Origin: an uncultured Bacteroidales bacterium
Lineage (GTDB): Bacteria > Bacteroidota > Bacteroidia > Bacteroidales > FEN-979
Length of the DNA stretch: 64,000 nucleotides
Assembly (NCBI GenBank): GCA_903916595.1
Contig: CAIWXI010000055.1
Span: 7,870-71,869 of the forward strand
Reading direction: 5' to 3'
This document shows, in pieces, positions 1-64,000 of the stretch. The translations under genes and the position numbers were made by a program. A model generated the notes under the pieces. It worked only from the letters and a program-made list of their open reading frames with translations. It ran no database searches and was not told the DNA's origin. Positions within the stretch are counted from its first letter, which is position 1; each line of letters starts with the position of its first letter.

Positions 1-989
1 ATGGAAATCAGGGTGGAAATAATAAAAGCATTTTTCTTCCCGACTTTTGTTGAAATAAAGGTAATAACAGGAATTACAAGAAATGCTGTTGCAATAGCGC
101 TTAAGGTGCCGAACCATGCAGGCCATTGTCCGGCGGCGGTGGTGTCGCCTTTAAACAAATAAAAAATAATGATAAAAAAAGCGAACTGGGCAATGGTCTG
201 AAATCCGTTAAATATCAAAAATGTCGCACCACACAGTTTTAAAAAAGGTTTATTTGTTATGATCTGCTTCATGCTTTTAAAAAGGACTTTCATATTATTA
301 AAAAACTCTTTAACAGACAGATTGATCCTGTTTGTTAAACGTTCCTGATTGATTTCCTTACAAAACAAGGCCGGCATGATTCCTAATATCAGGCACAAAG
401 CACCAACCCAGATCGACAGGTTACGGGCCCCTTCCGGAGCGCTAGCGTAAATATTTTTATCATAAATTATAACCCAGAACCATGGAGCGATCATCCACGC
501 GATCTGCCCCATGAATTGGGAAATTGCCATCAATCGTGTTCTTTCACTATAGTCGGGGGTCATTTCATATCCCAATCCAATAAGAGGTGCTGCAAAAATG
601 GTATACCCAACGTAAAAAAACAACGACATGATCAGAAAGAAGAAAAAGTTATAGGTCTGACCATTTTCAGGATATAACTGCCACATGATCACAAAGGCTA
701 TTCCTACGATAAAAGCCCCGATAAAAATATAGGGCTTCCGTCTTCCCCATCTGGAAACAGTATTATCAGAAACAAATCCCATCACCGGGTCAATCAAAGC
801 ATCAAATAGCCTTGGTAAAGCTGCCAGTAAACCTGCCAGAACAGGATTCATTTTTAATGACAAGACCAGAACGATCATAAAAACCCCCAAAGCGGCGGGT
901 AATAACTGATTGGTTAAATGGCCTGATCCAAAAGCAATTTTTTGCCCCAGTGGTACAACATCTTTCGGGTTTGTTTTGTAATGTTCCAT
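1..989 (-). CDS. GPH-family (MelB/YicJ-like) sugar:cation symporter, C-terminus cut by window edge
   Basis: Not in the ORF track because it is open at the window edge. My minus-strand translation from ATG 989 gives MEHYKTNPKDVVPLGQKIAFGSGHLTNQLL...LFDALIDPVMGFVSDNTVSRWGRRKPYIFIG. The D-P-x-x-G-x-x-S-D-x-T-x-x-R-W-G-R-R-K-P stretch matches the GPH family signature. Hydrophobic segments continue to position 1. Confidence 0.75.
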   Translation of the reverse strand, partial: MEHYKTNPKDVVPLGQKIAFGSGHLTNQLLPAALGVFMIVLVLSLKMNPVLAGLLAALPRLFDALIDPVMGFVSDNTVSRWGRRKPYIFIGAFIVGIAFVIMWQLYPENGQTYNFFFFLIMSLFFYVGYTIFAAPLIGLGYEMTPDYSERTRLMAISQFMGQIAWMIAPWFWVIIYDKNIYASAPEGARNLSIWVGALCLILGIMPALFCKEINQERLTNRINLSVKEFFNNMKVLFKSMKQIITNKPFLKLCGATFLIFNGFQTIAQFAFFIIIFYLFKGDTTAAGQWPAWFGTLSAIATAFLVIPVITFISTKVGKKNAFIISTLIS

Positions 990-998
990 AGTTAGTGT

Positions 999-3900
999 TT
1001 AAAGAGGGGTGTTAAATGAAACTTCTACCCGGACGATTTCTCCTGTACGTTGAAATATTTTTGAACTCATTTCTCTCCCGATGGTATGATCTTCTATAGA
1101 AATCTGTTTTCCGTCGGCGAATGTGACAGAAGTTTTATCTTCGTTTGAGGCAGTGTATAAAACCGGGACCTGGCAGAAAGTAAATCCCAGTTGTCCCTGT
1201 TGAAGGATGATCTGCTGCTGTTCTCCCTTCAGGTCAAAGTATGCGAACGTAGTATCCTGATTCAGCAATTCAGCGGGATCAAGCAATCCGGACCGGAATA
1301 CAATTTCTCCATCCTGTATATGAACCCCTATTTCTCTCATTCGTGATATGAAGTCTTCCTTTACCTGTCCGGTCATGCCTGGTTGCTGCGCACCTGCATT
1401 TCCGGGTGTATGCGAATAGGCATCCGTTGGAAACGCACCGTATAAGCCGGGCGATTTATGTAAGCCTATTCCTGCCTTAATTTCGGAATAGTGATCTTTG
1501 ATTTTGCCAACCAAAGCACGATCATCGCCTTCATACACTCCTTTGAGCCAGCACTCCTGGGCGGCAAGCAATAATTTAGCAACCATGTGCCAGTATATGC
1601 TTCCCAATCCTTCGTACCCATAAAAAGTGCCCGAGCGGCCGGTGAACGACTGGTGGTCGAAAAGCTCTTCGAAAATTGCCAGGACTTTTTCCTTTTCTTC
1701 GGCAAGAAGCGAGCCGTATGCAGCAGGATCCAACTGTTCCAGGGCTTTTTCAAGAACGGCAGCATTACGGAATGACCCGTTAAAGTGAAAATCACCCAGG
1801 TCATCTTTACTTAAGATTGTGGAATCGGAACAGTCAATTAATTTGCTCAGAAGTTTTGATTCATTAACCTTGCTGGCGGGGATATTGTTTTTCAGGGTAA
1901 AAAGAGGCAATTGCCTGTCGGGATAAAGCAGGTAACTATACTGATCATGACGAAACAAACTGCTGCATTTCAGCGAATCGAGCACCTCAAGACTTTCCTG
2001 AACCGACAGATAGCCGGAACTTAAAACAGCCACCTGTCCTTCGAGCATTTCGTACAGATGCCTGATTGATATGCTTTTCTCGGAGAATGAAATCAGGTTG
2101 TAAGCATGATAAAGTCCGTCGCTGCGTTTGTTAACTTTTATGCTTTGATCCATATAATCTAAAGAGAGCCGGATAAAATCACACAAGGCTTTGACCGGCA
2201 CAGGCTTTTTCCTGCCCGAAAAGGATTTTTCGTAAATAGAGTTTCTGTAATCGCTTCCCGCTTCACCAAGACCATCGGTAAAACGCCGTCTTTCGGCATT
2301 TGAAAACCCGGTTCCGAGCAAGGCTGTATTTTCAGTAAAAAGGGTAAATATCCTGTTGAATAATGTTTCGACTTCTTCTGAAACAGGTATTTCTCTGCTG
2401 TCATACTCATTGAGCTTTTCGGACCAGAATTTCAGGAAACGCCTTAAATAATAAAGGGTAACCATCGAAGCCCCGTTGCCCACGAGGGCATTGTTGGCAT
2501 CGTTCCATTCGGGCCGCTGGGTGTTAAGCCAGATGCCGGCTTCGGGTACGAAATTGCTGATCTTGGCCAACAGGGTGACCAGGATTTTCTCAGTCAGGTT
2601 AACCCTGTAGATCTGATGATCCCTGCCTCTCAGCAAAGCGCCGTCAGCCCCGGTTTTTCTTATCAGGTCCCTGATTTTATCATTTAAGGCAAAATCAAAG
2701 ACAATAGTTTGCTTCGGCTTTTTTACAATTTCGGCATATGGTTTTATGCGGTAAGGTACATTAGCATATACAAACATTTCCTTTTTCAACAAGGCATCCA
2801 GGGCGCCCGGATGAAACTCATCGGATAACTCGAGAAATTTCTGGAGGTAAATAATCTGGTGGTCTCCCCAGTAGCCAATGTAAGCCCAGGGGTCGTGCGG
2901 GTCAGGGCATTCCCAGTCCATACCCTCGCGGGTTATGCGGTACGGATTATAGCCGTCGGCAGTTGTAGCATTGACGAATTTGCTGATCATGCCTTCGATA
3001 AACTCAGGAAATGAAAGGCTGAGAGCTTCCCAGTTTTGAAAAATGTCGCGCCAGTTTCCCTGGTAATTTAATTTTACCGAGCCATCCGGGTTTTTTGTTT
3101 CAATTGAGAACTGGTTCCACGGGCGGCTTGGATCGCCATGCCTGCGGCTGAAGGTGAGGGGCAGATATTCCCGGCAGATCCGGATCAGGTCAAAATCGGA
3201 GGTGCTTTCGGCAAGCCGAATCAGTTCAGGATAATCTATCGTTACAGGAAGATGATCGAGCCATGCTTTATGTTTTACTGATATATCCTTGTTAATTTGC
3301 CCCACGAACAGGATAAAATCTGTTTTATCAAGAGTGTAATTGGAAGTGAAAATTCCACCCCTCATTATACTGAATAAGGTATTGGAAAAATGGCGGGCAC
3401 AGCTTAACTCATCATGGCCCATTTGCATTCCATCGGCTTTGGAAACAATTTGCTTCAGGTTCGATGTTCCTTTTTCGATATCAGCTTCAACCAATTGTTT
3501 TATGTTATTCCTGGTTTTAATGGCATGACTGAGGTTTGCAACATCTCCGCTTTCCTGGTTTATTTCGGCGATGATCATCCATTCTTTTTGGGCATTTGGC
3601 TGAAGCTTAAAGCCTGCATTCACGTAATATGCGCCGCGGACGGCCCTTATGTCGGTTTCTGTGTCAACAGCCTGACCTTGTTTGAAAGGCTCAACCTGCC
3701 TGTCTGAAAGAAGGACCTTTGCCGACTGATCCGATCCGCAGGACCAGACCGTTGTAGCTTTGAGGGATTCACTTGGTTCGGCGCGATCGACCGGGATAGA
3801 GCTCAGCATGTATAATCCGAGTCTGGTTTCTTCGATCAATTCACATTTTTTGTAGGCATCAAGTAAACAGCTGAATGTATTCTGGAAATCGGAATCCACG

Positions 3901-4463
3901 TCATTCGGCAGAATATTTCTGATCCCGTCGAGTACATCTACATTAACTGAAACGGCATTCAGATTGCTGACAACCGACTTTTTCACGAACCCGAACTTCT
4001 CGCTGCTGAACCATCCGTAACGAAACCCCACACCCAGGTCAGCATTAATCTCTTCGAATATGATTTTATTGCCGTAAATGTTTTTATAAAGATTTCGTTC
4101 AATTGTGTAAATTTTTTCCGATTCGGTTGAAAAAGGTTCCCATAAATACGTTTTCTCATCCATACCTACAAGCAGGTATGTTTTACTTCCGGTAATGCCT
4201 TTGGCATCGTATATTTTATCGACAGTATAATAGGGGAACAAAGCGTTATTACTGTCTTTCCTTCCGGCCGACAGCGAGCCGTTGCTCGAAATGAACATCC
4301 AGTGATCGGAGCTACTCACAATGGTCATAAAGAAATCGGGCATCTGGTTGCTGTTGCTGATTTTGTAGAATTTCTCGTTTTCAAGTACCACAAACCGGCC
4401 TTCGACCTTAACACTGTTGTAATTTATCTTAGCGTTTCCCAGATAAATGTTTTTGTTATTCAT
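999..4463 (-). CDS. large cytoplasmic protein, possibly a GH94-like (alpha/alpha)6 glycoside phosphorylase/hydrolase
   Basis: 1154-aa ORF whose stop lies 9 nt before the symporter start, suggesting an operon. Resemblance is motif-level only: GNWRDIFQNWE and PEWNDANNAL recall the RD..Q and DWND catalytic-region motifs of GH94-type phosphorylases. No signal peptide. Confidence 0.4.
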   Translation of the reverse strand: MNNKNIYLGNAKINYNSVKVEGRFVVLENEKFYKISNSNQMPDFFMTIVSSSDHWMFISSNGSLSAGRKDSNNALFPYYTVDKIYDAKGITGSKTYLLVGMDEKTYLWEPFSTESEKIYTIERNLYKNIYGNKIIFEEINADLGVGFRYGWFSSEKFGFVKKSVVSNLNAVSVNVDVLDGIRNILPNDVDSDFQNTFSCLLDAYKKCELIEETRLGLYMLSSIPVDRAEPSESLKATTVWSCGSDQSAKVLLSDRQVEPFKQGQAVDTETDIRAVRGAYYVNAGFKLQPNAQKEWMIIAEINQESGDVANLSHAIKTRNNIKQLVEADIEKGTSNLKQIVSKADGMQMGHDELSCARHFSNTLFSIMRGGIFTSNYTLDKTDFILFVGQINKDISVKHKAWLDHLPVTIDYPELIRLAESTSDFDLIRICREYLPLTFSRRHGDPSRPWNQFSIETKNPDGSVKLNYQGNWRDIFQNWEALSLSFPEFIEGMISKFVNATTADGYNPYRITREGMDWECPDPHDPWAYIGYWGDHQIIYLQKFLELSDEFHPGALDALLKKEMFVYANVPYRIKPYAEIVKKPKQTIVFDFALNDKIRDLIRKTGADGALLRGRDHQIYRVNLTEKILVTLLAKISNFVPEAGIWLNTQRPEWNDANNALVGNGASMVTLYYLRRFLKFWSEKLNEYDSREIPVSEEVETLFNRIFTLFTENTALLGTGFSNAERRRFTDGLGEAGSDYRNSIYEKSFSGRKKPVPVKALCDFIRLSLDYMDQSIKVNKRSDGLYHAYNLISFSEKSISIRHLYEMLEGQVAVLSSGYLSVQESLEVLDSLKCSSLFRHDQYSYLLYPDRQLPLFTLKNNIPASKVNESKLLSKLIDCSDSTILSKDDLGDFHFNGSFRNAAVLEKALEQLDPAAYGSLLAEEKEKVLAIFEELFDHQSFTGRSGTFYGYEGLGSIYWHMVAKLLLAAQECWLKGVYEGDDRALVGKIKDHYSEIKAGIGLHKSPGLYGAFPTDAYSHTPGNAGAQQPGMTGQVKEDFISRMREIGVHIQDGEIVFRSGLLDPAELLNQDTTFAYFDLKGEQQQIILQQGQLGFTFCQVPVLYTASNEDKTSVTFADGKQISIEDHTIGREMSSKIFQRTGEIVRVEVSFNTPL

Positions 4464-4773
4464 CGTACTAAGTTAAGCAATGATAGTTTATAACTTATTG
4501 GCAAACATATCTTATTATTAAAGCGATTAAAAATAATCAGGTGCATCAAATATGCAGCAACTCATTACTGACTACTACATCAATATTACATCAGCAGTAC
4601 ATCATAAACCTCAGATTTGCCATATTGTAGCTGGTCGTATAGAAAATTTCAGTAAGTTTGTGTAATAGCTTTATACTTTATTTTTTATTCGCTGTAAAAG
4701 TAGTATTTTAGTTGGAAATATCGGAGCAAGCAACTCATGGTTCTGCCGGCTAAATTGTCTAATTATCAATACA

Positions 4774-5874
4774 ATGATCATGGAAATAATTACGAATGCC
4801 AGCCTTCGCTACGTAAAGGTTAAAGGCAGGCTTGACGCAACGAACAGCAATGAACTGGATCAGACGCTGATGGCATTGACCGGGATTGAACAGGATCTCG
4901 TCATTGACATGACGGAATGTACTTACGTGTCAAGTGCAGGGATCAGGATACTTTTAAAGACAAAGAAGAAGATGCTGACGGTACAAAGCGAACTTTTTCT
5001 GGCCGTAGTGGCTCCTGAAGTTTTCAGGGTTTTTGAGATTGCCGGACTTGACAGCATATTCCGTTTCGAAGCCACTCTTGATGCAGCCCTGGCGCTTTTA
5101 GAAGCTGGCAGGCTGAGGAAGTTGGGGGTCAGCGAGATTGCAATAGGTCATCACAGGCTGATATACCATCCTGAGGGAGATGACAGGATCAAGGGGAAAT
5201 ACATTAACACAAGGAAGGACACAAGTATCGACGAACTCGGTTACGCGGTAGGTTTCGGATCGCTATCTGCAACTGAGGCCGGGGCTTCGGGTTGTCCGGA
5301 TTTCTTTATTTCCACAAAAAAAGGTATTGCTTTTCTGCCTCCGGAGAATTTGGGGGATCCCGACTTCAGGATGATATCCAGTCCCGCGAAGGCTGTTTTT
5401 CCGGTATGCGAGGCTCTGTCGTTTGGTTCAGGCCTCACGGGCATGCTCAAACTTGCTTCTCCGGGTTTGCTTACATTCAGCCAGGTAAATGAAGCGGTTA
5501 ACGGATTGATCAAAAACATCTTTTTACCGGGCTCCATAACCCTGAGGGTAGTGGTTAATTTTGATAAAAGCGCACCTACGGTCAGTATTTTCCTTGCCAA
5601 TGACGAAAACCTTGCAGGCATTATCAGTAAAACCGGTTTGAAAATGTTTGGTGACCTGCTCAGGGAAGGCGACGGAAAGAAAGCCTATATCGGGACCACG
5701 ATTCATTTATCGGGTCTGGAGCTGCCTCCAGCGGAAACTTCGCCGGAAGAGATCCTGATACATAACTTCACGTTTGAAAACCTGAGGGCGATCAAGCCGT
5801 TCAGCATTGGCAACTTCCTTCAAAATCCTGTGATCTGGCTTATCAATGCCGGCAATTTCGAGCGGAATAGCTGA
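4774..5874 (+). CDS. STAS-domain (SpoIIAA-like) fusion protein with unrecognised C-terminal domain
   Basis: The N-terminal ~110 aa (VKVKGRLDATNSNELDQ...CTYVSSAGIRILL...FRVFEIAGLDSIF) fits the STAS anti-sigma-antagonist pattern. The remaining ~250 aa were not recognised. Confidence 0.6.
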   Translation: MIMEIITNASLRYVKVKGRLDATNSNELDQTLMALTGIEQDLVIDMTECTYVSSAGIRILLKTKKKMLTVQSELFLAVVAPEVFRVFEIAGLDSIFRFEATLDAALALLEAGRLRKLGVSEIAIGHHRLIYHPEGDDRIKGKYINTRKDTSIDELGYAVGFGSLSATEAGASGCPDFFISTKKGIAFLPPENLGDPDFRMISSPAKAVFPVCEALSFGSGLTGMLKLASPGLLTFSQVNEAVNGLIKNIFLPGSITLRVVVNFDKSAPTVSIFLANDENLAGIISKTGLKMFGDLLREGDGKKAYIGTTIHLSGLELPPAETSPEEILIHNFTFENLRAIKPFSIGNFLQNPVIWLINAGNFERNS

Positions 5875-5887
5875 GGTGTTCCGGAGC

Positions 5888-7069
5888 CTATTGTAACAAT
5901 CGGTGAGGTATTGAAAAGAAGAATGTGCTGCCCTGGTCCACTACCGATTGAACCCAGATATTCCCTTTAAGTGCTTCAACGTAGGCTTTTGCGATGGATA
6001 GGCCAATTCCAGCACCTTCATGCCCCCGGCTCAAGCTCAAATCAGCCTGAACAAATCGATCAAAAACAGCTTCTATCCGATTAGATGGTATGCCAATACC
6101 GCTATCTTTTACATAAAACACGATAGTGTCATTATCAAGGTAATTGCCAAATTCGATGGTACCCTGCGAAGTAAAAAGAATAGCGTTTTTTAGCAGGTTT
6201 GTTATAATACGATCCAGTTTGAGCTTGTCGGTTTGGACGATGGCGGAGGTTCCTGTAATCTGTTCCGCAATAATCAGTTCCAGTAGTTTCTCCTCAGCCT
6301 GGGGCATAAAAAACTCATAATGGAACTGCATAACTTCCATGATATTTACTTCTGAAAATGACAGTATCGATTTTTCTGCTTCAATAGTTGATAACTCTAT
6401 GATGTCGTTTATAGTATTAAGTAAACGCTGCCCGCTTGAATGAACCATAGTGGAAAAATCTTTTTTTCTTGCTTCATCAAGATCCACCTTATCCAGTAAT
6501 TGTAAGAAGCCAAATATACCGTTCAGCGGAGTCCTTATTTCGTGGGAGATATTAATCAAAAAGGCTGATTTAAGCCGGTCGCTTTCTTCGGCCTTCTCTT
6601 TGGCTTTATTTAATTCAGCAGTCCTTTCAAGAACCTTTACTTCAAGCGATTGGTTCAGGTTTTCGAGTTGTTCCATTTGATTTTTAATGGATAAATGTGT
6701 TTTAACCCGCATGATCAACTCTCTGCTGTCGAAGGGCTTGGTGATGTAATCCTGTGCGCCTATTTCAAATCCTTTTAAAACACTTTCCCTGAAGGTTTCA
6801 GCAGTGAGAAAGATAACCGGCATTTTATCCATTTTGTGGTCGGATCTTATTTTTTTACATACTTCAAATCCATCCATCCCCGGCATGTTAATATCCAGTA
6901 ATATCAGATCAAACGGTTTTATCTCCAACCATTCAAGAGCAGCGCTGCCGTTAATCGCAAACTCTAATTCATACTGCTCATTCTGAAGGAATTTCCCGAG
7001 GACCTGAAGGTTCTTCGGATTATCATCCACGATCAAAATACGGTTTGTAACAGTTGTATGATCATCCAT
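5888..7069 (-). CDS. receiver domain fused to histidine kinase (REC-HisKA-HATPase)
   Basis: Receiver (ILIVDDNPKN...LILLDINMPGMDG...TKP), H-box SHEIRTPLNGI and ATPase G-boxes DSGIGIP and GAGIGLSI. Confidence 0.85.
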   Translation of the reverse strand: MDDHTTVTNRILIVDDNPKNLQVLGKFLQNEQYELEFAINGSAALEWLEIKPFDLILLDINMPGMDGFEVCKKIRSDHKMDKMPVIFLTAETFRESVLKGFEIGAQDYITKPFDSRELIMRVKTHLSIKNQMEQLENLNQSLEVKVLERTAELNKAKEKAEESDRLKSAFLINISHEIRTPLNGIFGFLQLLDKVDLDEARKKDFSTMVHSSGQRLLNTINDIIELSTIEAEKSILSFSEVNIMEVMQFHYEFFMPQAEEKLLELIIAEQITGTSAIVQTDKLKLDRIITNLLKNAILFTSQGTIEFGNYLDNDTIVFYVKDSGIGIPSNRIEAVFDRFVQADLSLSRGHEGAGIGLSIAKAYVEALKGNIWVQSVVDQGSTFFFSIPHRLLQ

Positions 7070-7085
7070 AGTTGGGCGGCTGTAT

Positions 7086-10000
7086 CTAAAGTAATGCCTT
7101 TAATTTATTTACCAGTTCGGGAAACTTATTGATGAGCACCAGGATTCGTTCGATATCAAAGTTATTTGCAGCATGCATCATTTCTTCCCCGAAGCGGATA
7201 ATACTTTTTGCATTATGAGTATTGCCAAGAGTTATTAAGCCGTCGCCAAATTCCTTTATTTCAGCAAGGGGTTGCCGGTTTGCAAAGGCTGCACATTTTT
7301 CTGTAAACCCGGTTTCAAGCGCTTGAACAAGTTCCTTTACCCTATAAACATCCTCCTTATAATCAGTATTCAAAAGAGTAGGACCAGCAGGCTGTTTTTC
7401 CTTCGATGTATAAGGCAGATGCCTGCACAATTCTTTATACAATTCGCTTACAAGAACAGGCTTTAACAATAAACCGGCGAAATCATTTTCAAAAATGCGG
7501 ACCTTACTGGTTTTCATTGCCGAAGCTGTATAGGCGATGACCGGAACATGCCGGAGGGCTTCATCTTGCCTGATCAGTTTCAATAATGCGAAACCATCCA
7601 TCTTTGACATCCTGATGTCGGCAATGATCAGCTGAGGAAGTTCCTTTTTGGCTATAGTAAGCGCCTGATTACCGTTCGAAGCCATAATTACGGTAATCCC
7701 TGAATTTTTCAAGGCGTCTTTCAGATAATTCCGATTTTCTTTATTATCATCAACGACCAGAACTAAGCTTTTTTCAAATACTATTAACTCGGGGCTGAAA
7801 TCATTCTCGGGCATTTTTCGTTCAATATCATTATGGCAAGCCACTTCAGGGATGATCACCTTAAACGTACTGCCCTTGTTCAATGAAGAGGTAAGGCTTA
7901 CCGATCCGCCCATAAGACTGACAAGCCGTTTTGTGATCGCAAGCCCCAGTCCTGTCCCTTGTGTTTTTCTGTCATCCGCCTGTACGAATTCATTGAATAT
8001 ATTTTCCTGAAGCCCAACAGGTATGCCAATTCCCGTATCCTGCACTTCTATTACCAGGCTTGCAAAAGTGTCGGAATTGTAAGGAGAATGTTCGACAATC
8101 CTTAAGTTTTCGGGATACACTTTTAGTCTGATCCTGCCTTTATCGGTGAATTTAATGGCATTACCAATCAAATTTGAAATGATTTGCGATAGCCTGATTT
8201 CATCAATATACAAGCCTGCAGGCGTCGATGGAGCTATTTCCAGCTTGTAGGCGATATTTTTTCTCTCAAATCCCGGGGAGAAGATTCTTTGGAATTGCGA
8301 AAAGAAAAGTTCAGTGCTGACAATTTCAAAATGAAGTTCCAGTTTCCCGGCTTCGATTTTTGATAAATCGAGAATATCATTAATAATTGTGAGAAGATTT
8401 TTACTGCTGGTTTTAATGGATGCGATGTATTCCTTATGCACTTTATTGGTAAGATCGGATTCAAGTATATCGGAATATCCTAAAATAGCATTCATCGGGG
8501 TGCGTATCTCGTGGCTCATGTTGGCCACAAACATGCTTTTCGCCCGGTTTGAGTCTTCCGCAACCTGTCGGGCAATACGTTCCTGTTCAGCCTGCTTGCT
8601 TTGGGTGATATCCCGTCCGATGGATTGAAATTCAATCACCTGATTCTGTTTATCGAAGATGGCGGTGTCGGTCCATTCCTGCCAGACAAAACTGCCATCA
8701 GGCATTTGAGTCTGATGGTTGGATGTGTGTGATGGATGGTTCGTGTTTATCTGCGTGAGTTGTTCGAGTATTTCCTTATGCAAAGTTTCAGGAATTAAGT
8801 CAAGAACTTTCATCCCGAGCAATTGAGTTTCGTTTTTACCAAAAGCCTTGCAGTATGGTTTGTTTACATAGGTAAGAGTAGTATCGGGCAGGAAACGGCA
8901 TATCATTTCCTGCTGGGTTTGAACCACCGAAGCAAGGAGCTGCTCATGCTGACGCAGTTTCTCAATAGAAATGCTACGCAGCTCCTCAACAGCGATACCG
9001 GCACAAATAATCTTCATGATCTGCTTGTCGTTTTCATCCGGCACGTAATCTCTGCAGTAAATCATGGCGAGCGAACCCAGCGGTTTATTTTCCAACAAAA
9101 CGGCAGATCCGATAAATGTTTTCATTTCGTGAAAATTGCAGGTATACCGTTTTTTTAAACGTGAAATCTCATCCGAAGTATAAAATAAAAATGAATCATC
9201 TTTAAGGTTTGTGAACAGATTAAAACACAGCTCACAGTTGCCTCTATGGTGTACATTAGTGTCTGCTTCACAATTTCCGATACAATGAATAAAATTTTGA
9301 TCCAGGCGGAAATAAGCAGCAACATCAGCCTTCATCAACTCCCCGCACAACTTTGTAAGAAGGTCAATGTTTTCCTTTGGGATGGTTCCGAAAGAGATAA
9401 AATTATCGGTGATCCTGGCTAACCTTTTACCGGATGTTTCAATTCTTTCGACCTGCCTGATAATGGTTTTGTTTTTTTTACGATTTACAACTTGTGCCAG
9501 CATCTGCTGAGCAAACAGACTGAAAATTATATCCCTGTCTTTATCCAAAGGTTCATAAAGCAGAACTCCTGATTCGAGAATACCCCCGGCGATGAACAGA
9601 GAAATATTATTTTGCAGATCGGTTAGCCTGATTCCATAAGTCTGCTTTAATGGAAGGATGGGACTTAATAATTCATAGTCGGAAGGCTCTATTGTAAGGA
9701 TATTTCCCGAAGCGTTTGATTCACACAGTGAAGATAAAACAGTATGTATTTTATGAAAGTCTTTTTCTGCTACCGATGCTCCTTCGATCCCGGCTAACTG
9801 TAGGTCAGGGGAGTCTGTGTCGATAATAATAGTCAGGCCCACTTCCACTTCAAAAATGTCGACCACAGATTCGGCAATGAATTTTGAGAATTCGTTATCC
9901 GACATTTCCAGCAGCGCTTTTTTATTGATAGCATGCATTCTTTTATGCATGGTAATTTCATGGTCGAGTCTGGTTCTGATATTGATCATTTGTTGCTCGA

Positions 10001-10109
10001 CCGCTGAAAACCTAGTAACTCTCAGCTGCAGATCGGTATATTTTTTAAGCAGATCTTCGTATGTTCCCGAGAATTCCGGTTTCGTTATTTGAAAATCATC
10101 AGTTTCCAA
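7086..10109 (-). CDS. hybrid sensor histidine kinase (GAF/PAS-HisKA-HATPase-REC-HPt-like)
   Basis: H-box [14 protein letters not shown], boxes [14 protein letters not shown] and GTGLGLAI, receiver [11 protein letters not shown]...[12 protein letters not shown], and a C-terminal HPt-like [11 protein letters not shown]. Confidence 0.85.
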
Positions 10110-10120
10110 TATCCGTTATT

Positions 10121-11308
10121 TTATTTTCTGTATATGGCATACAGGGCAGTTGTGTAATTATGATACATATTCTTACCACCGAGGCGTGCAAATTCTCCGA
10201 AACCATACATCCCGAGCCAGGGGGGGCATTCACCGTCAACTGAAAAAGGGAATTGCATTCTGTTCACAAGTTCTTCTTTCAGCACACGGTTAAAAAGGAA
10301 TTTTCCCCGGGCCAGGCAGTCCGCATGAAAAACAGCAAGCAGTTTTCGCCCTTTTATTCTCTCAACCATCATATTCACCATCAGATCCATCTCTTTGAAG
10401 ATCAAATCCTCATCGCGGGTAGTCAACCATAATCTGGTGCCTTCCTTAATTGTTGTGGCATATAAAATTGCATCGCCTGCATGGTGGGTCACAACTCTGA
10501 GTATGTGACGGTTTCCGTATTCTTTTGCAAGTTCGGGAGTCAATTCTTCGGCCAGAGCCCCTATAGGAATCGAGTCTCCGCAACTTGCAGATTCAGGTAA
10601 TCCCAGTCTGTTTAAAAATTCAGTCCAGGCCGGTTTACCATCAAGCTCCAGTATTTTATAGCCCTCGGCTTTAGTCACGACCATCGGTTCGCCAATGGCT
10701 ACAAATCCATGAGTTGCCTGGGTATCTACGCTGAGACCGGGGTCGGAAAATCCAACCATAAAAGCCGAATGTTCAAAAACGTTCTCGTCAACAGCCTGAT
10801 AACTTATTACTCCATGCATGTTGTCGGATGAAGTGGCGCCGAAAACGGTCACTTTCTCACCAAATACCGATTCAATCCCTGCAATGCAGGCATCATTATC
10901 AATATCAATGCCTGAAGCCAGAAAATAGATCATGTTGATATCTTTATCCTGCGCATAAAGATCCGTGGCGATTTCATGGCATTTTTCATAGGAATTGTAG
11001 CCATAGATTCCATCGGAGTATGAAATAGCAAATTCTTTTCCACGTACAGCCATGATTGCGATATCTTTCATTGATTCGCTTACTCCCTCTTTCCCGACGA
11101 TCCCACAACACGAAGCTGCGACGACCCTTGCATTGGGTGCAAGCTGCTTAACCTGGTTGGTAAGTTCTGAAAAATTATGACCTATCGACGCATGGATAAC
11201 AACAAGATCGCAATCACTCATATCCTTGCCGAGAGCAGACTCCATGCATTCTGTAATGCCTCTTTTTGCATTAACAGCCCTTGTACTGGCAGAAAAAAAC
11301 TCTAACAT
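10121..11308 (-). CDS. FIST-domain sensory protein
   Basis: Soluble 395-aa protein at the head of the kinase operon. The layout and the C-terminal GMYGFGEF motif resemble FIST_N/FIST_C proteins as I recall them. Confidence 0.65.
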   Translation of the reverse strand: MLEFFSASTRAVNAKRGITECMESALGKDMSDCDLVVIHASIGHNFSELTNQVKQLAPNARVVAASCCGIVGKEGVSESMKDIAIMAVRGKEFAISYSDGIYGYNSYEKCHEIATDLYAQDKDINMIYFLASGIDIDNDACIAGIESVFGEKVTVFGATSSDNMHGVISYQAVDENVFEHSAFMVGFSDPGLSVDTQATHGFVAIGEPMVVTKAEGYKILELDGKPAWTEFLNRLGLPESASCGDSIPIGALAEELTPELAKEYGNRHILRVVTHHAGDAILYATTIKEGTRLWLTTRDEDLIFKEMDLMVNMMVERIKGRKLLAVFHADCLARGKFLFNRVLKEELVNRMQFPFSVDGECPPWLGMYGFGEFARLGGKNMYHNYTTALYAIYRK

Positions 11309-11332
11309 AATCTTCTCCTTTCTTTATGATCT

Positions 11333-12013
11333 CTAATTAACAAACGCTGATCCTCTGATGTAACGGTCGTCCTTATAGTAAATAAATAAACAGCTACCTT
11401 CTTTGATAGTCTCAACCACCGGCTTGACCAGATCGGGAGGCAGGGACGGGCAACCAAAGCTTCTTCCGAGCCGACCATTCTTCCTGATGAATTTTTCGGT
11501 GGCATAATCAGCCCCGTGGATGATGATCTCGCGTTTCATGGCGTTGTCGTTAAACCCCTTCTCCAATCCATCGAGGATCAGCGACAGCCCGACACTTTTT
11601 CCCGTAATTTCCTCTTTCGTAATGTAAAAACCCAGGCTGCTTTGACAGGAACCTGAAACATTCGAGAAATGGTCTGCATATTCGCCTCCAGTGTTTTTGC
11701 CATGGGCCACGTATGTATTGAACAAAAGCGCTTTGTGAAGCAGGTCAATCACATAAAACCGTTTATTTTTACTCGATTGGGAAAAGTCGATGATGGTCAA
11801 AATATAATTGTTCTGAAATTTGCCAAGGGTTTCAAGTTTATGGTATCCTTTCAGGGCAAGCTGAAAGACTTCCTTTTTAAGACCCATTGCCGACAGGTTC
11901 AACGCAGCATAGAGATCAGGCTTTTCCTCCATGGCAGGAACCAGAATTCTGGAACCTGAATTGTTAATGACAGGGATCAGCAGCAATAAAATGTAAAAAA
12001 AATAATCTTTCAT
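11333..12013 (-). CDS. L,D-transpeptidase catalytic-domain family protein (YkuD_2-like)
   Basis: Signal peptide. C-terminal IIIHGADY...GRLGRSFGCPSLP matches the His...Gly-Cys catalytic pattern of YkuD-type domains. Confidence 0.65.
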   Translation of the reverse strand: MKDYFFYILLLLIPVINNSGSRILVPAMEEKPDLYAALNLSAMGLKKEVFQLALKGYHKLETLGKFQNNYILTIIDFSQSSKNKRFYVIDLLHKALLFNTYVAHGKNTGGEYADHFSNVSGSCQSSLGFYITKEEITGKSVGLSLILDGLEKGFNDNAMKREIIIHGADYATEKFIRKNGRLGRSFGCPSLPPDLVKPVVETIKEGSCLFIYYKDDRYIRGSAFVN

Positions 12014-12067
12014 TGTACAAAGATAATCGTATAATGAATAATCTCCATTTTTGAAGCAGCCGTTTTT

Positions 12068-13666
12068 TTATTCATTAATCAACAATTCGGCCAGGCGATC
12101 ATCCCTTTCATAAATATCTTCATAAAAGTTTATCTTACCTTGATGATCTACCCAGGTAGTAAGGTAGGCTATATAAACAGGTATTTTATTTTTCAACGAG
12201 TAGCTGCTCTCTATCCCGGCATGCATCGCGGCGTCGATCTTTCCAGGGGTCCAGTTCGGGTCATCCCTGAGAATCTCAATAGCAAGCTCACGAGGTTTTC
12301 CAACGCGTATGCAGCCGTGACTGAATGCCCTGCTTTCCCTTCCAAAGAGGCTTTTGGCAGGAGTGTCATGCATATAAATATCGTTGGAATTCGGAAAAAT
12401 GAACTTGATCAGCCCAAGTGAGTTGTTCTTTCCTGGTTTCTGTCGTACCTGACCATTGTTCCATTCCATGTTATGGATTTCAAGATAATTTTTGTTCTTC
12501 TTCATCCCCGGTTTGACTTCCTTGTTGATGATACTTTGGGGCAGATTCCAGTAAGGACTGAATACAATATAGCTTAACATCCCGCTGAAAATAACCGTCT
12601 TCGTTGTATTTTTCCCCACAACCACCGGTGATTCCAGATCGTTTTTCCCATCGCGGATCAGGTTCAGTCTGAAAGAGGGAATGTTTACGACGATATATTC
12701 TTTCACTTTCGCGAATTCGGGTGAAATCCACCGGCATCGTTCCATGTTGACAATGATTTTTTTGATGCGCTCACTAACGGGAATATTCATCTCCCTGATA
12801 TGTTTCCGGGAAATTAACTTTTCGGGAATATTGCCGTTATGTCGCTGATATTCCATTACCGCCTCTTCCAGCTCACTATCGTATTTGTTGGTTTTGTTGT
12901 TCTGTTTCATTTCACCGGTAACGAACAAGCGTTCCTTAATCTGTAGGATCGCTTCTGCAGTATCACCCGGCTTATAGGCTTTTAACTTTGGATTCAGGTC
13001 AATCGGCTTCCATCCTCCCCTTTTCTCAATTTCACGATATTCCTGGAGCACATCCCTCAGTTTGTAATACTGGTTGAACAACACACTGTCGGCGCGGTTA
13101 AGCAATACAGGGTCGGATTTGATTGAATCGAGCAAGGCGCTGTATGAGACTTCCTTTCGGGGGAGCAACCAACCCAATGCCATGGTCGTGGAATCATCCA
13201 GCCCTTCGTATACATTCTCAGCATAGAAAAGATACAGATTGGTGAGCATCAGCTCGGTCTCTGTTTTCGATAAGGCATTCTCCTTTTCATTTTCAAAGAC
13301 TCCGTCAACTTTTTGCTGGTAAGGGAATTTTGAAGATACACCCTCCACATCAAGGTCTTTAATCTTCCCGAAAAGTGTTTGACCAAATTCCACGACCCCG
13401 TGATTGTCATACCAGATGTGGTTGAAGCGGTGCTGCCGGTATACGCCAAGAACTTCCGGTTCGTATTTGCTCAGTAAAGGATATGTTTTATAGAATGCGA
13501 TCAGCAGGTTGCTGTCGAATGGCAGCTTGCTGTGCTGGTTAATAGCGCCATGGAGGTGAATGTCGGCTCCCTTTGCCAGCTGTCTCTTCTTTTTCAAATT
13601 GCAGGAGCCGGTAGCAAACAATAAGCCAATTGCGATAGCTATAAAAAGTAAGTAAGCTGTTCTCAT
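12068..13666 (-). CDS. L,D-transpeptidase, YcbB/LdtD-like lipoprotein
   Basis: Lipobox-like N-terminus (LLFATGSC). YMHDTPAKSLFGRESRAFSHGCIRV is the YkuD catalytic signature. Confidence 0.75.
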   Translation of the reverse strand: MRTAYLLFIAIAIGLLFATGSCNLKKKRQLAKGADIHLHGAINQHSKLPFDSNLLIAFYKTYPLLSKYEPEVLGVYRQHRFNHIWYDNHGVVEFGQTLFGKIKDLDVEGVSSKFPYQQKVDGVFENEKENALSKTETELMLTNLYLFYAENVYEGLDDSTTMALGWLLPRKEVSYSALLDSIKSDPVLLNRADSVLFNQYYKLRDVLQEYREIEKRGGWKPIDLNPKLKAYKPGDTAEAILQIKERLFVTGEMKQNNKTNKYDSELEEAVMEYQRHNGNIPEKLISRKHIREMNIPVSERIKKIIVNMERCRWISPEFAKVKEYIVVNIPSFRLNLIRDGKNDLESPVVVGKNTTKTVIFSGMLSYIVFSPYWNLPQSIINKEVKPGMKKNKNYLEIHNMEWNNGQVRQKPGKNNSLGLIKFIFPNSNDIYMHDTPAKSLFGRESRAFSHGCIRVGKPRELAIEILRDDPNWTPGKIDAAMHAGIESSYSLKNKIPVYIAYLTTWVDHQGKINFYEDIYERDDRLAELLINE

Positions 13667-13683
13667 GACTTTATTATTGTTTT

Positions 13684-14487
13684 TTACTTATGCTGGCTGA
13701 ATAACCATTCCATCATCAAAGGATCGCTGTAAGCTGCCAACCATGCAAAATGGCCGATACCAGGATAAAAAGTAAGCCCTGCACGTGACCCGGCCCTGGT
13801 CAAAGCGGTAATCATATCAAGGGAATAAAGAGGATTTACAGCGGCGTCTTCTGATCCATGAAAGATCCAGACTGGAATATGTGCAACAGATGCAGCTTTT
13901 GAGACATCACCACCTCCACAAACGGGAACAGCAGCAGCAAATAAACGTGGGTACCTCTCAATCGCATCGTAGGTTCCATAGCCTCCCATCGAAAGCCCGG
14001 TAATATAGATACGGTTCGTGTCGATCGAAAATGTTTTTATAAGCTGATGAATCAGTTCCAATACAAGTTCCATTGGTTTTGACGGATCCGGCCGAAGCCT
14101 CAATTCCCCGGTTTTTTCATTTTCGGCAAAGTTAGACCATTCCTGGTTTGCCGGGCATTGAGGAGCAATGACAATAGCCGGGTGCATGACCATTGCCTGG
14201 TCCGTCGCAAAATTCATTACACCCCATTTTAACTGAGCCTCGTTATCATTTCCCCGTTCACCTGAACCATGCAAGAAAATGACGAGAGGATATTTCCTCA
14301 CAGTATCATAATCAGGGAATAGCAGACGGTAATTCAGGGTATCGCCTTTACCGTTTGCGTACTTGTTAAAACAGAACCGGGATGATGATTGAGCCCATAT
14401 GCAGCTTGAACCTGTCAAACAGAAAAAGGCAATGAGAAAAAGAACTGGTCTCGATTGACCGTTGTTCCGGGAGTTTTTCTGATCCAT
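13684..14487 (-). CDS. secreted alpha/beta hydrolase (esterase / S9-like)
   Basis: Signal peptide, nucleophile elbow GLSMGGYG (G-x-S-x-G), and later HGSEDAAV and GIGHF, consistent with a Ser/Asp/His triad. Confidence 0.7.
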   Translation of the reverse strand: MDQKNSRNNGQSRPVLFLIAFFCLTGSSCIWAQSSSRFCFNKYANGKGDTLNYRLLFPDYDTVRKYPLVIFLHGSGERGNDNEAQLKWGVMNFATDQAMVMHPAIVIAPQCPANQEWSNFAENEKTGELRLRPDPSKPMELVLELIHQLIKTFSIDTNRIYITGLSMGGYGTYDAIERYPRLFAAAVPVCGGGDVSKAASVAHIPVWIFHGSEDAAVNPLYSLDMITALTRAGSRAGLTFYPGIGHFAWLAAYSDPLMMEWLFSQHK

Positions 14488-14645
14488 ACATTGATTTTAT
14501 TTTCCTTATTTCACTGCAAAATTACAGGATAAAAGGGTTGTAGTTTCAAAAATTTTGGTCGCTCCCTTTTACCACAGCAGCTTGCTCCATTTGCTGGTAT
14601 GCTATCAGAAGACACAGAGGCGCAAAAGAAGGCCATTATAACAGT

Positions 14646-14699
14646 TTTTTACGATTATTTACTCCTATTGTTATTTTCTTACTTGTATTTCTTGGAGAA
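14646..14699 (+). promoter_or_regulatory. phased-TTAC conserved element, copy 3 (upstream of lipoprotein / precursor A operon)
   Basis: TTTTTACGATTATTTACTCCTATTGTTATTTTCTTACTTGTATTTCTTGGAGAA. Ungapped hand alignment to copy 1 gives about 40/54 identities. TTAC occurs at offsets 4, 14 and 34. A -7-like TTACTTTG follows at 14715-14722. Confidence 0.55.
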
Positions 14700-14784
14700 C
14701 AGGATTTGTCATTATTACTTTGTTGATGATATTAATGGAGAAATCCAGTTAAACAATATACACTTGAACCTAAAACAAAGTGAC

Positions 14785-15435
14785 ATGAAAAAAAACATTG
14801 GATTATTTATTTGCGGACTCCTCCTTTCAGCAACAATGGGGGTCGCCCAGAAACTAACTTCCGGCAGTCTGGGGGCATTAAAAGGTGAAACGACTCTGAA
14901 TGTAATGTTTGATTATTCAAACGTGACCGTTGGCAATCCGGTAAACCCCTTCATGTCAAAGAAAGGTATTACTGAAAAGGAGTATGTAGAACAAAAAACC
15001 TCAGAACTCAATGCAAAAAAACCAGGTGACGGGGACCGCTGGGCCCAGGCCTGGCAGGATGACCGTCAAAAACTTTTTCAGCCGGCTTTCCTGCAGGAAC
15101 TCAACGATAAACTTGAAAAACAAGGATTAGTCGCGAAAGAAAATGCATCCGATGCCAGGTACACGCTGGTAGTGAAAACTATTCTTGTTAATGTGGGGTT
15201 TAACATCGGGATGTCAAAAAAGGAAGCATATATCAACCTGGTGATCGATATTGTAGAAACAGCAGATCATTCAAAGGTAGCTGCTTCGGTTGAAATGAAT
15301 AATGTACTTAAAAAGGTCCAGATGTCTTACGGTGATATGACTTTCGATTTTGCAGTCGGCCAACGCCTGCAGGCATGTTATGAGCAAGCCGGCATATCCT
15401 TTGGTAAATTTCTCTCAAAAGGATTATCCAAATAA
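14785..15435 (+). CDS. secreted protein or lipoprotein of unknown function
   Basis: The track ORF starts at 14599, but its first 186 nt cover the conserved noncoding element. ATG 14785 gives the signal/lipobox-like peptide MKKNIGLFICGLLLSATMGVAQ. Confidence 0.55.
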   Translation: MKKNIGLFICGLLLSATMGVAQKLTSGSLGALKGETTLNVMFDYSNVTVGNPVNPFMSKKGITEKEYVEQKTSELNAKKPGDGDRWAQAWQDDRQKLFQPAFLQELNDKLEKQGLVAKENASDARYTLVVKTILVNVGFNIGMSKKEAYINLVIDIVETADHSKVAASVEMNNVLKKVQMSYGDMTFDFAVGQRLQACYEQAGISFGKFLSKGLSK

Positions 15436-15596
15436 GAGTTTTGCAGGTTCATGGACAGGCCGGTTATACTGACCACCTTCTGCCGATTTTGTTTTACCAC
15501 CTTACCTTATTATCAATCAATAAAATGGCATGGTCAAATTATTCCGGCGAAGGCTGGTCAATGCGAGCGTTTTTTCCAGGCATGATTAATAAACAT

Positions 15597-15917
15597 ATGA
15601 AAACAAAACAAGTCATTGAAATGCAGCTCATCGAAAAAGCGATGAAAGATCCCGATTTCAGGAAGCGGCTTCTTGAAAACCCGAAAGCAGTCATTCAGGA
15701 AATGACGGGGTTTGAACTTTCTCCATCCCTCAACCTGAGAATTCTCGAAGAGGATCCTCACACAGTGTACCTGATCCTTCCATTTATTCCGTCTCAACTA
15801 AATGAAAATGAACTGGATGAAACTGAGCTGGAAAGGATAGCAGGAGGGGGGCAATTTACAGGGTTCTCTTTTTGTCATACCTGTGGTTGTGACTCTTTTA
15901 CCCGTGAATGTGAGTAG
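15597..15917 (+). CDS. NHLP-leader RiPP/bacteriocin precursor A (core GQFTGFSFCHTCGCDSFTRECE)
   Basis: MKTKQVIEMQLIEKAMKDPDFRKRLLENPKAVIQEMTGF...TVYLILP...ELDETELERIAGG shows the nitrile-hydratase-like leader pattern ending in a double-glycine site. The track start at 15441 (TTG) looks like a spurious extension. An alternative ATG lies at 15582. Confidence 0.85.
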   Translation: MKTKQVIEMQLIEKAMKDPDFRKRLLENPKAVIQEMTGFELSPSLNLRILEEDPHTVYLILPFIPSQLNENELDETELERIAGGGQFTGFSFCHTCGCDSFTRECE

Positions 15918-15965
15918 TACATTCCAAGCTTATATTTTTATCTGAAAACTTTAAACCCAGATCAT

Positions 15966-16535
15966 ATGAAAACCAAATTCTTATTTCTTTTTATCAGTCT
16001 CAGCTGTTTGATCAGCAATTTAAAGTCTCAGGACATCCTGGTTTATAAAAACGGAGACGAAGTCCAGTCTAAAGTTATAGAGGTAACCGATGACAATATA
16101 AAATATAAAAAGTGGGGTAATTTAGACGGACCATCGTATACGGCCATTAAAAAGGACGTTTTAATGATAAAATATCAGAATGGAACAAAAGATGTATTTA
16201 ATAATCAGCCCACTCAGACTAATTCAAATACAGCTGTAACACAGAAAAAGTCTGAACCAGGAAAAATATGCTTTTATTCTTCAGATAAACGGATTGATCA
16301 GATAGATATTTACGTTTATTATTATGACGAAGCCGGAGCAAAGAAATCAAGAGTCGGTCAGTTGGATTTCTATTTCAAAGGCCGTCCCGATTGCGGTCAG
16401 GATGGAACGTATACTTTAAATCTTCCGCCGGGCGATTATGACTATTATGCTGTTGACGACGTTATTTACGAAATGAAAGGTACATTTTCAGTCATAGAAA
16501 ACCAATGTACTTTTCTGGATGTCGTCTGCAGATAA
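15966..16535 (+). CDS. secreted protein of unknown function (4 Cys in C-terminal half)
   Basis: Signal peptide MKTKFLFLFISLSCLISNLKSQ. No family recognised. It lies between precursor A and the C10 peptidase gene. Confidence 0.6.
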   Translation: MKTKFLFLFISLSCLISNLKSQDILVYKNGDEVQSKVIEVTDDNIKYKKWGNLDGPSYTAIKKDVLMIKYQNGTKDVFNNQPTQTNSNTAVTQKKSEPGKICFYSSDKRIDQIDIYVYYYDEAGAKKSRVGQLDFYFKGRPDCGQDGTYTLNLPPGDYDYYAVDDVIYEMKGTFSVIENQCTFLDVVCR

Positions 16536-16574
16536 ATATTCCAGAATAATCCCGCTAAGACCGCCTGGTCGGAA

Positions 16575-16628
16575 TTTTTACAATTTCTTACTCCTTTTTT
16601 TAAATCCTTACCTGTATTGTTTTGAAAC
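16575..16628 (+). promoter_or_regulatory. phased-TTAC conserved element, copy 1 (upstream of C10 peptidase gene)
   Basis: TTTTTACAATTTCTTACTCCTTTTTTTAAATCCTTACCTGTATTGTTTTGAAAC. It is 49/54 identical to copy 2. TTTG (-33-like) lies at 16621-16624 and TAATTTTA (-7-like) at 16645-16652. Confidence 0.65.
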
Positions 16629-16725
16629 ATGATACGGCTGATATTAATTTTACCATACGAAGACTGTTTCTATGCAGAACTATAAACAGCCCATATTATT
16701 TTAAACAAACATTAACAAAAATTTT

Positions 16726-19329
16726 ATGAAAAAAATAATCCTGTCTCTCCTGTTTGCTGTGGTATTGATCAGCAGCGGGTTTGGAAAAACCGTTGAAGTA
16801 AACCGTGCAAAAAATGTTGCGTCAAATTACCTGGCTTCAATGCCAACCCGGTTTCCACAGGGAATTCCCGGAGGTCTGAGCCTGTGTTATACGGCTGCGG
16901 AAAACAACACCTCCGCAATGAAGGCATCCTCAGCGCCATTATATTATGTTTTTAATATAAACAGCGCCTATGGTTTTATCATTATTTCGGCGGATGATGT
17001 TGTCATTCCGGTGCTGGCTTATTCCGATGAAACCAGTTTCTCTGCTGATAACATTCCACCTAATGTTGCAGGCTGGCTGAAGGGGTATGAGAATGAGATC
17101 AGTCATGCCATCAGCACGAACCTGGATCAGGCTCCTGAAGTTCAGTCGGAATGGACCGCCCTGGTCAAAGGCCCTCTGCAGGGCCATGCGCTTAAGTCGG
17201 CAACCGGAGTTAATGCTCTTATCACAACCATCTGGGGTCAGGACCCGTTCTATAATGATCTATGTCCGTACGATAATACCGCTGCTGAGCGGACCGTAAC
17301 CGGATGTGTTGCCACAGCTATGGCCCAGGTCATGAAATATCATGCTTATCCCACCACCGGTATCGGAAGTTATTCTTACAGCACCACCCGTTATGGAACC
17401 CTGTCGGCTAATTTCGGGGCAACGACTTATAACTGGACCGCCATGCCCAACAACGTGACCACAGCAAACACTGCCGTGGCCACCCTGATGTATCATTGCG
17501 GGGTGGGTGCCAAAATGGACTACAACGTGAGTGCCCAGGGAGGAAGTGCAGCATACGTCGTTGCTACCGACGATCCGAAATGTGCTGAAAATGCACTGAA
17601 AGACTATTTCGGTTATGCCACAACTTTGCAGGGCAAAACGAAATCAAATTACACCAACACCGAGTGGATCAACCTGCTGAAAACCGAACTTAATGCCAGC
17701 AGGCCGATGGTCTATGCAGGGGGAGCGCATTGCTTTGTCTGTGACGGTTATGATGACAGTGATAAGTTCCACTTCAACTGGGGCTGGTCGGGAAGTTACG
17801 ACGGATTTTACGCCCTTACAGCTCTGATACCGGGTGGGACCGGGACCGGCGGGGGCAACGGGAATTACACCAACGGACAGGAAGCTGTTATCGGGATTCG
17901 TAAGCCGGCTTCGGGGGGAGGCGGAGACAGGTTTTTCAAGCTTGCATTAAATGCAGCGGTCACCTGCCCATCCGACATCATCAATTACGAAGATTCCCTC
18001 TCCTTTCACACCGATATCATTAACAATGGCCAGTCGACGTTCAGCGGCGATATTTCAGCCTGTATCTTTGATACCAACGGGATCTTTATTCATGAAGTCC
18101 AGACCATCAAGGGAGTTGCACTCACCGCCGGCAGCCATTTGCCAAACGGTGCAACTTTCACAAACCCCGGGCTCACCTCCATGCTTCCCAACACGTATTT
18201 CGTGGGTATTATGTACAGGTCGGCCGATACAAACTGGATCATTGTTCCCGATACCAATGCCTTCCACAACAATAAACGGCTGGTGGTCATAAACACCAAC
18301 CCCGTCGAAATGTATGCGGCCATGAACATAAGCCCCGGCTTAAATATGACACAGGGAGATGCAGTATCGGTGCAGGCCGACATCGTCAATCACGGAACCA
18401 CCGATTTTAACGGCACTCTGGACCTTTCGATTTACGACATGGAAGGGTATTATGTGAATTTTATAGGCGAGAAGACAAATTTCACACTCCCGGTGAACCA
18501 GCACACCATGGGTCTGACATTCAGTACATCCAGCATCAATGTCCAGCCCGGCAGCTATCTTATAGCTATGCTGTTTCAGCCCGCCGGATCGTCGGACTGG
18601 CAGTTGATAGGATCCACCGCTTATGCAAACCCGGTTAAAATCCAGGTCAATGCAGTTCCTTTGATCGCCGATCAGTATGAGCCCAATAACACTTCCGCAA
18701 CGGCTTCTTCCCTGCCGGTAAGTTTCGCAACAAACCCGGCCATTATTAATACTGTTGGTGCAAACTGCCATACAGGCATAGATTTTGACTTTTACACACT
18801 TTCTCTCCCTGCAGGCTATAATTATGTTATTACCGGCAATCTGGTTGATGCTTATAATGACCCTGACCAGGTATATACCCTGGATGCACTCTGGTCGTAT
18901 TCCACCAACGGCATAACCTGGTCTGAGGCTTATGATGACACCATTCCTGATATTACAATGAACAACGGCGGAACTATTATGTTCGACGTTGAACCATATT
19001 ACCCCGGTCAGACAGGAACGTACCAGTCAGTTGTACGGATAAGCAGGAACGCGCTTGGCGTAAATGATAAAACGCAGCCTGATCAAGTCATGGTTTACCC
19101 CAATCCTGTTACTGATTACCTCTTTATTGAATCAGCAGACCAACGGGCAGTCTTATCAGGAATTAAGCTGTTCAGCGTGACTGGATGCGAGCTTACCACA
19201 GTGAACTTTACCGGGCTTAAGTCCGGCTGCAGCATGTCCGTTACTAACCTTCAGGATGGAACATATATCCTTGCAGTGACAACTGTCAGCGGCATTATTC
19301 ACAGGCAGATCGTCATCCGGAAAAAATAA
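16726..19329 (+). CDS. C10-family (streptopain/SpeB-like) cysteine peptidase with PPC domain and T9SS C-terminal sorting domain
   Basis: Catalytic Cys motif TGCVATAMAQVMKYH, His motif GGAHCFVCDGYD, and FHFNWGWSG. There is an N-terminal Spi-inhibitor-like propeptide. EPNNTSATASSL...DFDFYTL indicates a PPC domain, and the C-terminal VYPNPVTDYLFIE...GTYIL indicates a T9SS CTD. Confidence 0.85.
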   Translation: MKKIILSLLFAVVLISSGFGKTVEVNRAKNVASNYLASMPTRFPQGIPGGLSLCYTAAENNTSAMKASSAPLYYVFNINSAYGFIIISADDVVIPVLAYSDETSFSADNIPPNVAGWLKGYENEISHAISTNLDQAPEVQSEWTALVKGPLQGHALKSATGVNALITTIWGQDPFYNDLCPYDNTAAERTVTGCVATAMAQVMKYHAYPTTGIGSYSYSTTRYGTLSANFGATTYNWTAMPNNVTTANTAVATLMYHCGVGAKMDYNVSAQGGSAAYVVATDDPKCAENALKDYFGYATTLQGKTKSNYTNTEWINLLKTELNASRPMVYAGGAHCFVCDGYDDSDKFHFNWGWSGSYDGFYALTALIPGGTGTGGGNGNYTNGQEAVIGIRKPASGGGGDRFFKLALNAAVTCPSDIINYEDSLSFHTDIINNGQSTFSGDISACIFDTNGIFIHEVQTIKGVALTAGSHLPNGATFTNPGLTSMLPNTYFVGIMYRSADTNWIIVPDTNAFHNNKRLVVINTNPVEMYAAMNISPGLNMTQGDAVSVQADIVNHGTTDFNGTLDLSIYDMEGYYVNFIGEKTNFTLPVNQHTMGLTFSTSSINVQPGSYLIAMLFQPAGSSDWQLIGSTAYANPVKIQVNAVPLIADQYEPNNTSATASSLPVSFATNPAIINTVGANCHTGIDFDFYTLSLPAGYNYVITGNLVDAYNDPDQVYTLDALWSYSTNGITWSEAYDDTIPDITMNNGGTIMFDVEPYYPGQTGTYQSVVRISRNALGVNDKTQPDQVMVYPNPVTDYLFIESADQRAVLSGIKLFSVTGCELTTVNFTGLKSGCSMSVTNLQDGTYILAVTTVSGIIHRQIVIRKK

Positions 19330-19397
19330 AGCTTACTTTTGATTCTGCAAGGGTCTGCTGCCTGACCGGAAAAAAATTGATTACGCATTGAACACCA

Positions 19398-20462
19398 ATG
19401 ACTGGAGCTCTTCAAGTTTTGATTGCTGAAGCCATCAGCAGCGCAATAGGTTTTCTGTTATGTTCAAGGGATGGGCAAGGGCTGTGGTCCGATTTCCGCC
19501 TTCCCATCGGGGAGAGCAGCGGGTGGGTCACCGGGTTTGTAGGTTCAGTCCTCGCCGGCTCTGGTGATGACCGTGTCATAAGGGAAACGAAGAATGTCTG
19601 GAATGTGTTTGCCGCTCAAAAACTGTTCACCGGTCACGGGGGATGGGGATATAACTTGCTCACCCCCGAGGATGCCGACAGCACGGTATGGGGTATCAGG
19701 TTTGCTCTAAGCCTCGGCCTGGATGGGAAGTTCAGGACAAAGGCAGCGGAGGAGTTTCTTCTGAAGCATTGGTTAACAGATGGCGGGATCACCACATACA
19801 TCCTTGAAAAAGAGCTTAGAAAACTGATTGGCGCCACGCCTGAAGAGGACATCCGGGGATGGACGGGTTCACACCTCTGTGTGACCGCCGCGGCTGCAGG
19901 GATTCCTGGGTTCAGCAGCATCCTTTTACCCTACATCCTGGAACATCAGCTTCCCGCCGGGAACTGGAATGGTTACTGGTGGAGCGATTCCGCTTATGCC
20001 ACAGCTCTTGCGACGGAGGCCCTGCTTGTCGCAGGAATGACTGAACACCGCGATGCAATTGACCGGGCGTTCTCCTGGGCGATGCAGCATTTCGGCAGGG
20101 AAGCTTTCGTTTCAAATGATATCTTTCGTGAGGGATCTCCCTTTGCCACAGCCCTGGCTTTAAAGACCCTGCTTCTTGCCGGGGAGGTTGACAAGACCCG
20201 TGAAAAATCCGGGGCGGTTGCCCGATGGCTCATCAGCCGGCAGCAGGACAACGGATCGTGGCAACCCTCTGCCTTGCTGCAGGTTCCTCCGCCTTTTATG
20301 AAAATACCGGTCGATCCCGGGAGCTGGCCTGATGGAAAAGGAGCTGCCTGGGGCACCGTGGTTACCGATCACAGGTCGTTGTTTACCACGGCAGCCGTAC
20401 TCGATTCGCTGGTGTTCTATCAGAAGACCCATTCAGGAACGATAAAGCCGGAAGCACTATGA
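19398..20462 (+). CDS. QW-repeat alpha/alpha-toroid protein (squalene-cyclase / prenyltransferase-repeat-like), single domain
   Basis: Repeats of the type a..(F/W/Y)L...Q..dG.W are present: GFLLCSRDGQGLW, YILEHQLPAGNW, RWLISRQQDNGSW and GHGGWGY. PEDADSTVWGIRFAL resembles the DxDD(T/S)A segment of class II cyclases. No signal peptide. Confidence 0.6.
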   Translation: MTGALQVLIAEAISSAIGFLLCSRDGQGLWSDFRLPIGESSGWVTGFVGSVLAGSGDDRVIRETKNVWNVFAAQKLFTGHGGWGYNLLTPEDADSTVWGIRFALSLGLDGKFRTKAAEEFLLKHWLTDGGITTYILEKELRKLIGATPEEDIRGWTGSHLCVTAAAAGIPGFSSILLPYILEHQLPAGNWNGYWWSDSAYATALATEALLVAGMTEHRDAIDRAFSWAMQHFGREAFVSNDIFREGSPFATALALKTLLLAGEVDKTREKSGAVARWLISRQQDNGSWQPSALLQVPPPFMKIPVDPGSWPDGKGAAWGTVVTDHRSLFTTAAVLDSLVFYQKTHSGTIKPEAL

Positions 20463-21526
20463 AACATTCGACCCCAGCCGAAAAGTATGCTAAACTTTAT
20501 ATCACGCAGGATCAGGTGCTTGGCGCTATGTCCGGCCGTTTCGGGCCCTTTTATCTTTCGGGTGGCGCTGCCCTCTCAAGGTATTACCTGAACCATCGCT
20601 TCACCTACGATCTGGATTTTTCAGCTAACATTTTACCCTGCTTTGAGAGAAAGGCTGCTCCTGTAGTTGACGTGCTGAAAACACAATGCCATGTTACTGA
20701 TGACGAACCAGCAGTTTACGCGCGATATTTCCACCTGTGGATACAGGGCAGCGAAAAGCTCAAGATCAGTATTTCAAACGACATTTCCGAACAATTGGGG
20801 TTGCCGTTTATGGCAGGGCAGGTTCCTGTGGATAATATGAAGAACATGCTGGTTAAAAAACTCAAAACCATTCTGGATCGTGATAACCCTAAAGATCTGT
20901 TCGATATCGTAAGTATTGCATCGGCCTACAGTTTTCATTGGGGTGATGTGTTGAAGTATGCGCAAAAGAAAGCCGTCATGGCCCAGGTGAATCTCTTATT
21001 GCAATTCAGCCGGGTTGCCTTCCGGTTTAACAGTATATGGCGCGGACGGGAACCAAAAGATCTGTTCAGCCTTTTGGGGGCTCCTCCGCCTATAGGTTTC
21101 AACAGGGTCTATCTGACTGCAAATATCGGGCGGAACGGCAGTAATTATGAAAAACCTTCTTCCACCATGGAATCCCTTTCGCGAGAGCTGCGACGTACTG
21201 CCTACAGGCTTAAAGCGATTTCAGAGTCGGATGGCCTCGCGAATGAGGCGCAGATCGCTGACATTCCTTCCTGTTTCAATCTGACACTGGGAGGGGCCTC
21301 CATAAGGATTGACCTGCCAGCGGTTTCTGTAAGGGACAAGGCCCTTAAACAATTCAGCCGGGTTCCGGCAGGACTTTACCAGGGTCTGGAATGGATGCAC
21401 TCTCCTGTTGCGGCAGAAGAACTGAAAGCGAAGTTCAAAATGATCAGGAATGATCTTTTCCTGGCCGGAGAAAATTCACTTGGCATTGGAAAAACTCCCA
21501 TTGATAAGGCCAGGCCGGGGCTATAA
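20459..21526 (+). CDS. AbiEii/DUF1814-like nucleotidyltransferase-fold protein
   Basis: N-terminal FYLSGGAALSRYYLNHRFTYDLDF fits the GG(T/A)AL...R.(S/T).D(I/L)DF pattern of AbiEii-family NTases. The start overlaps the upstream stop (ATGA at 20459-20462). Confidence 0.5.
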   Translation: MKHSTPAEKYAKLYITQDQVLGAMSGRFGPFYLSGGAALSRYYLNHRFTYDLDFSANILPCFERKAAPVVDVLKTQCHVTDDEPAVYARYFHLWIQGSEKLKISISNDISEQLGLPFMAGQVPVDNMKNMLVKKLKTILDRDNPKDLFDIVSIASAYSFHWGDVLKYAQKKAVMAQVNLLLQFSRVAFRFNSIWRGREPKDLFSLLGAPPPIGFNRVYLTANIGRNGSNYEKPSSTMESLSRELRRTAYRLKAISESDGLANEAQIADIPSCFNLTLGGASIRIDLPAVSVRDKALKQFSRVPAGLYQGLEWMHSPVAAEELKAKFKMIRNDLFLAGENSLGIGKTPIDKARPGL

Positions 21527-21568
21527 GTTCAATCAGGGCAAGGACTGGTCGATGATTCCGGACTTTCC

Positions 21569-22600
21569 CTAGCGTATCATGGTTCCGAAATAGCCCTTGC
21601 ATTCAATAGGTGCATTTTCTTTGTACACAATTTTCAGGTGGTTTAGACCCCTGATATAGTTTGCCGGATAGGGAAACCTGCACTTTGTTTTTCCGCAGAA
21701 GCTCAGCAGGGCCTCCCGTTTTCCAGAGGTCACCAAATTGTCCGATTCCAGCACATCCAGCGCAGCCTCCCACCCCGGATTAAACCGGGGCTGGCTGAGA
21801 TTGTTAAAAAGCATCTCCAGGGCCAGATATGGAAGGATCTCCTTCCCTGTATTGATATTGCAGGCGAAGTAATCGAAAAGGCCGGCATATCGATCGGTCA
21901 GGAACCTGACTTTCTGAAAATCACCCGGCCAGCCGATATCCCGGAGGTAAGCTTCCAGGCGCACAGCGTTTATTTTTGTCAGCACCAGCCTCACTGCCTC
22001 CATATACCTGGGGATCATCAGACCGGTCTGGTATAAATTTGCATGTTCGGGAAGTGCATGGACGGCTGTTCTCAGACTTCCGGCCATCTCATCCGGGAAC
22101 GGAGTACCGGTAATGATCCGGTAGATTTCATCAAGGACACGGAGGGTTCCTTCAGATTGGGCTTTTCGGCCTGCTTTTTCGTCAACAATGATCCCGAAAA
22201 AAATATTCGGGCAGCGATTATACGATATTCCGTCAAAGTCAAACTCAAGCCAGACGGACCCTACCGAGACATCTAAAAGATGTCCCTGGGTATTCCATGC
22301 AATAAAAAACTTCCTTATTCTTTGCCAGAGGGGATCAGCGAGCAAATTTTCATGCAGATCCGACATTGGACTGGTACCGGCCAGTATCTTTGCCCCTTCA
22401 GTGTCTTTCCCGATCAGAAACGAAAAATCGCAGGCGGCCGCGGGCTCACCCAGCCGGCTTTCAAAGCCAAAATCGCGCGACAGGTCAAAAGGAAAAAGTG
22501 AACATAGCTCTTTCAATGAGTCCATGCAGCCACCCCCCATCAAGGTGGAATGAAGGGGGGTGGAAATGATTTCGATATGATCGGCGAAGGAAAGTTTCAT
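21569..22600 (-). CDS. 343-aa cytoplasmic orphan protein, last gene of the precursor B operon
   Basis: Long ORF with no signal peptide or TM segment. No family recognised. Strand-like segments (WLEFDFDG, HLKIVYK, ECKGYFG) vaguely recall ABBA prenyltransferase K-x-Y strands, but this is unverified. Confidence 0.6.
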   Translation of the reverse strand: MKLSFADHIEIISTPLHSTLMGGGCMDSLKELCSLFPFDLSRDFGFESRLGEPAAACDFSFLIGKDTEGAKILAGTSPMSDLHENLLADPLWQRIRKFFIAWNTQGHLLDVSVGSVWLEFDFDGISYNRCPNIFFGIIVDEKAGRKAQSEGTLRVLDEIYRIITGTPFPDEMAGSLRTAVHALPEHANLYQTGLMIPRYMEAVRLVLTKINAVRLEAYLRDIGWPGDFQKVRFLTDRYAGLFDYFACNINTGKEILPYLALEMLFNNLSQPRFNPGWEAALDVLESDNLVTSGKREALLSFCGKTKCRFPYPANYIRGLNHLKIVYKENAPIECKGYFGTMIR

Positions 22601-22642
22601 AAAAATTTTTTGCCCGAAAAGCGCTCACCGTGCTGGCCGGGG

Positions 22643-22930
22643 CTATGATCCCTGGCCGGGCCCCCCCCAACCTGTCCCCCCGGCAACTGAAGCCAGCTCT
22701 GCTTCGGTGAGTTCGTCTTCAGCAGCATCTCCCCGAAAGGGAGGAAGAACAAGGTAAACGGTTTTCTGATCCTCCTGCAGAATCTTTATTTTTATTGTTT
22801 CCGGAAGATTTATTCCAGTCTCCAGTTCGAAAATTAATTTTGGATTATCAATCAGCTTCTTACGGAATGAATCATCTTTCATCGCTTTTTCGATGATTTG
22901 CTCTTCAAGCTTTTTTCTGAGATTTGACAT
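22643..22930 (-). CDS. NHLP-leader precursor B (core TGWGGPGQGS as assembled)
   Basis: MSNLRKKLEEQIIEKAMKDDSFRKKLIDNPKLIFELETG...TVYLVLPP...ELTEAELASVAGG has the same leader family as precursors A and C. The core-coding part contains a G8 homopolymer, so the C-terminus is uncertain. Confidence 0.8.
   Translation of the reverse strand: MSNLRKKLEEQIIEKAMKDDSFRKKLIDNPKLIFELETGINLPETIKIKILQEDQKTVYLVLPPFRGDAAEDELTEAELASVAGGTGWGGPGQGS
22661..22668 (-). repeat. G8 homopolymer (C8 on plus strand) inside the core-coding region of precursor B
   Basis: Coding strand reads ACA GGT TGG GGG GGG CCC GGC CAG GGA TCA TAG. Confidence 0.95.
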
Positions 22931-22959
22931 GGCTCTCTATGAATTTATTTTATTATTTA

Positions 22960-24918
22960 TTATCGTTTGACGACAAGTTTCTTTGTCTCCATCCAGTCGG
23001 CTGTTTTAATTACGATATTATAGATTCCCTGGGAAGCCTGGGAAAGGTCAATACTATATTCTTTTTTTCCGCTGAATTTTTTCTCAAGGATGGCCCTGCC
23101 TGACTGATCTTCAACAAGGACATTCAGCGTTAAACAGCTTTCATTTGATGGTACGATCCGGAAAATACCCATTGTGGGATTCGGGTAGATCGAAACCTGG
23201 TTGCCCGAGCTTCCTGCCGGGTTGGAAACCCCGAGGGGGTCAATTATTTTAAAGGAAGCGATCCTTGTCTTGGGAGTACCAGCTCCTGTTGCATACTGAT
23301 TCGTGTACCAGAAAGTCTGGTCATCGGAAGGATCCACAGAGAGGGATGTATAATCACCCCAGCGTTCTGGCGATGAACCGCCGGACTGTGAGGTAGTACC
23401 CACCCATATTGTATCTTCAGCAATGTCGAGGATAGAGTTACCGGCCAGGTAAGCGGTAGCGGACTGACCACAGTAGCGAATCCCGGGGTATTCGCCATCG
23501 CTGGATATCGAATATCCCAGCCCTATGGTGTTGGATCCGTTCAACATGATGCTGCCCATCCACCGGCTGTTTGTATCAGGGGCATAAGTGCCTTCCTGTC
23601 TTATGCTCCAGTCGCTGCCGGTTTTTCGCAATTCATACCATCTGATCCCGGCCTGGCCCTTCTGATCTATATTTACAGTGTGGCAGCAAACGATGGTCTG
23701 GTACGATCCGAAGTTACGGTACTGGGGCACATTCATGATAATAGTGGGCACGGCATCAACTTTCTGGGTGGTTCCTTTCTGCCTGATATCTTCCCAGTTA
23801 CTGCCGAAGTTACTGTTAAAGGGTGTCACATCCAGTTGTTGAACACGGTTGAATGTCGATGCCGCCGTGTCGGTCCAGTTCACAGCCAGTTCATATATCC
23901 AAATCTGGTCTTTGGTTCCGCTGGAAGCATCATCGTTAATGGCAATATAAATGCCGGGAGATCCTGCCGGAGCAAAGGGTCCGTCATTATCTACAGGAGG
24001 AACAACCCTGAATCCTCCGCTTCCGCCCGGACGATAGGGATTTTTAATTCCGAAAAACTTGGGAATACTATCTCCCACCAGCATCTTCGACCTCTCATAA
24101 ACATAGGTATCCCTTCCCCCACTATTATTATTATCCCCCATATAATACCCATCCTGCCATACGCCGAATTTAGGGTAATCGGGCATTATGTCGGCCTTGA
24201 AAGAATACGGGTACCAGGTTCCCGTAGGGTCGTTTGTTGAGGATACGGCCATAAGAATATAATTCGGGGTCCCGTCTTTGGGCACCGAGAATTCTGTGGC
24301 CAGCCAGCGATCGGCCTGTTCGTCATACAGGATGACCGGATCACCGTCGTTCCGGTTTGCTCCCGGCTTATTGCCAAACAGCAGGTTCATATCAGTAGGC
24401 CCGGCTACAAGTGTGCCTGTTTTATCATATATAGCATACGTGTCATTCATCGTCTGCATGTAATGGTTTTTACCAACGGTCCCGTTATCGTCGGAAGGCC
24501 GGGATCCTGACTCCTGTCCTTCAAAATTTTTCAGCGGACTGCGGAAAAGCTTCTGAGTTCCCATATTTTTCTGCCAGGCCCCGTCCTCACCTTTTGGGAG
24601 GGCTGTTTCAGCAAAAGGATAGGTACGCTCCGACTTTTCTTCATTAATTGTCCGTTTGCTGTTTTTAAGTTTCAGCGCATTGAATTCATCAGCAGTTAAT
24701 GCAGGAAGATCGCGTAAAGGACGGGTTTCACCCAGGAAAGTCCCGGTCCCCACTATGGTAGGGTGAACCGGTATTGTTGGTGTGAATGAGTTTTGATCTG
24801 GCTTTTTAGCCGAAGAAGATGATTGGTTCTGGGCATAGACGCCCCTTGCCAGGAGCAGTATTATCAGCAACATGAAAAGGGAATAATAGTTCCCCGAAGA
24901 AGCAGAATGTGTTTTCAT
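22960..24918 (-). CDS. T9SS-secreted protein of unknown function (possible beta-propeller)
   Basis: Signal peptide (LLIILLLARGVYAQ). C-terminal VSIYPNPTMGIFRIV...GIYNIVIKT...KKLVVKR indicates a T9SS sorting domain. There are Asp-box-like segments such as SSTNDPTGTW. The stop lies 29 nt before precursor B. Confidence 0.75.
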   Translation of the reverse strand: MKTHSASSGNYYSLFMLLIILLLARGVYAQNQSSSSAKKPDQNSFTPTIPVHPTIVGTGTFLGETRPLRDLPALTADEFNALKLKNSKRTINEEKSERTYPFAETALPKGEDGAWQKNMGTQKLFRSPLKNFEGQESGSRPSDDNGTVGKNHYMQTMNDTYAIYDKTGTLVAGPTDMNLLFGNKPGANRNDGDPVILYDEQADRWLATEFSVPKDGTPNYILMAVSSTNDPTGTWYPYSFKADIMPDYPKFGVWQDGYYMGDNNNSGGRDTYVYERSKMLVGDSIPKFFGIKNPYRPGGSGGFRVVPPVDNDGPFAPAGSPGIYIAINDDASSGTKDQIWIYELAVNWTDTAASTFNRVQQLDVTPFNSNFGSNWEDIRQKGTTQKVDAVPTIIMNVPQYRNFGSYQTIVCCHTVNIDQKGQAGIRWYELRKTGSDWSIRQEGTYAPDTNSRWMGSIMLNGSNTIGLGYSISSDGEYPGIRYCGQSATAYLAGNSILDIAEDTIWVGTTSQSGGSSPERWGDYTSLSVDPSDDQTFWYTNQYATGAGTPKTRIASFKIIDPLGVSNPAGSSGNQVSIYPNPTMGIFRIVPSNESCLTLNVLVEDQSGRAILEKKFSGKKEYSIDLSQASQGIYNIVIKTADWMETKKLVVKR

Positions 24919-24977
24919 AGCGTTGATTTTTAATAATTATTACTGAAGGATTAAATGGTTTTTTTGTTTCACTCCAA

Positions 24978-24985
24978 CAAATATA
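24978..24985 (-). promoter_or_regulatory. -7-type promoter box TATATTTG for the T9SS-cargo / precursor B operon
   Basis: Exact match to the Bacteroides TAnnTTTG consensus on the minus strand. It lies 60 nt upstream of ATG 24918 and 19 nt downstream of the TTTG in element copy 2. Confidence 0.5.
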
Positions 24986-25000
24986 ATTGCAGGACAGTTT

Positions 25001-25054
25001 GTTTCAAAATAAAACAAGTAAGGATTTGTAAAAAGGAGTAAGAAATTGTAAAAA
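25001..25054 (-). promoter_or_regulatory. phased-TTAC conserved element, copy 2 (upstream of T9SS-cargo / precursor B operon)
   Basis: Minus strand reads TTTTTACAATTTCTTACTCCTTTTTACAAATCCTTACTTGTTTTATTTTGAAAC. TTAC occurs at offsets 4, 14, 24 and 34, an exact 10-bp phasing. Confidence 0.65.
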
Positions 25055-25074
25055 CCTGCAATGTGGGTTGCAGG
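25050..25074 (-). terminator. putative intrinsic terminator after the TPR-AraC gene
   Basis: Minus strand reads CCTGCA-ACCCACAT-TGCAGG followed by TTTTT, starting 7 nt after the stop codon. The 6-bp stem is short. The T-run overlaps the first TTAC of element copy 2. Confidence 0.4.
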
Positions 25075-25080
25075 AAGCAT

Positions 25081-26967
25081 CTAAGAAAGATTATCTTCAT
25101 TTTCACGACTGCTGGCAATGGAATTCCTAAAATAAGAAGGCGTTATACCGATCTGTTTTTTGAAGATAGAATGAAACGTAACTTTTGTACTGAAACCTAC
25201 CATTTCCCCTATGCCTTCTATGGAGAGATGGTCATATTTTGATTCTGTAAGAAGCCTCCTCGCCTCCTTGATCCTCAGCTCGTTTATAAAGCTGTTGAAG
25301 TTCTGTTTGTAATTATCATGGATCATGTGCGAAAGGTAAGTGCGGTTTGTGTTTAATTTCCTGCAGATATCATCTACAGTGAGGCCTGGTTCAAGGAAAG
25401 GTTTTTCGTCCTGCATTAACCGGCTGAACTTTACCAACAGACCCAGGGTAGTGTTTTCAATTTCATTATCCGGAGGGATAACCATGATTTGATCATCAGA
25501 GATGCTTATGCTTCTCCGGGCTTCAATCTGTTTCTCGGTTTTTACGATTTCCAGGTTCTTCCTGACGATTTGCCTGAATGCCCTGCTCTTTTGCCGGTAT
25601 AACATCGAAATCACAAAACCCAGCACTAAAAGTACAAAAGCAACTCCGGCTAAGAATTTTATCTGTAATTTCTGAAGATTGTTGGCTTTTTGCAATAAAA
25701 GATTTTCCTGCTCTTTCTTTTCTGTTTCAAAACGGGTTTGCATTTCAAGAATTGCCTTGGTTTTATCTTCGCTAAAGATGCTGTCACCTGCAATCCGGTA
25801 TCTCGAAAAAAAATCTTTGGCAGCAGATTTATCGCCGGTGATTATACTTATTTCGGTCAAATAGCGGCTGCATTTCTGTATCATTTCAAGTGAATTTTCC
25901 TCACTGGCATAGTCGAATGCTTCCCGGAACATTTTGGTCGCAGCTGCCAGATTGCCTTTATTATATAAGATTTCACCCAGGCTCACGTTCAAGCTGGCAA
26001 TCTCAGCGCCCGATCCGATACTATTGGCCAGGGCCAGGGCTTGCTCATAATATTCAATTGCTTTTGGTTCGTTCTTCAGCAAATCAGCATATACATCTCC
26101 CAGACAGTGAAGGGAAATTACGATCCCGTATTTATTGCCGATTTCTTTTTTCAGCTCAAGAGATTTCCGATGATAAAATAAGGCTGAATCCGGTTGTTTG
26201 AGGTCTACGTAGAGATCTCCAAGAGCAGTATAATTAGTGGCCAGGTATTTCTTGTTCTTCCTTTTCAGGTTAATTGAGATGGCTTTCTTCAAAAACAAGC
26301 TGGTCATTTTATTATTGTCCCAGTCAAAATATACCAAACCGAGATTGTTATAGGTTGCCGCCAGGCCGTCTGAATCGGCAAGCTCCTCTTTCAGCCTGGC
26401 TGATTCGAGAAAGTATTTTGTGGCTTTTTCATAGAATGATGTTTGTTTATAGGTGGAAGCCATGTTGTTGTATAGCTTCGCCATTTGCGGCTTGTCATTT
26501 ACAGGCAGAAGTATTTCCCTTGCCTTTTCATAATAATTCAACGCGTCGGAAAATCTGCCCATGTAATAGTAAGTAGTTCCGATATCAGTATAAATTTTTC
26601 CGATGTCAAGTGGTTCTTTTAGTTCCCGGGCTATGCTTAGCGCATGATCATAGCAGGCCAGAGAACTGTCATATTCGCCCAGCATCTGATAAATGTTGGC
26701 AAGATTCCGCTGCATGGACATGCCGGCTAATGTTTTTCCGAAATCATGCTTTTTGCTGAATTGCAGCAGCTTTTCTTTTGCTATAAGGTAATTTCCTGAT
26801 AACCTGAAAAGCTCAAAAGACTTCTGTAAAAAAAACAGGGCGCTGTCTGATTTACCTGAATTGATAAAGCCTTCAGAAAGTAAAAGACAGGAGTCGGCCG
26901 ATTTCTCCTGGGTAAAAACGAAATAGCCGGATAGAAAAAAAATCAGCAATAAAATCAATCGCTTCAT
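25081..26967 (-). CDS. transmembrane one-component regulator: extracytoplasmic TPR domain - TM - cytoplasmic AraC-type HTH
   Basis: N-terminal signal/anchor MKRLILLLIFFLSGYFVF, then about 400 aa of TPR-like repeats, a TM segment FLAGVAFVLLVLGFVISMLY, and a C-terminal AraC HTH (TVDDICRKLNTNRTYLSHMI...IGEMVGFSTKVTFHSIFKKQIGITPSYFR). Confidence 0.8.
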   Translation of the reverse strand: MKRLILLLIFFLSGYFVFTQEKSADSCLLLSEGFINSGKSDSALFFLQKSFELFRLSGNYLIAKEKLLQFSKKHDFGKTLAGMSMQRNLANIYQMLGEYDSSLACYDHALSIARELKEPLDIGKIYTDIGTTYYYMGRFSDALNYYEKAREILLPVNDKPQMAKLYNNMASTYKQTSFYEKATKYFLESARLKEELADSDGLAATYNNLGLVYFDWDNNKMTSLFLKKAISINLKRKNKKYLATNYTALGDLYVDLKQPDSALFYHRKSLELKKEIGNKYGIVISLHCLGDVYADLLKNEPKAIEYYEQALALANSIGSGAEIASLNVSLGEILYNKGNLAAATKMFREAFDYASEENSLEMIQKCSRYLTEISIITGDKSAAKDFFSRYRIAGDSIFSEDKTKAILEMQTRFETEKKEQENLLLQKANNLQKLQIKFLAGVAFVLLVLGFVISMLYRQKSRAFRQIVRKNLEIVKTEKQIEARRSISISDDQIMVIPPDNEIENTTLGLLVKFSRLMQDEKPFLEPGLTVDDICRKLNTNRTYLSHMIHDNYKQNFNSFINELRIKEARRLLTESKYDHLSIEGIGEMVGFSTKVTFHSIFKKQIGITPSYFRNSIASSRENEDNLS

Positions 26968-26985
26968 GCAATGGCGGGGCCGGTC

Positions 26986-27279
26986 CTAGTAAAAACACAT
27001 AGGAGAGCAGCTATAATCATTTACATAGCCTCCGGCAACTGCCTCCAGTTCTGCATCGGTCAATTCCGAGTCAACTTCAGTTGAAGCCAGACGAGGCAGC
27101 ACCAGGTATATGGTGCCCGGGTCTTCTTCGAGAATTTTCAAGGTTACTGATTCAGAAACTGCTACACCCATTTCATTAATAATTACTGCTGCCGGGTTGT
27201 CAATAAGTCTTTTTCTGAAATCCATATCTTTCAGGGACATTTCGATGAGCTTTGGTTCGATTTCTTTTCTCAGGTTCAT
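26986..27279 (-). CDS. NHLP-leader precursor C (core YVNDYSCSPMCFY)
   Basis: MNLRKEIEPKLIEMSLKDMDFRKRLIDNPAAVIINEMG...TIYLVLP...ELTDAELEAVAGG. The gene ends 18 nt before the TPR-AraC gene on the same strand. Confidence 0.85.
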   Translation of the reverse strand: MNLRKEIEPKLIEMSLKDMDFRKRLIDNPAAVIINEMGVAVSESVTLKILEEDPGTIYLVLPRLASTEVDSELTDAELEAVAGGYVNDYSCSPMCFY

Positions 27280-27361
27280 GTGGTTGAGATTAACGGGAGT
27301 AAATATAAATACATTTATTAAGATTCTGCAAAGGCAGTCTATGATAATTAATAAAAAAAAC

Positions 27362-27369
27362 TATATTTG
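27362..27369 (+). promoter_or_regulatory. -7-type promoter box TATATTTG for the exporter operon
   Basis: Exact TAnnTTTG match 25 nt upstream of ATG 27395, in the 115-nt divergent intergenic region. Confidence 0.45.
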
Positions 27370-27394
27370 TTCCTAATAATTATTCCTTTCTGAT

Positions 27395-28201
27395 ATGATT
27401 GGCCGGCAGATTTTCAGAAAAACGTCGCTTGAGAAAATGATGACCCCCGAGGACCTGGATGAATTATTGCAGGTCAACCCGACCAGGACATGGCTGATGT
27501 TTGCAGGTATAGGTGTTGTTATTGCCGGGATGCTGGCCTGGGGAATCCTTGGGTCGGTAACGCAGTATGTGAAAGGATTCGGGATCATCAAGACCCGGGA
27601 GCTGCCCCGGGAGGTAGTATCGGTTTGTTCGGGGCAGGTTGATTCGATTTTCTGTAAGACCGGTGATGAGGTTGCCCAGGGCCAAAAATTGTTAATGATT
27701 CTCCAGCTGCACGAACAAACAGGTGTAACTATTTTCGCTTCCTGCCCGGGCGAAATCACCGGACTGAATGTCAGGGAAGGCACTTATGTTGAAACGGGCG
27801 CTCCAGTGCTTGAGATGATGCGAAATGAAGGCCATACCGGGACCTTTCCCGAGGTGATCTTCTTTGTGGAGGAACAGGAGGTTTCAAAGCTGAAAAAGGG
27901 GATGGTTTCCAACCTGCAAATTGATAAGGGGGGAGTGCCTCCTGAATTTTTAAATGCGGTGATCAATTTTATTGCTGATTACCCGGTTTCGAAAAATTCA
28001 ATCCAAAAATATTTTCCGGATGAGGAAATAACGAAGCAACTCAGCAACAGGGATTTCCATGAAGTCAGGGCAAGCCTGATTATCGATACGGTCGGGAAAA
28101 CGGCCCGCGCAAAGGAGGCTCTGCATTCATTAAACGGCCTATCCTGCCGCACTGTTACCACAGTGGCCCGCCGAAGTCCGGTTGCTTATCTTTTAAACTG
28201 A
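27395..28201 (+). CDS. HlyD-family membrane-fusion/adaptor protein of the NHLP bacteriocin export system, unusually short
   Basis: N-terminal TM segment (WLMFAGIGVVIAGMLAWGILG). The split lipoyl-like halves GQVDSIFCKTGDEVAQGQKLLMI and GEITGLNVREGTYVETGAPVLEM are only about 16 aa apart. It is the first gene of the exporter trio. Confidence 0.65.
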   Translation: MIGRQIFRKTSLEKMMTPEDLDELLQVNPTRTWLMFAGIGVVIAGMLAWGILGSVTQYVKGFGIIKTRELPREVVSVCSGQVDSIFCKTGDEVAQGQKLLMILQLHEQTGVTIFASCPGEITGLNVREGTYVETGAPVLEMMRNEGHTGTFPEVIFFVEEQEVSKLKKGMVSNLQIDKGGVPPEFLNAVINFIADYPVSKNSIQKYFPDEEITKQLSNRDFHEVRASLIIDTVGKTARAKEALHSLNGLSCRTVTTVARRSPVAYLLN

Positions 28202-28224
28202 TCAGGCTAATCATACTCTTCTGC

Positions 28225-30423
28225 ATGAGCTTTGAACCGATTCACTTCCTTCATTCAGTTTACTGCCGGCTTGCAGGTATAAGGCGGGTTAAAACTCCCA
28301 CGGTTCTGCAGATGGAGGCCCTGGAATGCGGGGCAGCTTCTCTGGGGATCGTATTGGCCTGCTTCGGGAAGAATGTTCCCCTCGAAAAGCTGAGGGTCGA
28401 CTGCGGTGTATCACGCGACGGGAGCTCGGCAAGCAACATCTCCAAAGCAGCAAGGAATTATGGCCTGGAAGTAAAGGCTTATAAAAAAGAGCCGGAAGAA
28501 CTTAAAAAGCTTCCTCTCCCGATGATCGTATTCTGGAATTTTTACCATTTCCTGGTTGTCGAAGGGTTTGGGAAAAACAAAGTTTACCTAAACGACCCGG
28601 CTTCCGGCCCACGTACGGTGGACTATAAAACCTTTGATGAATCCTTTACAGGAGTGGTATTGACTTTTAAACCCGGACCCGGATTTCAGAAAGAAGGCGA
28701 AAAAACGAAGTTTCTTCCCTTGTTGCTGAAATGGTTAAAAGGGTATGGAAACAGCCTGTTGTTCCTTTTCCTTGTAGGACTTGCCCTTATTATCCCCGGA
28801 CTGGCCATCCCGGTATTTTCAAAAATATTTGTCGACCAGATCCTGATCCGGCATACGGAAGCCTGGATCGTTCCCCTGCTTACAGGCATTGCAATTACTA
28901 CCATACTACGTGCTCTGTTGTCGTGGTTGCAGCAGCATAGCCTGGTACGATTGGAAATGAGTCTTTCACTTAAGAATTCCTCGAAATTTCTCTGGCACGT
29001 ACTCCATCTTCCAATGTCGTTTCATAACCAGCGGCCGGCCGGTGATATTACCATGCGGGTAAACATCAACGACCAGATTGCCATGCTGCTTTCGGGGCAG
29101 CTTGGCAATACTTTCCTGAATTTATTCATGATCGCATTTTACGCGGCCCTGATGTGTTATTACAGCCTTCCGCTGGCTGCGGTTGCCATTTTCATCTCAC
29201 TGGTAAACCTTCTCGCACTGAGATATATTTCAAGGAAACGGGTTGATTCAAATCAAAAACTCCTGCAGGATAACGGCCGTTTATTCGGGCTTTCTTCTTC
29301 AGGTTTGCAGATGATAGAGTCATTAAAAGCAACAGCTTCCGAATCGGAATTTTTCTCACGCTGGGCCGGCTACCAGGCAAAATTGCTGAACATCCAGCAG
29401 AGACTGGGGGTGCTTACCCAGACCCTGCAGGTAATCCCTGTATTTCTTACTACTCTGAGCACCCTGGTGATACTGTTTCTCGGGTCACATTATATTATCA
29501 GCGGGGTGATAACTGTGGGTACTTTTGTCGCATTCCAGTCGCTGATGGCCAGTTTTAATCAGCCTATCGTAGCCCTGGTTAACCTTGGAAGCGCACTGCA
29601 GGATGTGCAGGGAGGGCTGAAACGGATAGAGGATGTTTATAATTATCCTACAGGCCAGCCGGATGCTGATGCAACTGAATCTCAAAAAGCCGGAAAAGTT
29701 TTAAAACTGCAGGGATCGGTTGAACTTAAGGATGTGACGTTTGGTTACAGCCCGCTGGATTCGCCCCTGATCACTGGTTTTTCTCTGCACCTGAACCCGG
29801 GATCCAGGGTCGCTATCGTTGGAAGGACCGGTTGCGGAAAGTCGACCATGGCCAACCTGGTCAGCGGATTGTATGATCCATGGAAAGGAGAGATACTGTT
29901 TGACGGCAAACCCAGAGAGAGCTTTTCTCATACTACCCTGAATAATTCCATTTCCATGGTCGATCAGAACCTCTTCCTTTTTGAAGGAACTGCCAAGGAG
30001 AATATTACTTTCTGGGATCAGACCATTGCCGACAAAGATGTAATACAGGCGGCTAAAGACGCCTGCATTCATGAAGACATTGCGGCCAGACCCGGAGCAT
30101 ATGAAAGCATGATATCCGAAAACGGGAGGAATCTGAGCGGGGGTCAGAGGCAGCGGATCGAAATTGCAAGGGCGCTTGCCACCAAACCATCTGTATTGAT
30201 ACTTGATGAGGCCACCAGTGCCCTGGATGCAAAGACAGAGCAGATGATAGATATCAATATCCGTAAAAAAGGATGCACCTGCCTCATCATCGCTCACCGC
30301 CTGAGCACGATCCGTGACTGCGACGAAATCATCGTGATGGACAGGGGGAGGATAGTGCAAAGAGGAACCCACCAGGAACTGATAATCCAGCAGGGATTAT
30401 ATAACGAACTGATCAAAGAATAA
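28225..30423 (+). CDS. bacteriocin-processing ABC transporter with N-terminal C39 peptidase domain (double-glycine leader cleavage/export)
   Basis: C39 motifs QMEALECGAASLG (Cys), NFYHFLVVEG (His) and NDPASG. There is a 6-TM ABC membrane domain, Walker A GRTGCGKST, signature LSGGQRQRIEIARAL and Walker B LILDEATSALD. Confidence 0.9.
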   Translation: MSFEPIHFLHSVYCRLAGIRRVKTPTVLQMEALECGAASLGIVLACFGKNVPLEKLRVDCGVSRDGSSASNISKAARNYGLEVKAYKKEPEELKKLPLPMIVFWNFYHFLVVEGFGKNKVYLNDPASGPRTVDYKTFDESFTGVVLTFKPGPGFQKEGEKTKFLPLLLKWLKGYGNSLLFLFLVGLALIIPGLAIPVFSKIFVDQILIRHTEAWIVPLLTGIAITTILRALLSWLQQHSLVRLEMSLSLKNSSKFLWHVLHLPMSFHNQRPAGDITMRVNINDQIAMLLSGQLGNTFLNLFMIAFYAALMCYYSLPLAAVAIFISLVNLLALRYISRKRVDSNQKLLQDNGRLFGLSSSGLQMIESLKATASESEFFSRWAGYQAKLLNIQQRLGVLTQTLQVIPVFLTTLSTLVILFLGSHYIISGVITVGTFVAFQSLMASFNQPIVALVNLGSALQDVQGGLKRIEDVYNYPTGQPDADATESQKAGKVLKLQGSVELKDVTFGYSPLDSPLITGFSLHLNPGSRVAIVGRTGCGKSTMANLVSGLYDPWKGEILFDGKPRESFSHTTLNNSISMVDQNLFLFEGTAKENITFWDQTIADKDVIQAAKDACIHEDIAARPGAYESMISENGRNLSGGQRQRIEIARALATKPSVLILDEATSALDAKTEQMIDINIRKKGCTCLIIAHRLSTIRDCDEIIVMDRGRIVQRGTHQELIIQQGLYNELIKE

Positions 30424-30434
30424 GGATAGCTGCC

Positions 30435-33344
30435 ATGCCGCAAGAACTGTTTTCTGCAACAATTCGCAACAAGGGCCAAACGGTAAAAACCGGGGGGAAC
30501 CGGTCTTTCCTGTTGAATCAGCCTGAGTATGCCTGGTATTTTGCCCATGGTTACGCAGATGTTTTTTCTGTCAGGCTCGACCATGAGCAGCCCCGTGGTT
30601 CAAGGAATTATTTTTTCTCAGCCCGCCAGGGGGAATTTCTTTTTGGCATCAGCAGCAAGCATTCGGGCGATGAACGCAGTTTGATTGCCTCTCCTTCTCC
30701 GGATGCGGAAATCATTATGATCAGTATGGATCAGGTCAAAGAGCTGTGGAGCCGGACTGAGTTTACTGCAATTTTTACAGGGATACTCGAACTCTGGATC
30801 ACCCATCTTTCCCTGGCTATTTCAAAAGATATCAACCCGCGTACTGATCTGCTGCTTGAAGCCCCCATTCCGGCCAGCGTGGATGCCCATCTGAAGATCC
30901 GCTCAAGAAAAGGAATTGTATGGACGGAATTCTTTTCCGGAAACGCCTTATTTCTGGGGATGAAGGAAATCATGGAATCCGGGGAACACCTGAAATTCCC
31001 GGTTTCACAGGATTCCTGGCTGCAGACCATGGAAACTTCTGAAATCAGGTCATTTCGAACAGCCGACATTTACTTGCTGGGAGAGCTCTGGAATTACCTT
31101 GAAAATTTTTATGCAGTAATTTTTTTCTGTGAATTTTTCATTACCCGTCTCACTGCTGTTGACGACTTCAACCGTTTGAACGAGAAAACTGTTCATAGCT
31201 CAAGGGTACGTTCCTCGGCTCTCCTTAACATTGCCTCGGTTATCAATGAGAAGCTGAGAAAATCATATATTGATACCGGTTACGATGCATTGCTCACCTC
31301 ATGCCGCATTATTGCTGATTATTCGGGGATTACCATCACCACACCCAAACAACCCAGAAGTGAGGAAGCCCCTCCGCTGAGCCTGAACGACATTTTGCGT
31401 TCTTCAAGGTTCAGGGCCCGAAAAGTAAAACTCACAGGCAAGTGGTGGGAAGAGGACCATGGACCCTTGCTGGCCTGGACAACAGATGAAAATCTTCCTG
31501 TTGCCCTGATCCCGAAATCTCCCGGGAAATATGAATATATCAGCCCGGGTGAAAATATAAGACAGCCTTTAACTTCGAAAACAGCCCTGCAGCTGGCCCC
31601 GGAAGCTCAACAGTTTTATCGTCCTTTCCCCGATCAGCCCATCGGAGGCATGCATCTGATCAGGTTTGGGCTGAAGAACTGCTTCCGGGATATCCTTCTC
31701 GTCATCTTGATGGGACTGGCAGGCGGCTTCCTCGCCTTACTTATCCCGGTGTTGACGGGAAACATCTTTGATGCTGTAATCCCCCAATCCGACTACCGGC
31801 AGTTATACGTTTTTTCGATGGTCATCTTTTTCAGCATTGTCGCTATTTCCCTGTTTCAGATGGTGAGGAGTTTCGCGATGATCAGGATAGAAACAAAGCT
31901 CGATTTTTCGCTGCAATCGGCATTATGGGACCGCCTGCTCAATTTACCCGTTTCCTTTTTCAGGAGATACCAGGCCGGCGATCTTGCTAATAAGGCAAAC
32001 GGCCTGATGATGCTGCGTAAAACACTTTCCGATACCGTGATTTACAGTGTGCTTGGCGCAGTTTTCATGCTGTTTAACTTTTTCCTGCTGTTTTTTTATG
32101 ACGTTGCTCTTACCTTGTATGTTTTTCTTTTCCTGGTCATATCCCTTCTCTTTATTTTTTATTTCGGGAAGCAGATCCAAAAGCGTCAGCAAATTATCAC
32201 TCAGCTTCAGGGCAGGATTTTCGGTATGCTGATCCAGTTTTTATCCAGTATCTCCAAGATAAAGATCGCCGGCGCTGAAGTCCATGCCTTTTCGCAATGG
32301 GCCATGAAGGTCTCGGTGGTTAAAAGACAAACCTATGAAGTAAGAAAGCTGTTTAAGGTGGTCTCCGTGTTTTCGATGGTAGTGCCCCTTGTAATCACAC
32401 TGTTTGTTATTGCGGTTATTTCCTGGCAGCCGCCAGATACACTCTCGACCGGTCAGTTCATGGGATTTTACACCGCATTGACTATGACCGTTGTATCGTT
32501 CTTTCAGTTTGGAATGGCCGTCATTTCGTTTTTCATGGCAATTCCGATGCTCGAAAGCATACGCCCGATACTGGAGGCTCTGCCCGAGAATATCGCCCTG
32601 AAGGAGGACATCAGGGAACTTTCAGGCGAAATTGAGGTTGCCAATGTCAGTTTCAGATACCAGCCTGATTTGCCCTTAGTGCTTCATGATGTTTCTTTAC
32701 ACATCCGGCCCGGAGAATTCGTAGCTATTGCTGGAGCTTCAGGTTCAGGAAAATCGACTTTATTACGCTTGCTGCTTGGCTTTGAATCACCCGAGGTCGG
32801 CTCAATATTTTATGACCGCCAGGATATTTCAGCATTTGATCCTGCATCAATAAGAAGGCAGGCCGGAACAGTGCTTCAGCAATCGCAGCTGTCGGTGGGG
32901 ACCCTGCTCACCAATATCACCGGCATGGGTAACGCGACGTTTGAAGATGCGTGGGAAGCAGCCCGGAATGTGGGCCTCGACGAGGACATCAAGCAAATGC
33001 CGATGGGGATGCACACCATGATTACAGGGGGATTGAGCACTATTTCAGGCGGTCAGTGTCAGCGCATCATGATCGCCCGGGCTATCGTGAACAAGCCCCG
33101 TATACTGTTCTTTGATGAAGCTACCAGCGCACTCGATAATAAAACCCAGAATATCGTCAGTAAAAGCCTTGAAACGCTCCAGGCCACGAGGGTGGTTATC
33201 GCCCATCGTCTGACTACGGTTCAGCATGCCGACCGGATTTACCTGATGGAACATGGAAGTATCGAAGAATCGGGAACCTATGAAGATCTGCTCAGAAAAG
33301 GCGGAAAATTCGCTGAACTGGTAAAGCGGCAGATGCTTGAATAA
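30435..33344 (+). CDS. second ABC permease/ATPase of the NHLP export system, with ~400-aa non-peptidase N-terminal extension
   Basis: Walker A GASGSGKST, signature ISGGQCQRIMIARAI and Walker B LFFDEATSALD. There is a TM domain. The N-terminal region lacks the C39 Cys motif, and as I recall such paralogues are described as cNMP-binding-like. Confidence 0.85.
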   Translation: MPQELFSATIRNKGQTVKTGGNRSFLLNQPEYAWYFAHGYADVFSVRLDHEQPRGSRNYFFSARQGEFLFGISSKHSGDERSLIASPSPDAEIIMISMDQVKELWSRTEFTAIFTGILELWITHLSLAISKDINPRTDLLLEAPIPASVDAHLKIRSRKGIVWTEFFSGNALFLGMKEIMESGEHLKFPVSQDSWLQTMETSEIRSFRTADIYLLGELWNYLENFYAVIFFCEFFITRLTAVDDFNRLNEKTVHSSRVRSSALLNIASVINEKLRKSYIDTGYDALLTSCRIIADYSGITITTPKQPRSEEAPPLSLNDILRSSRFRARKVKLTGKWWEEDHGPLLAWTTDENLPVALIPKSPGKYEYISPGENIRQPLTSKTALQLAPEAQQFYRPFPDQPIGGMHLIRFGLKNCFRDILLVILMGLAGGFLALLIPVLTGNIFDAVIPQSDYRQLYVFSMVIFFSIVAISLFQMVRSFAMIRIETKLDFSLQSALWDRLLNLPVSFFRRYQAGDLANKANGLMMLRKTLSDTVIYSVLGAVFMLFNFFLLFFYDVALTLYVFLFLVISLLFIFYFGKQIQKRQQIITQLQGRIFGMLIQFLSSISKIKIAGAEVHAFSQWAMKVSVVKRQTYEVRKLFKVVSVFSMVVPLVITLFVIAVISWQPPDTLSTGQFMGFYTALTMTVVSFFQFGMAVISFFMAIPMLESIRPILEALPENIALKEDIRELSGEIEVANVSFRYQPDLPLVLHDVSLHIRPGEFVAIAGASGSGKSTLLRLLLGFESPEVGSIFYDRQDISAFDPASIRRQAGTVLQQSQLSVGTLLTNITGMGNATFEDAWEAARNVGLDEDIKQMPMGMHTMITGGLSTISGGQCQRIMIARAIVNKPRILFFDEATSALDNKTQNIVSKSLETLQATRVVIAHRLTTVQHADRIYLMEHGSIEESGTYEDLLRKGGKFAELVKRQMLE

Positions 33345-33770
33345 TTAATGAGGCCCTTCCCGACGGCGGTTTTTCATCTCTTCAACCATTTTCAGGTATT
33401 CTTTAAACTGAGTATCTGTTAGAATACCTTTCAGATCTTTCTCTTTCTGGGTCTGGAAGTTCTTCATAGTCTTGCGCTGAACGGCCGTATCTGCGATATT
33501 CCTGGCATCTCCTATTCTCTTTGCATATTTGAGGTTGATGTCGGCTACCTTTGGTTCCTGAGCTGCAGTAAGGTTCAACTGTGTTTTCATCATCTCGGTC
33601 TGACGTTTCGCACGATCTTCGGGGGTAGGTCCACCTTGTCCCTGTCCACGGCCTCCCTGCTGGGCAAAACCAGATGTTCCAAGCACCAGTACAAAGAGCA
33701 ATGCAAAAAGCCTCAATACGGCCGATGAAAGACAATTTTGTCGCTGCATGTTTTTAGAATGTGTTTTCAT
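33345..33770 (-). CDS. small periplasmic helical protein (DUF4890/Spy-like)
   Basis: Signal peptide, a Gly/Gln-rich linker, then charged helical repeats (LTAAQEPKV...LTDTQFKEYLKM). Confidence 0.55.
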   Translation of the reverse strand: MKTHSKNMQRQNCLSSAVLRLFALLFVLVLGTSGFAQQGGRGQGQGGPTPEDRAKRQTEMMKTQLNLTAAQEPKVADINLKYAKRIGDARNIADTAVQRKTMKNFQTQKEKDLKGILTDTQFKEYLKMVEEMKNRRREGPH

Positions 33771-33811
33771 GGTTTTTTTAGATGTTCAAATTTCGGTTAA
33801 TAATTTTATAA

Positions 33812-35440
33812 TTATGATAATGTGCGCATGTTTTCGAGTTTTTTCTTCGCAAGGAAACTATGAATATCGCCCAGGTGTTCTCTTATTCGTTTGTCGCCGA
33901 ATTCGTAGACCTTCGAAACCAGGCCATCCAGAAAATCACGGTCGTGAGAAACAAGGATGAGCGTACCATCATACTCTCTCAACGCATTTTTCAGGATATC
34001 TTTTGTGCGCAGGTCAAGATGATTGGTAGGCTCATCAAGGATGAGCAGGTTCACCGGTTCAAGCAGCAGCTTGATCATGGCAAGCCGGGTGCGTTCTCCG
34101 CCCGACAGCACCTTTACTTTCTTGTTCCAGTCGTCACCCCCGAACATGAAAGCGCCGAGAAGGTCTCTGATCCTGGCGCGGATATCGCCTTTGGCCACGT
34201 CATCAATGGTTTCAAATACCGTAATTTCTTCGTTCAGCAGCGATGCTTCATTCTGTGCGAAATACCCGATCATGGTATTGTGGCCGATGGTAAATTTACC
34301 ATCGTGAGTGGTTTCGCCCATCATGATCTTTACCAGGGTTGATTTGCCTTCCCCGTTTTTGCCCACGAATGCAACACGTTCCCCGCGCTGAATACTGAAC
34401 GAAGCGTTCGCGAATACAGTATGAGCTCCATAGCTTTTCGAAACCCCTTCGAGTATCACCGGGTAACTCCCCGAACGTGGTGATGGCGGGAATCTGAGAC
34501 GAAGGGTGGAGGTATCTTCCTCGTCTATTTCAACTATAGTGATCTTTTCCAGCATCTTAACCCTTGACTGAACCTGGTTGGTTTTCGAATAGGTCCCCTT
34601 GAACCTATCGATAAAATCCTGGTTGTCGGCAATGAATTTCTGCTGTTCATTATACTGTTTTTGCTGTTGTTCGCGTCTTTCAACACGTAGGCCGAGATAT
34701 GTTGAATAATTCACCTTGTAATCATAGATCCGACCCAGGGTCACTTCGATGGTGCGGGTGGTGATATTATCAACAAAGGCACGGTCGTGAGAGATAACGA
34801 TCACGGCTTTGGCGCTATTTATAAGGAAATCTTCGAACCATTGGATCGACTCAATATCCATGTGGTTAGTAGGTTCGTCAAGAAGGAGTAAATCGGGCTT
34901 CTGGAGCAGGATCTTGGCAAGTTCAAGGCGCATTCGCCAGCCCCCGCTGAACTCGCCCGTGGGCCTGGTGAAATCTTCCCGAACGAACCCCAGGCCAAGC
35001 AGTATTTTTTCTACTTCAGCATCGTAGTTGGTTTCTGCCATGGAATAAAATTTTTCGCTTAAGGACGAAACCTGTTCTATCAGTTCATAATATCCGGCCG
35101 ATTCATAATCGGTACGGGTTGAAAGCTGGTTATTGAGCTCTGCGATTTCGCGTTCCATATCAAGGACATGCGAAAAGGCCTGGGCCGCTTCTTCAAAAAC
35201 CGTGCGGCTGTCGACCGTAAGCAGGTGCTGAGGCAGGTAAGCGATTACAGCGTCTTTAGGTGAAGACACCTTGCCTCGTGTAGGTGTTTTATTGCCTGCA
35301 ATTATTTTAAGAAGAGTAGATTTTCCCGCGCCATTCTTACCCATGAGCGCAATCCTGTCCTTGTCGTTAATCGCAAAGGATATATCCTTAAAAAGTGTTG
35401 TCCCTCCAAACTCAACTGTAAGCCCGTCAACTGAAATCAT
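33812..35440 (-). CDS. ABC-F family ATPase (two ABC cassettes, no TM domain)
   Basis: Two Walker A sites (GKNGAGKST, GKNGEGKST), two signatures (FSGGWRMRLELA, LSGGERTRLAMI) and an inter-domain linker. Confidence 0.9.
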   Translation of the reverse strand: MISVDGLTVEFGGTTLFKDISFAINDKDRIALMGKNGAGKSTLLKIIAGNKTPTRGKVSSPKDAVIAYLPQHLLTVDSRTVFEEAAQAFSHVLDMEREIAELNNQLSTRTDYESAGYYELIEQVSSLSEKFYSMAETNYDAEVEKILLGLGFVREDFTRPTGEFSGGWRMRLELAKILLQKPDLLLLDEPTNHMDIESIQWFEDFLINSAKAVIVISHDRAFVDNITTRTIEVTLGRIYDYKVNYSTYLGLRVERREQQQKQYNEQQKFIADNQDFIDRFKGTYSKTNQVQSRVKMLEKITIVEIDEEDTSTLRLRFPPSPRSGSYPVILEGVSKSYGAHTVFANASFSIQRGERVAFVGKNGEGKSTLVKIMMGETTHDGKFTIGHNTMIGYFAQNEASLLNEEITVFETIDDVAKGDIRARIRDLLGAFMFGGDDWNKKVKVLSGGERTRLAMIKLLLEPVNLLILDEPTNHLDLRTKDILKNALREYDGTLILVSHDRDFLDGLVSKVYEFGDKRIREHLGDIHSFLAKKKLENMRTLS

Positions 35441-35472
35441 CCCCTATCATTTAATGGAATTGCAAAGATACC

Positions 35473-35480
35473 TATCTTTG
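35473..35480 (+). promoter_or_regulatory. -7-type promoter box TATCTTTG upstream of the decarboxylase gene
   Basis: TAnnTTTG match 48 nt upstream of ATG 35529. Confidence 0.4.
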
Positions 35481-35528
35481 TTTCAGAAAAAGTAATACAT
35501 CCATCATCTTAATCAACCGAAAGAATTT

Positions 35529-37196
35529 ATGAATGAGAATTATACTGTTTCCCGTTATATTCTGCATCGACTGCAGGAGATAGGAATAAAGCACATTTTC
35601 GGGGTTCCCGGAGATTATAACCTCGATTTTCTTGACGATGTTGTTGTGAGTCCTATACAGTGGGTTGGAAATTGCAACGAGCTGAATGCCGGTTACGCGG
35701 CCGACGGGTATGCCCGTCTTAACGGGGTTGGAGCCGCGGTGGTGACCTATGGCGTGGGAGGTTTCAGTATTTTAAATGCCGTGGCAGGCGCTTTTGCAGA
35801 GTGTGTGCCCATTATCGTGATCAGCGGGGCACCCCCGGGACACCGCAGGGAATCAGGCGCCATGGTACATCACCTGATTTCCAATTATTACCTTCAGCTT
35901 GATATTTTCAAAAAAATTACAACAGATGCAGCCCTTCTCACCAATCCCGACACGGCTCCTGACGAGATTGACCGGGTAATCAGGAATTGCATGGCAAACA
36001 AACTTCCAGCCTACCTTGAGCTTCCTTCCGACATGGTTAATGTCCCTTGCCGGGCACCCGGGGATATGCTGTTTTCGAAACCCCCGGTTTCCAAAGCCGA
36101 TAGCCTTGCAGAGTGCGTTGCAGAAGCAGCGGAAATGCTTAAAAAGGCTAATAATCCGCTGATCCTGGCCGGCGTGGAACTACTCCGCTTCGGACTTGGA
36201 GCCGGGGCCCTTCGCCTGGTTGAAAGCATTGAAATTCCATTTGCCACTATGCTTAGCAGTAAATCGGTATTGCCTGAGCTTCATCCCCAGTTCGTCGGCA
36301 TTTACCAGGGAGGATGGAGCCGCCCGGCCGTTCGCGGTCAGGTGGAAGATTCCGACTGCCTGCTTTCACTCGGGACCTGGATGACAGACCTTGATACGGG
36401 TTTGTTCAGCATGAAGCTCGATGAACGGCGGATGATTACCGTGGGTGGAGGACAGGTGCGTATAGGGAACCATTATTATCACCAGGTCCAGTTGGGCGAT
36501 TTTATCAGGGAACTGTCGCTGGTAGCTCAGCCCCGTTCCTACCTCGCTTCCCACCCGGCTGAATCATACCGCCCAAACGAGACCTTTGTGCCTGAACCTC
36601 ACTGTAAACTCTCCGCGGCAAGGCTTTACGAATGTATTAACTACCATCTCGACGACCGGATGGTACTCCTTGCAGAACCCGGGGATGCTTTTTGCGCAAG
36701 CCCGGAATTTCATATCGAAGAAGCAGAGAACTTTATCGTGCAGGCTTATTATTGCTCTATAGGGTATTGTACTCCTGCAGCTTTGGGCGTGGCTCTGGCG
36801 CGACCCGGAAAAAGGCCGGTCGTCTTATCCGGCGACGGGGCCTTCCAGATGACGGCTCAGGAAATTTCAACCCTGATCAGGGAACGCTGCCCTGCCGTGA
36901 TCGTGATCATCAACAACGACGGTTATCTTATCGAACGCTACCTTCATAAAGACGGGCCTTACAACGATATACAGATGTGGCAGTATTCAAAACTGCCAGG
37001 AGTCTTTGGCGATGGATCGTTCGTGTCGACGTTCAAGGTTACAAACGAGGAAGAGCTGGAATTTGCAATGAAAACTGCTGTAGCTGAGACCGGCAAACTT
37101 GTATTTATCGAAGTCTGCCTTCCCGACCGTGATTGTTCATCAGGTCTGGATCGTTTGGGCAAGGCCTTCCACGAATCACAAAAAAAATCATCATAG
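35529..37196 (+). CDS. thiamine-diphosphate-dependent 2-keto-acid decarboxylase (indolepyruvate/phenylpyruvate/pyruvate decarboxylase family)
   Basis: N-terminus YTVSRYILHRLQEIGIKHIFGVPGDYNLDFLD and the TPP-binding motif GDGAFQMTAQE...NNDGY are typical of this family. Confidence 0.8.
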   Translation: MNENYTVSRYILHRLQEIGIKHIFGVPGDYNLDFLDDVVVSPIQWVGNCNELNAGYAADGYARLNGVGAAVVTYGVGGFSILNAVAGAFAECVPIIVISGAPPGHRRESGAMVHHLISNYYLQLDIFKKITTDAALLTNPDTAPDEIDRVIRNCMANKLPAYLELPSDMVNVPCRAPGDMLFSKPPVSKADSLAECVAEAAEMLKKANNPLILAGVELLRFGLGAGALRLVESIEIPFATMLSSKSVLPELHPQFVGIYQGGWSRPAVRGQVEDSDCLLSLGTWMTDLDTGLFSMKLDERRMITVGGGQVRIGNHYYHQVQLGDFIRELSLVAQPRSYLASHPAESYRPNETFVPEPHCKLSAARLYECINYHLDDRMVLLAEPGDAFCASPEFHIEEAENFIVQAYYCSIGYCTPAALGVALARPGKRPVVLSGDGAFQMTAQEISTLIRERCPAVIVIINNDGYLIERYLHKDGPYNDIQMWQYSKLPGVFGDGSFVSTFKVTNEEELEFAMKTAVAETGKLVFIEVCLPDRDCSSGLDRLGKAFHESQKKSS

Positions 37197-37199
37197 AAT

Positions 37200-37886
37200 T
37201 CAGTTTCCGAATTTTCTGTTAATTTTTTCAAAATGCCGGAGGATTTGCAGCACATCTTCCGCCGTAAGATCATTAAATAATTTATCGGTAAAATACAGGC
37301 GGGCCCAGGCTGACTGAAGAGGAAGGAAGTTGCTGAGCAGGGGAGCATCTCCGCTGCGGATGACAAGATCTACAGGTGTTGTGATTTGTAAATGGGTTAT
37401 AAACTCATTCATATTACCTGAACTTTTTACAGCCTTAATTATTTCTTCATGCGGATCGTAGGCCAGCAGCAGGTTGATCCGGCCTGAAGAATAATTGATC
37501 GTTTGCTGCTCGATCGATTCTATTGCAGTCCTCAGAGAAGCCGGGAGAATGTCGAGGTTCCCTGCTATTACAACCCTTAATTGCCTGTGCCTGGCAAGTT
37601 GGGTGATCTGATTGTTCAATGAGGATTCCAAGATCGCCAGATAGGGTTCCAGGTCCTCCGGTTCTCTTCTGAAATTCTGAATGCTCGAGAGATAAATACT
37701 GAGCTCCTGTACCCCTTTATTGAAAAACATTTCAACAAGAAGCTGCAGAAAAGAGCGAGTACAGGCATATGATTCCCCAAGGGAGCAGCCGTGAGCCTTT
37801 GCCCACCGGCGGCCTCCGTCGGGAATGATCCCCACATGAAGGGGAACTGCTTCAACTGAAGGGTGATAGTAGGCAGTAGTTTCCAT
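37200..37886 (-). CDS. divergent cis-prenyltransferase (UppS-family isoprenyl diphosphate synthase paralogue)
   Basis: GIIPDGGRRWA (compare DGNGRWA) and RSGDAPLLSNFLPLQSAWARLYF (compare RTSGE.R.SNFLLWQ.aYaE.yF). Confidence 0.65.
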   Translation of the reverse strand: METTAYYHPSVEAVPLHVGIIPDGGRRWAKAHGCSLGESYACTRSFLQLLVEMFFNKGVQELSIYLSSIQNFRREPEDLEPYLAILESSLNNQITQLARHRQLRVVIAGNLDILPASLRTAIESIEQQTINYSSGRINLLLAYDPHEEIIKAVKSSGNMNEFITHLQITTPVDLVIRSGDAPLLSNFLPLQSAWARLYFTDKLFNDLTAEDVLQILRHFEKINRKFGN

Positions 37887-37912
37887 TCAGAATCTTATGA
37901 TGGTTTTCTATT

Positions 37913-38872
37913 TTACCTGTTATCCGGCTTTGCTTTGTTAACATATCCCTTTCGGTCAATAATTCTGATCATTGAGTCGCAAAAAATCTTGACCCCGTTC
38001 TGATTTAAATGATCAGCATCATAAAAATCCAGACTATCATTAAGGTTAAGTAAATTGTTAAAATTGTACATAATCCCATTGCTTAAGAAACAGGAATCTA
38101 TTTCTTTCGTATTTATCCAGGATTGATATTTGAACTTGGTAACAGGTGACTGAACTAAAATAAAAGGGATCCCTCTGCTTTTTATAAGCTCCAGGGATTT
38201 TGTGAATGCCTTAAGCTGCATGTTGTTAAAGATCAGCTTGTCTTTTGTAATACTGCCATGGCCAGAAAAATACTTTAACTTGCTTTCAACAAAACCGCCA
38301 TGTATATAAGTATTATCTCCGCTTGTGTATACTTTTTTTAATTTCTTATTCCTGTTGAATATCTGACGGTAGTATGCATATATCAAGGTGTTGTATGCCT
38401 TGACCTGATTAAGGGTAATCACCATTTTTACTGTTTGTAAATCTATTCTGTCGCTGGCAAGAAGATCCAGACCCGATTCGAGGCCATCAAGTGAAAATGT
38501 AAACGGATAAACTTCATATATTATCAGTTTAGGCTGAAGAATACCAAGATATTTTTCCAGCAGCATTTCAGTCTGTATGGGTGTTTGAGCGCTGGAGCCA
38601 AAGTTTAATGAAGTATAACCATGATCACTGAAAATCCTTGTATCGAAACTCCTGTAGGCATGCGAGGACCCAAGAAATAAAATATCTACCTTTTTAAAAT
38701 CAGGAATGTCATTGATCCGGAAAGACATCGCATTATAATAACCAATATAATAATGCATGTTTTTCTTATACGAAGGATTATGAATCAGCTCACCCCATAA
38801 AATTATCGATGAACAATAAAATACAACTGTAAAGAGAGTGAATAAAAATATTTTCATTAAAAACGATCTCAT
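37913..38872 (-). CDS. membrane-anchored SGNH/DltD-AlgX-like partner of the MBOAT acyltransferase
   Basis: N-terminal TM anchor. GSSHAY (Ser) and C-terminal DADHLN (Asp-His) resemble SGNH catalytic residues. The gene lies directly downstream of the MBOAT gene. Confidence 0.5.
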   Translation of the reverse strand: MRSFLMKIFLFTLFTVVFYCSSIILWGELIHNPSYKKNMHYYIGYYNAMSFRINDIPDFKKVDILFLGSSHAYRSFDTRIFSDHGYTSLNFGSSAQTPIQTEMLLEKYLGILQPKLIIYEVYPFTFSLDGLESGLDLLASDRIDLQTVKMVITLNQVKAYNTLIYAYYRQIFNRNKKLKKVYTSGDNTYIHGGFVESKLKYFSGHGSITKDKLIFNNMQLKAFTKSLELIKSRGIPFILVQSPVTKFKYQSWINTKEIDSCFLSNGIMYNFNNLLNLNDSLDFYDADHLNQNGVKIFCDSMIRIIDRKGYVNKAKPDNR

Positions 38873-38882
38873 CTATGACAAT

Positions 38883-40364
38883 TTAGAATTGAAAATAAAT
38901 GAAAGGCGATTCATTTGTCGACATAAACATACCGATCAGGAAAATAATTATGCAATATAGGCACCATCTCAATAGAACCGGCCATTTTAAGCCAATCCCC
39001 GCGATGGCGTATTCCTGTTTTCTGCCAAGCCATTCAACAATAAAAAATAAAGCAATCAGAAAAAATAACACAGGGTCCGTTTTTATATCCGGAGCTGAAA
39101 ATACAGATCTTGTAAAAATTCCGGAAATATATTTAAATGCATCCCCAACGTTATCCGCTCTGAAAAAAATCCAGGAAAACATAATAATTGTCAACGTGAA
39201 CAGAGTCTCAATAAAAATGAAAATACTGTTATTATTGCTGAGGTGTATTCGCTTCAGTAGCCTTTTCCTGGGTTTTACGCTTACATGATAAAAAATCAGA
39301 AAAACACCCTGGATCAGACCCCAGACAATAAACGTATAATTGGCGCCATGCCACAAGCCGGTCAGCATCCATGTTACTGTAATCCCTGTAATATAAATCA
39401 GGAATTCAGTATTTATAAAGTAGAATTTCTCGGATTTTATTTTTCCGGAAACCCAATAAGCGACAGGCAGGAACGTATAATCCCTGAACCATGTAGTAAG
39501 CGACATATTCCATCTTTTCCAGAAATCCCTGATATCCCTTGAAAAATAAGGATAGGCGAAATTCTGCATAATATTAAATCCAAGTAACTTGCCTATTCCT
39601 ATAGCGATATTGGAATATCCGGCAAAATCCGCATAAATCTGAACTGTGAACAAAAATGCTCCGAGTACAAGTGCGCTGCCATTATAGGATTCAAAATCAT
39701 GAAAGACCGAGCTTACATAACCGACACAATTATCGGCAATCACCATCTTCATAAAAACGCCCCAGAGAATTTGTTTTAAGCCGCTTGCTGCACGGGCCTT
39801 ATCGAAGATTCTCAGGGTCTGAATCTGGGGCAGCAACCCTATCGGACGATGGATTGGCCCGGCAAGGATTATCGGGAAAAAGCTAAACGTAAGCAATGCA
39901 TCAAAAACGTTTCGAACAGCCTCAAGCTTATTCTGATAAACATCAATGATGTAGCTTATAGAAAGAAAAATGTAAAAGCTTATTCCCAGCGGCAGAATAA
40001 TGTTGAAAGTTACAATGCTTACTTTAACACCGGACAAGGAAATAAGGCTGGCCAGGCCATCAATAAAAAAATTAAAATATTTAAAAATTATTAAGGTGCC
40101 TATATTGATTATCAGTGCTGCTAAGAAATAGGGTTTACGTTGTGATTTCTTTTCCTTTTTCCTGATCTCAATTGCCAGTAAATAATTTGAAAGCGATATA
40201 AAAAACAACAGGAGTAGAAACCTCCAATCCCACCATCCGTAAAAGATATAGCTGCTGATAAGAAGTACAAAATTCTGAAGTTTCAGGTTGCGGTTAAAAA
40301 CGAACCAGTATAATGAGAAGACAGCAACAAAGAATAAAACAAAGGGAAGCGAAGTAAAAAGCAT
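38883..40364 (-). CDS. MBOAT-family (AlgI/DltB-like) membrane O-acyltransferase
   Basis: 493-aa multi-TM protein with a conserved His region GLWHGANYTFIVWG. Confidence 0.8.
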   Translation of the reverse strand: MLFTSLPFVLFFVAVFSLYWFVFNRNLKLQNFVLLISSYIFYGWWDWRFLLLLFFISLSNYLLAIEIRKKEKKSQRKPYFLAALIINIGTLIIFKYFNFFIDGLASLISLSGVKVSIVTFNIILPLGISFYIFLSISYIIDVYQNKLEAVRNVFDALLTFSFFPIILAGPIHRPIGLLPQIQTLRIFDKARAASGLKQILWGVFMKMVIADNCVGYVSSVFHDFESYNGSALVLGAFLFTVQIYADFAGYSNIAIGIGKLLGFNIMQNFAYPYFSRDIRDFWKRWNMSLTTWFRDYTFLPVAYWVSGKIKSEKFYFINTEFLIYITGITVTWMLTGLWHGANYTFIVWGLIQGVFLIFYHVSVKPRKRLLKRIHLSNNNSIFIFIETLFTLTIIMFSWIFFRADNVGDAFKYISGIFTRSVFSAPDIKTDPVLFFLIALFFIVEWLGRKQEYAIAGIGLKWPVLLRWCLYCIIIFLIGMFMSTNESPFIYFQF

Positions 40365-40444
40365 CTTCAGTACTGATTAAATATTTGACAGTAAAAATAC
40401 GAAAACAAAATCCGGGTACAATTTCTCAGAAACTTTTTTCATCT

Positions 40445-41245
40445 TTATAAATCAGGCATTGTAAACAAATAAGCATCCGGGGGTTGATAACAGGCTTGAA
40501 AATTAATACCGGAAAGACAGATCCTGAAGTCGTTTTTGTTTTTCAGCGATTCCATCAATATCCTGAGTTCAGAGGAAGGGGTATATAAGCTCACTGCAGA
40601 TAACAATCCTGAAATTTCGGAAGATTTCGTATTCATCGGGTCACTGTTATGATATATTACAGAAATCCCGACAAATCCGGTTTGTTTTCCCGACAGGGCG
40701 TGTTGTATAAGCATATCGTAAATGATCCCGAACTGGGACATGATTAAATTATCGGGCAGGTCTGTCAGTCTGATCCCTCTGAAACCGCAGGCTACATCAG
40801 GAAAAGTCAGGTTAAGAAAATGTTTAAACAGGTGAACGGCAAACATGTTGGAGGCAATTTTACTTGCTGGAATACCTGAAAGATCATGAAAACGGTTCCC
40901 CGAAACCAAGTCGTACTTTTCCAGGGCTATGATAAACTGCGGAATATATTGCGGGTCATGCTGGCCGTCTCCATCCAATGCAATAAGATGAGTATAATCA
41001 TGCCTTAATCCATACTCTTTCGCGGTCCTGAAAAACTCGGAAAGGCCCAGGTTCGACTCTCTTGAGAGACAAGTAAACCCACTTTCTCTGACCAGGCTTG
41101 CAGTCTTGTCCTCGCTGCCGTCATCGATCACGACGACATCCTTTTTCCACGTCCCCAGCTTTGCCAGTAAATTCTGGATGTTCTGCTCCTCGTTGTAAGC
41201 AGGAATTGCAATAAGCGCTCTGACGATATCCTTTGAATGTTTCAT
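40445..41245 (-). CDS. GT2 glycosyltransferase (polyprenol-phosphate sugar synthase-like)
   Basis: IAIPAYNEE...VVIDDGSEDKT...ALDGDGQHDP. Confidence 0.75.
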   Translation of the reverse strand: MKHSKDIVRALIAIPAYNEEQNIQNLLAKLGTWKKDVVVIDDGSEDKTASLVRESGFTCLSRESNLGLSEFFRTAKEYGLRHDYTHLIALDGDGQHDPQYIPQFIIALEKYDLVSGNRFHDLSGIPASKIASNMFAVHLFKHFLNLTFPDVACGFRGIRLTDLPDNLIMSQFGIIYDMLIQHALSGKQTGFVGISVIYHNSDPMNTKSSEISGLLSAVSLYTPSSELRILMESLKNKNDFRICLSGINFQACYQPPDAYLFTMPDL

Positions 41246-42006
41246 TCAAACAGATATTTTGGGGACTTAATAAAATGGGCTACAGGTCTCATGGTTTTCA
41301 GGAACAGGGTGAACAGGTTTCCAAATCCGTTTTTTTTCATGGCACGGTAATCTTCCCTCCATTTTTTTCTCACATTTTTCATAGTGCGGTTGCTTACGCC
41401 CCCAACTCTCATTCTTACCATCACTTCAGGAATATATGCAGCGCTGAGTCTGTTTTTTACCAGAAAACGAAGTATGCAATCATAATCAGCTGCGATATCA
41501 AAGCTGGTATCGAAAGCCCCGTATTTCTTATAAAATTCACGTTTCGCATAAAATGTGGGATGAGGTGGTGACCAGCCTAATTTAAATTTCCAAAGCCGGC
41601 AGTTCCCGTATCTGCGGTTTGTAAGAATTTTGCTGATGTCGGCCTGGTCTACATACTGAATATCCCCGTATACCGAATCAGGATTGTCATGCGCGAACAC
41701 TTCCGCCACCTTTTCGAGGACTTTCTCATGGGTAAAGAAATCATCGGAATGCAAAAAACCAATCACATCACCGCTTGCCATGCCGATCCCTTTGTTCAGC
41801 GCATCGTATAATCCTTCATCAGGTTCGCTCACCCATTTGGTGATCCCTGATCCGAAAGAGCGGATGATTTCCGGGGTCCTGTCATGCGAATTCCCGTCAA
41901 CAAGGATATATTCAATATCGGGATGTGTCTGGGACAATACCGATTGTATGGTCTGGGCAATGAATGTTTCGCTGTTATGGCAGATGGTGATGACAGAGAT
42001 CTTCAT
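41242..42006 (-). CDS. GT2 glycosyltransferase
   Basis: ISVITICHNSE...VDGNSHDRT...FLHSDD. It has 4-nt overlaps with both neighbours. Confidence 0.8.
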   Translation of the reverse strand: MKISVITICHNSETFIAQTIQSVLSQTHPDIEYILVDGNSHDRTPEIIRSFGSGITKWVSEPDEGLYDALNKGIGMASGDVIGFLHSDDFFTHEKVLEKVAEVFAHDNPDSVYGDIQYVDQADISKILTNRRYGNCRLWKFKLGWSPPHPTFYAKREFYKKYGAFDTSFDIAADYDCILRFLVKNRLSAAYIPEVMVRMRVGGVSNRTMKNVRKKWREDYRAMKKNGFGNLFTLFLKTMRPVAHFIKSPKYLFE

Positions 42007-43358
42007 TTCTGATCAAGGATCTTTTTAGTAATGTAAAAAGTCAGAAAAGTTATAATGGCAGCTTTTGTAAGATAGTTAATAACAGTAGCAAAATCCGTTT
42101 CCGCCTTCATCACCTGGAAAAACAAGAATGGTATCCATAAGATCAGAGTAGGATTGTTTTTGGATAATGAAACCACGTAAACTATCACCCAGTTATACAG
42201 TAATGAAATGAAGAATATAAAAGCCATTCCTCCCAGGAGTCCGAAGTTGGCATATCCTTCTCCAACAAGTGATATATCCATGCTCGTGGTTTCTGGCAGA
42301 ACGGTGCCGGTGAATCTTTCAAAATTTGCATGGCCGCCGGCCTTTGCCTTGCTGGGTGCAAGAAATCGTGGAAGAAGCGATGCATACAAGGCCGTTTTAA
42401 TGGTTTCACCCCTTACAAAAGGCTGCTTTTCAGGGATGTGGCCCATTATACGTGCAATGATCCACCCCTGATTTAGCCTGGCTGCCATATTGGCCATTGA
42501 TCCCGGACTGAAAATACTGGAAGGGTTGGATAAACGGACCATAATGATCTCTTTATAGATCTCCGAATTGGTCTTTGTGTTGCTGGCGTACCATGTTGCC
42601 AAACGGTACTCCTCTTTGGTTGATTGAACAAGCATTGTAGCAAAGATTCCGAAAGAAACCAGTGCTATTTTGGCCCACATCGGAATTTTTGTAACCATAG
42701 CAATGATCAGGAATGAAAGCATTAACCATTGAAGCACTTCGCCAAACATTCCCTCGAGAATGGCTGCTGAACTGGCAAGCCCCAGAATACCTGCAAAAAC
42801 CAGCCATTTGAACCTGGAGTCACTGAATAGAATCATATACACTCCCACATATTGAAGGTTTGTTACCAGGAACATAAGGAATGTAAGACTTGAAGGCAGG
42901 CTTTTTGTTGCAAACCCTGCAGCAAGTCCGATTCCAGCAAGAATATAGCCCAGATACGGATGTTCATTAAGGTATACTTTCAAGGGCGGGATATCGTCAT
43001 GGTTCACGATCCGCTCATCCTTCAGCGGCAGGTATAAACCCAGAACCATGAAATAGCAGACAGGCACTACGAAATCCATATACACATTTTCCGGAACAGC
43101 CATATAGTAGAGCTCGTCGTAAGGAAGGATATTATAAGCCATGACAGGACCGATAATCCATTGCAATACCGACATGAACGAGATCAGATCGCGGATCTCA
43201 ATACGTTTCCCTAAATCCTGTAAGAACTTCACTGCTAGTCCCGCAAACAGCGCGATACCGAGTTCCGACATATAATAAAGACCGGTAAAAACCTGAAGGT
43301 ATGCGAAGACCACAAGACCAAGCGCTAATAATCGTATGCTGCGATCGGACAAATACAT
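42003..43358 (-). CDS. Wzy/O-antigen-ligase-like polytopic membrane protein
   Basis: About 10 hydrophobic segments with one larger loop. I prefer Met at 43358 (MYLSDRS). The track start at 43421 would overlap the upstream gene by 53 nt. Confidence 0.55.
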   Translation of the reverse strand: MYLSDRSIRLLALGLVVFAYLQVFTGLYYMSELGIALFAGLAVKFLQDLGKRIEIRDLISFMSVLQWIIGPVMAYNILPYDELYYMAVPENVYMDFVVPVCYFMVLGLYLPLKDERIVNHDDIPPLKVYLNEHPYLGYILAGIGLAAGFATKSLPSSLTFLMFLVTNLQYVGVYMILFSDSRFKWLVFAGILGLASSAAILEGMFGEVLQWLMLSFLIIAMVTKIPMWAKIALVSFGIFATMLVQSTKEEYRLATWYASNTKTNSEIYKEIIMVRLSNPSSIFSPGSMANMAARLNQGWIIARIMGHIPEKQPFVRGETIKTALYASLLPRFLAPSKAKAGGHANFERFTGTVLPETTSMDISLVGEGYANFGLLGGMAFIFFISLLYNWVIVYVVSLSKNNPTLILWIPFLFFQVMKAETDFATVINYLTKAAIITFLTFYITKKILDQK

Positions 43359-43368
43359 TCCTGCGGGC

Positions 43369-44541
43369 TTATTTAATGGAACTGAAAATATGATCTTCAA
43401 AACTTTTGCACTCAGCTTCAAACGACCAGTCTGAGATTATTTTCTTCGAAATTTTTCCCATCTCCCGGGCGATCTCAGCCGAAGCCGTCATCTTATCAAG
43501 CAGTTCCACACATTGCTCAACATCCCCTGAAGCAAGGATATAACCGTTTTTACCCTGCTCAACCAGATTGATGGCACAGCCCGATTTATCGCTCACCAGG
43601 ACAGCCTTTCCGCAGGCCATCGCTTCATTCACAACCAGTCCCCAGGTTTCGCCCGGCCCCTGAGACGGTAATGCGAGGATATCGCTCATGTAATAAACCG
43701 CTGGCATCCTGCTCTGGTTTTGAAAGGGGATAAAATGAAACTGGCTTTTTCCCGCTGTGAGATCTTTCATCTGCTGTTCAAGTTGGCCGTTCCCCACAAA
43801 CAGGTAATGAACCCCCTCTCTATTCAGTTTCACTGCTGACTGTATAAGCAGCAGCGGATTTTTCTTCGCTTCAAATTTCCCGACGAAAAGTACAGCAATA
43901 TCGCCAGTCCTAATGCCCAGTTCAGTTCTCCATTGTTCAGCTTCGAGGCTCATCCTGCCTGAAGGGTCGCTAAACCGCCGGTTGTCGATCGCATGCGGGG
44001 CAAAAAACAGATGACCCTCACTGAATCCATGCTTTAAAAAATATTGACGGCTGTTCTCCCCCACATAAAAAGCAAAGTCAGCGCTCCGGTATACATATTT
44101 CAGGATCATCCTTCGAATTGCAGCTTTAATTCCTCCCGATTCATCCAGCAGAGTAGAATCACCTCTGAACGACACCGGGATACGGCCTTTAAAATGACGC
44201 ATGGCATGGTAGTGGGCATGGTAATTCCAGCCGTAAACAAGCAGGGCTTCAGCGCCCCATTCGGTTATATGGGTGTTCAGAGAGGGGCATACGATTCCAC
44301 GGAAGGAACCGGGTCCGGGATTTTTCGAAACGTTGTCAGTAAATTCGTAAGGGTAGCCCTCAAGCAAAGGAATATCCCATTGAATGGTCTTTCCGAAATC
44401 TTTATCAAACAATGAATCTTTACTCTGACTCCAGGTATAAAACACTTTGAGTTCAAGCTTCTCCGAATTTGCAAGCATTGCAAACAAAGGAGCATTATAC
44501 TGGATCGGGTGACTGCTTATAATAGCAAGTTTCTTTTTCAT
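43369..44541 (-). CDS. GT4 (GT-B fold) glycosyltransferase
   Basis: C-terminal PSQGPGETWGLVVNEAMACGKAV is an E-x7-E-type region. The N-terminal KKLAIISSHP is Rossmann-like. Confidence 0.8.
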   Translation of the reverse strand: MKKKLAIISSHPIQYNAPLFAMLANSEKLELKVFYTWSQSKDSLFDKDFGKTIQWDIPLLEGYPYEFTDNVSKNPGPGSFRGIVCPSLNTHITEWGAEALLVYGWNYHAHYHAMRHFKGRIPVSFRGDSTLLDESGGIKAAIRRMILKYVYRSADFAFYVGENSRQYFLKHGFSEGHLFFAPHAIDNRRFSDPSGRMSLEAEQWRTELGIRTGDIAVLFVGKFEAKKNPLLLIQSAVKLNREGVHYLFVGNGQLEQQMKDLTAGKSQFHFIPFQNQSRMPAVYYMSDILALPSQGPGETWGLVVNEAMACGKAVLVSDKSGCAINLVEQGKNGYILASGDVEQCVELLDKMTASAEIAREMGKISKKIISDWSFEAECKSFEDHIFSSIK

Positions 44542-44569
44542 GATTATAGCGCAGGGTTCATTAGAATAA

Positions 44570-45601
44570 TTAATTCCGCATCATCTGGATAACACCAAAA
44601 CGCATCAGGTCAAAAGTTTCTTCATTCATCGACATACCAACCGCAATTCTGGGCAGCTCAAACAGTTTGTGCTCATGCTCCCTTGAAATGCTTGCCGAAA
44701 TAAGAGTTACAGCGGTTTCATAACCACAGGATGCGGCTAGTTTATATTCCCGGGAGGTGGCTTCTTTTATCCCACCGAAAGGATATGCAAAATGTTTGAC
44801 CGCTGTCCCCGTTTCCTTCTCAATTCTCAGTTTTGATCGTTTGATCTCTTCTAGCGAATCTTTCCCGGTAAGCTGGGACAGAACCGGATGACTCACGGTA
44901 TGTGCACCCATGGTTACGAGCTTATCCCTGCTCATCTGTCTTACTTCATCCCAGCTTAAAGCCAGTTCCCCAATCGATTTAAAGGGATCGGTATTGAATA
45001 TCCGGCAAAACATCAGGGCTCTTTCTTTTATCGTAAGTTCACTGCCTTCCTGGATAAGGCTATGGATCTTTCCAAAGGTTTCATTTTTTTCGGCGGATGA
45101 GGAACAGCGGAACTGCATCTTTTCACCAAACCATTCAAACGAAAGATCGGTGTTCTGCAGGATTACATCCTCAACAACATTCCACCAGAGAATCGTCTTT
45201 TTATCGGGGAAGTCGGTGGTGATGTATATATTCAAAGGAACATTATATTTTTGCAGAACCGGTAGCGCATGGTAAAGGTTATCTCTGAAGCCATCATCAA
45301 AAGTAAATACAACGAATTTATTCTTTGCATGAAAGCCCTTTAAAACCAGGTCGTCCATACTTAAAAAATCGAACTTGTGGGCTCTGTAATATAATATCAC
45401 TTTTTCGAGGTAATCGGTGGTTACTTCAAGGTATGAATTTGACCAGATACGCTCCCGCTTATTTTCGGGGATCACTCTGTGGAATGCCAGAATCTGACCT
45501 ATGCCACCATACATTTGTTTGAAAGGGAAGCCGTCGACCACTTTAAGACATCTGGCAGCGATCAGCATGGCCCGGGTCTTTGAAGATGATTTTTCTTTCA
45601 T
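44570..45601 (-). CDS. polysaccharide deacetylase (NodB-homology domain)
   Basis: FTFDDGFRDN and GAHTVSHP motifs. Confidence 0.75.
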   Translation of the reverse strand: MKEKSSSKTRAMLIAARCLKVVDGFPFKQMYGGIGQILAFHRVIPENKRERIWSNSYLEVTTDYLEKVILYYRAHKFDFLSMDDLVLKGFHAKNKFVVFTFDDGFRDNLYHALPVLQKYNVPLNIYITTDFPDKKTILWWNVVEDVILQNTDLSFEWFGEKMQFRCSSSAEKNETFGKIHSLIQEGSELTIKERALMFCRIFNTDPFKSIGELALSWDEVRQMSRDKLVTMGAHTVSHPVLSQLTGKDSLEEIKRSKLRIEKETGTAVKHFAYPFGGIKEATSREYKLAASCGYETAVTLISASISREHEHKLFELPRIAVGMSMNEETFDLMRFGVIQMMRN

Positions 45602-46899
45602 CAGTTTTTCTTTTGTCGGTTTTCCAGAACCTGTTCGAACAGCTTCGACTGCTCCCTGGCTTTAAAATCAGCCTTGTATTGATTGAAATTATCCCAGTTT
45701 GTCTGAGGTTGAAAAGGCAGCCTGCTGATAATTTCCTTTAGTTTCGGCGTTATTTTCAAACTTAATTCATCAACTGATTCATCGGTAAAAGTAATGTAGT
45801 CCCCGGCCGAAAGGGAGTCAATTATTTTTGAGACATTGCTGTTGCCATGAAAAACAGCAAGGATATTGATTTTCGCAAGAATATAGGGAAATAACTTCGA
45901 GGCGGTATAATCTGCATCCCGGGTTCCCGGAATGATAGCAAAATCCGCATCCTTAATAACGGTAAGTGTTTCGAAATAAGGTAATCTTACAACTTCTTCA
46001 AATACAATATCTTCAATACCAAACTCTTTTGCCAGAGGCATTACGGTTTCCCGGGCAAGATGCCTGGGAGCGTAACTTGTTCCCAGGAAAAAGAACCGTA
46101 TACGGTTAATGAGCTCATCCTTAATGCGGTTATCGCTGACCGATTTGAACAAGGCACGAATGGTATAGGCCATGGGAGGAGGGGTAACCCCAACGTAGAC
46201 AATGTTTATATTCTCACCTTTCCTGAAATACCGGTTTAGGATGTTAACCGAATCCAGCACTTTGAAATCAATGTCGGAGGCGCCGAAAGTCAATGTCAGG
46301 GCCGGAACACTCTTAAGAGCAGGGTATCTCTCTCTAAGGGTTTCAATATACCCGGGAGCCACAGAGATCAGGCCATCGGCATGAGGCATAGTCCAGGCTT
46401 CAAGTTTACTGTTCAGCTTATAATCGAACCAGAATTTTTTAGGTCTTTCAGCAGGTTTGAATTTCAGGTAATAGTCATTTCTCCAGGGATCCTGCATGTC
46501 AACAACAAAGGGTATCCTGTATTTTTTTTTCCAGATCCGGCCCAATACGATAACAGTAAACATGGTAGTTGAAAAATAAACCAGGTCGAAACTGTTCTTC
46601 TTCAGGTTCTGTTTTCCCCATTTGTAATAATACCACAGACTTCGGATACCCAGGTTGCCCAGTCCGAACTTACGCGTGAGGCCAACAGGAAATGCATCCA
46701 CATGGTGAATTTCTGATCCTGCAGGGATTGTTTTCAAAAGGATCTCATCCTGCGCCATCTCAATCCGGCCGGGATCAACAGCAACAACGGTAGGCTTCCA
46801 TCCCGTGCTTTCGAAATACGGCAAACTCTGCCTTACCCTTTGCATATCAGCAGCATTGACAGGAGGAAAGCTGGGTGAAATGATGAGAAGCTTTTTCAT
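45601..46899 (-). CDS. GT-B-like glycosyltransferase (weak call)
   Basis: KKLLIISPSFPP N-terminus and GT-B-like size. It lies within the glycosyltransferase run. No sharp motif was recognised. Confidence 0.45.
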   Translation of the reverse strand: MKKLLIISPSFPPVNAADMQRVRQSLPYFESTGWKPTVVAVDPGRIEMAQDEILLKTIPAGSEIHHVDAFPVGLTRKFGLGNLGIRSLWYYYKWGKQNLKKNSFDLVYFSTTMFTVIVLGRIWKKKYRIPFVVDMQDPWRNDYYLKFKPAERPKKFWFDYKLNSKLEAWTMPHADGLISVAPGYIETLRERYPALKSVPALTLTFGASDIDFKVLDSVNILNRYFRKGENINIVYVGVTPPPMAYTIRALFKSVSDNRIKDELINRIRFFFLGTSYAPRHLARETVMPLAKEFGIEDIVFEEVVRLPYFETLTVIKDADFAIIPGTRDADYTASKLFPYILAKINILAVFHGNSNVSKIIDSLSAGDYITFTDESVDELSLKITPKLKEIISRLPFQPQTNWDNFNQYKADFKAREQSKLFEQVLENRQKKN

Positions 46900-48138
46900 T
46901 CAGATTATGTTTTTAATCCATCCCAGCAACCAGGATTTCTGAACATCCCAGCAGAAATATTCTTCTGAGATACGTAGAGCAGTCTTTCTGGCGAACTCAA
47001 GTTTTTCATGATCTGATACGAGAAGGCTGATTTGTTTTGCAAGCTGTTCCGGGTTGTTCTGTGAATACAGAAATACCGATTCGGGCGCTTTGCCAGCCAC
47101 TTCTTTTTGTCCATCGGTATCAGAAGCAATCACAGCAATCCCGGCAAGCAGGTATTGCATGATCTTATTTACAATTGTGAGGTTACGGTTCACCGGTTCG
47201 TATAATTCAGAAGCCAGGCCAACATCGTGCTCCATGATGCGTGAAGTAAGTTCAAGGTGGGGAACCAGGTCATGAAAAATGAGTTTATGCCCTTTATTGT
47301 AAGGGAACACCCCTTCAAATTCCGCTTTGTAATTTCCGGTAAGAAGGCCCCTTAGATGCAATTCCACAGGATTGGGAACCAGAGCAAGTGCCTTTGCCAC
47401 GATTTCAAGTCCGCGGTCGGGGCCTATGGTCTGGGAATACCAATGTATTGAGAATACAGTGCTGCCTCCTTTATCTTTATTCAGATGATCATTTTGATTT
47501 CTTTCGGCCAGTGGGAAGACATTATTCAGGACCCGGGGCTTCTCCGATCCTGCGAATTCAGCAAGGGCGGATGAAAGGCTATGCGAGGTGGTATAGCACA
47601 GCAAGCCATGTTTCAGAGCATATTTCTCATATTTCTCAAACAACTTTGAAGGCCTTCGTTTGCCCGACTCGCCTGAAAATGCGTGAGAGTACCAGTCTTC
47701 AAAGTCGAAGGCAACTTTATATCCGGCTTCAATAAGTTTACAGCCCATGATGGTTGAGATCTCTTCATGGCAAATATACAGATCAGCGTTTTCGGCTTTC
47801 GCTCCGCGAAGGTTCTTGCAATATCCGTAACCGGCTGCTGAAATGGTCTCAATGTTAAACCGGCCTGCCAGTTCTTCAGCCAGGCGCTTGACCAGTCTGT
47901 GTTTAAGAATTGACCATCCTGACGCCTGTCCGGGGATCAGATTGATGATCCCTTTATAATTAATCTCACGGGTATTGATCAGCGTCTTGTCTTCCTTCAG
48001 TAATTTATCCAGTGCAAATGTGGTCAGAATGGTAACGTCATAACCTGCTTCATTGAGTGCATTGGCTTCCTTCACCACGCGGGGGTTTCGGCAGAGGTGA
48101 CTCTGAGTGAGGATGCATATACGTTTCTTTCCCGACAT
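46900..48138 (-). CDS. GT4-like glycosyltransferase
   Basis: KRICILTQSHL N-terminus and a C-terminal EPVNRNLTIVNKIMQYLLAGIAV region. Confidence 0.65.
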   Translation of the reverse strand: MSGKKRICILTQSHLCRNPRVVKEANALNEAGYDVTILTTFALDKLLKEDKTLINTREINYKGIINLIPGQASGWSILKHRLVKRLAEELAGRFNIETISAAGYGYCKNLRGAKAENADLYICHEEISTIMGCKLIEAGYKVAFDFEDWYSHAFSGESGKRRPSKLFEKYEKYALKHGLLCYTTSHSLSSALAEFAGSEKPRVLNNVFPLAERNQNDHLNKDKGGSTVFSIHWYSQTIGPDRGLEIVAKALALVPNPVELHLRGLLTGNYKAEFEGVFPYNKGHKLIFHDLVPHLELTSRIMEHDVGLASELYEPVNRNLTIVNKIMQYLLAGIAVIASDTDGQKEVAGKAPESVFLYSQNNPEQLAKQISLLVSDHEKLEFARKTALRISEEYFCWDVQKSWLLGWIKNII

Positions 48139-48142
48139 ATTG

Positions 48143-49123
48143 TTAAAGTTTGTGCAAATGATAGCTAAGCCAGCGGGCGGCTTTCCAGCCCAGAATGAAT
48201 TTTACAGTTTCAATGGTTTTTCCGCCAAAAACAGGGATCACCGGAGGCTGACCCTGGGCTTTGCATTTCTGCAGGGCCTCCTGGCAGATATCTTTAAAAG
48301 CAGGATATGCTTCGCCGGCCACCTGCATGTATTGATTGGCGATTGCCCGCCTCAGCCTTGGATTATCTCCTCTTTGCAGAACATAACTGCTTTTAAGATC
48401 CAGTGCCCTGAGTTTGCTCTTCAGGTTATCGGGCTTATGAGCCCTTGACGCGACATTGGAGCCGTAGACAAATTTTCGGTAATAATTAACTCCTCTGCAC
48501 ATCCTTATCCCCTTCCCTGCCAGCATTACACGAGTGAAGAATTCACCATCCTGATCCAGTAAGACAGATTCGTCCCAGGGGCCTGATTTTATGATCAATG
48601 AAGCCGGACTGAGCCACGCGCTGGTCTGGACCATCCATAGAATTCCATCGGCGCCCCAAAGCCGGGCGAGAAATTCAGGTATATCGGAGGTGTTGTACAA
48701 ATAGTGAGATTCGTTGGGTAAAGGCTCGGCATAAGGATCAGCGCCATCACGGAAATGAACTGTGGTGCATACTGCAAGATGATCGGGATATAGTTCAAGC
48801 TCTTTAACCTGTTCAGAAATTTTATCGGTACTCAGCAGATCGTCGGCATCGAGGAACTGAATGTACTTGCCTTTACTGAGTTTCAGACCTGTGTTCCGTG
48901 CCTGGCAGGCGCCACCGTTTTTTTGGGAAACGAGCGTGACTTTTTCAGGCACATATCTGCTGACGATTGAAATGGTATCATCAGATGAACCATCGTCGAC
49001 GACAAAAATTTCAATATTCGGGTATGATTGGTTAAATACAGAAACCAACGTGCTTTCAATATGCTTTGCAGAGTTGTATGCAGGGATCACTACAGATACC
49101 AGGGGTAATGTATTTTCAGCCAT
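48143..49123 (-). CDS. GT2 glycosyltransferase
   Basis: VSVVIPAYNSAKHI...VVDDGSSDDT...FLDADD. I moved the start to ATG 49123 (MAENTLPL). The track extension to 49285 overlaps the upstream acetyltransferase gene. Confidence 0.75.
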   Translation of the reverse strand: MAENTLPLVSVVIPAYNSAKHIESTLVSVFNQSYPNIEIFVVDDGSSDDTISIVSRYVPEKVTLVSQKNGGACQARNTGLKLSKGKYIQFLDADDLLSTDKISEQVKELELYPDHLAVCTTVHFRDGADPYAEPLPNESHYLYNTSDIPEFLARLWGADGILWMVQTSAWLSPASLIIKSGPWDESVLLDQDGEFFTRVMLAGKGIRMCRGVNYYRKFVYGSNVASRAHKPDNLKSKLRALDLKSSYVLQRGDNPRLRRAIANQYMQVAGEAYPAFKDICQEALQKCKAQGQPPVIPVFGGKTIETVKFILGWKAARWLSYHLHKL

Positions 49124-49895
49124 CGGGATGTGTCTTCTTGATAAATTTCGCGGGGATGCCTGCAAAGATTTCCCCGGCAGGAACCGATTTGGTAACAACG
49201 GAACCGGCAGCGACAACGGCATTCTTTCCAATAGAGACATCCGGCAGCAAGGTAACCCTTGCGCCGACCCAGGCGCCGTCTTCAATGATAATCTTCCCTG
49301 TTATTACCCCACCCTTCCATGCCGCATCAGGATTCGAAACATAGTCATGGTCATGAGTATATAAAATACAATCCGGGCCTACTGCAACCATTTTCCCTAT
49401 AATCACATCGTCGCTGGTGTCGATGATGGTGTTATCGCCTATGTTTGATCCTTCGCCCATGATGAACCTGCCGTCATAGCCCGGTTCACGGGGAAATATA
49501 TTGCAGTAGCTCGAAATGGAACTTCCGTTGCCCATCTCAACGCCTTTGCCATTGCGCAAAGTTGCATGAGTCAGCACAGAACATTTCTCTCCAAGTCTGA
49601 TCATGGTGTCTTTCCCTGCATGAATGTTGGTTTCAGAATGAATCCGTGAACCACCTCCGATGATCACCTGGCTGCCTGTTGAGAGTCCGATAGACACCCG
49701 TTTCATCAGTTCAGCCCTGTCGCCGATAGTAAGTTTGCCGCTTCCTTCAACCACTACAGGGAAAGTGATCTTAATCCCTTTCCCCAGTGTTGCCTGGGCC
49801 AGCCTGAGGTTCCAGAAAAAGAACCTTGACAGGCTCCTGCCGAGGTGCCCCAGGTAGGAAAGTTTTATCCTGATCAGGTTAAGAATGGTCTTCAT
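49116..49895 (-). CDS. hexapeptide-repeat (left-handed beta-helix) O-acetyltransferase
   Basis: Repeats IGDNTIIDTSDDVIIG and IEDGAWVGARVTLLPDVSIGKNAVVAAGSVV. Confidence 0.8.
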   Translation of the reverse strand: MKTILNLIRIKLSYLGHLGRSLSRFFFWNLRLAQATLGKGIKITFPVVVEGSGKLTIGDRAELMKRVSIGLSTGSQVIIGGGSRIHSETNIHAGKDTMIRLGEKCSVLTHATLRNGKGVEMGNGSSISSYCNIFPREPGYDGRFIMGEGSNIGDNTIIDTSDDVIIGKMVAVGPDCILYTHDHDYVSNPDAAWKGGVITGKIIIEDGAWVGARVTLLPDVSIGKNAVVAAGSVVTKSVPAGEIFAGIPAKFIKKTHPDG

Positions 49896-49898
49896 AGT

Positions 49899-50789
49899 TT
49901 AGAATTTTGGTTCTTTCCATGCAAGTTTGAACAGTTTCAGGTATGAGAAGCCAGTCTGCTTGCGTAACTCCTGCATGGTTTTGCGAGAATGGTTCTTGCC
50001 GACCCCAAGGATGTAACGAGCCTGGTTCCAGTGTATTTTACCGAGGGCTTTTTTACGGTCTTCAGGTGAGAGAGGACATTCGGCACGATTGATCATTTCT
50101 TCGGCGCACAGCAGGTATTTGAATGGAATAGTGAAATCGCTGCGGTTATCCTGCATTTCCTGTTCTTCATGTTCACGGTACCAAACTACGCCATGGGGCA
50201 TCAGCACTACAGGAAACCGGGCTGCAAGGATATGCCACATTTCAAAGTCCCCCAGGTAACGCCGGCCGGTAAATCCACCCACCGCGTCAAACGTATCCTT
50301 ACGGATGATTGCCGACAAGGGAGCCTTATGGAACAGCTGTTCTTTAAAATAGTGACGGTGATAAGCTTCAGCGGGTGTAAGCATGAAAGGGAAAATCCTG
50401 AATTTATCCTGCGGAAGAGATCCAAGGCCGAAGCCTGCGGTGGGAAATTTTTCCATTCCGCTTACCAGGACTTCAAGTCCGGTGGGGTAGATCAGGTCAT
50501 CGGCATCGACATATTTCAGGTATTTGCCCGTAGCAAGACTGGCAGCTTTATTCCGGTTAGGATAATCGCCGAGGTTTTTTTCGTTCAGGACTACCTTTAC
50601 CCGGGAGTCTTTGGTGGCAAAATCACGGGCAATGGCCAGGCTGCTGTCTTTTGACTGGTCATCGGCAATGATCAGTTCAAAATTCTCATAGGTTGAAGCA
50701 AGTACGCTCTCGACCGCCTGAGCGAGGTATTTCTCGCGGTTGTAGGTGGTCATAAGCACACTCACCAGTGGTTTCATATTCTGTGTCAT
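49899..50789 (-). CDS. GT2 glycosyltransferase
   Basis: VSVLMTTYNREKYL...IADDQSKDSS...YVDADD. Confidence 0.8.
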   Translation of the reverse strand: MTQNMKPLVSVLMTTYNREKYLAQAVESVLASTYENFELIIADDQSKDSSLAIARDFATKDSRVKVVLNEKNLGDYPNRNKAASLATGKYLKYVDADDLIYPTGLEVLVSGMEKFPTAGFGLGSLPQDKFRIFPFMLTPAEAYHRHYFKEQLFHKAPLSAIIRKDTFDAVGGFTGRRYLGDFEMWHILAARFPVVLMPHGVVWYREHEEQEMQDNRSDFTIPFKYLLCAEEMINRAECPLSPEDRKKALGKIHWNQARYILGVGKNHSRKTMQELRKQTGFSYLKLFKLAWKEPKF

Positions 50790-51781
50790 ACTCTGTTTTG
50801 TTTTATCCCGGCCTGGGAGCCCTGGGGAGGATAGCCCACAAAATATTTTTGTGAGGCTTCAACGCCATTCATCCCCCGGAAAAAGGCATTCAGAGAAAAA
50901 ATCAGGGCAGCCGACCATGCGGCTGTCACCAGGATCAAATTATATCGGATCCATTTGAGCTTTTCCTTAAAAGGAAGATTTTTCCTTACCAGCCTTACAA
51001 CGATCTGAGGAATCCAGGTCAGGGGGTTTTTCGGAAAATGGATGTAATCGTAGAATTTATAGTTCTGGTATAAAATGATGTAGGTGCGTTTAAAATAAAA
51101 ATTAAAATTCTGATGATGGTAATGGTACACCCTCGATCTGTAATCGTATACAATGGCATATCCTCGCGAAAGCGCATCTTTGGCCCAGAGGGTGTCTTCT
51201 GAAAACATCAGTTTTTTGAACGGCAGTTTTTCCTTGATAGATTTGCGATAGACTGCATTCACATCGTCCCAGTTGCAGTATTCATGCTGCTTTTTACCCG
51301 GCAGAGAAGTAAACGAAGAAGTATTCGTAAACTGTACCAGCCTGGGAACGGCTTCACTTACCGGCAGGAACCATTGCAGAGGGTTCTTGTCAGGATAGCA
51401 ACCAACGATCTGTTGTCCGCAAACTCCGGCCACCTCGGGGTTGTCGAAATGAGGCAGCATGAGTTCGATCCAGTTCGTGGTGGCAGGGGTGGCATCCTGC
51501 ACAGTGAGCACGACAAAGGTTCCCCGGGCCAGGCTGATACCCAGATTGCGGGTTTCTCCGTGATTGAATTCTTTGGAAGGCAGATTGTGAACTCTTACAG
51601 GATACCCTCTGAGCAGTTCCAAAGTACCATCGGTGGAACCTGAGTCAATGACGATCACCTCCAGTTTATCGGCAAGGGTTTGACTGAATATCCCGTCAAG
51701 ACAGGACTTCAGCGTATCGGCCCCGTTTTTCACAGGGATGACAACCGAAATCAAAGGATCGTTAACCGGGTTTGTTTCCAT
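50786..51781 (-). CDS. GT2 glycosyltransferase with C-terminal TM segment
   Basis: ISVVIPVKNGADTL...VIDSGSTDGT and a hydrophobic C-terminal segment LILVTAAWSAALIFSL. Confidence 0.75.
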   Translation of the reverse strand: METNPVNDPLISVVIPVKNGADTLKSCLDGIFSQTLADKLEVIVIDSGSTDGTLELLRGYPVRVHNLPSKEFNHGETRNLGISLARGTFVVLTVQDATPATTNWIELMLPHFDNPEVAGVCGQQIVGCYPDKNPLQWFLPVSEAVPRLVQFTNTSSFTSLPGKKQHEYCNWDDVNAVYRKSIKEKLPFKKLMFSEDTLWAKDALSRGYAIVYDYRSRVYHYHHQNFNFYFKRTYIILYQNYKFYDYIHFPKNPLTWIPQIVVRLVRKNLPFKEKLKWIRYNLILVTAAWSAALIFSLNAFFRGMNGVEASQKYFVGYPPQGSQAGIKQNRV

Positions 51782-51782
51782 T

Positions 51783-52805
51783 TCAGACTGCTTGAATATA
51801 TGGATGTTTGCCTATGTTTGAATCCTGTCGGTAAACTTTTGTAAACTGCCAGATCATCCTGTCGAGAGAGGATATTTTATTTAACCGTAAAAAGTAAAAA
51901 AGCTGGATCAGCAGAAGTTTCAGTGCGGTTCCTGTTGAAAAGATCCCTTTGCTGTATCCGAAACTGATCACCGACCGGCAGATTCCCGGATTAATTGCTT
52001 TGGCCGAACCGATTGCGATGTTTCCTCCCAGCAGCCTCAGGTCTTCTTTGATCTCAGGGGTCAATACTTTCAAAAGTGAAGCGGTATGGTTTATAAAAAT
52101 CTCCCTCCGGCTTTTCAGTTTTGCAGGGGAGCTTATCTCACCCTGGCTTACGCTTTGGGTTTCATGCTGGCGGTATAGAATATCGGGTTGCTCTTGGTAA
52201 AACTTCTTTCCTTTCAATCCTGAAGTAAGCGCTTTGAGGTGAAAATCCACATCCTGCCAGCAGGCGAGTCCTTCGGTAAAACCTCCGATCTTTTCAACAG
52301 CCTCTTTCCGCCATACAGGTCCTGAAGTCTGCCAGGGTGCATCAAGGATGAGGAAACGGTGAAGATCCTGTTTGCCGTTATCAACATTCCACAGAACATT
52401 TGCTTTTTGAGGATCCTTACGAAACATAAGTATAGGAAAGACCCAGAAATCATAATCCGGTTCTTTAAGGATTATCGCCGCCCGCTGCGAAAGCGCAAAT
52501 GGTTTCAGCAAGTCATCTGAATCTAAAAAAACAAGGAAATGGCCTTTTGCACGACCGATACCGATATTCCGGCACGCAGGTGCGCCGGAGGGCATGTGGT
52601 CACGCTTGTAAAAACTGATACGCCGGTCTTGCTGAATGAAGTTTGTTACAGTTTCCTCACTGTTATCATCCGAACCGTCATCGACTACAATGGCTTCCCA
52701 GTTCTGGTAATCCTGCGATACAAGTGATCCGAGTGTTTCCCCCAACAAATCTCCGCGATTGTAGTTAGGTATGATCACTGATATGTATGGGTTGTCTGGA
52801 GACAT
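51783..52805 (-). CDS. GT2 glycosyltransferase
   Basis: ISVIIPNYNRGDLL...VVDDGSDDNS...FLDSDD. Confidence 0.8.
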   Translation of the reverse strand: MSPDNPYISVIIPNYNRGDLLGETLGSLVSQDYQNWEAIVVDDGSDDNSEETVTNFIQQDRRISFYKRDHMPSGAPACRNIGIGRAKGHFLVFLDSDDLLKPFALSQRAAIILKEPDYDFWVFPILMFRKDPQKANVLWNVDNGKQDLHRFLILDAPWQTSGPVWRKEAVEKIGGFTEGLACWQDVDFHLKALTSGLKGKKFYQEQPDILYRQHETQSVSQGEISSPAKLKSRREIFINHTASLLKVLTPEIKEDLRLLGGNIAIGSAKAINPGICRSVISFGYSKGIFSTGTALKLLLIQLFYFLRLNKISSLDRMIWQFTKVYRQDSNIGKHPYIQAV

Positions 52806-52823
52806 TAGATCTGAGTCAATGGG

Positions 52824-53948
52824 TTAGGTGTTTTTAGGCCGGAAAAATGATTTCACAGCCACGCCGGTATTTACAAGCCGGTCTCCAAAAATGGGGAAAA
52901 GCAGCATCTTCCAGCTGCGAACATCTTTCCATCCATCACGCAGGATTTCGCCCCCGATTTTTCTTACCTGGGGCCAGTCCCTTGCATTTACAACCAATCC
53001 GTACATATAATCGAGGTCATCCCGAAAATGTTTACCGCCTGAAACGGGCGGAGTCTGTTTCTTCCCAACATCGGCCGGGGATGGAGCCTGAGGGGCCGGG
53101 GATGGAGCCTGAGAGGCCGGGGATGGAGCCTGAGGGGCCGGGGATGGAGCAAGCGGAGATTGAGGAGGAGCCACAGGTTCACCCCGCATGATCGGGTCGG
53201 TGCCGGTCTGCCGCCTCTGAACCGAATAATCAATGAGCAGCTGGCGGAAATGCTGGATCTTGCCGGCATGCCGCTGGGTCGCCGATGAACCATGCAGCCT
53301 CATAAAATAGGAACATTCATTCAACACAGCGATTTTGTACTTTTCAAGCAGCCGAAGCCAGAGATCGTTATCTTCCGAGACGGTAAATTCAGTTCTGTAT
53401 TTCCCCAGCTGTATTACTTCCGCCCTTCGGAAACAGGCGGTACCGTGAACTACGGGACTTGAGCTGCTGATGGTAAAATGACTGAATTCAAGATCAACCA
53501 CATCCCTCCCTTTAAAAAAACCAGCATTTGGCAAACGAAACCGCCGGGCAATTTTTCCGCTGGCGGTCATAAAAGCCTGCTGGCCGCAGACCATCACATA
53601 CTCAGGATGCTTCTCCAGGAAATCGATCTGAATCTGAAAGGAATCCGGGCTGGAGGTATCATCGGCGTCATGCCGCCTGATATACTTCCCGCGAGCGAGG
53701 TCCAGTCCGTTATTCAGGGATCGTGCAACACCCTGGTTTTTCTGGGATATGGCCACGATGCGCGGATCCAGGTAGGATTCGATAATGGACTGTGTGCCAT
53801 CGGTGGAGCCGTCGTTGACTATAATGAGTTCGAAGTCCCTGTAAGTCTGGGCCAGGATACTGTCGATAGCAGGTATGAGATATTCCATGCCGTTATAAAC
53901 CGGCATCAGAACACTCAGTGTTGGCAGGGATTCCATACTGCTGATCAT
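52824..53948 (-). CDS. GT2 glycosyltransferase with internal Pro/Ser/Ala tandem-repeat linker and extra C-terminal domain
   Basis: LSVLMPVYNGMEYL...VNDGSTDGT...RHDADD, followed by APSPAPQAPSPASQAPSPAPQAPSPA and an ~85-aa tail. Confidence 0.8.
   Translation of the reverse strand: MISSMESLPTLSVLMPVYNGMEYLIPAIDSILAQTYRDFELIIVNDGSTDGTQSIIESYLDPRIVAISQKNQGVARSLNNGLDLARGKYIRRHDADDTSSPDSFQIQIDFLEKHPEYVMVCGQQAFMTASGKIARRFRLPNAGFFKGRDVVDLEFSHFTISSSSPVVHGTACFRRAEVIQLGKYRTEFTVSEDNDLWLRLLEKYKIAVLNECSYFMRLHGSSATQRHAGKIQHFRQLLIDYSVQRRQTGTDPIMRGEPVAPPQSPLAPSPAPQAPSPASQAPSPAPQAPSPADVGKKQTPPVSGGKHFRDDLDYMYGLVVNARDWPQVRKIGGEILRDGWKDVRSWKMLLFPIFGDRLVNTGVAVKSFFRPKNT
53073..53150 (-). repeat. 21-bp in-frame tandem repeat, about 3.7 copies
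   Basis: The plus-strand unit ggccggggatggagcctgagg repeats at 53073, 53094, 53115 and 53136 (the last is partial), with one mismatch in copy 2. It encodes (APSPAPQ)n on the minus strand. Confidence 0.9.
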
Positions 53949-55201
53949 TTAAAGTTCCAGGTGGACTGCAGCACGGTTTTAGCTCTTTTATCGAACGGGA
54001 AAGGCCTTCCGATGAATTTATCACCCTGTTTGATTGTAAACCGTATGCAGTTCTCAATATAATCGAAGGTCCCGTATGAGTTCCCGAGCCATAGTGAAAT
54101 GTAATATGTCCCGGGTGAAAAGGAGATGTTCTTTACAGTTACCGATAAGCCGATGGTCTTGCCTTTTGTGATGTTTTTTATCTCAAACCCGTCGTCGGCA
54201 TTGGTAATATGGCCGATAAATTCGTTGGAGTCATTCCTGATATCAAGAGTCATATCGCAGATATCGATCTGTTCATTGGACCTGGCGTTAGCTGTAACCG
54301 AAAAATGATCCCCAAGGAACACTTCATCTATCGTTTTACCCGAAAGGTCCGACATCTTATAATCAAGAAATTCAATAACCCTGGTGCCGCTTCTGCGCAA
54401 CTCATTCTCATCGACCGACATTTGTTTGTAAGCCGAAGTGATATCATGCACTTTGCCTTCCATTTTAAGGGTGCCGTTCTGCATCAGTATGCCTTTAGTG
54501 CATAGCTGTTCAACGGCGGTAAGGTTATGGCTGACGAACAGGACAGTACGCCCGCTGCGTGAAACCGACTGCATTTTACCGATTGCTTTCTTCTGAAATT
54601 CAGCATCCCCCACAGCAAGGACCTCATCCACGATAAGGATCTCCGGTTCGAGGTGGGCGGCGACTGCAAAAGCCAGACGTACATACATCCCTGATGAATA
54701 TCGTTTTACCGGGGTATTCACATATTTTTTAACGCCCGAGAATTCTACAATCTCATCAAACTTTGAAGTGATCTCCTTTTTGGTCATCCCCAGGATGGCT
54801 CCGTTGAGATATATATTCTCTTTCCCTGTTAGTTCTGGATGAAATCCGGTACCTACTTCGAGTAAACTGGCGATCCTCCCTTTGATTTTAATATCTCCGG
54901 TTGTAGGGGATGTGACTCTCGACATAAGTTTCAAAAGGGTTGATTTTCCGGCCCCGTTTTTTCCTACTATTCCCAGGACTTCTCCATCGCAGATTTCGAG
55001 GTTCACATCCTGAAGGGCCCAAACATAACGGCCATCGACGGTATCGAGCTTGTTCGCAACCCCGACTTTCATGGCAGGATCATCCCGGCCTGCAATTTTT
55101 GCAAAAAAACGGTTCAGGTCATGACTTAAGGTCCCGGTACCAACATTTCCCAGCCTGTACTGTTTGGATACGTTTTCGAGTTTTATAACGACATTCTGCA
55201 T
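53945..55201 (-). CDS. wzt: polysaccharide/O-antigen ABC exporter ATPase with C-terminal extension (Wzt/TagH-like)
   Basis: Walker A GKNGAGKST, signature YSSGMYVRL and Walker B ILIVDE, with an extra ~170-aa C-terminal domain. Confidence 0.8.
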   Translation of the reverse strand: MQNVVIKLENVSKQYRLGNVGTGTLSHDLNRFFAKIAGRDDPAMKVGVANKLDTVDGRYVWALQDVNLEICDGEVLGIVGKNGAGKSTLLKLMSRVTSPTTGDIKIKGRIASLLEVGTGFHPELTGKENIYLNGAILGMTKKEITSKFDEIVEFSGVKKYVNTPVKRYSSGMYVRLAFAVAAHLEPEILIVDEVLAVGDAEFQKKAIGKMQSVSRSGRTVLFVSHNLTAVEQLCTKGILMQNGTLKMEGKVHDITSAYKQMSVDENELRRSGTRVIEFLDYKMSDLSGKTIDEVFLGDHFSVTANARSNEQIDICDMTLDIRNDSNEFIGHITNADDGFEIKNITKGKTIGLSVTVKNISFSPGTYYISLWLGNSYGTFDYIENCIRFTIKQGDKFIGRPFPFDKRAKTVLQSTWNFK

Positions 55202-55233
55202 TTTAAATGATTTTAGCTGAATGAACAGCTGTG

Positions 55234-56112
55234 TTAAACGGTGTCCATAAAGGTTTTCTCAACTTTATTAAAGATGATCACACCTACGATAAGAAGTACA
55301 ATAGTGAAGCAGAAGCTGTATAACAGATGCAGATAGTTAATCTGCCCAACACCAAGCAATGCTGTTTTAAAGGTTTCCACAACTGCTGTCATCGGATTGG
55401 CAAGCACGAAGATCCTGTATTTTTCAGGTATCCCCGATAAAGGGTAAATGATTGGAGTAGCATACATCCACAGCGTTACTCCGAAGGTCACAAGGTGGGT
55501 CAGGTCGCGGTATTTGGTGGTCAGCGAGGAGATAATAATGCCAAAACCCAGTCCTAGTCCGGCCATAAGTAACACAAGAAAAGGAATCCAAAGAACGAGA
55601 TAATTCGGACTCACATTGGACCCTTTTATCATAAAATAAGCCAGAAAAAATAAAAGGAATACAAACTGAATAACAAAACTCACCAGGTTCGAGATAACTA
55701 CCGAGATAGGTAAAGCCAGCCTGGGAAAGTACACCTTTCCGAAAATGGAAGCATTCTTGATAAATGTCTGGGAAGTTTCGTTCAGACAGGTTGAAAAATA
55801 GGTCCAGCCCACTATCCCCGTCATATAGAACAATATTTTGGGTATTCCATTAGTAGGGATTCCGGCAATATTCCCGAAGATGATTGTAAACATAATGGTG
55901 GTGAGCAAAGGCTGGATAATGAACCATAAGGGCCCCAGTATTGTTTGTTTGAATTTGGAGACAAAATCCCTCTTTACGAAAAGCATGATCAGGTCGCGGT
56001 ATTGCCACAGCTCTTTCAGGTTGATGTCGAGAAGACTGCGTTTTGGCCGAAGGATCATAGTCCATTCGTCGGGAAGTATGTTTGCCTGCTGTTGGTTGTT
56101 CATTGTGTTCAT
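55234..56112 (-). CDS. wzm: ABC-2 type polysaccharide exporter permease (Wzm-like)
   Basis: Six hydrophobic segments. It lies directly upstream of the ATPase gene and has the typical ~290-aa size. Confidence 0.8.
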   Translation of the reverse strand: MNTMNNQQQANILPDEWTMILRPKRSLLDINLKELWQYRDLIMLFVKRDFVSKFKQTILGPLWFIIQPLLTTIMFTIIFGNIAGIPTNGIPKILFYMTGIVGWTYFSTCLNETSQTFIKNASIFGKVYFPRLALPISVVISNLVSFVIQFVFLLFFLAYFMIKGSNVSPNYLVLWIPFLVLLMAGLGLGFGIIISSLTTKYRDLTHLVTFGVTLWMYATPIIYPLSGIPEKYRIFVLANPMTAVVETFKTALLGVGQINYLHLLYSFCFTIVLLIVGVIIFNKVEKTFMDTV

Positions 56113-57098
56113 AGTCTGATGCCTGAAAATTCCTTGCCATGTTTATTTATAAAATCCTCATAGGTGCCTGCAATTCCATCCCTCAGCTGGATTGTGGGAG
56201 TAAACCCCAGGGACGTTAGCCGGGAAACATCAAGAAGTTTGCGGTGCGTTCCGTCGGGTTTTGAATGATCGAAAACGAGTTCACCTTTGAACCCGACAAC
56301 TTCTTTAATAATACCGGCCAAATCCTTAATGCTGATGTCTTTCCCCCATCCGACATTAAAAAAGTCATTCCCTGTATAATTTTCCATCAGGAAGACAGAA
56401 GCTGCGGCAAGGTCATCGACATGCATAAATTCACGAAGAGGTGCTCCGCTTCCCCAGATATCGACATGCGATGATCCTGAGACCTTTGCTTCATGAAATT
56501 TCCTGATCAGCGCGGGAAGAACATGAGAATTCTGCAGATCGTAATTGTCATTGGGACCATAAAGATTGGTGGGCATGGCCGAAATATAATTTGTGCCATA
56601 CTGCAGGTTGTAGTTCTCACACATTTTCATCCCGGCGATCTTGGCGATAGCATAGGGTTCGTTGGTATATTCCAGGGGCCCGGTCAGAAGGTACTCTTCC
56701 TTAATGGGCTGAGGGCAATTTTTCGGGTAGATGCAGGAACTGCCCAAATACAGCAGCTTCTTCACCTGTGTCATGTGTGATGTGTGGATGATGTTGTTTT
56801 GTATCTGAAGGTTGTCGTACAAAAACTGAGCCCGGTATGTATTGTTTGCAACAATACCCCCGACTTTAGCCGCAGCATAAAATACGATATCCGGTTCTTC
56901 TTCCGTAAAAAGATAACCGGTAGCATGAGGGTCAAGAAAATCGACACGCCGGTAACGGACATTTGAATGCTTGTCAGGAACATTCCTGAAATATGTCCCT
57001 ATCAGGTTTGTAAACCCGTTCCTGATCAGGTTCCTCATGATGGCGCTTCCGACCATCCCTGCCGAACCGGCCACAAGGATTTTATCGCTCTTATTCAT
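56109..57098 (-). CDS. fcl: GDP-L-fucose synthase (GDP-4-keto-6-deoxymannose 3,5-epimerase/4-reductase)
   Basis: SDR fold GSAGMVGSA and YAIAKIAG (YxxxK). It overlaps the end of gmd by 8 nt. Confidence 0.85.
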
Positions 57099-58206
57099 AA
57101 TAGTTTTTTACATCAAAACCACCTTCTCTGAGGTATTTATCTTTTTTCATCAGCCGCAGGTCACCTGCCACCATATCCTTTACAAGTGAGGCAAGGTCAT
57201 GTTTCGGCACCCAGCCAAGTTTTGTCTTGGCTTTTGTGGGATCTCCGATTAACAACTCTACTTCAGTAGGCCTGAAATATCTCGGGTCAACACTTACTAC
57301 GACACTCCCTGGCGCCACCTGGTATTCGGGATCAAGGCATTCTCTCACAATGCCTTTTTCGTTCACTCCTTCACCTTCAAAGCCAACGACTATTCCAAGT
57401 TCATTGAATGCCATCCTCACAAAGTCCCGTACTTCGGTGGTAACGCCTGTTGCTATCACAAAATCTTCAGGGGTTTCCTGCTGCAGAATCAGGTACATGG
57501 CCTTCACGTAATCCTTTGCATGGCCCCAGTCGCGTTTAGCCGACAAATTGCCGAGGTGGATCGTCTCCTGAAGACCAAGAGCGATTTTTGCCACGGCCCG
57601 GGTTATTTTACGTGTGACGAAAGTTTCGCCCCTGATGGGTGATTCGTGGTTGAACAATATTCCGTTGCAGGCAAACATATTGTATGCCTCGCGGAAGTTC
57701 ACAACGATCCAGTACCCGTAAAGCTTGGCCACGGCATAAGGGGAGCGGGGATAGAAGGGAGTCTTTTCCGTTTGGGGGACTTCCTGCACCAGGCCATAAA
57801 GTTCGCTTGTAGAAGCCTGGTAGAACCTGGTTTTTTTAGTAAGGCCCAGCAGCCTGATAGCTTCCAGCAACCTTAAAGTGCCCAGGGCATCGGCATTGGC
57901 CGTGTATTCAGAAGTTTCAAAACTAACCTGCACGTGCGACATGGCCGCGATATTGTAAATTTCGTCGGGTTGGGTCTCCTGCACTATCCTGATCAGGTTG
58001 GTCGAATCGGTCATATCGCCATAATGCAGGAAGAAATTCTTGTTCGTTGCGAAGGGATCCTGATAAAGGTGGTCGATACGGTCGGTATTGAAGAGTGAGG
58101 CCCTTCGCTTGATTCCATGAACAATATATCCAAGTTTAAGAAGATATTCCGACAAGTATGCTCCATCCTGTCCTGTGACTCCGGTAATTAATGCAACTTT
58201 ACTCAT
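57091..58206 (-). CDS. gmd: GDP-mannose 4,6-dehydratase
   Basis: Canonical N-terminus [29 protein letters not shown] and [16 protein letters not shown]. Confidence 0.9.
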
Positions 58207-58241
58207 AGCTGTATGTTTATGTAAATCTATAAAAATTCCAA

Positions 58242-60614
58242 TTAAAATCTCCTGTTAAGATCATTGAAAAACTGTCGGATTCCAGGAATTATCCGTAACC
58301 TCATCTGCCTTTTATCAGGATTAAATGAATTGAAACTGATATCTCGTACTTTAATCTTCTGTTTCACATCAGTGAAAACGATGTTCAGCCGCCTCATGTT
58401 ATTTTCGACAGCTTCAGTAACTGAAGTAGCAAATTGTTTCTTTATCGAATAATTATATCTGACAACAAAGAGCGTCACATCAGCATAACGGTTGAGCAAA
58501 TAAGCATCTCCCACGAAACCGATGGCAGGTGTATCCATGATGATGAATTCGTACATCTTGCGGAGTTCGGTAAACATCTGCCGGGTTTTCTCCGATTCGA
58601 TCAGCTCGTCGGGATTCGGCGGGACAGGTCCTGAAAGTAAAATATCCAGGTTCTTGGTAACCGTTTTCTGAATGACCTGATTTACAGGAATGTCATTGAT
58701 GAGGTAGTTTGTGATACCTTCACTGCGTGTAAGATTAAATGTTTCTGCAATTTTAGGCCGCTGGAGGTCAAAACCAAGCAGAAGGGTACGTTTCCCGGCA
58801 AGCGCATAGATCGAAGCCAGGTTAGTGGCAAGAAACGTCTTTCCTTCCTCAACAAAAGAAGAAGTGATGGCAATTACCTGTTCTCCTTTCTGAGGGTCGA
58901 GGTTAAGCTTGATTTTAATGACACGCAAAATCTCGGTGAACACAGAATTTGCATGAAGAAGGGCTTTCCCCGTCCGCTTGTCGGTGTTCCTGATAAGTAC
59001 TCCTACTATGGGTAAATCAGAAATAGCTTCGATATCATCCTGCGACATAATACGGTTGTTGAACAACACAATCATAAACAGTAAAACAGCAGGGATCAGC
59101 AGCGCCCAAATAATGGCATTAACATACGCATTACCTGGGCTGGCAGAAACAATGCTTATTCCGGTGTCGCCGGCATAATCTACAATTTCATGATCAGGCA
59201 TGTTTCCTGCACGCTGGATTTCCACCTCTGATTTTCGCTGGAGCAAAAAATCATACAATGTATTGTATACTTTATATTTCCTTTCTATTTGCAGGTATTC
59301 GCGTTCGATCCCGGGAAGTTCCGCGAACTTTGCTTCCTTTTCCTGAAGTTGTTTGTCAGTATCATTAATTTTTGTTTTAGTAGTTGCAATGACGCTGTTC
59401 ATGTTTTCGATCAATGCAGTCTTCATGTTGAGGATTTGTTCTTCCAGCGTCAGGATATATGGATTCTTCCTGGAAGAATTGGCGATAAGGTTATCTTTCT
59501 CGAGAGTGACCGTCGATAATTTCAATACCAGATCAGAAAAAAGCGGCAAACTTAGTCCAACAGTAGAAGGCATCACAACATCTTCAAACCTGCTGTGGGT
59601 TAGCAGGTAATTCAGCAAATATTCATAATACTTCAGGTCAGCTATAAAACCGGCCTTGGTTTTCGAATCATTGTTCATCTCGCTGAGAATCATTGCAGCC
59701 TTGGCCGACAACTGCATGAATTTATTGCTTTTGCGGAATTCTTCAAGCTGATGGGCGGCCGAATCAAGGTCAACACCCATCTGACGAACCTGACCATTGA
59801 TGAATTCGATAGTGTTTGTCAGTATCTTGTTTTTCTTTTCCATATTGGTGGTTAGCAACATCCGAGTCAGCTCATTAAGATAATCTTTCTCTTTTTCCTT
59901 GTTCGGACCCGAAGAGGAAATGATAATGACGGATGCTTCTTTTGCAGGCTCAATTAAAGTTTTATTCCGGTACTGGCTTGTTAACTGGTTGATGTCATTA
60001 ACAATAAATCCGTATACCTGGTTATAGTAATCCTGAGGATGAATACTGTCTTTCAATGCCACCGAGAAGGAATAGTCTTTACCGGCAATCTGGTCGCCGA
60101 ACCGGTATGTTTTCGCATCTTTGAGAAGCGAAGGATTTTCAGACCATATCTGAAATTTATCCTCCCCGATGAATTTAAGATTAAATTGTTCAGATTTTAT
60201 CTGCTGATGGTTCGAGTCAAGCCTGACAATAAACGGACTGCGTTTATAAATCTCCTCCCAGATATACTTCCCTTTCGCAAAGTAAGTGATACGGAAATCA
60301 AGAGTCTGAATGATCAGCCTGATCTGGGAGAAAGACTTTAAAATAGCAATCTGGTTATCAATTAGTTTTGAATTCAGAAAGAGAGGATCAGCCGAAATTG
60401 AACCTCGCTGTTCAAGAACCGATTTATTGCTTTTATCCTCAATAAGAACCGATGTGGAAAGGCTGTAAATGGGAATAACATACCTGTTTTTTACCATTGC
60501 GAACACACAAGCCAGTATCAATGCAAAGACAAACAAATACCAGTTTCTCAGATATTTATTCAGCACCCTTTTGAAATCAAGCCCGCCTGTCAGGCCGGAA
60601 CTGGCTTTTCCCAC
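58242..60614 (-). CDS. wzc: polysaccharide co-polymerase with C-terminal P-loop (BY-kinase-like) domain, Wzc/GumC-like
   Basis: Two TM segments flank a long coiled periplasmic region. The C-terminal P-loop is [16 protein letters not shown]. No C-terminal Tyr cluster is visible. Confidence 0.75.
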
Positions 60615-60617
60615 AGC

Positions 60618-61409
60618 TTATAATTTTGTTAATGTCAGAACCAAAACTGCCAATGATGCCAGAGACATCAGTACGGTCAATGAAAATGTCGGGGTGATAC
60701 CAAACGATTTTGCTTTCATAGGCTCGGCGTAAATAATGTCGTTGGGATATACATAAAACATATTTTTACTGATCAGCCCACCGCTCCTGAGGTCAATAAC
60801 GTACATCTTTTTCTCTCCATGTTCATTACGCAACACTTTTATTTTTCCCCTCTTGGCATAATCGGTCAAACCTTCGGCCAGTGAAATCGCTTCAAAAATC
60901 GAAAGTTTGTTGCGTGTCATATTATAGGTTCCCTGTTTTGTAAACTCCCCCAGCATATAAATCGTGTTGTTGATCAGAGTAAGTTCAACCCGGCATCGCG
61001 AAACAAGAGAGCCAGCATGAGCCTTTATAGTATCTCGTGCCTGACGAAGAGTAAGACCTCCCAGCTTAATGATTCCCAGATAAGGGAAATAAATAGTTCC
61101 GTCTTCATATACATGGTACCCCACAAGCGCCTGGTTCTCAGCATTCAAATAATTGATGCCTGCAACGGGCTCAATAAATTCGGTAAGAGGTTTTTCAACA
61201 GAAGTAATGCTGATGTACAGATAATCATTCGATTGGATCCGGTAGATCGAATCTTCAAATTGTTTTCCGTTAAAGTGGTTTGCATAAGTACTGTCGATCA
61301 GCTTATCGTACTGCATCAGCAGAAGGTTCTTCTGAGGAATGCATGAAGAGAAAAAAAGAAGAGTCGAAATAACGATAAATTGAAGCAGACGATTTCTATG
61401 GAATAACAT
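60618..61409 (-). CDS. wza: outer-membrane polysaccharide export lipoprotein (Wza/Poly_export-SLBB family)
   Basis: Lipobox LLFFSSC, the YRIQSNDYLYISI Poly_export pattern, and a C-terminal hydrophobic helix. Confidence 0.75.
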   Translation of the reverse strand: MLFHRNRLLQFIVISTLLFFSSCIPQKNLLLMQYDKLIDSTYANHFNGKQFEDSIYRIQSNDYLYISITSVEKPLTEFIEPVAGINYLNAENQALVGYHVYEDGTIYFPYLGIIKLGGLTLRQARDTIKAHAGSLVSRCRVELTLINNTIYMLGEFTKQGTYNMTRNKLSIFEAISLAEGLTDYAKRGKIKVLRNEHGEKKMYVIDLRSGGLISKNMFYVYPNDIIYAEPMKAKSFGITPTFSLTVLMSLASLAVLVLTLTKL

Positions 61410-61503
61410 ATTAAATGATCCCTTTATTATTTACGTTCGAGCTTAATAGGTAACAAACTTACATAAAATTAAAATCAGAATAACAGACCGTGGACAAGGC
61501 CCG

Positions 61504-61511
61504 CAAATATA
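61504..61511 (-). promoter_or_regulatory. -7-type promoter box TATATTTG upstream of the wza-like gene
   Basis: Exact TAnnTTTG match on the minus strand, about 95 nt upstream of ATG 61409. Confidence 0.35.
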
Positions 61512-61520
61512 CTTCCGGTT

Positions 61521-63092
61521 CTATTTGCACCTCTTGTTGATAAAGCGAAGTACGTCACTCCGGGTGATGGGTTTAAGCAAATGTCCCTGAAATTTATTTT
61601 CGGCAATCCGGTCGATGTAACTTTTTGCAGTAAAAGCAGTCTGGGCCAGAAACGGCACCGAATGATATTCGGGCCATCGCTTCTCAATCTCTTTTTTCAG
61701 CAGTATGCCATCCCAGGGTTTGGGCAAGCCAATATCCATGACCACTGCATTGAATATGACCCCTTTATTGTACAAGATCTCGACAATATTCAGAGCTTCG
61801 TTACCAGAATAAGCCAATGAAACATCGCAAATATCTTCAACATACATCTTCAGTATCCTGGCGGTGAATTTCTCATCTTCCACGATGAGTATGTTTAATG
61901 ATTTACTGCGGATGGCATCTTCCAGAGCCGAAAGATCGTCGGTATTTTCATTCTCTGTAGCAAGCGGCAGGATGAGCTGGGCAATTTCACCCATGGTTGC
62001 TCCGGTAGCAAATTTTATTTTACCGTTAATACGGTTGAGGGAATGCAGCATAGTTTTGATCTCAGGGTTTTGAGCGATAACCGGGTTGCTGAGGTCGTAA
62101 TCTTCATTTCCGTTTTCCCTTTTGATAAAATTGATAATCCCCTGAGGAATATCCTGCCCCAGGTTGTCGATTGCAATAGTTACCTTTCCGGCCTTGTGAT
62201 CTTCGGTGACTTCCAAAAGTACTTCATCATTACGAGTATAAAGCAGGGCCTTTTCAAGCAAAAATTTTAGCAGCTCCTGAAGCAGTAATTCATCGGAAAA
62301 CACGGTTAAGTCATCAGTCTGCTTTATCCTGATGCTGATGTTGTTTTGTCGTGCAACAGGATCGAGAAGGATTCCTGCTTTTTGTAAAACAGGCGCCAGT
62401 TTTACAAGTGATTTAACAACCTCATAAGAATCTTTTTCACCAATACTGATCTGGTTAAGCAATTTTTTCAGATGATTTCCGCTTTTAAGAATTGAATCCA
62501 GATTGCCTGATAATTTTTCATCCTTTGATATAGCCGGGTCTCTTGCAAGGATAGAACCAAATCCGAGCATGTTATTCAGCTGGTTTCTGATCTGGTGCTC
62601 AAAATCAGCGGGCCAGCGAATCTGAGTCTCATTCCCCGGTAGAAGTTTCGCCCCCTGCGGAAGTTCTTCCTGGAACGGAACCGCAATCTCCCTTGGAGTC
62701 ATGCCAATCTCCTTATCAGCGATCTCAACGCAGGTACAGAGGAATTTCTGTCCTTCGATTTCCTTGAAATCAACCATGACGGGAATCAGGTAGCGGCGGG
62801 TATCAAGCAGAAACAGCCTGGTTGTAAATTCTGAAAATTGCCGTGAATCGAAAGGATTGTCAATATTTTTAACAGTAATAAAAATATCCCTTACATGAAA
62901 CTCTTTAGCTTCCTCTTCTGAATAGCCTGTCAATTGTTGTGCTTTATTGTTCAGAAGAAACAAATCCCCGTCTGTATCGGTAAGAAATGTGGCTTCCTTT
63001 TTACTGTCAACCAGAGTTTTATAATACTCTTTATTGGCAAGGGATTTTTTTTCCCGGCTATCACGATTTCCGAATACTGTCCGAATGGCCAT
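61521..63092 (-). CDS. PAS - histidine-kinase-like (degenerate ATPase) - receiver protein
   Basis: PAS-like N-terminus (FLTDTDGDLFLLNNKAQQLTGYSEEEA) and H-box-like FEHQIRNQLNNMLGF. The ATPase boxes are poorly conserved (LLEKALLYT, IDNLGQDIP). C-terminal receiver is ILIVEDEKF...VVMDIGLPKPWDG...LLKP. Confidence 0.65.
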   Translation of the reverse strand: MAIRTVFGNRDSREKKSLANKEYYKTLVDSKKEATFLTDTDGDLFLLNNKAQQLTGYSEEEAKEFHVRDIFITVKNIDNPFDSRQFSEFTTRLFLLDTRRYLIPVMVDFKEIEGQKFLCTCVEIADKEIGMTPREIAVPFQEELPQGAKLLPGNETQIRWPADFEHQIRNQLNNMLGFGSILARDPAISKDEKLSGNLDSILKSGNHLKKLLNQISIGEKDSYEVVKSLVKLAPVLQKAGILLDPVARQNNISIRIKQTDDLTVFSDELLLQELLKFLLEKALLYTRNDEVLLEVTEDHKAGKVTIAIDNLGQDIPQGIINFIKRENGNEDYDLSNPVIAQNPEIKTMLHSLNRINGKIKFATGATMGEIAQLILPLATENENTDDLSALEDAIRSKSLNILIVEDEKFTARILKMYVEDICDVSLAYSGNEALNIVEILYNKGVIFNAVVMDIGLPKPWDGILLKKEIEKRWPEYHSVPFLAQTAFTAKSYIDRIAENKFQGHLLKPITRSDVLRFINKRCK

Positions 63093-63191
63093 GGGCAGAA
63101 TAATAATATCCTGTTAATCAGCAGGGGATGCTGATTTTTCAACAAATTTAGTTAATTATTATTTAATGAAGAAAATAAATTGATCATTCCA

Positions 63192-63698
63192 TTATGAATA
63201 CAGCCACAGCAGGGTCATTGCGGCCAGGGCAAGGATCAATACAATGACCAGAAACCGTTGCTTGTATTTTTTTATCTGTTGTTTGTTTCTTGCCATTTCC
63301 CCGCGTAACTTCATGGAATCGAGAACCTGGCTTAATGTTTTTGTAAGATTTGGGACCAGATCCTCATCCTTCACAATAAAATCAACGGCTCCTTTTTTTA
63401 ACATCCCGGTAGCCTGATCTATATCGGTATTCGAAGTAAGGATGATAACCGGGAGACTTTTACTAATTCTGCGGATGAAGCGCAGGATTTTATCTCCGTT
63501 CATGGCAACACCCTGTTCACTTTCAATAAAATAATCAAGCAGGATAATGTCGGGGTCTTCTTCCCAGAAAGAGATCATTTGTTCGCCTGAACTGAAAGTT
63601 TGAGCCGAATATCCGTGAATTTCAAGTGAAACACGCAAGGTTTCAGCAAACATTTCATTGTCTTCAACAATGAAAATAGTGGGTTTAATCTTTTCCAT
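63192..63698 (-). CDS. stand-alone receiver domain with C-terminal membrane anchor
   Basis: IFIVEDNEMF...IILLDYFIESE...KGAVDFIVK is followed by the hydrophobic tail FLVIVLILALAAMTLLWLY. The start overlaps the upstream stop by 14 nt. Confidence 0.7.
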   Translation of the reverse strand: MEKIKPTIFIVEDNEMFAETLRVSLEIHGYSAQTFSSGEQMISFWEEDPDIILLDYFIESEQGVAMNGDKILRFIRRISKSLPVIILTSNTDIDQATGMLKKGAVDFIVKDEDLVPNLTKTLSQVLDSMKLRGEMARNKQQIKKYKQRFLVIVLILALAAMTLLWLYS

Positions 63699-63999
63699 CT
63701 TTATCTTCCAGATTATCCATTAACAGCCGGTTATCGACTTTCATTCTGAGGGTTTTATTTTGCAGCTTCCGACTCATGAATAACGCCTTTATGAGTTTGT
63801 ACAGGGTCAGAAATTCCGAAAACAAAATCACTTCAAGTATCAAAAGCGGAGCAACCAGCGACAATTTTTCGGAGCGCAGCAGAAATCCGGTAACAATAAT
63901 TACAATATTTGCGGTGTATAGAACTTTTGCCGATTTAGGGTGGTTGAATCCGGTTTGCATCAACAGGTGATGAATATGTGTTTTGTCGGGACTGAAGGG
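63685..63999 (-). CDS. C-terminal part of a WecA/MraY-family (GT4-family phospho-sugar) initiating transferase, N-terminus outside window
   Basis: Extending the track ORF to the window edge gives PFSPDKTHIHHLLMQTGFNHPKSAKVLY. This matches the conserved (S/Q)(P/A)D..H(I/L)HH.L motif near the C-terminus of WecA/WbpL-type enzymes. TM segments follow. Confidence 0.65.
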   Translation of the reverse strand, partial: PFSPDKTHIHHLLMQTGFNHPKSAKVLYTANIVIIVTGFLLRSEKLSLVAPLLILEVILFSEFLTLYKLIKALFMSRKLQNKTLRMKVDNRLLMDNLEDKDGKD

Positions 64000-64000
64000 C

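Follow-up and report, generated by a model that had tools for sequence, protein, structure and literature searches.

The window considered here, the whole stretch of 64 kb that was analysed, comes from an uncultured freshwater Bacteroidales, and its NHLP locus comprises three NHLP-leader precursors together with an NHLP export cassette. The genes that matter for what follows, some of them putatively co-operonic to judge by spacing and strand, are these:

14785-15435, + strand, predicted lipoprotein or secreted protein, 216 aa (gene-caller start at an internal ATG; no Pfam match)
15597-15917, + strand, NHLP precursor 1 (TIGR03793 leader_NHLP, 76.5 bits; leader end IAGG)
15966-16535, + strand, small secreted protein, 189 aa (N-terminal signal-like sequence)
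16726-19329, + strand, C10 cysteine peptidase bearing an I69 inhibitor-like prodomain and, C-terminally, a T9SS sorting domain (Pfam)
19398-20462, + strand, predicted MstE-type monodomain class II terpene cyclase, 354 aa (phmmer, AF2, Foldseek)
20459-21526, + strand, AbiEii/DUF1814-type nucleotidyltransferase (NTase), 355 aa (PF08843; 4-bp overlap with the cyclase gene)
21569-22600, - strand, predicted ABBA-fold (PT-barrel) peptide prenyltransferase (PT), 343 aa (AF2 and Foldseek), directly downstream of precursor 2
22643-22930, - strand, NHLP precursor 2 (TIGR03793 leader_NHLP, 83.8 bits; leader end VAGG)
22960-24918, - strand, T9SS cargo protein, 652 aa (Por_Secre_tail 45.8 bits)
25081-26967, - strand, membrane-spanning TPR/AraC-type HTH regulator (TPR_12 141 bits, HTH_18 58.5 bits)
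26986-27279, - strand, NHLP precursor 3 (TIGR03793 leader_NHLP, 78.2 bits; leader end VAGG)
27395-28201, + strand, periplasmic adaptor, HlyD-like but short at 268 aa (TIGR03794 94 bits, under its cut-off of 156)
28225-30423, + strand, NHLP-family C39 peptidase/permease/ATPase (TIGR03796 1054 bits, cut-off 853; Peptidase_C39 128 bits)
30435-33344, + strand, second NHLP export ABC permease/ATPase (TIGR03797 826 bits, cut-off 709, residues 284-967)

The identity of the precursors and of the exporter is directly supported. All three precursors lie where the original prediction had placed them, score above the TIGR03793 cut-off of 50.9 bits and have leaders ending in AGG, followed by mutually unrelated cores. 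That of precursor 1, GQFTGFSFCHTCGCDSFTRECE, has four Cys, five Ser/Thr and no Trp; that of precursor 2, TGWGGPGQGS, has a single Trp and no Cys; that of precursor 3, YVNDYSCSPMCFY, has two Cys, two Ser and no Trp. The exporter trio was likewise recognised correctly, with both ABC genes above their cut-offs. Its adaptor covers 268 aa as against the 421 positions of the TIGR03794 model and has a single transmembrane segment (32-57); as the same length recurs in all relatives examined, we consider it a lineage-specific short adaptor, not a broken gene. The second ABC exporter has an unannotated N-terminal extension of 283 aa. By family, the C39 exporter is expected to cleave after Gly-Gly and to export the peptide.

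It had also been proposed that no canonical maturase is encoded in these 64 kb, and this stands. Pfam scans of nearly all large open reading frames of the window, the four upstream genes at 10121-14487 being covered through precomputed Pfam annotation, returned no YcaO, LanM, LanB, LanC or radical-SAM domain, and tblastn of the 64 kb with four related LanM proteins found neither a LanM nor a remnant of one (best E = 0.3). Relatives are a different matter: a LanM lies within 10 kb at 19 of 26 non-redundant PT loci, among them L012, which is syntenic, and L014 and L015, the closest relatives; LanM proteins of relatives are about 1,090-1,100 aa long, with DUF4135 and LANC_like domains. The original prediction had named a co-occurring LanM as what would refute a novel chemistry; such a gene does accompany most of the related loci and is missing from the window.

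What was described as a 343-aa orphan is, by its modelled structure, an ABBA-fold prenyltransferase. The AF2 model (pLDDT 95.1, pTM 0.92) displays five beta-beta-alpha-alpha repeats, and the top 41 Foldseek matches in the PDB consist entirely of ABBA/DMATS prenyltransferases, with a probability of at least 0.9 for 39; alignment to the solved enzymes (TM about 0.5, rmsd 7-9 A, 9-14% identity) denotes likeness at the level of the fold only. Along the strands the invariant residues are found at alternating positions (W117/E119/D121, H321/K323, K335/Y337, to which R198 and R204 must be added), as expected in the model if they line the barrel. The family counts 3,931 representatives and is without a Pfam model. 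An NHLP precursor is directly upstream of the PT gene at 14 of the 26 non-redundant loci and directly downstream at five more, and in some relatives the PT gene overlaps the precursor that precedes it.

The neighbouring protein, flagged for its QW repeats and squalene-cyclase likeness, a resemblance with which Pfam agrees, appears from sequence and model to be an MstE-type terpene cyclase. It matches MstE over its full length (phmmer, E = 1e-61), and its AF2 model (pLDDT 94.9) superposes on that enzyme with TM 0.87-0.92 and rmsd 2.0-2.4 A. The DxD proton-donor motif, D92-A-D94, is intact and aligned with the D-A-D of MstE, in which DxD reportedly stands in for DxDD (PMC12324236); among homologues D92 is invariant and D94 at least 90% conserved. 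The cyclase is present at 9 of the 26 non-redundant PT loci. The two families also meet in a single polypeptide: P0192 of Nostoc is a fusion of a PT domain (33-373) with a cyclase domain (398-724), the window PT being 32% identical to its N-terminal half (E = 2e-51) and the window cyclase 40% identical to its C-terminal half. Six other such fusions, N-terminally truncated, were found. The architecture of P0192 matches that published for NctPC, to which we liken it without equating the two; in review summaries NctPC is a fused enzyme that attaches a C20 chain onto Trp and then cyclises the isoprenoid (PMC13290415). Among relatives in which PT and cyclase genes remain linked to NHLP precursors, PT identity ranges from 41 to 83%.

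Precursor 2, located 43 bp upstream of the PT gene, is most likely the substrate of both enzymes. The L014 PT is 83% identical to that of the window, yet the core TGWGGPGQGS is identical there, while the leaders differ by about 30%; the corresponding core of L015 reads TANWGGPGQGT. In the three closest orthologous loci the PT-proximal cores have Trp at position 3, and in the cores of this family Trp is enriched about fourfold (4.7% of residues in the cores, as opposed to 0% in the leaders and 1.2% in the long open reading frames of the window). By contrast, precursors 1 and 3, with cores that look like those of lanthipeptides and no LanM to act on them, count against the reading that PT and cyclase are the maturases.

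The NTase is more puzzling. Like the AbiEii/DUF1814 toxins of type IV toxin-antitoxin systems, it passes the PF08843 cut-off (40.1 bits against 22.5), and the GG...DxD motif, invariant across 13 homologues, suggests that it is catalytically intact. Is it then a defence or toxin gene sitting in the cluster by chance, with no part in biosynthesis? Its only family matches are AbiEii toxin models (those of PADLOC giving at most 37 bits), one annotation source assigns a homologue, as a component, to a viral defence system, and, judging by title or abstract, none of 11 papers naming both AbiEii and RiPP appears to concern RiPP biosynthesis. We nevertheless find a chance neighbour unlikely. Unlike those toxins, the NTase has no AbiEi antitoxin gene adjoining it, exceeds them in length by about 100 aa, has a C-terminal half of its own, and lies within a putative RiPP operon, in the same orientation. 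Its gene and that of the cyclase share 4 bp; the NTase lies beside or near the cyclase in L007, L010, L012, L014 and L015, and the order cyclase-then-NTase is kept in four lineages, with NTases 67-96% identical to that of the window. Its close subfamily (15 clusters) is confined to the same Bacteroidota lineage, and more distant copies in L007 and L031 (28-31% identity) likewise adjoin NHLP precursors. All three of the neighbours rightly flagged at the outset as candidates, cyclase, NTase and PT, are thus linked to NHLP precursors in other Bacteroidota, and all three are devoid of signal peptides.

From Pfam and hydropathy, the regulator starts with a signal or anchor, followed by TPR repeats, a transmembrane helix (433-460) and a C-terminal HTH; the order regulator-precursor-PT is kept in L007, L010 and L015, and in L014 an oppositely oriented exporter trio sits between the regulator-proximal precursor and the PT. 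The C10 peptidase with its T9SS domain and the second T9SS cargo had been rightly identified (Peptidase_C10 201, Inhibitor_I69 75, Por_Secre_tail 41 bits for the former), and a coordinated extracellular system had been read into their presence. This tie proves weak. Only in the four closest lineages do the C10 peptidase and the lipoprotein accompany the cluster: among related loci the peptidase appears solely in L010, L014 and L015, where lipoprotein homologues adjoin it. The lipoprotein, the longest reading frame of which begins at 14599, is a conserved neighbour of the peptidase and at most a candidate member of the peptide pathway. The 652-aa cargo has no homologue at any related locus outside the window species, and its gene appears to have been inserted there between the regulator and precursor 2. 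The 189-aa secreted protein has neither a Pfam match nor a homologue at related loci.

Taken together, we consider it probable that this is a RiPP gene cluster with two stand-alone maturases, an ABBA-fold PT and an MstE-type class II terpene cyclase, the product being most likely a peptide that bears a cyclised lipid, a chemistry first described in 2024 by Hubrich et al. in Chem, according to review summaries (PMC13290415, PMC12715784). In the scheme that follows we infer the acceptor residue, the length of the prenyl chain, the order of the steps, cyclisation on the peptide and any role of the NTase. The NHLP-leader precursors would be synthesised in the cytoplasm, where the PT would move an isoprenyl chain from a prenyl diphosphate onto an aromatic side chain, most likely Trp3 of TGWGGPGQGS. 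The DxD aspartate of the cyclase would then protonate the distal double bond, and the chain would close into a terpene of one or more rings. The NTase, putatively co-transcribed with the cyclase, might perform or assist some further step, and the C39-ABC/ABC/HlyD trio would cleave behind Gly-Gly and export the product. Weighing against this scheme, no prenyl diphosphate synthase was found in the window beyond one UppS-type cis-prenyltransferase (37200-37886), which is probably a housekeeping enzyme. The parent family of clusters in Bacteroidota normally includes a LanM, which the window copy has either lost or retains elsewhere in the genome.

This last point invites the view of an ordinary class II lanthipeptide cluster, with a LanM encoded elsewhere and acting in trans, and with PT and cyclase as mere tailoring enzymes. 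ProcM does work in trans on scattered prochlorosin precursors. Since most relatives have a LanM that the window lacks, such an arrangement is conceivable for precursors 1 and 3, the cores of which are rich in Ser/Thr and Cys; L009 and L022 each harbour a second locus of the form exporter-PT2-LanM2, and L010 has a PT/cyclase cluster without LanM, the contig of which apparently includes a LanM locus as well. Against it, 64 kb contain neither the gene nor its remnant, and precursor 2 cannot form a lanthionine because it has no Cys. We regard it as a serious contender, somewhat short of an even chance. It concerns mainly precursors 1 and 3 and, as regards precursor 2, can hold alongside the best explanation. 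The same distribution of LanM could also mean that the window copy is a decaying remnant, non-functional since LanM was lost and with its other genes on their way to becoming pseudogenes: the NTase is already down to 177 aa in the L010 lineage, and gene order is rearranged with respect to L014 and L015. Yet every gene in the window is full length and intact, catalytic motifs are kept in PT, cyclase, NTase and C39 domain, 181 blocks of the sequence collection index the very same NTase protein, the whole locus being unchanged in the contigs examined, and L014 shares the precursor 2 core despite its divergent leader. Decay thus seems improbable.

The original prediction had favoured peptides that are unmodified, joined by disulfides only, or matured by a chemistry never tied to RiPPs. 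The want of a canonical maturase in the window speaks for it, and with four and two Cys, precursors 1 and 3 could form disulfides after export. We find it very improbable nonetheless, at least for precursor 2, because two adjoining genes are identifiable as RiPP-type maturases and their chemistry, prenylation followed by cyclisation, is already linked to RiPPs through the fused NctPC, as summarised in reviews (PMC13290415, PMC12715784). The PT-cyclase fusion fits that published architecture, and PT and cyclase stay with NHLP precursors across divergent relatives. The observation behind the prediction was hence sound, and its interpretation only partly so, two of the three flagged neighbours being recognisable maturases. 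Scarcely credible, finally, is the notion that the peptide genes are bystanders and that PT and cyclase, like MstE with its prenylated benzoate, build a meroterpenoid that is a small molecule. The one biochemically characterised stand-alone relative of the cyclase, MstE, does use a small aromatic meroterpenoid (PMC12324236), but the PT directly follows, and at times overlaps, an NHLP precursor at most loci, the cores are enriched in Trp, the window has no genes for a pathway to an aromatic small-molecule acceptor, and fused relatives are described in review summaries as peptide maturases (PMC13290415).

How does a prenylating and cyclising locus compare with known systems? With NHLP/prochlorosin-type class II lanthipeptide clusters it shares the leader family and both ABC exporters above cut-offs, in the three-gene export cassette of Haft (TIGR03794, 03796 and 03797, with leader TIGR03793), as well as the LanM of its relatives; it departs from them by having no LanM itself, a short HlyD below cut-off, and the additional PT, cyclase and NTase. 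Leader-dependent prenyltransferases are known from LanM clusters (PMC13290415, PMC12715784). MppC of Moorena producens, compared here by description alone, comes from a class II lanthipeptide cluster and is a soluble PT of the alpha-beta-beta-alpha kind. It modifies Trp and requires a long Nif11/NHLP-type leader but, unlike the window system, it geranylates a LanM-cyclised core, with no terpene cyclase (PMC12715784). MstE, the Scytonema merosterolic acid synthase (PDB 6SBB-6SBG), is like the window cyclase a monodomain class II enzyme of about 350 aa with a DxD motif (33-35% identity in a structure-based alignment, TM about 0.9); the geranylgeranyl chain that it cyclises is borne by a small dihydroxybenzoate, whereas the prenyl carrier in the window would be a peptide.

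ComQXPA of Bacillus also places a short peptide with one essential Trp beside a prenyltransferase and a membrane-bound sensor or regulator. ComQ prenylates an internal Trp (PMC13290415). However, ComQ has a trans-IDS-like fold, not ABBA, its system relies on a sensor histidine kinase instead of a TPR-AraC protein, and ComX has no NHLP leader, C39 exporter or terpene cyclase; to ascribe a ComQXPA-like function to the window locus is speculation by analogy. With NctPC, compared through review summaries, the locus has in common the two catalytic modules, as the identities to Nostoc P0192 illustrate, a core with Trp, a leader of the NHLP/Nif11 kind that is long and structured, and a LanM in most relatives. 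It differs in that its host is a Bacteroidales and not a cyanobacterium, the window is without LanM, the probable substrate is a linear, Cys-free core of ten residues, the modules are separate genes on opposite strands, and a conserved AbiEii-type NTase stands beside the cyclase.

The cluster encodes a split version of the prenyltransferase/terpene-cyclase maturase of RiPPs, of which NctPC is the fused form (Hubrich et al., 2024). The original prediction had seen there a peptide locus with its own exporter and no recognisable canonical maturase. Its account of precursors and exporter is confirmed and its interpretation supported in part; the cluster is not maturase-less, however, as it encodes both a prenyltransferase (PT) and a terpene cyclase. 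The features of concern are the following.

15597-15917, plus strand: precursor 1, with an NHLP leader
19398-20462, plus strand: the 'QW protein', a terpene cyclase
20459-21526, plus strand: AbiEii-type nucleotidyltransferase (NTase)
21569-22600, minus strand: the former orphan, a PT
22643-22930, minus strand: precursor 2, with an NHLP leader
25081-26967, minus strand: regulator, with TPR repeats and an AraC-type HTH
26986-27279, minus strand: precursor 3, with an NHLP leader
27395-28201: HlyD-like protein, first gene of the exporter trio
28225-30423: C39 peptidase-ABC protein (ABC1)
30435-33344: second ABC protein

The three precursors score 76.5, 83.8 and 78.2 bits, respectively, against the NHLP-leader model TIGR03793 (cut-off 50.9), the alignments running from model position 1 or 2 to position 77, that is, over the whole leader model of about 77 positions. 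Their leaders end in IAGG (precursor 1) or VAGG (precursors 2 and 3), a cleavage motif of the Gly-Gly type. The cores that follow are mutually unrelated: 22 residues in precursor 1, GQFTGFSFCHTCGCDSFTRECE; 10 in precursor 2, TGWGGPGQGS; and 13 in precursor 3, YVNDYSCSPMCFY. Three NHLP-leader precursors with unrelated cores is what had been proposed, and this is borne out. The parallel drawn between the exporter trio and the NHLP/NHLM transport cassette of Haft et al. stands for its two ABC genes: ABC1 reaches 1054 bits with TIGR03796 (cut-off 853) and 128 bits with Peptidase_C39, the second ABC 826 bits with TIGR03797 (cut-off 709). It does not extend to the HlyD-like gene, which stays below the TIGR03794 cut-off (94.3 against 156.2 bits; 268 aa against 421 model positions). 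This 268-aa form is kept in every relative examined, and is therefore a lineage-specific version of the adaptor. The second ABC begins with an extension of 283 aa (30435-31283, plus strand) that precedes its TIGR03797 match and is devoid of Pfam domains; the total length of the protein is about the same in all relatives (968-969 aa).

The 343-aa orphan is a PRENYLTRANSFERASE. Matches were absent in Pfam, NCBIfam and PADLOC, and a sequence-profile search of its family against the PDB returned nothing: the fold search alone was informative. The AlphaFold2 model, built from an alignment of 45 homologues, is of high confidence (pLDDT 95.1, pTM 0.92), and its secondary structure comprises five beta-beta-alpha-alpha repeats, which fits the ABBA (PT-barrel) fold. 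With this model as a query, every one of the top 41 matches that Foldseek gives in the PDB is an ABBA aromatic prenyltransferase, 39 of them at a probability of at least 0.9. They include 5-DMATS, NphB/Orf2, PriB, IptA, FgaPT2 and CloQ, together with the RiPP enzymes PatF, PirF and LimF. The likeness to solved ABBA enzymes is at the level of the fold only (TM about 0.5, identity 9-14%). Along the strands, invariant residues take every other position (W117/E119/D121, H321/K323, K335/Y337) and would, in the model, line the barrel; among the invariant residues on strands, the basic and aromatic ones R198, R204, K323, K335 and Y337 are consistent with a predicted binding of diphosphate. The family is large. 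At E <= 1e-3 a full-database profile search retrieved 3,931 representative clusters; the stricter E <= 1e-30 still leaves 1,380. In some members a further domain for natural-product tailoring is fused: a 2OG-Fe(II) oxygenase (P0199, P0200, P0215), a methyltransferase (P0311) or a sulfotransferase (P0302); scanned with HMMs for the NTase and for the NHLP leader, the family proteins showed no fusion to either. Seven others (P0211, P0228, P0230, P0239, P0277, P0310, P0321) carry an N-terminal domain of some 330-350 aa that is neither cyclase nor NTase.

The QW protein belongs to the monodomain class II terpene cyclases of the MstE type. A single-sequence search aligns it over its full length with the Scytonema enzyme MstE (E = 1e-61, residues 10-339 against 25-361), and its single domain of 354 aa has the size of MstE-type proteins (about 350 aa). 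Its model (pLDDT 94.9) superposes on the (alpha/alpha)6-barrel of MstE with a TM of 0.87-0.92 and an rmsd of 2.0-2.4 Å. Among 49 homologues D92 is invariant and D94 at least 90% conserved, this pair being aligned to the D-A-D of MstE. According to PMC12324236, MstE uses DxD in place of the canonical DxDD for alkene protonation, and acts on a C20 isoprenoid chain borne by an aromatic head group. Another view, in which the protein would be a lanthionine cyclase of the LanC kind and the NTase would activate Ser/Thr ahead of dehydration, was dropped because of the full-length MstE match and the DxD motif.

What links the two enzymes is gene fusion. Six longer homologues of the cyclase, N-terminally truncated, begin with a match to the PT-family profile (E between 1e-10 and 5e-33), directly followed by the cyclase domain. 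Complete fusions are found in several Nostoc species: P0192 and its cluster mates have a PT domain at residues 33-373 and a cyclase domain at 398-724, with an identity in P0192 of 32% (E = 2e-51) to the PT and of 40% (E = 8e-70) to the cyclase of the window. In the window the two are encoded by separate genes on opposite strands. Fusion of PT and cyclase is described as common among NctPC-type enzymes, not universal. The signature of such systems, a PT and a class II cyclase, both homologous to those of the fusions, encoded with a RiPP precursor, is present in the window. The Hubrich study is said to predict modifications of this kind for proteusin (NHLP), Nif11 and lasso peptides. The first report of a terpene attached to a ribosomal peptide and then cyclised dates from 2024 and concerns fused enzymes of cyanobacteria. 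For NctPC, PMC13290415 describes transfer of a C20 chain to Trp and its subsequent cyclisation. MppC, the ABBA prenyltransferase of a LanM cluster, requires a long leader of the Nif11/NHLP type (PMC12715784), and the Hubrich work, as cited in that same article, places prenylation later than lanthionine formation.

This brings us to LanM, the class II lanthipeptide synthetase. Almost all large ORFs of the 64 kb were scanned with Pfam (with precomputed Pfam annotation for the four genes at 10121-14487) and yielded no YcaO, LanM, LanB, LanC or radical-SAM protein, and tblastn with four related LanMs at E <= 10 gave noise only (best E = 0.3) where remnants of the gene were sought in the window. 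Both agree with the earlier statement that no canonical maturase is present in this stretch. As a separate matter, an ORF of 1154 aa (999-4463, minus strand) was inspected as a hidden LanM and rejected: Pfam gives nothing for it at E <= 0.1, and BLAST shows no similarity to three related LanMs.

Comparison with relatives places this absence in context. We gathered 26 non-redundant loci with a PT homologue from metagenome contigs and GTDB genomes, and used one shared reference set to annotate them. Almost all come from Bacteroidota MAGs (Bacteroidales, Lentimicrobiaceae, Prolixibacteraceae), and the GTDB representative genomes scanned do not include the species of the window. In 14 of the loci the PT has an NHLP precursor directly upstream, and in five more directly downstream. 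The exporter trio, whole or in part, is found in 16, the cyclase in nine and the NTase in seven. A LanM of about 1,090-1,100 aa (DUF4135 and LANC_like) stands within 10 kb in 19 of the 26, including the two closest reference genomes, L014 and L015; it is also present in L012, which shares the chromosomal site of the window's cluster, behind the same HK/FIST/YkuD/hydrolase genes. As for the seven loci without LanM, the contig ends near the PT in four (L020, L023, L028, L029); L019 is a contig of 12.7 kb, with only some 5-7 kb on each side of the PT; and L010 carries, apparently on one and the same contig, another locus of the form exporter-PT2-LanM2. The window is the sole locus of the 26 that has at least 10 kb on both sides and no LanM. 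A locus of the PT2 type was seen in one sample of a similar accession series, and cannot be tied to the window's genome. The locus of the window itself is also carried by contigs of up to 273 kb. The family is therefore best taken as class II lanthipeptide clusters with NHLP leaders, to which prenylation and, in part of the members, terpene cyclisation have been added. The cluster of the window is a LanM-less derivative of this type. A LanM that accompanies such precursors, which would speak against a chemistry new to them, is seen in relatives and not within the window.

Identity between the window and L014 is a mosaic, high in the cyclase (95%), NTase (96%) and ABC1 (93%), lower in the PT (83%), the HlyD-like protein (82%), the regulator (72%) and the C10 peptidase (66%), and gene order differs among the window's species, L014 and L015. 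This indicates frequent recombination and rearrangement inside the cluster. Another contig of 12.7 kb (L018, CAILKW010000456.1) holds at least 12 NHLP precursors with one PT, one LanM and two cyclase paralogues.

Which peptide is modified? The cores of precursors 1 and 3 contain both Ser/Thr and Cys, have no Trp and look like ordinary lanthipeptide cores. That of precursor 2, just upstream of the PT, has no Cys. Trp is the third residue of the PT-upstream core in each of the three closest orthologous loci, the window (TGWGGPGQGS), L012 (GAWTDRGDPMDS) and L010 (NMWTGVFTCIIDTC). Those of the window and L012 lack Cys, which makes lanthionine formation impossible in them. The core of precursor 2 is identical in L014 despite a difference of some 30% between leaders, and the L015 version reads TANWGGPGQGT. 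Trp amounts to 4.7% of core residues, at least one being found in 40 of 61 distinct cores; it is absent from the 5,380 residues of the leaders, and makes up 1.2% of the long ORFs of the window (stop-to-stop, more than 250 aa, all six frames). Together with Trp3, this enrichment lends support to a cyclised C15/C20 terpene that would be carried by a Trp of the mature peptide. Precursor 2 would most likely become a Trp-prenylated, terpene-cyclised peptide, which the C39-ABC system would then export. In loci with PT and LanM and without cyclase (L005, L006, L021, L025, L027, L029), most cores start with Trp or Tyr right after Gly-Gly, a hint that prenylation may there occur at the first residue of the core.

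The NTase is more enigmatic. Is it a pathway enzyme, or an unrelated toxin or defence gene that happens to lie there? It does match the AbiEii family PF08843 (40.1 bits, cut-off 22.5), over its first 166 residues only, and scores at most 37 bits with the PADLOC AbiEii models. No gene for an AbiEi antitoxin or regulator adjoins it: its neighbours are the cyclase, upstream with an overlap of 4 bp, and the convergent PT, downstream. In L010, L014 and L015, too, the cyclase comes first and the NTase second. The Pol-beta signature GG...DxD and some 40 further positions are invariant in 13 homologues, among which the copies of L007 and L031 are 28-31% identical, and the close subfamily comprises only 15 clusters. 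In these same two loci (5654-5974 in L007, about 8778 in L031) the NTase adjoins a precursor with a near-identical and unusual core, GDGYSI(Q/A)GCE(K/E)TYALFC(S/H), which suggests a dedicated substrate of the enzyme; the window has no equivalent core. At 11096-11629 in L010/L011 the NTase is truncated to 177 aa beside an intact cyclase and an intact PT, so that it may be dispensable. Searches against the PDB, with the single sequence or with a profile, gave coiled-coil noise and no informative relative, and none of the publications that name both AbiEii and RiPP is about RiPP biosynthesis, judging by titles and abstracts. We consider a role in the pathway probable, and keep the toxin or defence gene as a minority view that deserves to be taken seriously. 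As a pathway enzyme, this conserved NTase may be a new peptide-tailoring activity.

In the regulator a hydrophobic segment at the N-terminus is followed by TPR repeats, a strong TM helix (433-460) and, at the C-terminus, an HTH, a layout suggestive of a periplasmic sensor domain joined to a putative cytoplasmic DNA-binding domain. L007, L010 and L015 retain the succession of regulator, precursor and PT; in L014 an oppositely oriented exporter trio sits between the regulator-proximal precursor and the PT, and in the window it is a gene for a T9SS cargo of 652 aa, found in no other species, that separates the regulator from precursor 2. Right behind the regulator gene (25055-25074, minus strand) comes a terminator-like hairpin with a run of T after it, which suggests that precursor 3 and the regulator share a transcript and that the T9SS cargo, precursor 2 and the PT are on another. 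A scan for sigma-70 promoters gives no information in a Bacteroidota genome. Linkage of the C10 peptidase and the lipoprotein to the cluster is confined to the four closest lineages, and the link to T9SS is therefore recent and lineage-specific. By itself it lends no support to the coordinated extracellular system that had been read into it. According to Pfam, the upstream part of the window encodes two-component regulators, FIST and YkuD proteins, and the window also has an ABC-F protein, a TPP enzyme and a UppS-like enzyme. Downstream (about 37200-61400, minus strand) extends a long cluster for polysaccharide biosynthesis and export: a UppS-like cis-prenyltransferase, many GT2/GT4 glycosyltransferases, a deacetylase, a Wzm/Wzt ABC transporter, GDP-mannose dehydratase and epimerase, and Wzc- and Wza-like proteins.

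We may venture one step further, to a scenario that we hold to be unlikely as a whole. Precursor 2, PT, cyclase and NTase would form a LanM-independent route to a linear TGWGGPGQGS with a cyclised terpene on its Trp and perhaps, through the NTase, a nucleotidyl group as well. The product would be an extracellular signal similar to ComX rather than an antibiotic; the periplasmic TPR domain of the regulator would sense it, and the regulator would control the neighbouring T9SS-secreted proteins, the C10 protease for example. Were this true, Bacteroidota would have their first prenyl-peptide pheromone system and AbiEii-family nucleotidyltransferases their first biosynthetic role, and there would be evidence that a stand-alone PT and cyclase accept linear, non-macrocyclised NHLP substrates.

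The finding matters for genome mining and for engineering. An orphan gene beside a RiPP precursor was here identified through structure prediction and gene-fusion evidence; with a family of some 3,900 representative clusters and no Pfam model, genome-mining tools will go on labelling such clusters maturase-less. In uncultured freshwater Bacteroidales the chemistry of prenylation and terpene cyclisation is probably encoded by separate small soluble enzymes, and these, being separate, lend themselves more readily to expression and to free combination for the lipidation of peptides. The apparent substrate, a linear Cys-less core of ten residues, suggests that PT and cyclase need no prior lanthionine ring, which would widen their use further. 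Compared with known systems, that of the window differs in its separate genes, its Bacteroidales host, the absence of LanM, a linear core without Cys and a conserved NTase of the AbiEii type.

What the first reader, a model, noticed from the sequence alone, without database searches (positions are those of the whole stretch)
14646..25054. Three copies of a 54-nt element with 10-bp-phased TTAC repeats, each placed identically upstream of a promoter-like box
The copies are 16575-16628 (plus), 25001-25054 (minus) and 14646-14699 (plus). By ungapped hand alignment, copies 1 and 2 are 49/54 identical and copy 3 matches copy 1 at about 40/54. TTAC recurs at offsets 4, 14 and 34 in all copies, and also at 24 in copy 2, which is one helical turn apart on one face of the DNA. 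In copies 1 and 2 the 3' end carries a -33-like TTTG; copy 3 has TTGG at the same offset. In all three copies a TAnnTTTG-like box follows the element 15-16 nt later (TAATTTTA 16645-16652, TATATTTG 24978-24985 on the minus strand, TTACTTTG 14715-14722). The three downstream units are the lipoprotein + precursor A + small secreted protein, the C10 peptidase + QW protein + NTase, and the T9SS cargo + precursor B + orphan. Near-identical noncoding sequence at fixed promoter geometry argues for a common activator site or a specialised promoter, defining a small regulon. Copy 2 starts inside the T-run of the putative terminator of the adjacent TPR-AraC regulator gene. A shorter partial match (CCTTACCT, 15500-15507) lies upstream of precursor A, and I rate it weak.
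Basis: seen in the sequence. Interest (0 to 1): 0.8.

Follow-up and report, generated by a model that had tools for sequence, protein, structure and literature searches.

The report
Operator-promoter of a membrane TPR–AraC regulator
The three 54-nt copies are real and are most likely the DNA landing pad plus promoter through which the neighbouring membrane-anchored TPR–AraC regulator switches on a peptide natural-product and secreted-protein gene cluster; the same arrangement recurs in related, mostly uncultured, Bacteroidota.

Summary
The three copies are 49/54, 40/54 and 38/54 identical, and the next best match in the window is 32 or lower.

Each copy has three parts:
- Two tandem 20-bp units (TTTTTACaaTTnCTTACTcC). 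Each unit holds two subsites 10 bp apart.
- A weak -33 TTTG/TTGG at positions 47-50.
- After an unconserved 15-nt gap, a -7 TAnnTTTG box.

Comparative evidence:
- A weight matrix built from the window copies alone found the element beside homologues of the TPR-AraC gene 25081-26967. Those loci had been chosen only by protein similarity. Fifteen of 17 loci carrying a regulator homologue (28-94% identity) have a copy starting 4-170 nt after the regulator's stop codon.
- About 60 TPR-only control loci showed nothing comparable.
- Across 185,579 species genomes, a degenerate pattern gave 6 true hits, all in four Bacteroidota MAGs, and 11 chance hits.
- Orthologues of the window's target genes keep the element even where operons are rearranged.
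- The second subsite changes together with the second HTH recognition helix. The TTTAC/TTGAC subsite and the first helix are both conserved.

Best reading: this is an AraC-type activator site abutting a sigma-ABfr promoter, and it defines a local regulon. DNA binding, transcription start sites and the inducing signal are untested.

The parts
16575..16628 (+). Copy 1. Unit 1 is 16575-16594 and unit 2 is 16595-16614. The -33 TTTG is at 16621-16624. It drives the operon 16726-21526.
16645..16652 (+). -7-like box TAATTTTA (5/6 of TAnnTTTG), 16 nt after copy 1. The start codon follows at 16726.
25001..25054 (-). Copy 2. Unit 1 is 25054-25035 and unit 2 is 25034-25015; the two units are 16/20 identical. 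The -33 TTTG is at 25008-25005. It drives the operon 24918-21569.
24978..24985 (-). -7 box TATATTTG (6/6), 15 nt after copy 2. The start codon follows at 24918.
14646..14699 (+). Copy 3, the most diverged. Unit 1 is 14646-14665 and unit 2 is 14666-14685. TTGG is at 14692-14695. It drives the operon 14785-16535.
14715..14722 (+). -7-like box TTACTTTG (5/6), 15 nt after copy 3. The start codon follows at 14785.
25081..26967 (-). Candidate activator, 628 aa. It has a signal peptide (residues 1-19, followed by Q), a TPR domain, a TM helix (about 438-460, followed by a positively charged stretch) and a C-terminal AraC-type double HTH (HTH_18).
25055..25074 (-). Terminator-like hairpin of the regulator gene. 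Its T-tail is the start of copy 2.
26986..27279 (-). NHLP precursor C, just upstream of the regulator on the same strand. The 27280-27394 promoter region has ordinary -33/-7-like boxes and no element.
14785..16535 (+). Target unit of copy 3. It holds a 216-aa protein (14785-15435), NHLP precursor A (15597-15917) and a 189-aa protein (15966-16535).
16726..21526 (+). Target unit of copy 1. It holds a C10 peptidase with a T9SS C-terminal domain (16726-19329), a squalene-hopene-cyclase-like protein (19398-20462) and an AbiEii-like nucleotidyltransferase (20459-21526).
21569..24918 (-). Target unit of copy 2. It holds a 652-aa T9SS-CTD protein (22960-24918), NHLP precursor B (22643-22930) and a 343-aa protein (21569-22600).

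Best explanation
Each 54-nt copy is a composite of an activator operator and a promoter. Positions 1-40 are two tandem 20-bp direct repeats. Each repeat carries a TTTAC subsite and a CTTAC subsite one helical turn apart. Positions 47-50 are a weak -33 (TTTG/TTGG). A sigma-ABfr-type -7 box (TAnnTTTG) follows after a 19-bp spacer. If transcription starts a few bases after the -7 box, the repeats lie at roughly -82 to -43. The protein that binds them is most likely the product of 25081-26967. This is a one-component membrane regulator whose TPR domain faces the periplasm and whose cytoplasmic AraC-type domain has two HTH motifs. The inferred mode of binding is one monomer per 20-bp unit. The invariant first HTH would sit on the conserved TTTAC, the variable second HTH would sit on CTTAC, and the DNA-bound dimer would recruit RNA polymerase to the weak -33. 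Three operons are switched on together; they encode NHLP peptide precursors A and B, candidate modification enzymes and T9SS-secreted proteins. Shown here: the repeat anatomy, the fixed promoter geometry, the linkage to the regulator across genomes, conservation of the regulon, and co-variation between subsite and HTH. Inferred: binding itself, activation rather than repression, the transcription start sites, the stoichiometry and the signal sensed by the TPR domain.
For: 1. Anatomy. Across 23 non-identical instances, unit 1 matches unit 2 at 12.7/20 on average at lag 20, against 9.0 or less at lags 15-26. Information content peaks at TTTAC, CTTAC(T)CC and CTTACyTG, and is about zero in the 15-nt gap.
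2. Promoter geometry. A 5/6-or-better match to TAnnTTTG starts at offset 15 in 20 of 23 instances, at 16 in 2, at 17 in 1, and at no other offset from 0 to 28. This fits the published -33 TTTG / -7 TAnnTTTG consensus (PMC7366714).
3. Out-of-sample linkage. A matrix built from the window's 3 copies alone found 76- and 40-bit sites in L004, a 39-bit site in L005 and a 17.5-bit site in L006, against a background of 8.6 or less. These loci had been fetched only because they encode regulator homologues. The updated matrix found sites in L007-L010 (26-49 bits, background 7 or less).
4. Controls. Of 80 metagenome loci fetched with the regulator alignment, the 8 highest scores (15.8-70 bits) are 8 of the 15 loci whose match includes the HTH domain. 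In each a site (the top-scoring one in 6 of 8; the second copy in L028 and L034) starts within about 170 nt after the regulator's stop codon. TPR-only loci (about 650 kb) reach 14.8 bits at most.
5. Remote relatives at 25-30% identity (L032, L033, L101) carry their own tandem 20-bp repeats followed by TTTG and TAnnTTTG at the same place.
6. Rarity. The degenerate pattern gave 17 matches in 185,579 species genomes. Six are true matches, in 4 Bacteroidota/Bacteroidales MAGs, and the regulator is found next to them in L011, L015 and L022.
7. Regulon conservation. Orthologues of the 216-aa protein, precursor A, the 189-aa protein, the C10 peptidase and precursor B are directly preceded by the element in other genomes, even where operon structure differs.
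8. Specificity. The HTH1 helix TNR(T/S)YLS is invariant, as is the TTTAC/TTGAC subsite. The HTH2 helix changes with the second subsite: KVTFH goes with CTTAC, NSR..F(Y/F) with ATAAC, SRS.FF with TGAAC/CGGAC, and KSNSNF with GCAGTCC.
9. The DNA-binding domain is a bona fide AraC-type double HTH (HTH_18, E = 8e-16; PDB matches to AraC-type response regulators, a hybrid two-component protein, Rns, XylR and AraC).
Against: There is no experimental datum: no transcription start site, footprint or expression data. Linkage of the element to the regulator's 3' flank could partly reflect conserved synteny among close relatives; this argument rests on the more distant loci and on the distal copies. Two loci with regulator homologues (L005, L006) have the element only upstream-divergent or 6 kb away, and four HTH-bearing loci (L050, L051, L059, L096) showed no obvious repeat after the stop codon. 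The exporter operon (27395-33344) and the precursor C/regulator operon lack the element, so the regulon does not cover the whole cluster. Whole genomes could not be scanned with the matrix, so weaker distal copies cannot be excluded. The assignment of HTH1 and HTH2 to particular subsites is inferred by analogy.
Confidence: 0.8

Rival explanations
1. The element is the site of a different trans-acting factor, such as another transcription factor or an alternative sigma factor. On this view the TPR-AraC gene is merely a conserved neighbour.
For: No binding data exist. Other regulators lie nearby in some loci, for example a TPR-GerE protein in L004 and histidine kinases and response regulators at 5888-10109 in the window.
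Against: The only gene consistently present beside the element across loci with otherwise unrelated content is the TPR-AraC homologue. The second subsite co-varies with that protein's HTH2 helix. The -33/-7 boxes are of the housekeeping sigma-ABfr type, not an ECF type. The layout of two subsites 10 bp apart in a 20-bp direct repeat is what a double-HTH AraC monomer pair would need (established knowledge of MarA/AraC/XylS).
Confidence: 0.08
2. The copies are simply recently duplicated promoter DNA, carried along with paralogous genes or rearrangements, and hold no dedicated regulator site.
For: The cluster does show duplication. There are three paralogous NHLP precursors (I1), and a relic of an SHC-like gene's 3' end lies directly upstream of copy 3 (D9, 60).
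Against: Similarity starts and stops sharply: there is none upstream, none in the 15-nt spacer and none downstream. The first genes downstream are not homologous to each other. The same 54-nt architecture is retained where regulators are only 28-59% identical, a distance at which neutral intergenic DNA would be unrecognisable.
Confidence: 0.04
3. The element is an intrinsically curved, T-tract-phased upstream element (UP-like) that boosts promoter strength without any specific protein.
For: T-runs recur at positions 1-5 and 21-25, in phase with the helix, and the region is T-rich.
Against: The most conserved positions include C and G residues (C7, C17, C19-20, C37, G40). In distant loci the second subsite changes to GC-rich words (CGGAC, GCAGTCC) while spacing is kept and the regulator's HTH2 changes with it. 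The element is restricted to regulator-containing clusters.
Confidence: 0.04
4. The element is a dispersed or mobile repeat (REP/MITE-like), or a structured RNA element.
For: It has multiple copies on both strands within 10 kb.
Against: There are only 6 true matches, in 4 MAGs, among 185,579 species genomes. It has no terminal inverted repeats and always points into a gene with a -7 box at a fixed offset. Rfam gives no hit at E = 1 or better in 13500-28500. RNA folding z-scores are -0.86, -1.76 and +0.16. The element lies upstream of the predicted transcription start.
Confidence: 0.02

Closest known systems
AraC/XylS-family activator sites at activator-dependent promoters (AraC I1-I2, XylS at Pm, RhaS/RhaR, MelR). 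This comparison rests on my own knowledge of these systems.
   Same: Tandem direct repeats lie about two helical turns apart. Each repeat has two subsites in adjacent major grooves for the two HTH motifs of one monomer. The proximal repeat abuts a weak -35-equivalent. The regulator gene lies next to its targets.
   Different: The promoter is of the Bacteroidota sigma-ABfr type (-33/-7). The period is 20 bp, not 21. The regulator is membrane-anchored with a periplasmic TPR domain instead of a cytoplasmic ligand-binding/dimerisation domain. The targets are RiPP precursors and T9SS cargo, not catabolic genes.
Predicted operators of Bacteroides hybrid two-component systems (PMC3878776).
   Same: The DNA-binding domain is AraC-type and sits on a membrane-spanning sensor of Bacteroidota. 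The motifs are direct repeats with about 21 bp between sites, read as dimers on one face of the DNA. Motif similarity tracks the phylogeny of the DNA-binding domain. A solved 'hybrid two-component system protein' is among the best PDB matches.
   Different: The regulator here has no HisKA, HATPase or receiver domain, so there is no phosphorelay. Its sensor is TPR rather than a beta-propeller/Y_Y_Y or periplasmic-binding fold. The regulon is not a polysaccharide utilisation locus.
SusR-like regulators of Bacteroides (PMC3878776).
   Same: Topology is shared: periplasmic sensor, membrane span, cytoplasmic DNA-binding domain, no phosphorelay. There are faint TPR_SusR and SusR-family hits to the TPR part.
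   Different: The SusR DNA-binding domain has no similarity to known TF families, and its predicted repeats are 67 or 77 bp apart. Here the domain is AraC-type and the repeats are 20 bp apart. The NCBIfam SusR score is 22 bits against a cut-off of 480.
RRNPP-type TPR-HTH peptide-sensing regulators of Firmicutes (PlcR, Rgg, PrgX). This comparison rests on my own knowledge.
   Same: A TPR sensor is fused to an HTH output and is genetically coupled to small secreted-peptide genes.
   Different: RRNPP proteins are cytoplasmic, have an N-terminal XRE-type HTH and bind re-imported peptides. Here the TPR domain is predicted to be periplasmic and the HTH is a C-terminal AraC type. No peptide sensing has been shown.
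Sigma-ABfr promoter consensus of Bacteroidota (PMC7366714, introduction).
   Same: A TTTG around -33 and a TAnnTTTG at -7 are present, with a 19-bp spacer in the instances here.
   Different: The -33 is often degenerate (TTGG, TTGC, TAGG), as expected for an activator-dependent promoter. Transcription start sites are not mapped.

Membership tests
AraC/XylS-type activator operator | The cognate regulator carries an AraC-type double-HTH DNA-binding domain. | tested here: met
   HTH_18 at E = 8.1e-16 and HTH_AraC at E = 3.5e-7 in residues 534-615. PDB matches to AraC-type domains.
AraC/XylS-type activator operator | Two direct repeats lie about two helical turns apart. | tested here: met
   Unit 1 versus unit 2 identity peaks at lag 20 (12.7/20, against 9.0 or less at other lags) in 23 instances. 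Several copies are 18/20 identical between units (L015, L024).
AraC/XylS-type activator operator | Each repeat holds two subsites about 10 bp apart, one for each HTH. | tested here: met
   TTTAC at positions 3-7 and CTTAC at 13-17 of each unit are the information peaks. They vary independently in distant loci.
AraC/XylS-type activator operator | The site has a fixed position immediately upstream of, or abutting, the -35-equivalent of the target promoter. | tested here: met
   The proximal unit ends 6 bp before the -33. The -7 box is at offset 15 in 20 of 23 instances and at 16 in 2 of 23.
AraC/XylS-type activator operator | The regulator physically binds the site and transcription depends on it. 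| not testable with these tools
   This needs EMSA or footprinting and reporter or deletion experiments.
Sigma-ABfr promoter | A TAnnTTTG at -7 and a TTTG near -33. | tested here: met
   consensus taken from PMC7366714.
Sigma-ABfr promoter | A mapped transcription start a few nt downstream of the -7 box. | not testable with these tools
   No RNA data are available.
Bacteroides hybrid two-component system (HTCS) | Histidine kinase and receiver domains are fused to the AraC output. | tested here: not met
   No HisKA, HATPase_c or Response_reg hit in the 628-aa protein. The FimS hit covers the TPR part only.
SusR family | A SusR-type C-terminal DNA-binding domain and family-level sequence similarity. 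| tested here: not met
   NCBIfam SusR_regulator scores 22 bits against a cut-off of 480, over the TPR region only. The DNA-binding domain is AraC-type, whereas SusR's is unlike known families.
Dispersed repeat / MITE | Many copies at unrelated genomic sites, with terminal inverted repeats. | tested here: not met
   There are 6 true matches, in 4 MAGs, among 185,579 species genomes, all in regulator-type clusters. No copies occur elsewhere in the 64-kb window.
Structured RNA element | A match to a known family, or a thermodynamically unusual conserved fold. | tested here: not met
   No Rfam hit at E = 1 or better. Folding z-scores are -0.86, -1.76 and +0.16.
RRNPP peptide-sensing regulators | A cytoplasmic protein with an N-terminal XRE-type HTH followed by TPR. 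| tested here: not met
   The domain order is signal peptide, TPR, TM, then C-terminal AraC HTH.

The most novel reading that the evidence does not exclude
The periplasmic TPR domain senses the exported, matured NHLP-derived peptide(s) of its own cluster. The 54-nt element would then be the output node of a peptide autoinduction (quorum-sensing-like) circuit in Bacteroidota, a Gram-negative and extracytoplasmic counterpart of TPR-HTH pheromone receptors. The HTH2/second-subsite pairs would form a readable specificity code that insulates parallel circuits from one another. Circumstantial support: NHLP precursor genes sit directly beside the regulator in 9 of 11 loci of the TTAC subfamily. A C39-ABC exporter is present in the cluster. 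TPR domains are typical peptide binders (my own knowledge). Nothing here tests sensing.
Probability: 0.25. Interest if true: 0.75.

Novelty: new variant of a known kind. Interest (0 to 1): 0.5.

Why it matters
The result gives a concrete, testable regulatory handle on peptide natural-product clusters of largely uncultured Bacteroidota:
- a defined operator;
- a defined candidate regulator;
- a predicted local regulon of three operons, covering two precursors, candidate tailoring enzymes and T9SS-secreted proteins.

Such clusters are usually silent or inaccessible. Knowing the activator and its site would allow engineered activation or refactoring.

The work also outlines an uncharacterised class of one-component membrane regulators. 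These combine a SusR-like topology with an HTCS-like AraC output. Their operators follow one grammar: two 20-bp units, a 6-bp gap, a -33, a 19-bp spacer and a -7 box. One subsite and one recognition helix stay constant while the other pair co-varies. That is a natural data set for an AraC-family recognition code and for orthogonal promoter parts in Bacteroidota.

Tried and rejected
- **Mis-spaced pattern.** The single-unit pattern TTTACN6YTTAC missed all true copies and returned only chance hits. It was corrected to N5.
- **Partial match at 15500-15507.** The spacing is wrong, there is no second unit and there is no matrix signal, so it was rejected as a copy.
- **Element in front of other operons.** I looked upstream of the exporter operon and the precursor C/regulator operon (27280-27394). 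None is present; there are only ordinary -7/-33-like boxes.
- **NHLP fusion idea.** I considered that the roughly 120 extra N-terminal residues of most regulator homologues might be a fused NHLP domain. They are additional TPR sequence.
- **RNA readings.** Rfam gave nothing and folding was not significant.
- **Sigma-70 promoter scan.** It is not informative for this phylum; only its terminator output was used.
- **Literature searches.** Searches for a described TPR-TM-AraC regulator or operator in Bacteroidota RiPP clusters found nothing specific. One mining paper merely lists TPR and HTH genes in Bacteroidales RiPP clusters (PMC10352776).
- **HTH-bearing loci without a repeat.** Four such metagenome loci (L050, L051, L059, L096) showed no recognisable repeat after the stop codon. 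They may use other arrangements or be more distant paralogues.
- **Whole-genome scan of the source organism.** This was not possible. The source species is not among the genome contigs matches; the three matches on one ELA698 contig (L015, L024) have different spacing, and that regulator is only 77% identical.

Full report
**1. The observation**

Copy 1 is 16575-16628 (+), copy 2 is 25001-25054 (-) and copy 3 is 14646-14699 (+). Ungapped identities are 49/54, 40/54 and 38/54.

No other position on either strand of the window matches any copy at more than 31/54. The single exception, 32/54, is copy 2 against itself shifted by 20 nt. The repeat finder returns copies 1 and 2 as a 55-nt inverted pair at 91%. 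The first 25 nt occur exactly twice, against 0.01 expected.

The details also hold:
- the TTAC positions are as stated;
- TTTG/TTGG sits at positions 47-50;
- the -7-like boxes lie 15-16 nt downstream;
- copy 2 starts in the T-tail of a terminator-like hairpin just behind the regulator gene.

The 'weak' partial match at 15500-15507 is not a copy.

**2. Anatomy**

Copy 2 reads TTTTTACAATTTCTTACTCC / TTTTTACAAATCCTTACTTG / TTTTATTTTGAAAC. That is two tandem 20-bp units followed by a 14-nt tail that contains the -33 TTTG.

I collected 23 non-identical instances from the window and related loci:
- Unit 1 resembles unit 2 at lag 20 (mean 12.7/20) and at no other lag (9.0 or less).
- The information peaks are TTTAC (unit positions 3-7) and CTTAC (13-17), one helical turn apart.
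- The 15 nt after the element carry no information.
- A box matching TAnnTTTG at 5/6 or better starts at offset 15 in 20 instances, at 16 in two, at 17 in one, and at no other offset from 0 to 28.
- The distance from the -33 TTTG to the -7 box is 19 bp.

This is the published sigma-ABfr promoter layout (PMC7366714). If transcription starts a few bases after the box, the two units lie at about -82 to -43.

**3. Context in the window**

Pfam and NCBIfam results describe an NHLP-type RiPP cluster.
- Copy 3 precedes a 216-aa protein, NHLP precursor A (15597-15917) and a 189-aa protein.
- Copy 1 precedes a C10 peptidase with a T9SS C-terminal domain, a squalene-hopene-cyclase-like protein and an AbiEii-like nucleotidyltransferase.
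- Copy 2 precedes a 652-aa T9SS-CTD protein, NHLP precursor B and a 343-aa protein.

The gene ending 26 nt before copy 2 (25081-26967) encodes a 628-aa protein with these features:
- an N-terminal signal peptide followed by Gln. This fits the Bacteroidetes 'Q-rule' as stated in the abstract of PMC5837995, which was listed;
- TPR repeats;
- one TM helix at about 438-460, followed by a positively charged stretch;
- a C-terminal AraC-type double HTH.

The TPR domain should therefore be periplasmic and the HTH domain cytoplasmic.

A third NHLP precursor (C, 26986-27279) lies just upstream on the same strand. Its promoter region, and that of the divergent HlyD/C39-ABC exporter operon, has ordinary -7/-33-like boxes and no element.

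**4. Linkage to the regulator in other genomes**

Homologues of the regulator were found by protein search, and their loci were fetched without reference to any DNA motif.

A weight matrix made only from the three window copies found the element next to the regulator in three loci. Background was 8.6 bits or less.

| Locus | Regulator identity | Site score(s) |
|---|---|---|
| L004 | 76% | 76 and 40 bits |
| L005 | 59% | 39 bits |
| L006 | 48% | 17.5 bits |

An updated matrix then found it in L007, L008, L009 and L010 (26-49 bits, background 7 or less).

A metagenome search with the regulator alignment returned 80 loci. Most are unrelated TPR proteins and so serve as controls.
- The eight highest matrix scores (15.8-70 bits) all belong to loci whose match includes the HTH domain; eight of the 15 such loci score this high.
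- In each of those eight, a site (the top-scoring one in six; the second copy in L028 and L034) begins within about 170 nt after the regulator's stop codon.
- The TPR-only loci, about 650 kb in total, reach 14.8 bits at most.

Overall, 15 of 17 regulator loci at 28-94% identity have a copy starting 4-170 nt after the stop codon.

Still more distant relatives (25-30% identity: L032, L033, L101) carry their own tandem 20-bp repeats at the same place, for example TTTACGCAGCCGGACAkG twice. These too are followed by TTTG and TAnnTTTG.

**5. Not a dispersed repeat**

The degenerate pattern ACNWTTNNTTACYYCNNTTN9TTACYTG matches all three window copies. It gave 17 matches in the 185,579-species genome collection.
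- Six matches have high matrix scores (above 50 bits). They lie in four Bacteroidota/Bacteroidales MAGs: L011, L013, L015, L024 (two matches) and L022.
- The other eleven are low-scoring matches in unrelated taxa, about the number expected by chance.
- Regulator homologues are found within the fetched stretch in L011, L015 and L022. L024 lies on the same contig as L015.

One caveat applies: an exact pattern undercounts diverged copies.

**6. Regulon conservation**

The first ORFs downstream of the element in other genomes are orthologues of the window's targets.

| Window target | Orthologue preceded by the element |
|---|---|
| 216-aa protein | L013, L029 (72-74% identity) |
| Precursor A | L013 (83%) |
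| 189-aa protein | L024 (87%) |
| C10 peptidase | L013, L024 (66-78%) |
| Precursor B | L004, L015, L028, L029 (62-77%) |

In several of these genomes the gene has its own copy of the element, whereas in the window it is an internal gene of an operon. The element therefore follows transcription units, not gene order.

**7. Co-variation**

I aligned the C-terminal domains against their sites.
- The first recognition helix, TNR(T/S)YLS, is invariant, and so is the TTTAC (or TTGAC) subsite.
- The second recognition helix differs between groups, and the second subsite differs with it:

| HTH2 helix | Second subsite |
|---|---|
| ...KVTFH... | CTTAC |
| ...NSR(V/T)(V/T)F(Y/F)... | ATAAC / ATACC |
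| ...SRS(T/N)FF... | TGAAC / CGGAC |
| ...KSNSNF... | GCAGTCC |

This is the pattern expected if this protein reads these sites. No rival explanation accounts for it.

**8. Mechanism**

Best explanation (confidence about 0.8): the element is an AraC-type activator operator fused to a weak sigma-ABfr promoter.

Inferred steps:
- one monomer binds each 20-bp unit, with HTH1 on TTTAC and HTH2 on CTTAC;
- the DNA-bound dimer at -82 to -43 compensates for a degenerate -33;
- activity is controlled by a signal sensed by the periplasmic TPR domain.

The regulator gene itself appears to be expressed from an element-free promoter, together with precursor C.

Rival readings are disfavoured by the evidence in sections 2-7 and. 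The rivals considered were another factor, mere duplication, intrinsic curvature, and a mobile or RNA element.

**9. Comparison with known systems**

- **Classical AraC/XylS activator sites.** In function and grammar the element works like these (my own knowledge).
- **Predicted operators of Bacteroides hybrid two-component systems.** These are direct repeats about 21 bp apart (PMC3878776), and the element resembles them too.
- **HTCS membership.** The regulator is not an HTCS, because it has no kinase or receiver domain.
- **SusR membership.** It is not a SusR-family member. The DNA-binding domain is different, SusR sites are 67 or 77 bp apart, and the family score is far below the cut-off.
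- **SusR topology.** It does share SusR's membrane topology.

Searches of the held literature found no description of this regulator class or its operator.

I therefore rate it a new variant of a known kind. It is an ordinary kind of cis-element belonging to an uncharacterised membrane TPR-AraC regulator class, tied to RiPP and T9SS-cargo operons.

**10. Limits**

There are no expression, transcription-start or binding data. No whole-genome matrix scan of the source organism was possible. The signal is unknown. Four distant HTH-bearing loci showed no recognisable site.

Noticed in passing
window 14556-14643: A degenerate relic of the 3' end of a squalene-hopene-cyclase-like gene lies directly upstream of copy 3 (compare 20373-20466; one frame reads ...LLHLLVCYQKTQ... 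against ...VLDSLVFYQKTH...). This suggests a past duplication or rearrangement within the cluster.
   Followed up: partly
window 14785-24918 and 26986-33344: The RiPP cluster has an unusual make-up. It has three NHLP precursors with GG cleavage motifs (cores QFTGFSFCHTCGCDSFTRECE, TGWGGPGQGS, YVNDYSCSPMCFY). It also has a C10 peptidase with a T9SS sorting domain, an SHC-like protein, an AbiEii-like nucleotidyltransferase, and HlyD plus a C39-ABC exporter. No LanB, LanM or radical-SAM enzyme is present. The chemistry is not predictable from known classes.
   Followed up: partly
window 25081-26967 compared with P0003-P0020: The window's regulator (628 aa) lacks about 120 N-terminal TPR residues that are present in most homologues (about 750 aa). 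A similar shortening is seen in P0012.
   Followed up: partly
L010 12351-12671, L030, L031, L034 and L040 (first ORF after the element): In the distant regulator subfamily (sites TTGACGAATCATAACATG x2), the element sits 28-32 nt before a 87-106 aa acylphosphatase-like ORF instead of an NHLP precursor.
   Followed up: no
L013 5687-5822 and L029 2994-3109: Two copies of the element are placed back to back on opposite strands, forming a divergent promoter pair between the 216-aa-protein gene and a precursor gene.
   Followed up: partly
L005 9888-9917: A third unit-like sequence (ATTTACGATTTCTTGCCCTT) lies 30 bp upstream of unit 1. It could be an auxiliary site.
   Followed up: no
window 53073-53177: A 21-nt tandem repeat (GGCCGGGGATGGAGCCTGAGG, 4-5 copies) lies inside the minus-strand ORF 52824-53948.
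   Followed up: no
window 51831-51845 (-): A lone exact match to the single-unit pattern (TTTACAAAAGTTTAC) lies inside a coding region. It has no second unit and no promoter boxes, so it is probably chance.
   Followed up: partly
L096 2854-3110: A long run of GGAAG(A/G)(G/T/A)T-type short repeats follows the stop codon of a distant TPR-AraC homologue.
   Followed up: no

Follow-up and report, generated by a model that had tools for sequence, protein, structure and literature searches.

We consider it reasonably likely that the overlapping gene pair examined here belongs to an NHLP-type RiPP island, in which a prenyltransferase and a terpene cyclase would together yield a cyclised prenyl-Trp peptide and the nucleotidyltransferase, formerly a toxin, would be an accessory peptide enzyme. 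The features identified in the window (the whole 64-kb stretch of DNA that was analysed) are collected in Table 1, and its gene content was compared with that of related loci, which carry L-numbers (L001, L004 and so on). The host of the island is an uncultured freshwater Bacteroidales bacterium.

Table 1. Features of the island in the window, with the basis for each assignment
Feature	Position	Strand	Basis
NHLP_A, second NHLP precursor, Cys/Ser/Thr-rich core GQFTGFSFCHTCGCDSFTRECE	15597..15917	+	TIGR03793, 76 bits
T9SS-secreted C10 cysteine peptidase, I69 propeptide	16726..19329	+	Pfam
TACTTTTG, putative Bacteroidetes-type -7 promoter motif (TAnnTTTG)	19334..19341	+	Read from sequence; 56 nt 5' of cyclase start
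Protein 1, MstE-family monodomain class II terpene cyclase, 354 aa	19398..20462	+	phmmer, family profile, Pfam PF13243
Protein 2, long-form DUF1814/AbiEii-type nucleotidyltransferase, 355 aa	20459..21526	+	Pfam PF08843, Foldseek, motifs I-IV
Predicted ABBA (PT-barrel) aromatic prenyltransferase, 343 aa	21569..22600	-	AlphaFold2 and Foldseek, profile match to fusion proteins
NHLP_B, NHLP-leader precursor, 95 aa	22643..22930	-	NCBIfam TIGR03793 leader_NHLP, 83.8 bits
T9SS-sorted protein, 652 aa, directly downstream of NHLP_B	22960..24918	-	Only Por_Secre_tail domain recognised (Pfam)
TPR and AraC-type HTH regulator	25081..26967	-	Pfam
NHLP_C, third NHLP precursor, core YVNDYSCSPMCFY	26986..27279	-	Pfam NHase_alpha-like match; tblastn cross-matches
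HlyD-like adaptor	27395..28201	+	Pfam; export/leader-cleavage set
C39-peptidase ABC transporter	28225..30423	+	Pfam; export/leader-cleavage set
Second ABC transporter	30435..33344	+	Pfam; export/leader-cleavage set

Both ORFs of the pair were confirmed, the ATGA stop/start overlap (20459-20462) reported in a preliminary description of this DNA is present as stated, and the peptides quoted there for protein 1 (YILEHQLPAGNW, RWLISRQQDNGSW and PEDADSTVWGIRFAL) were all found in the translations. The same description correctly gave protein 1 a terpene-cyclase fold. It scores 34 bits against SQHop_cyclase_C (PF13243; Pfam cut-off 26.1) and matches MstE (6SBB and others) with a phmmer E value of 1e-61, residues 10-339 aligning with 25-361, and a profile built from the cyclase family matches MstE with an E value of 1e-117 as well as 6IJ1, 8PAJ and 8PAK. 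Protein 1 and MstE (merosterolic acid synthase, PDB 6SBB-6SBG; Moosmann et al. 2020) each consist of one beta-domain alpha/alpha barrel, about 350 aa long, and can be aligned from end to end; protein 1 has nothing further attached and no gamma domain. Hence, protein 1 is full-length relative to MstE and not, as had been suggested, a squalene-hopene cyclase oddly cut to half its size. The two proteins share the D-A-D-(S/T)-T, GW, CVTAA, YWW, GSxFATA and QW motifs; identity within the family is only moderate, at 34 % between protein 1 and a cyanobacterial member.

The acid motif of protein 1 is D92-A-D94-S-T, the counterpart in the alignment of D-A-D-T-T in MstE, and D92, D94, T96 and W98 are invariant across 34 homologues. 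MstE catalysis relies on a D-x-D acid motif instead of DxDD (PMC12414744), and what was earlier read as a DxDD motif with one Asp replaced by Ser is the normal, invariant motif of the MstE family, D-x-D followed by S/T-T. QW repeats are present and all catalytic residues of MstE are kept, and, judged by its sequence, protein 1 is a full-length monodomain class II terpene cyclase of the MstE type whose D-x-D motif is intact. Three other identities were considered and discarded: a LanC-like cyclase was ruled out by the full-length MstE homology and the acid motif, a farnesyltransferase-beta-like Cys prenyltransferase was dropped given the MstE homology and an alignment with no Zn-ligand pattern, and a relationship to the alpha-2-macroglobulin TED produced weak sub-threshold matches only.

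Convergent with the pair lies the gene for a 343-aa protein, which was missed in the preliminary description. This protein matched no Pfam or NCBIfam prenyltransferase family at E <= 0.1. Its AlphaFold2 model has a pLDDT of 94.7 and a secondary-structure pattern of repeated alpha-beta-beta-alpha units, and the best 50 PDB matches found with Foldseek are all ABBA prenyltransferases, indole and Trp prenyltransferases heading the list (E value 6e-6, TM about 0.5); because the TM-scores are about 0.5, the likeness to ABBA enzymes is at the level of fold only. The predicted structure shows the gene product to have an ABBA prenyltransferase fold, the barrel also found in MppC, PagF, PatF and PirF. 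PatF, PagF and PirF are among the Foldseek matches, though the best structural matches are to bacterial indole prenyltransferases and DMATS and not to the cyanobactin enzymes. In the parts of PMC12715784 cited here, MppC modifies a Trp in a peptide whose leader, of the Nif11 type, it depends on, and is described with no cyclase partner, whereas the 343-aa protein has one.

A profile of the 343-aa protein also matches the N-terminal halves of prenyltransferase-cyclase fusions in two alphaproteobacterial MAG loci (L023, E value 1e-39; L024, E value 2e-32), where the prenyltransferase homologue is joined to an MstE-like cyclase and the fused genes sit in RiPP-like clusters. Fusion is seen only in L023 and L024; the window encodes the prenyltransferase and the cyclase separately, one on each strand. 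The two occur together in 9 distinct loci, and prenyltransferase, cyclase and NHLP precursor are found together in the window, in L001, L004, L007, L011, L012, L018, L019 and L020, and in others. Many loci pair the cyclase with a prenyltransferase and Trp-containing precursors and have no nucleotidyltransferase, so that the earlier choice of the nucleotidyltransferase as partner is not upheld; on sequence comparison, the conserved partner of the cyclase is the ABBA prenyltransferase.

According to the parts of PMC13290415 cited here, which refer to Hubrich et al. 2024 (Chem), the first RiPPs to carry cyclised terpenes were reported in 2024, and the two characterised maturases named there, NctPC and ChrPC, are both fusion proteins that geranylgeranylate a RiPP Trp and then cyclise the chain by means of an MstE-like domain. 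The window resembles these systems in having an MstE-like cyclase and a putative peptide prenyltransferase (in such systems an ABBA or trans-IDS-like enzyme, that of NctPC also having the ABBA fold), and in its NHLP leader and Trp core, the NctPC and ChrPC precursors having long NHLP- or Nif11-type leaders and a Trp acceptor. It differs in that the prenyltransferase and cyclase, commonly fused in one polypeptide in such systems, are encoded by separate convergent genes and in that translational coupling links the cyclase to a DUF1814 nucleotidyltransferase, an arrangement that those parts of PMC13290415 do not report for NctPC or ChrPC. Very short, Gly-rich cores and the lack of a LanM further set the window apart from both.

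The leader of NHLP_B ends in ...VAGG and is followed by the core TGWGGPGQGS (encoded at 22646-22675) with Trp at position 3. NHLP_B is the presumed substrate of the prenyltransferase and the cyclase and, we infer, of the nucleotidyltransferase. Homologues of NHLP_A of 106 aa are encoded in L011 and L001, and NHLP precursors flank the cyclase in L001, L004, L011, L019, L020, L021 and L022. Of 35 distinct cores from prenyltransferase/cyclase loci, 28 contain Trp, versus 2 of 7 cores from elsewhere, a comparison uncorrected for shared ancestry; Trp occupies position 3-4 in 14 cores and precedes a Ser/Thr in 19. The cores adjacent to a nucleotidyltransferase have a signature of their own, with a C-terminal Ser/Thr in 8/12 versus 2/30 other cores (also uncorrected for shared ancestry) and W or Y at position 3-4 in 11/12. 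One locus, L043, combines a Trp core with a nucleotidyltransferase and has no prenyltransferase or cyclase within 13 kb.

Other genes of the island recur in related loci. The adaptor and the two ABC transporters flank the cyclase in L004, L011, L020, L022 and L039. The C10 peptidase, which may have a role in peptide processing, is found again in L011, L012, L028, L033-L037, L039 and L043, and the TPR/AraC-type HTH regulator in L011, L012, L030 and L043. L009, L013 and L030-L032 each have an orthologue of the 652-aa T9SS-sorted protein beside an NHLP_B-type precursor, and L014 retains a remnant of it. LanM lies beside the cyclase in the sister loci L001, L004, L011, L012, L019 and L020; a tblastn search of the 64-kb window with the L001 LanM gave no match, and the island does not qualify as a class II lanthipeptide cluster. 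In the part of the window that was annotated (to 40 kb), no dedicated prenyl-diphosphate synthase was found in the island, the only related gene being UPP-synthase-like (37200-37886). Genes past 40 kb appear to be for polysaccharide synthesis.

The assignment of protein 2 to the AbiEii/DUF1814 fold, also made earlier, was borne out by Pfam (PF08843, 40.1 bits against a cut-off of 22.5, residues 26-166), by PADLOC, whose AbiEii models match protein 2 only, by Foldseek matches to JHP933, MenT1 and MenT3/TglT, and by its motifs. It has the Pol-beta-type NTase fold and the four DUF1814 motifs of AbiEii, MenT3 (TglT) and JHP933. An NTase core (residues ~8-185) is followed by a lineage-specific insertion (~186-300) and a C-terminal tail common to short relatives. 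The whole-protein model is only moderately confident (pLDDT 69). A profile of the ~115-aa insertion, taken as residues about 172-312, matched nothing but designed coiled coils and noise among PDB sequences and Pfam families. Motifs I-IV, as defined in PMC3985639, are present (G35 G36; R47, D51xD53; K134...R141; K145-D146-x-x-D149), with G35, R47, D51, D53, K134, R141, D146 and D149 invariant in 15/15 long forms.

The long and short forms differ around the active site when these 15 long forms are compared with 115 short relatives, taking S78 and E146 of TglT as reference positions (PMC7205606). At position 49 (TglT S78), which lies two residues before the DxD and in the toxins is the phospho-acceptor through which they are neutralised, 114/115 short forms have Ser and the long forms have Thr (7), Ala (5), Ser (2) or Val (1), the window protein having Thr49. 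The adjacent position 50 is acidic in 114/115 short forms and in none of the long forms, and position 104 (TglT E146, motif-2a) is acidic in 110/115 short forms and Ser or Ala in 11/15 long forms. In the clade of the window protein it is Ser, which could weaken catalysis, though its conservation across two clades points to functional change rather than drift. An upstream partner gene is conserved in 39/43 short relatives examined, as in the bicistronic AbiE and MenAT toxins with their upstream antitoxins. These small partners of the short forms had no Pfam match, and a profile of them found no match in any long-form locus. Protein 2 has no AbiEi/MenA-type or other upstream partner; the absence of an AbiEi-like gene, as originally described, holds because the gene upstream is the cyclase, its place being taken elsewhere by genes for a glycoside hydrolase, a T9SS protein or a C10 peptidase. 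Protein 2 is thus shown by its conserved residues and gene context to be a DUF1814/AbiEii nucleotidyltransferase that keeps the nucleotide-binding and metal motifs and has lost its upstream partner.

In place of an antitoxin, the genomic partner of the long forms is an NHLP precursor, which they adjoin in five clades, down to 30-34 % identity and with or without the cyclase. L038 contains tandem nucleotidyltransferase-precursor pairs, and in one MAG two nucleotidyltransferase paralogues (L012 and L013) are each accompanied by a separate precursor. This adjacency could in part reflect vertical inheritance within related Bacteroidota. The nucleotidyltransferase gene is usually convergent with the precursor gene and not co-transcribed with it. 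We infer that protein 2 is no longer a toxin and has become an accessory enzyme of the peptide pathway, its most likely role being peptide tailoring. Peptide tailoring was among the roles originally suggested, and with both genes in an NHLP peptide island the suggestion went in the right direction.

The cyclase and nucleotidyltransferase genes probably have their own promoter, since the TAnnTTTG block is conserved 5' of the cyclase in L011, L007 and L001, each with a different upstream gene; its function as a promoter is predicted from the motif. The 68-nt spacer that follows the C10 peptidase gene contains no terminator-like site, in keeping with what had been reported, and in the convergent 42-nt spacer (21527-21568) the RNA fold is not more stable than shuffles and gives no convincing terminator. 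The neighbourhood comparison bore out one part of the proposed module: the ATGA overlap is seen again in five distinct related loci and both genes travel with NHLP precursors. Exclusive pairing did not hold, and the pair is not a conserved unit. A 58-59-nt spacer takes the place of the overlap in two related loci, and another gene cassette is inserted between the genes in L001. L004, L018, L019, L020 and L022 have the cyclase but no nucleotidyltransferase, and L009/L013, L014, L028, L030 and L038 have the nucleotidyltransferase but no cyclase. The island is strongly rearranged between strains.

These distributions bear on what else the two proteins might be. Were the pair a toxin-antitoxin or abortive-infection module, with the cyclase-like protein standing in for AbiEi as the partner of AbiEii, the recurrent ATGA overlap and the homology of protein 2 would be accounted for, but each gene is found without the other, the two are parted by a cassette in L001, the cyclase keeps every catalytic residue of MstE, and the Ser through which the toxin family is phospho-regulated is not conserved in the long form. 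PADLOC, searched for membership of a defence system, had no match for the cyclase or the 343-aa protein. This reading, which was among those first put forward, is largely refuted by the co-occurrence data and we regard it as very improbable: the cyclase is not a conserved partner, and the nucleotidyltransferase departs from its toxin relatives at both regulatory and active-site positions. That the nucleotidyltransferase is instead a functionless, decaying toxin-antitoxin remnant hitch-hiking in a recombination-prone island would fit the loss of the motif-2a acidic residue, the phospho-Ser and the partner gene, as well as the heavy rearrangement between strains. Such a remnant would hardly be expected to keep an intact full-length ORF from 100 % down to about 30 % identity, the eight invariant motif residues and adjacency to NHLP precursors in five clades, and we give the idea little credence. 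A role in self-protection or regulation, with the enzyme modifying the product, a cellular target or tRNA and paired with the peptide like an immunity gene, is unlikely, but less so than decay. One nucleotidyltransferase per precursor (L038, L012/L013) also fits immunity logic, known relatives act on tRNA (in the parts of PMC7450476 cited here), and the enzyme is dispensable for prenyltransferase/cyclase clusters, as the five loci that lack it attest. However, the protein is cytoplasmic and soluble, its sequence showing neither a signal nor a membrane segment, the changes around the active site and the acquired insertion suggest that the substrate is a new one, and an enzyme-substrate relation would more readily account for the specific core signature of the adjacent precursors.

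For the cyclase, the question is whether its substrate is a peptide at all. MstE cyclises a prenylated benzoate (PMC12414744), namely the geranylgeranylated hydroxybenzoate of a cyanobacterial meroterpenoid pathway, and an Actinoplanes homologue of the cyclase lies in a non-peptide context with PcrB, a radical SAM enzyme and glycosyltransferases, so that the window enzyme might act on a non-peptide isoprenoid (a meroterpenoid or membrane lipid) and be in a peptide island by chance. Against this, a cyclase flanked by NHLP precursors was found in no fewer than 10 distinct Bacteroidota-type loci and in one locus from Chromatiales, most of which also have the ABBA prenyltransferase, prenyltransferase-cyclase fusions occur in RiPP-like clusters, the cores are enriched in Trp, and no small-molecule pathway genes are present in the window island. 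We therefore consider a non-peptide substrate quite improbable; the window cyclase, unlike MstE, is located in an NHLP island and presumably acts on a prenylated Trp peptide.

In the RiPP pathway that we favour, the prenyltransferase would use cellular prenyl diphosphates to put a polyprenyl chain on Trp3 while the precursor still bears its leader, and D94 of the cyclase would then protonate the terminal double bond, leading to cyclisation of the chain. The C39-ABC transporter would cut after Gly-Gly and export the product. The nucleotidyltransferase would most likely nucleotidylate a hydroxyl on its cognate precursor, in a step independent of prenylation and cyclisation; a C-terminal Ser/Thr is the feature common to the cores linked to it. 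We know of no DUF1814 enzyme that nucleotidylates a peptide. A broader proposal, which we put forward only tentatively and hold to be less probable than the pathway itself, is that the long-form AbiEii/DUF1814 proteins are a hitherto unrecognised family of RiPP maturases that act on short Gly-rich NHLP cores with an aromatic residue at position 3-4 and nucleotidylate a hydroxyl there, perhaps that of the C-terminal Ser/Thr. If so, the insertion domain may serve in leader recognition, the family would be toxin-derived with its antitoxin lost, and the window peptide would bear a nucleotide in addition to the cyclised terpene on its Trp.

The naturally split prenyltransferase and cyclase would be convenient for separating the two steps and for engineering, and the island is a convenient system because its minimal 10-residue core has a single Trp. 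The split arrangement also indicates that a whole family of proteins of about 345 aa without database annotation consists of peptide prenyltransferases, and recognising it would improve genome mining. The nucleotidyltransferase would represent the recruitment of a toxin-antitoxin enzyme into natural-product clusters, with its partner and phospho-switch lost and a domain inserted, and it predicts a new peptide modification.

The cyclase gene and the nucleotidyltransferase gene sit within a ribosomal-peptide (RiPP) island. The preliminary description of two open reading frames overlapping at an ATGA, which includes the stop of the first and the start of the second, agrees with the ORF coordinates and the sequence; the peptide motifs it quoted are present in the proteins, and its AbiEii-like call for the second protein is borne out by Pfam and by the PADLOC AbiEii models, which match only this protein of the two. 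No LanM was found within the 64-kb window.

Features of the island and one further ORF of the window (window coordinates)
Feature	Position	Strand	Details
1154-aa ORF	999-4463	-	No Pfam family at E <= 0.001
NHLP precursor	15597-15917	+	Nitrile-hydratase-like leader peptide
C10 cysteine peptidase	16726-19329	+	I69 propeptide and T9SS tail (T9SS-secreted)
Cyclase	19398-20462	+	354 aa; SQHop_cyclase_C (Pfam), 34 bits, cut-off 26.1
Nucleotidyltransferase	20459-21526	+	355 aa; AbiEii (Pfam) at residues 26-166, 40.1 bits, cut-off 22.5
Prenyltransferase	21569-22600		343 aa, convergent to the pair; no Pfam or NCBIfam family match
NHLP precursor	22643-22930	-	Nitrile-hydratase-like leader peptide; beside prenyltransferase gene; core TGWGGPGQGS
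T9SS-sorted protein	22960-24918	-	652 aa; sorting tail is the sole recognisable domain
NHLP precursor	26986-27279	-	Nitrile-hydratase-like leader peptide
Other island genes			TPR/AraC regulator, HlyD-like adaptor, C39-peptidase ABC exporter, second ABC transporter

Closely related or near-identical islands were found in freshwater metagenomes, and a related island is also present in the MAG 'uncultured Bacteroidales bacterium Loc090907-6m_bin-511'. Compared with L036/L045 (contig Ga0265593_1000006) and L001, three of the related loci gathered here (L001-L107), positions 13684-15435 of the window mark a strain-level insertion or deletion; between an esterase-like gene and a 278-aa gene the sister genomes carry an extra sub-island, missing from the window, with NHLP precursors, a LanM and a second set of cyclase, prenyltransferase and nucleotidyltransferase genes. 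The 652-aa T9SS protein is conserved (64-88 % identity) directly adjoining precursors of the 22643-22930 type, and is kept even in loci that include neither cyclase nor prenyltransferase (L009 and L030-L032, with a remnant in L014). The C10 peptidase, which may do its trimming outside the cell, recurs in NHLP islands (L011, L012, L028, L033-L037, L039 and L043), and in L028 its gene is directly upstream of a nucleotidyltransferase and precursor on one strand.

As had been noted before, the spacer that separates the cyclase gene from the C10 peptidase gene has no terminator-like site. It includes TACTTTTG (19334-19341), which matches TAnnTTTG, the Bacteroidetes -7 promoter consensus. The cyclase-nucleotidyltransferase operon probably has its own promoter, because the TACTTTTG block is conserved 5' of the cyclase in loci whose upstream genes differ.

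[quoted passage not shown] A profile built from 34 homologues recovers MstE at E 1e-117 and also matches 6IJ1 ('Prenylcyclase') and 8PAJ/8PAK; for squalene-hopene cyclase the match is only partial. The PEDADSTVW segment carries D92 and D94, which are invariant in the homologue alignment, and the MstE residues at the position of DADST are DADTT. MstE protonates the alkene via D-x-D in place of DxDD (PMC12414744). Hence, the absent second Asp and the half size, which had been singled out as oddities, are both normal for a family that uses D-x-D and is monodomain. An actinobacterial homologue (L006; Actinoplanes, GCA_008271795.1), presumably the 'Prenylcyclase' of PDB 6IJ1, is in an operon with PcrB, a B12-radical SAM enzyme, asparagine synthases, a carbamoyltransferase and glycosyltransferases, a context so different that the family must also serve non-peptide pathways.

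The real partner of the cyclase is the product of the convergent 343-aa gene, not the nucleotidyltransferase. None of its 61 homologues is annotated, and an AlphaFold2 model built on the homologue alignment (pLDDT 94.7) has a repeated helix-helix-strand-strand pattern. When this model was compared to the PDB using Foldseek, the best 50 matches were all ABBA aromatic prenyltransferases (E down to 6e-6, TM about 0.5), with bacterial indole and Trp prenyltransferases at the top and cyanobactin enzymes among them. The 343-aa profile also matches the N-terminal halves of proteins of about 700 aa whose C-terminal halves are MstE-like cyclases, and such fusions are found in a Rhodospirillales MAG (E 1e-39) and an Aliidongia MAG (E 2e-32). 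By eye, the neighbours of the Rhodospirillales fusion (L023, 8673-15106) resemble lasso-peptide genes (asparagine-synthetase-like and small PqqD-like), and a 68-aa ORF beside it looks like a Nif11-type leader peptide.

Co-occurrence was scored over 107 loci annotated with custom profiles. Cyclase, prenyltransferase and NHLP precursors occur together in the window and in L001, L004, L007, L011, L012, L018, L019, L020 and others, and in L018 the cyclase and prenyltransferase genes overlap. A contig of a Bacteroidia MAG, L019 (1-12071), shows the system in hyper-diversified form: it has at least 10 NHLP precursors, nearly all including Trp-Ser/Thr motifs and Cys, alongside a single LanM, a single prenyltransferase and two cyclases of the MstE-like type. 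Downstream of a prenyltransferase gene in L038 (2861-7832), two nucleotidyltransferase-NHLP precursor pairs lie in tandem, and their cores are of the Tyr type (AGYTYADPTEVKISYNGNC and GGKYTADTSLPSEKKSKP); no cyclase was found on this 13-kb contig, which may represent Tyr prenylation without cyclisation.

According to a review, the fusion enzymes NctPC and ChrPC use an ABBA (NctPC) or trans-IDS-like (ChrPC) prenyltransferase domain to add a C10-C20 chain to a RiPP Trp, which an MstE-like domain then cyclises (PMC13290415). The logic is the same here, though the genes are split in the window and fused in NctPC and ChrPC. Trp is present in 28 of 35 distinct cores from prenyltransferase/cyclase loci (5.8 % of residues) and in two of seven from loci that include neither (Fisher p 0.014, uncorrected for ancestry). 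In 14 cores position 3-4 holds the first Trp, and in 19 the residue after the first Trp is Ser or Thr. This enrichment supports Trp as the putative prenyl acceptor. In the proposed pathway, the ABBA enzyme would prenylate Trp3 of the leader-bearing precursor, D94 of the MstE-like cyclase would protonate the distal double bond with cyclisation of the chain, and the C39 transporter would cut after Gly-Gly and export the product. As a scan of the window genes up to 40 kb revealed no FPP or GGPP synthase dedicated to the island, the prenyl donor must be from general metabolism. An undecaprenyl-diphosphate-synthase-like gene (37200-37886, - strand) is the only isoprenoid gene seen in the first 40 kb of the window. 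The nucleotidyltransferase is dispensable for the steps of the proposed pathway.

The nucleotidyltransferase was modelled with AlphaFold2 at a pLDDT of 69, and Foldseek matched its N-terminal ~180 residues to the DUF1814 toxins JHP933, MenT1 and MenT3/TglT. All four DUF1814 motifs (I-IV as defined for AbiEii, PMC3985639) are intact. An exhaustive search recovered 585 relatives, nearly all of 220-240 aa, which align to residues about 8-185 and the last ~60 residues; because these short relatives match only the two ends, the protein is a long form with an insertion of 115-130 aa, for which no homologue was detectable. When 115 short relatives were compared to 15 long forms, position 49 was Ser in 114 of the former and T, A, S or V in the latter, position 50 was acidic in 114 short forms and in no long form, and position 104 was acidic in 110 short forms and Ser or Ala in 11 long forms (Ser in the window clade). 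Positions 49 and 104 correspond to the TglT phospho-acceptor S78 and motif-2a residue E146, respectively (PMC7205606).

An ORF of 75-130 aa precedes the gene in 43 short relatives, and 39 of these ORFs belong to a single homologous family of about 95-110 aa, the order being that of a typical toxin-antitoxin layout. These small ORFs (L046-L107; e.g. L046 7697-8038 and L080 7709-8005) include a 'WDY' motif, have no Pfam match, and probably represent an undescribed antitoxin family of this DUF1814 subgroup. The partner-ORF profile matched nothing in any long-form locus.

An NHLP precursor adjoins every long-form gene recovered. Those of the window clade (several loci, at least 74 % identity to the window protein) occur with cyclase and prenyltransferase; the P0115 clade (57-60 %; L009, L013 and L030-L032, with the 652-aa T9SS protein) and L014 (39 %) occur with neither. 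More distant are L038 (34 %), with its tandem pairs, and L028 and L029 (33 %), where C10 peptidase, nucleotidyltransferase and precursor genes follow one another on the same strand. In a single MAG there are two paralogues, and a separate precursor accompanies each of them (L012 and L013). Precursors next to these genes have leaders that fall mostly in one clade of a neighbour-joining tree, and short, Gly-rich cores (median 12.5 residues) with W or Y at position 3-4 in 11 of 12 (13 of 30 other cores), W where prenyltransferase and cyclase are present and mostly Y where they are not. A C-terminal Ser or Thr is found in eight of the 12 and two of the 30 (Fisher p 1.5e-4, not corrected for ancestry). 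A search of the available literature found no paper tying AbiEii/DUF1814 to NHLP or proteusin precursors.

A toxin-antitoxin pair in which the cyclase would be the antitoxin is essentially ruled out by co-occurrence, as each gene is found without the other; the nucleotidyltransferase is missing from many prenyltransferase/cyclase clusters (L004, L018, L019, L020 and L022). The ATGA coupling is kept in five loci; two others have a 58-59-nt spacer in its place, and in L001 the prenyltransferase-precursor cassette separates the genes. Because the two genes also occur apart across the loci, their coupling is specific to one clade. The strict pairing with precursors, the retained nucleotide and metal motifs and the changes at regulatory and active-site positions are consistent with a toxin that the pathway has taken over as an accessory enzyme. 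Peptide nucleotidylation, with the C-terminal Ser/Thr hydroxyl as the shared candidate acceptor, is tentatively put forward as its most likely role, followed by self-protection or regulation.

The cyclase half of the pair is explained by a very recently described kind of system; the window has a split-gene member of it, whose prenyltransferase had escaped annotation. To our knowledge, no description exists so far of a DUF1814 nucleotidyltransferase that has been domesticated and is tied to NHLP precursors, and this reading of the second gene is directly testable.
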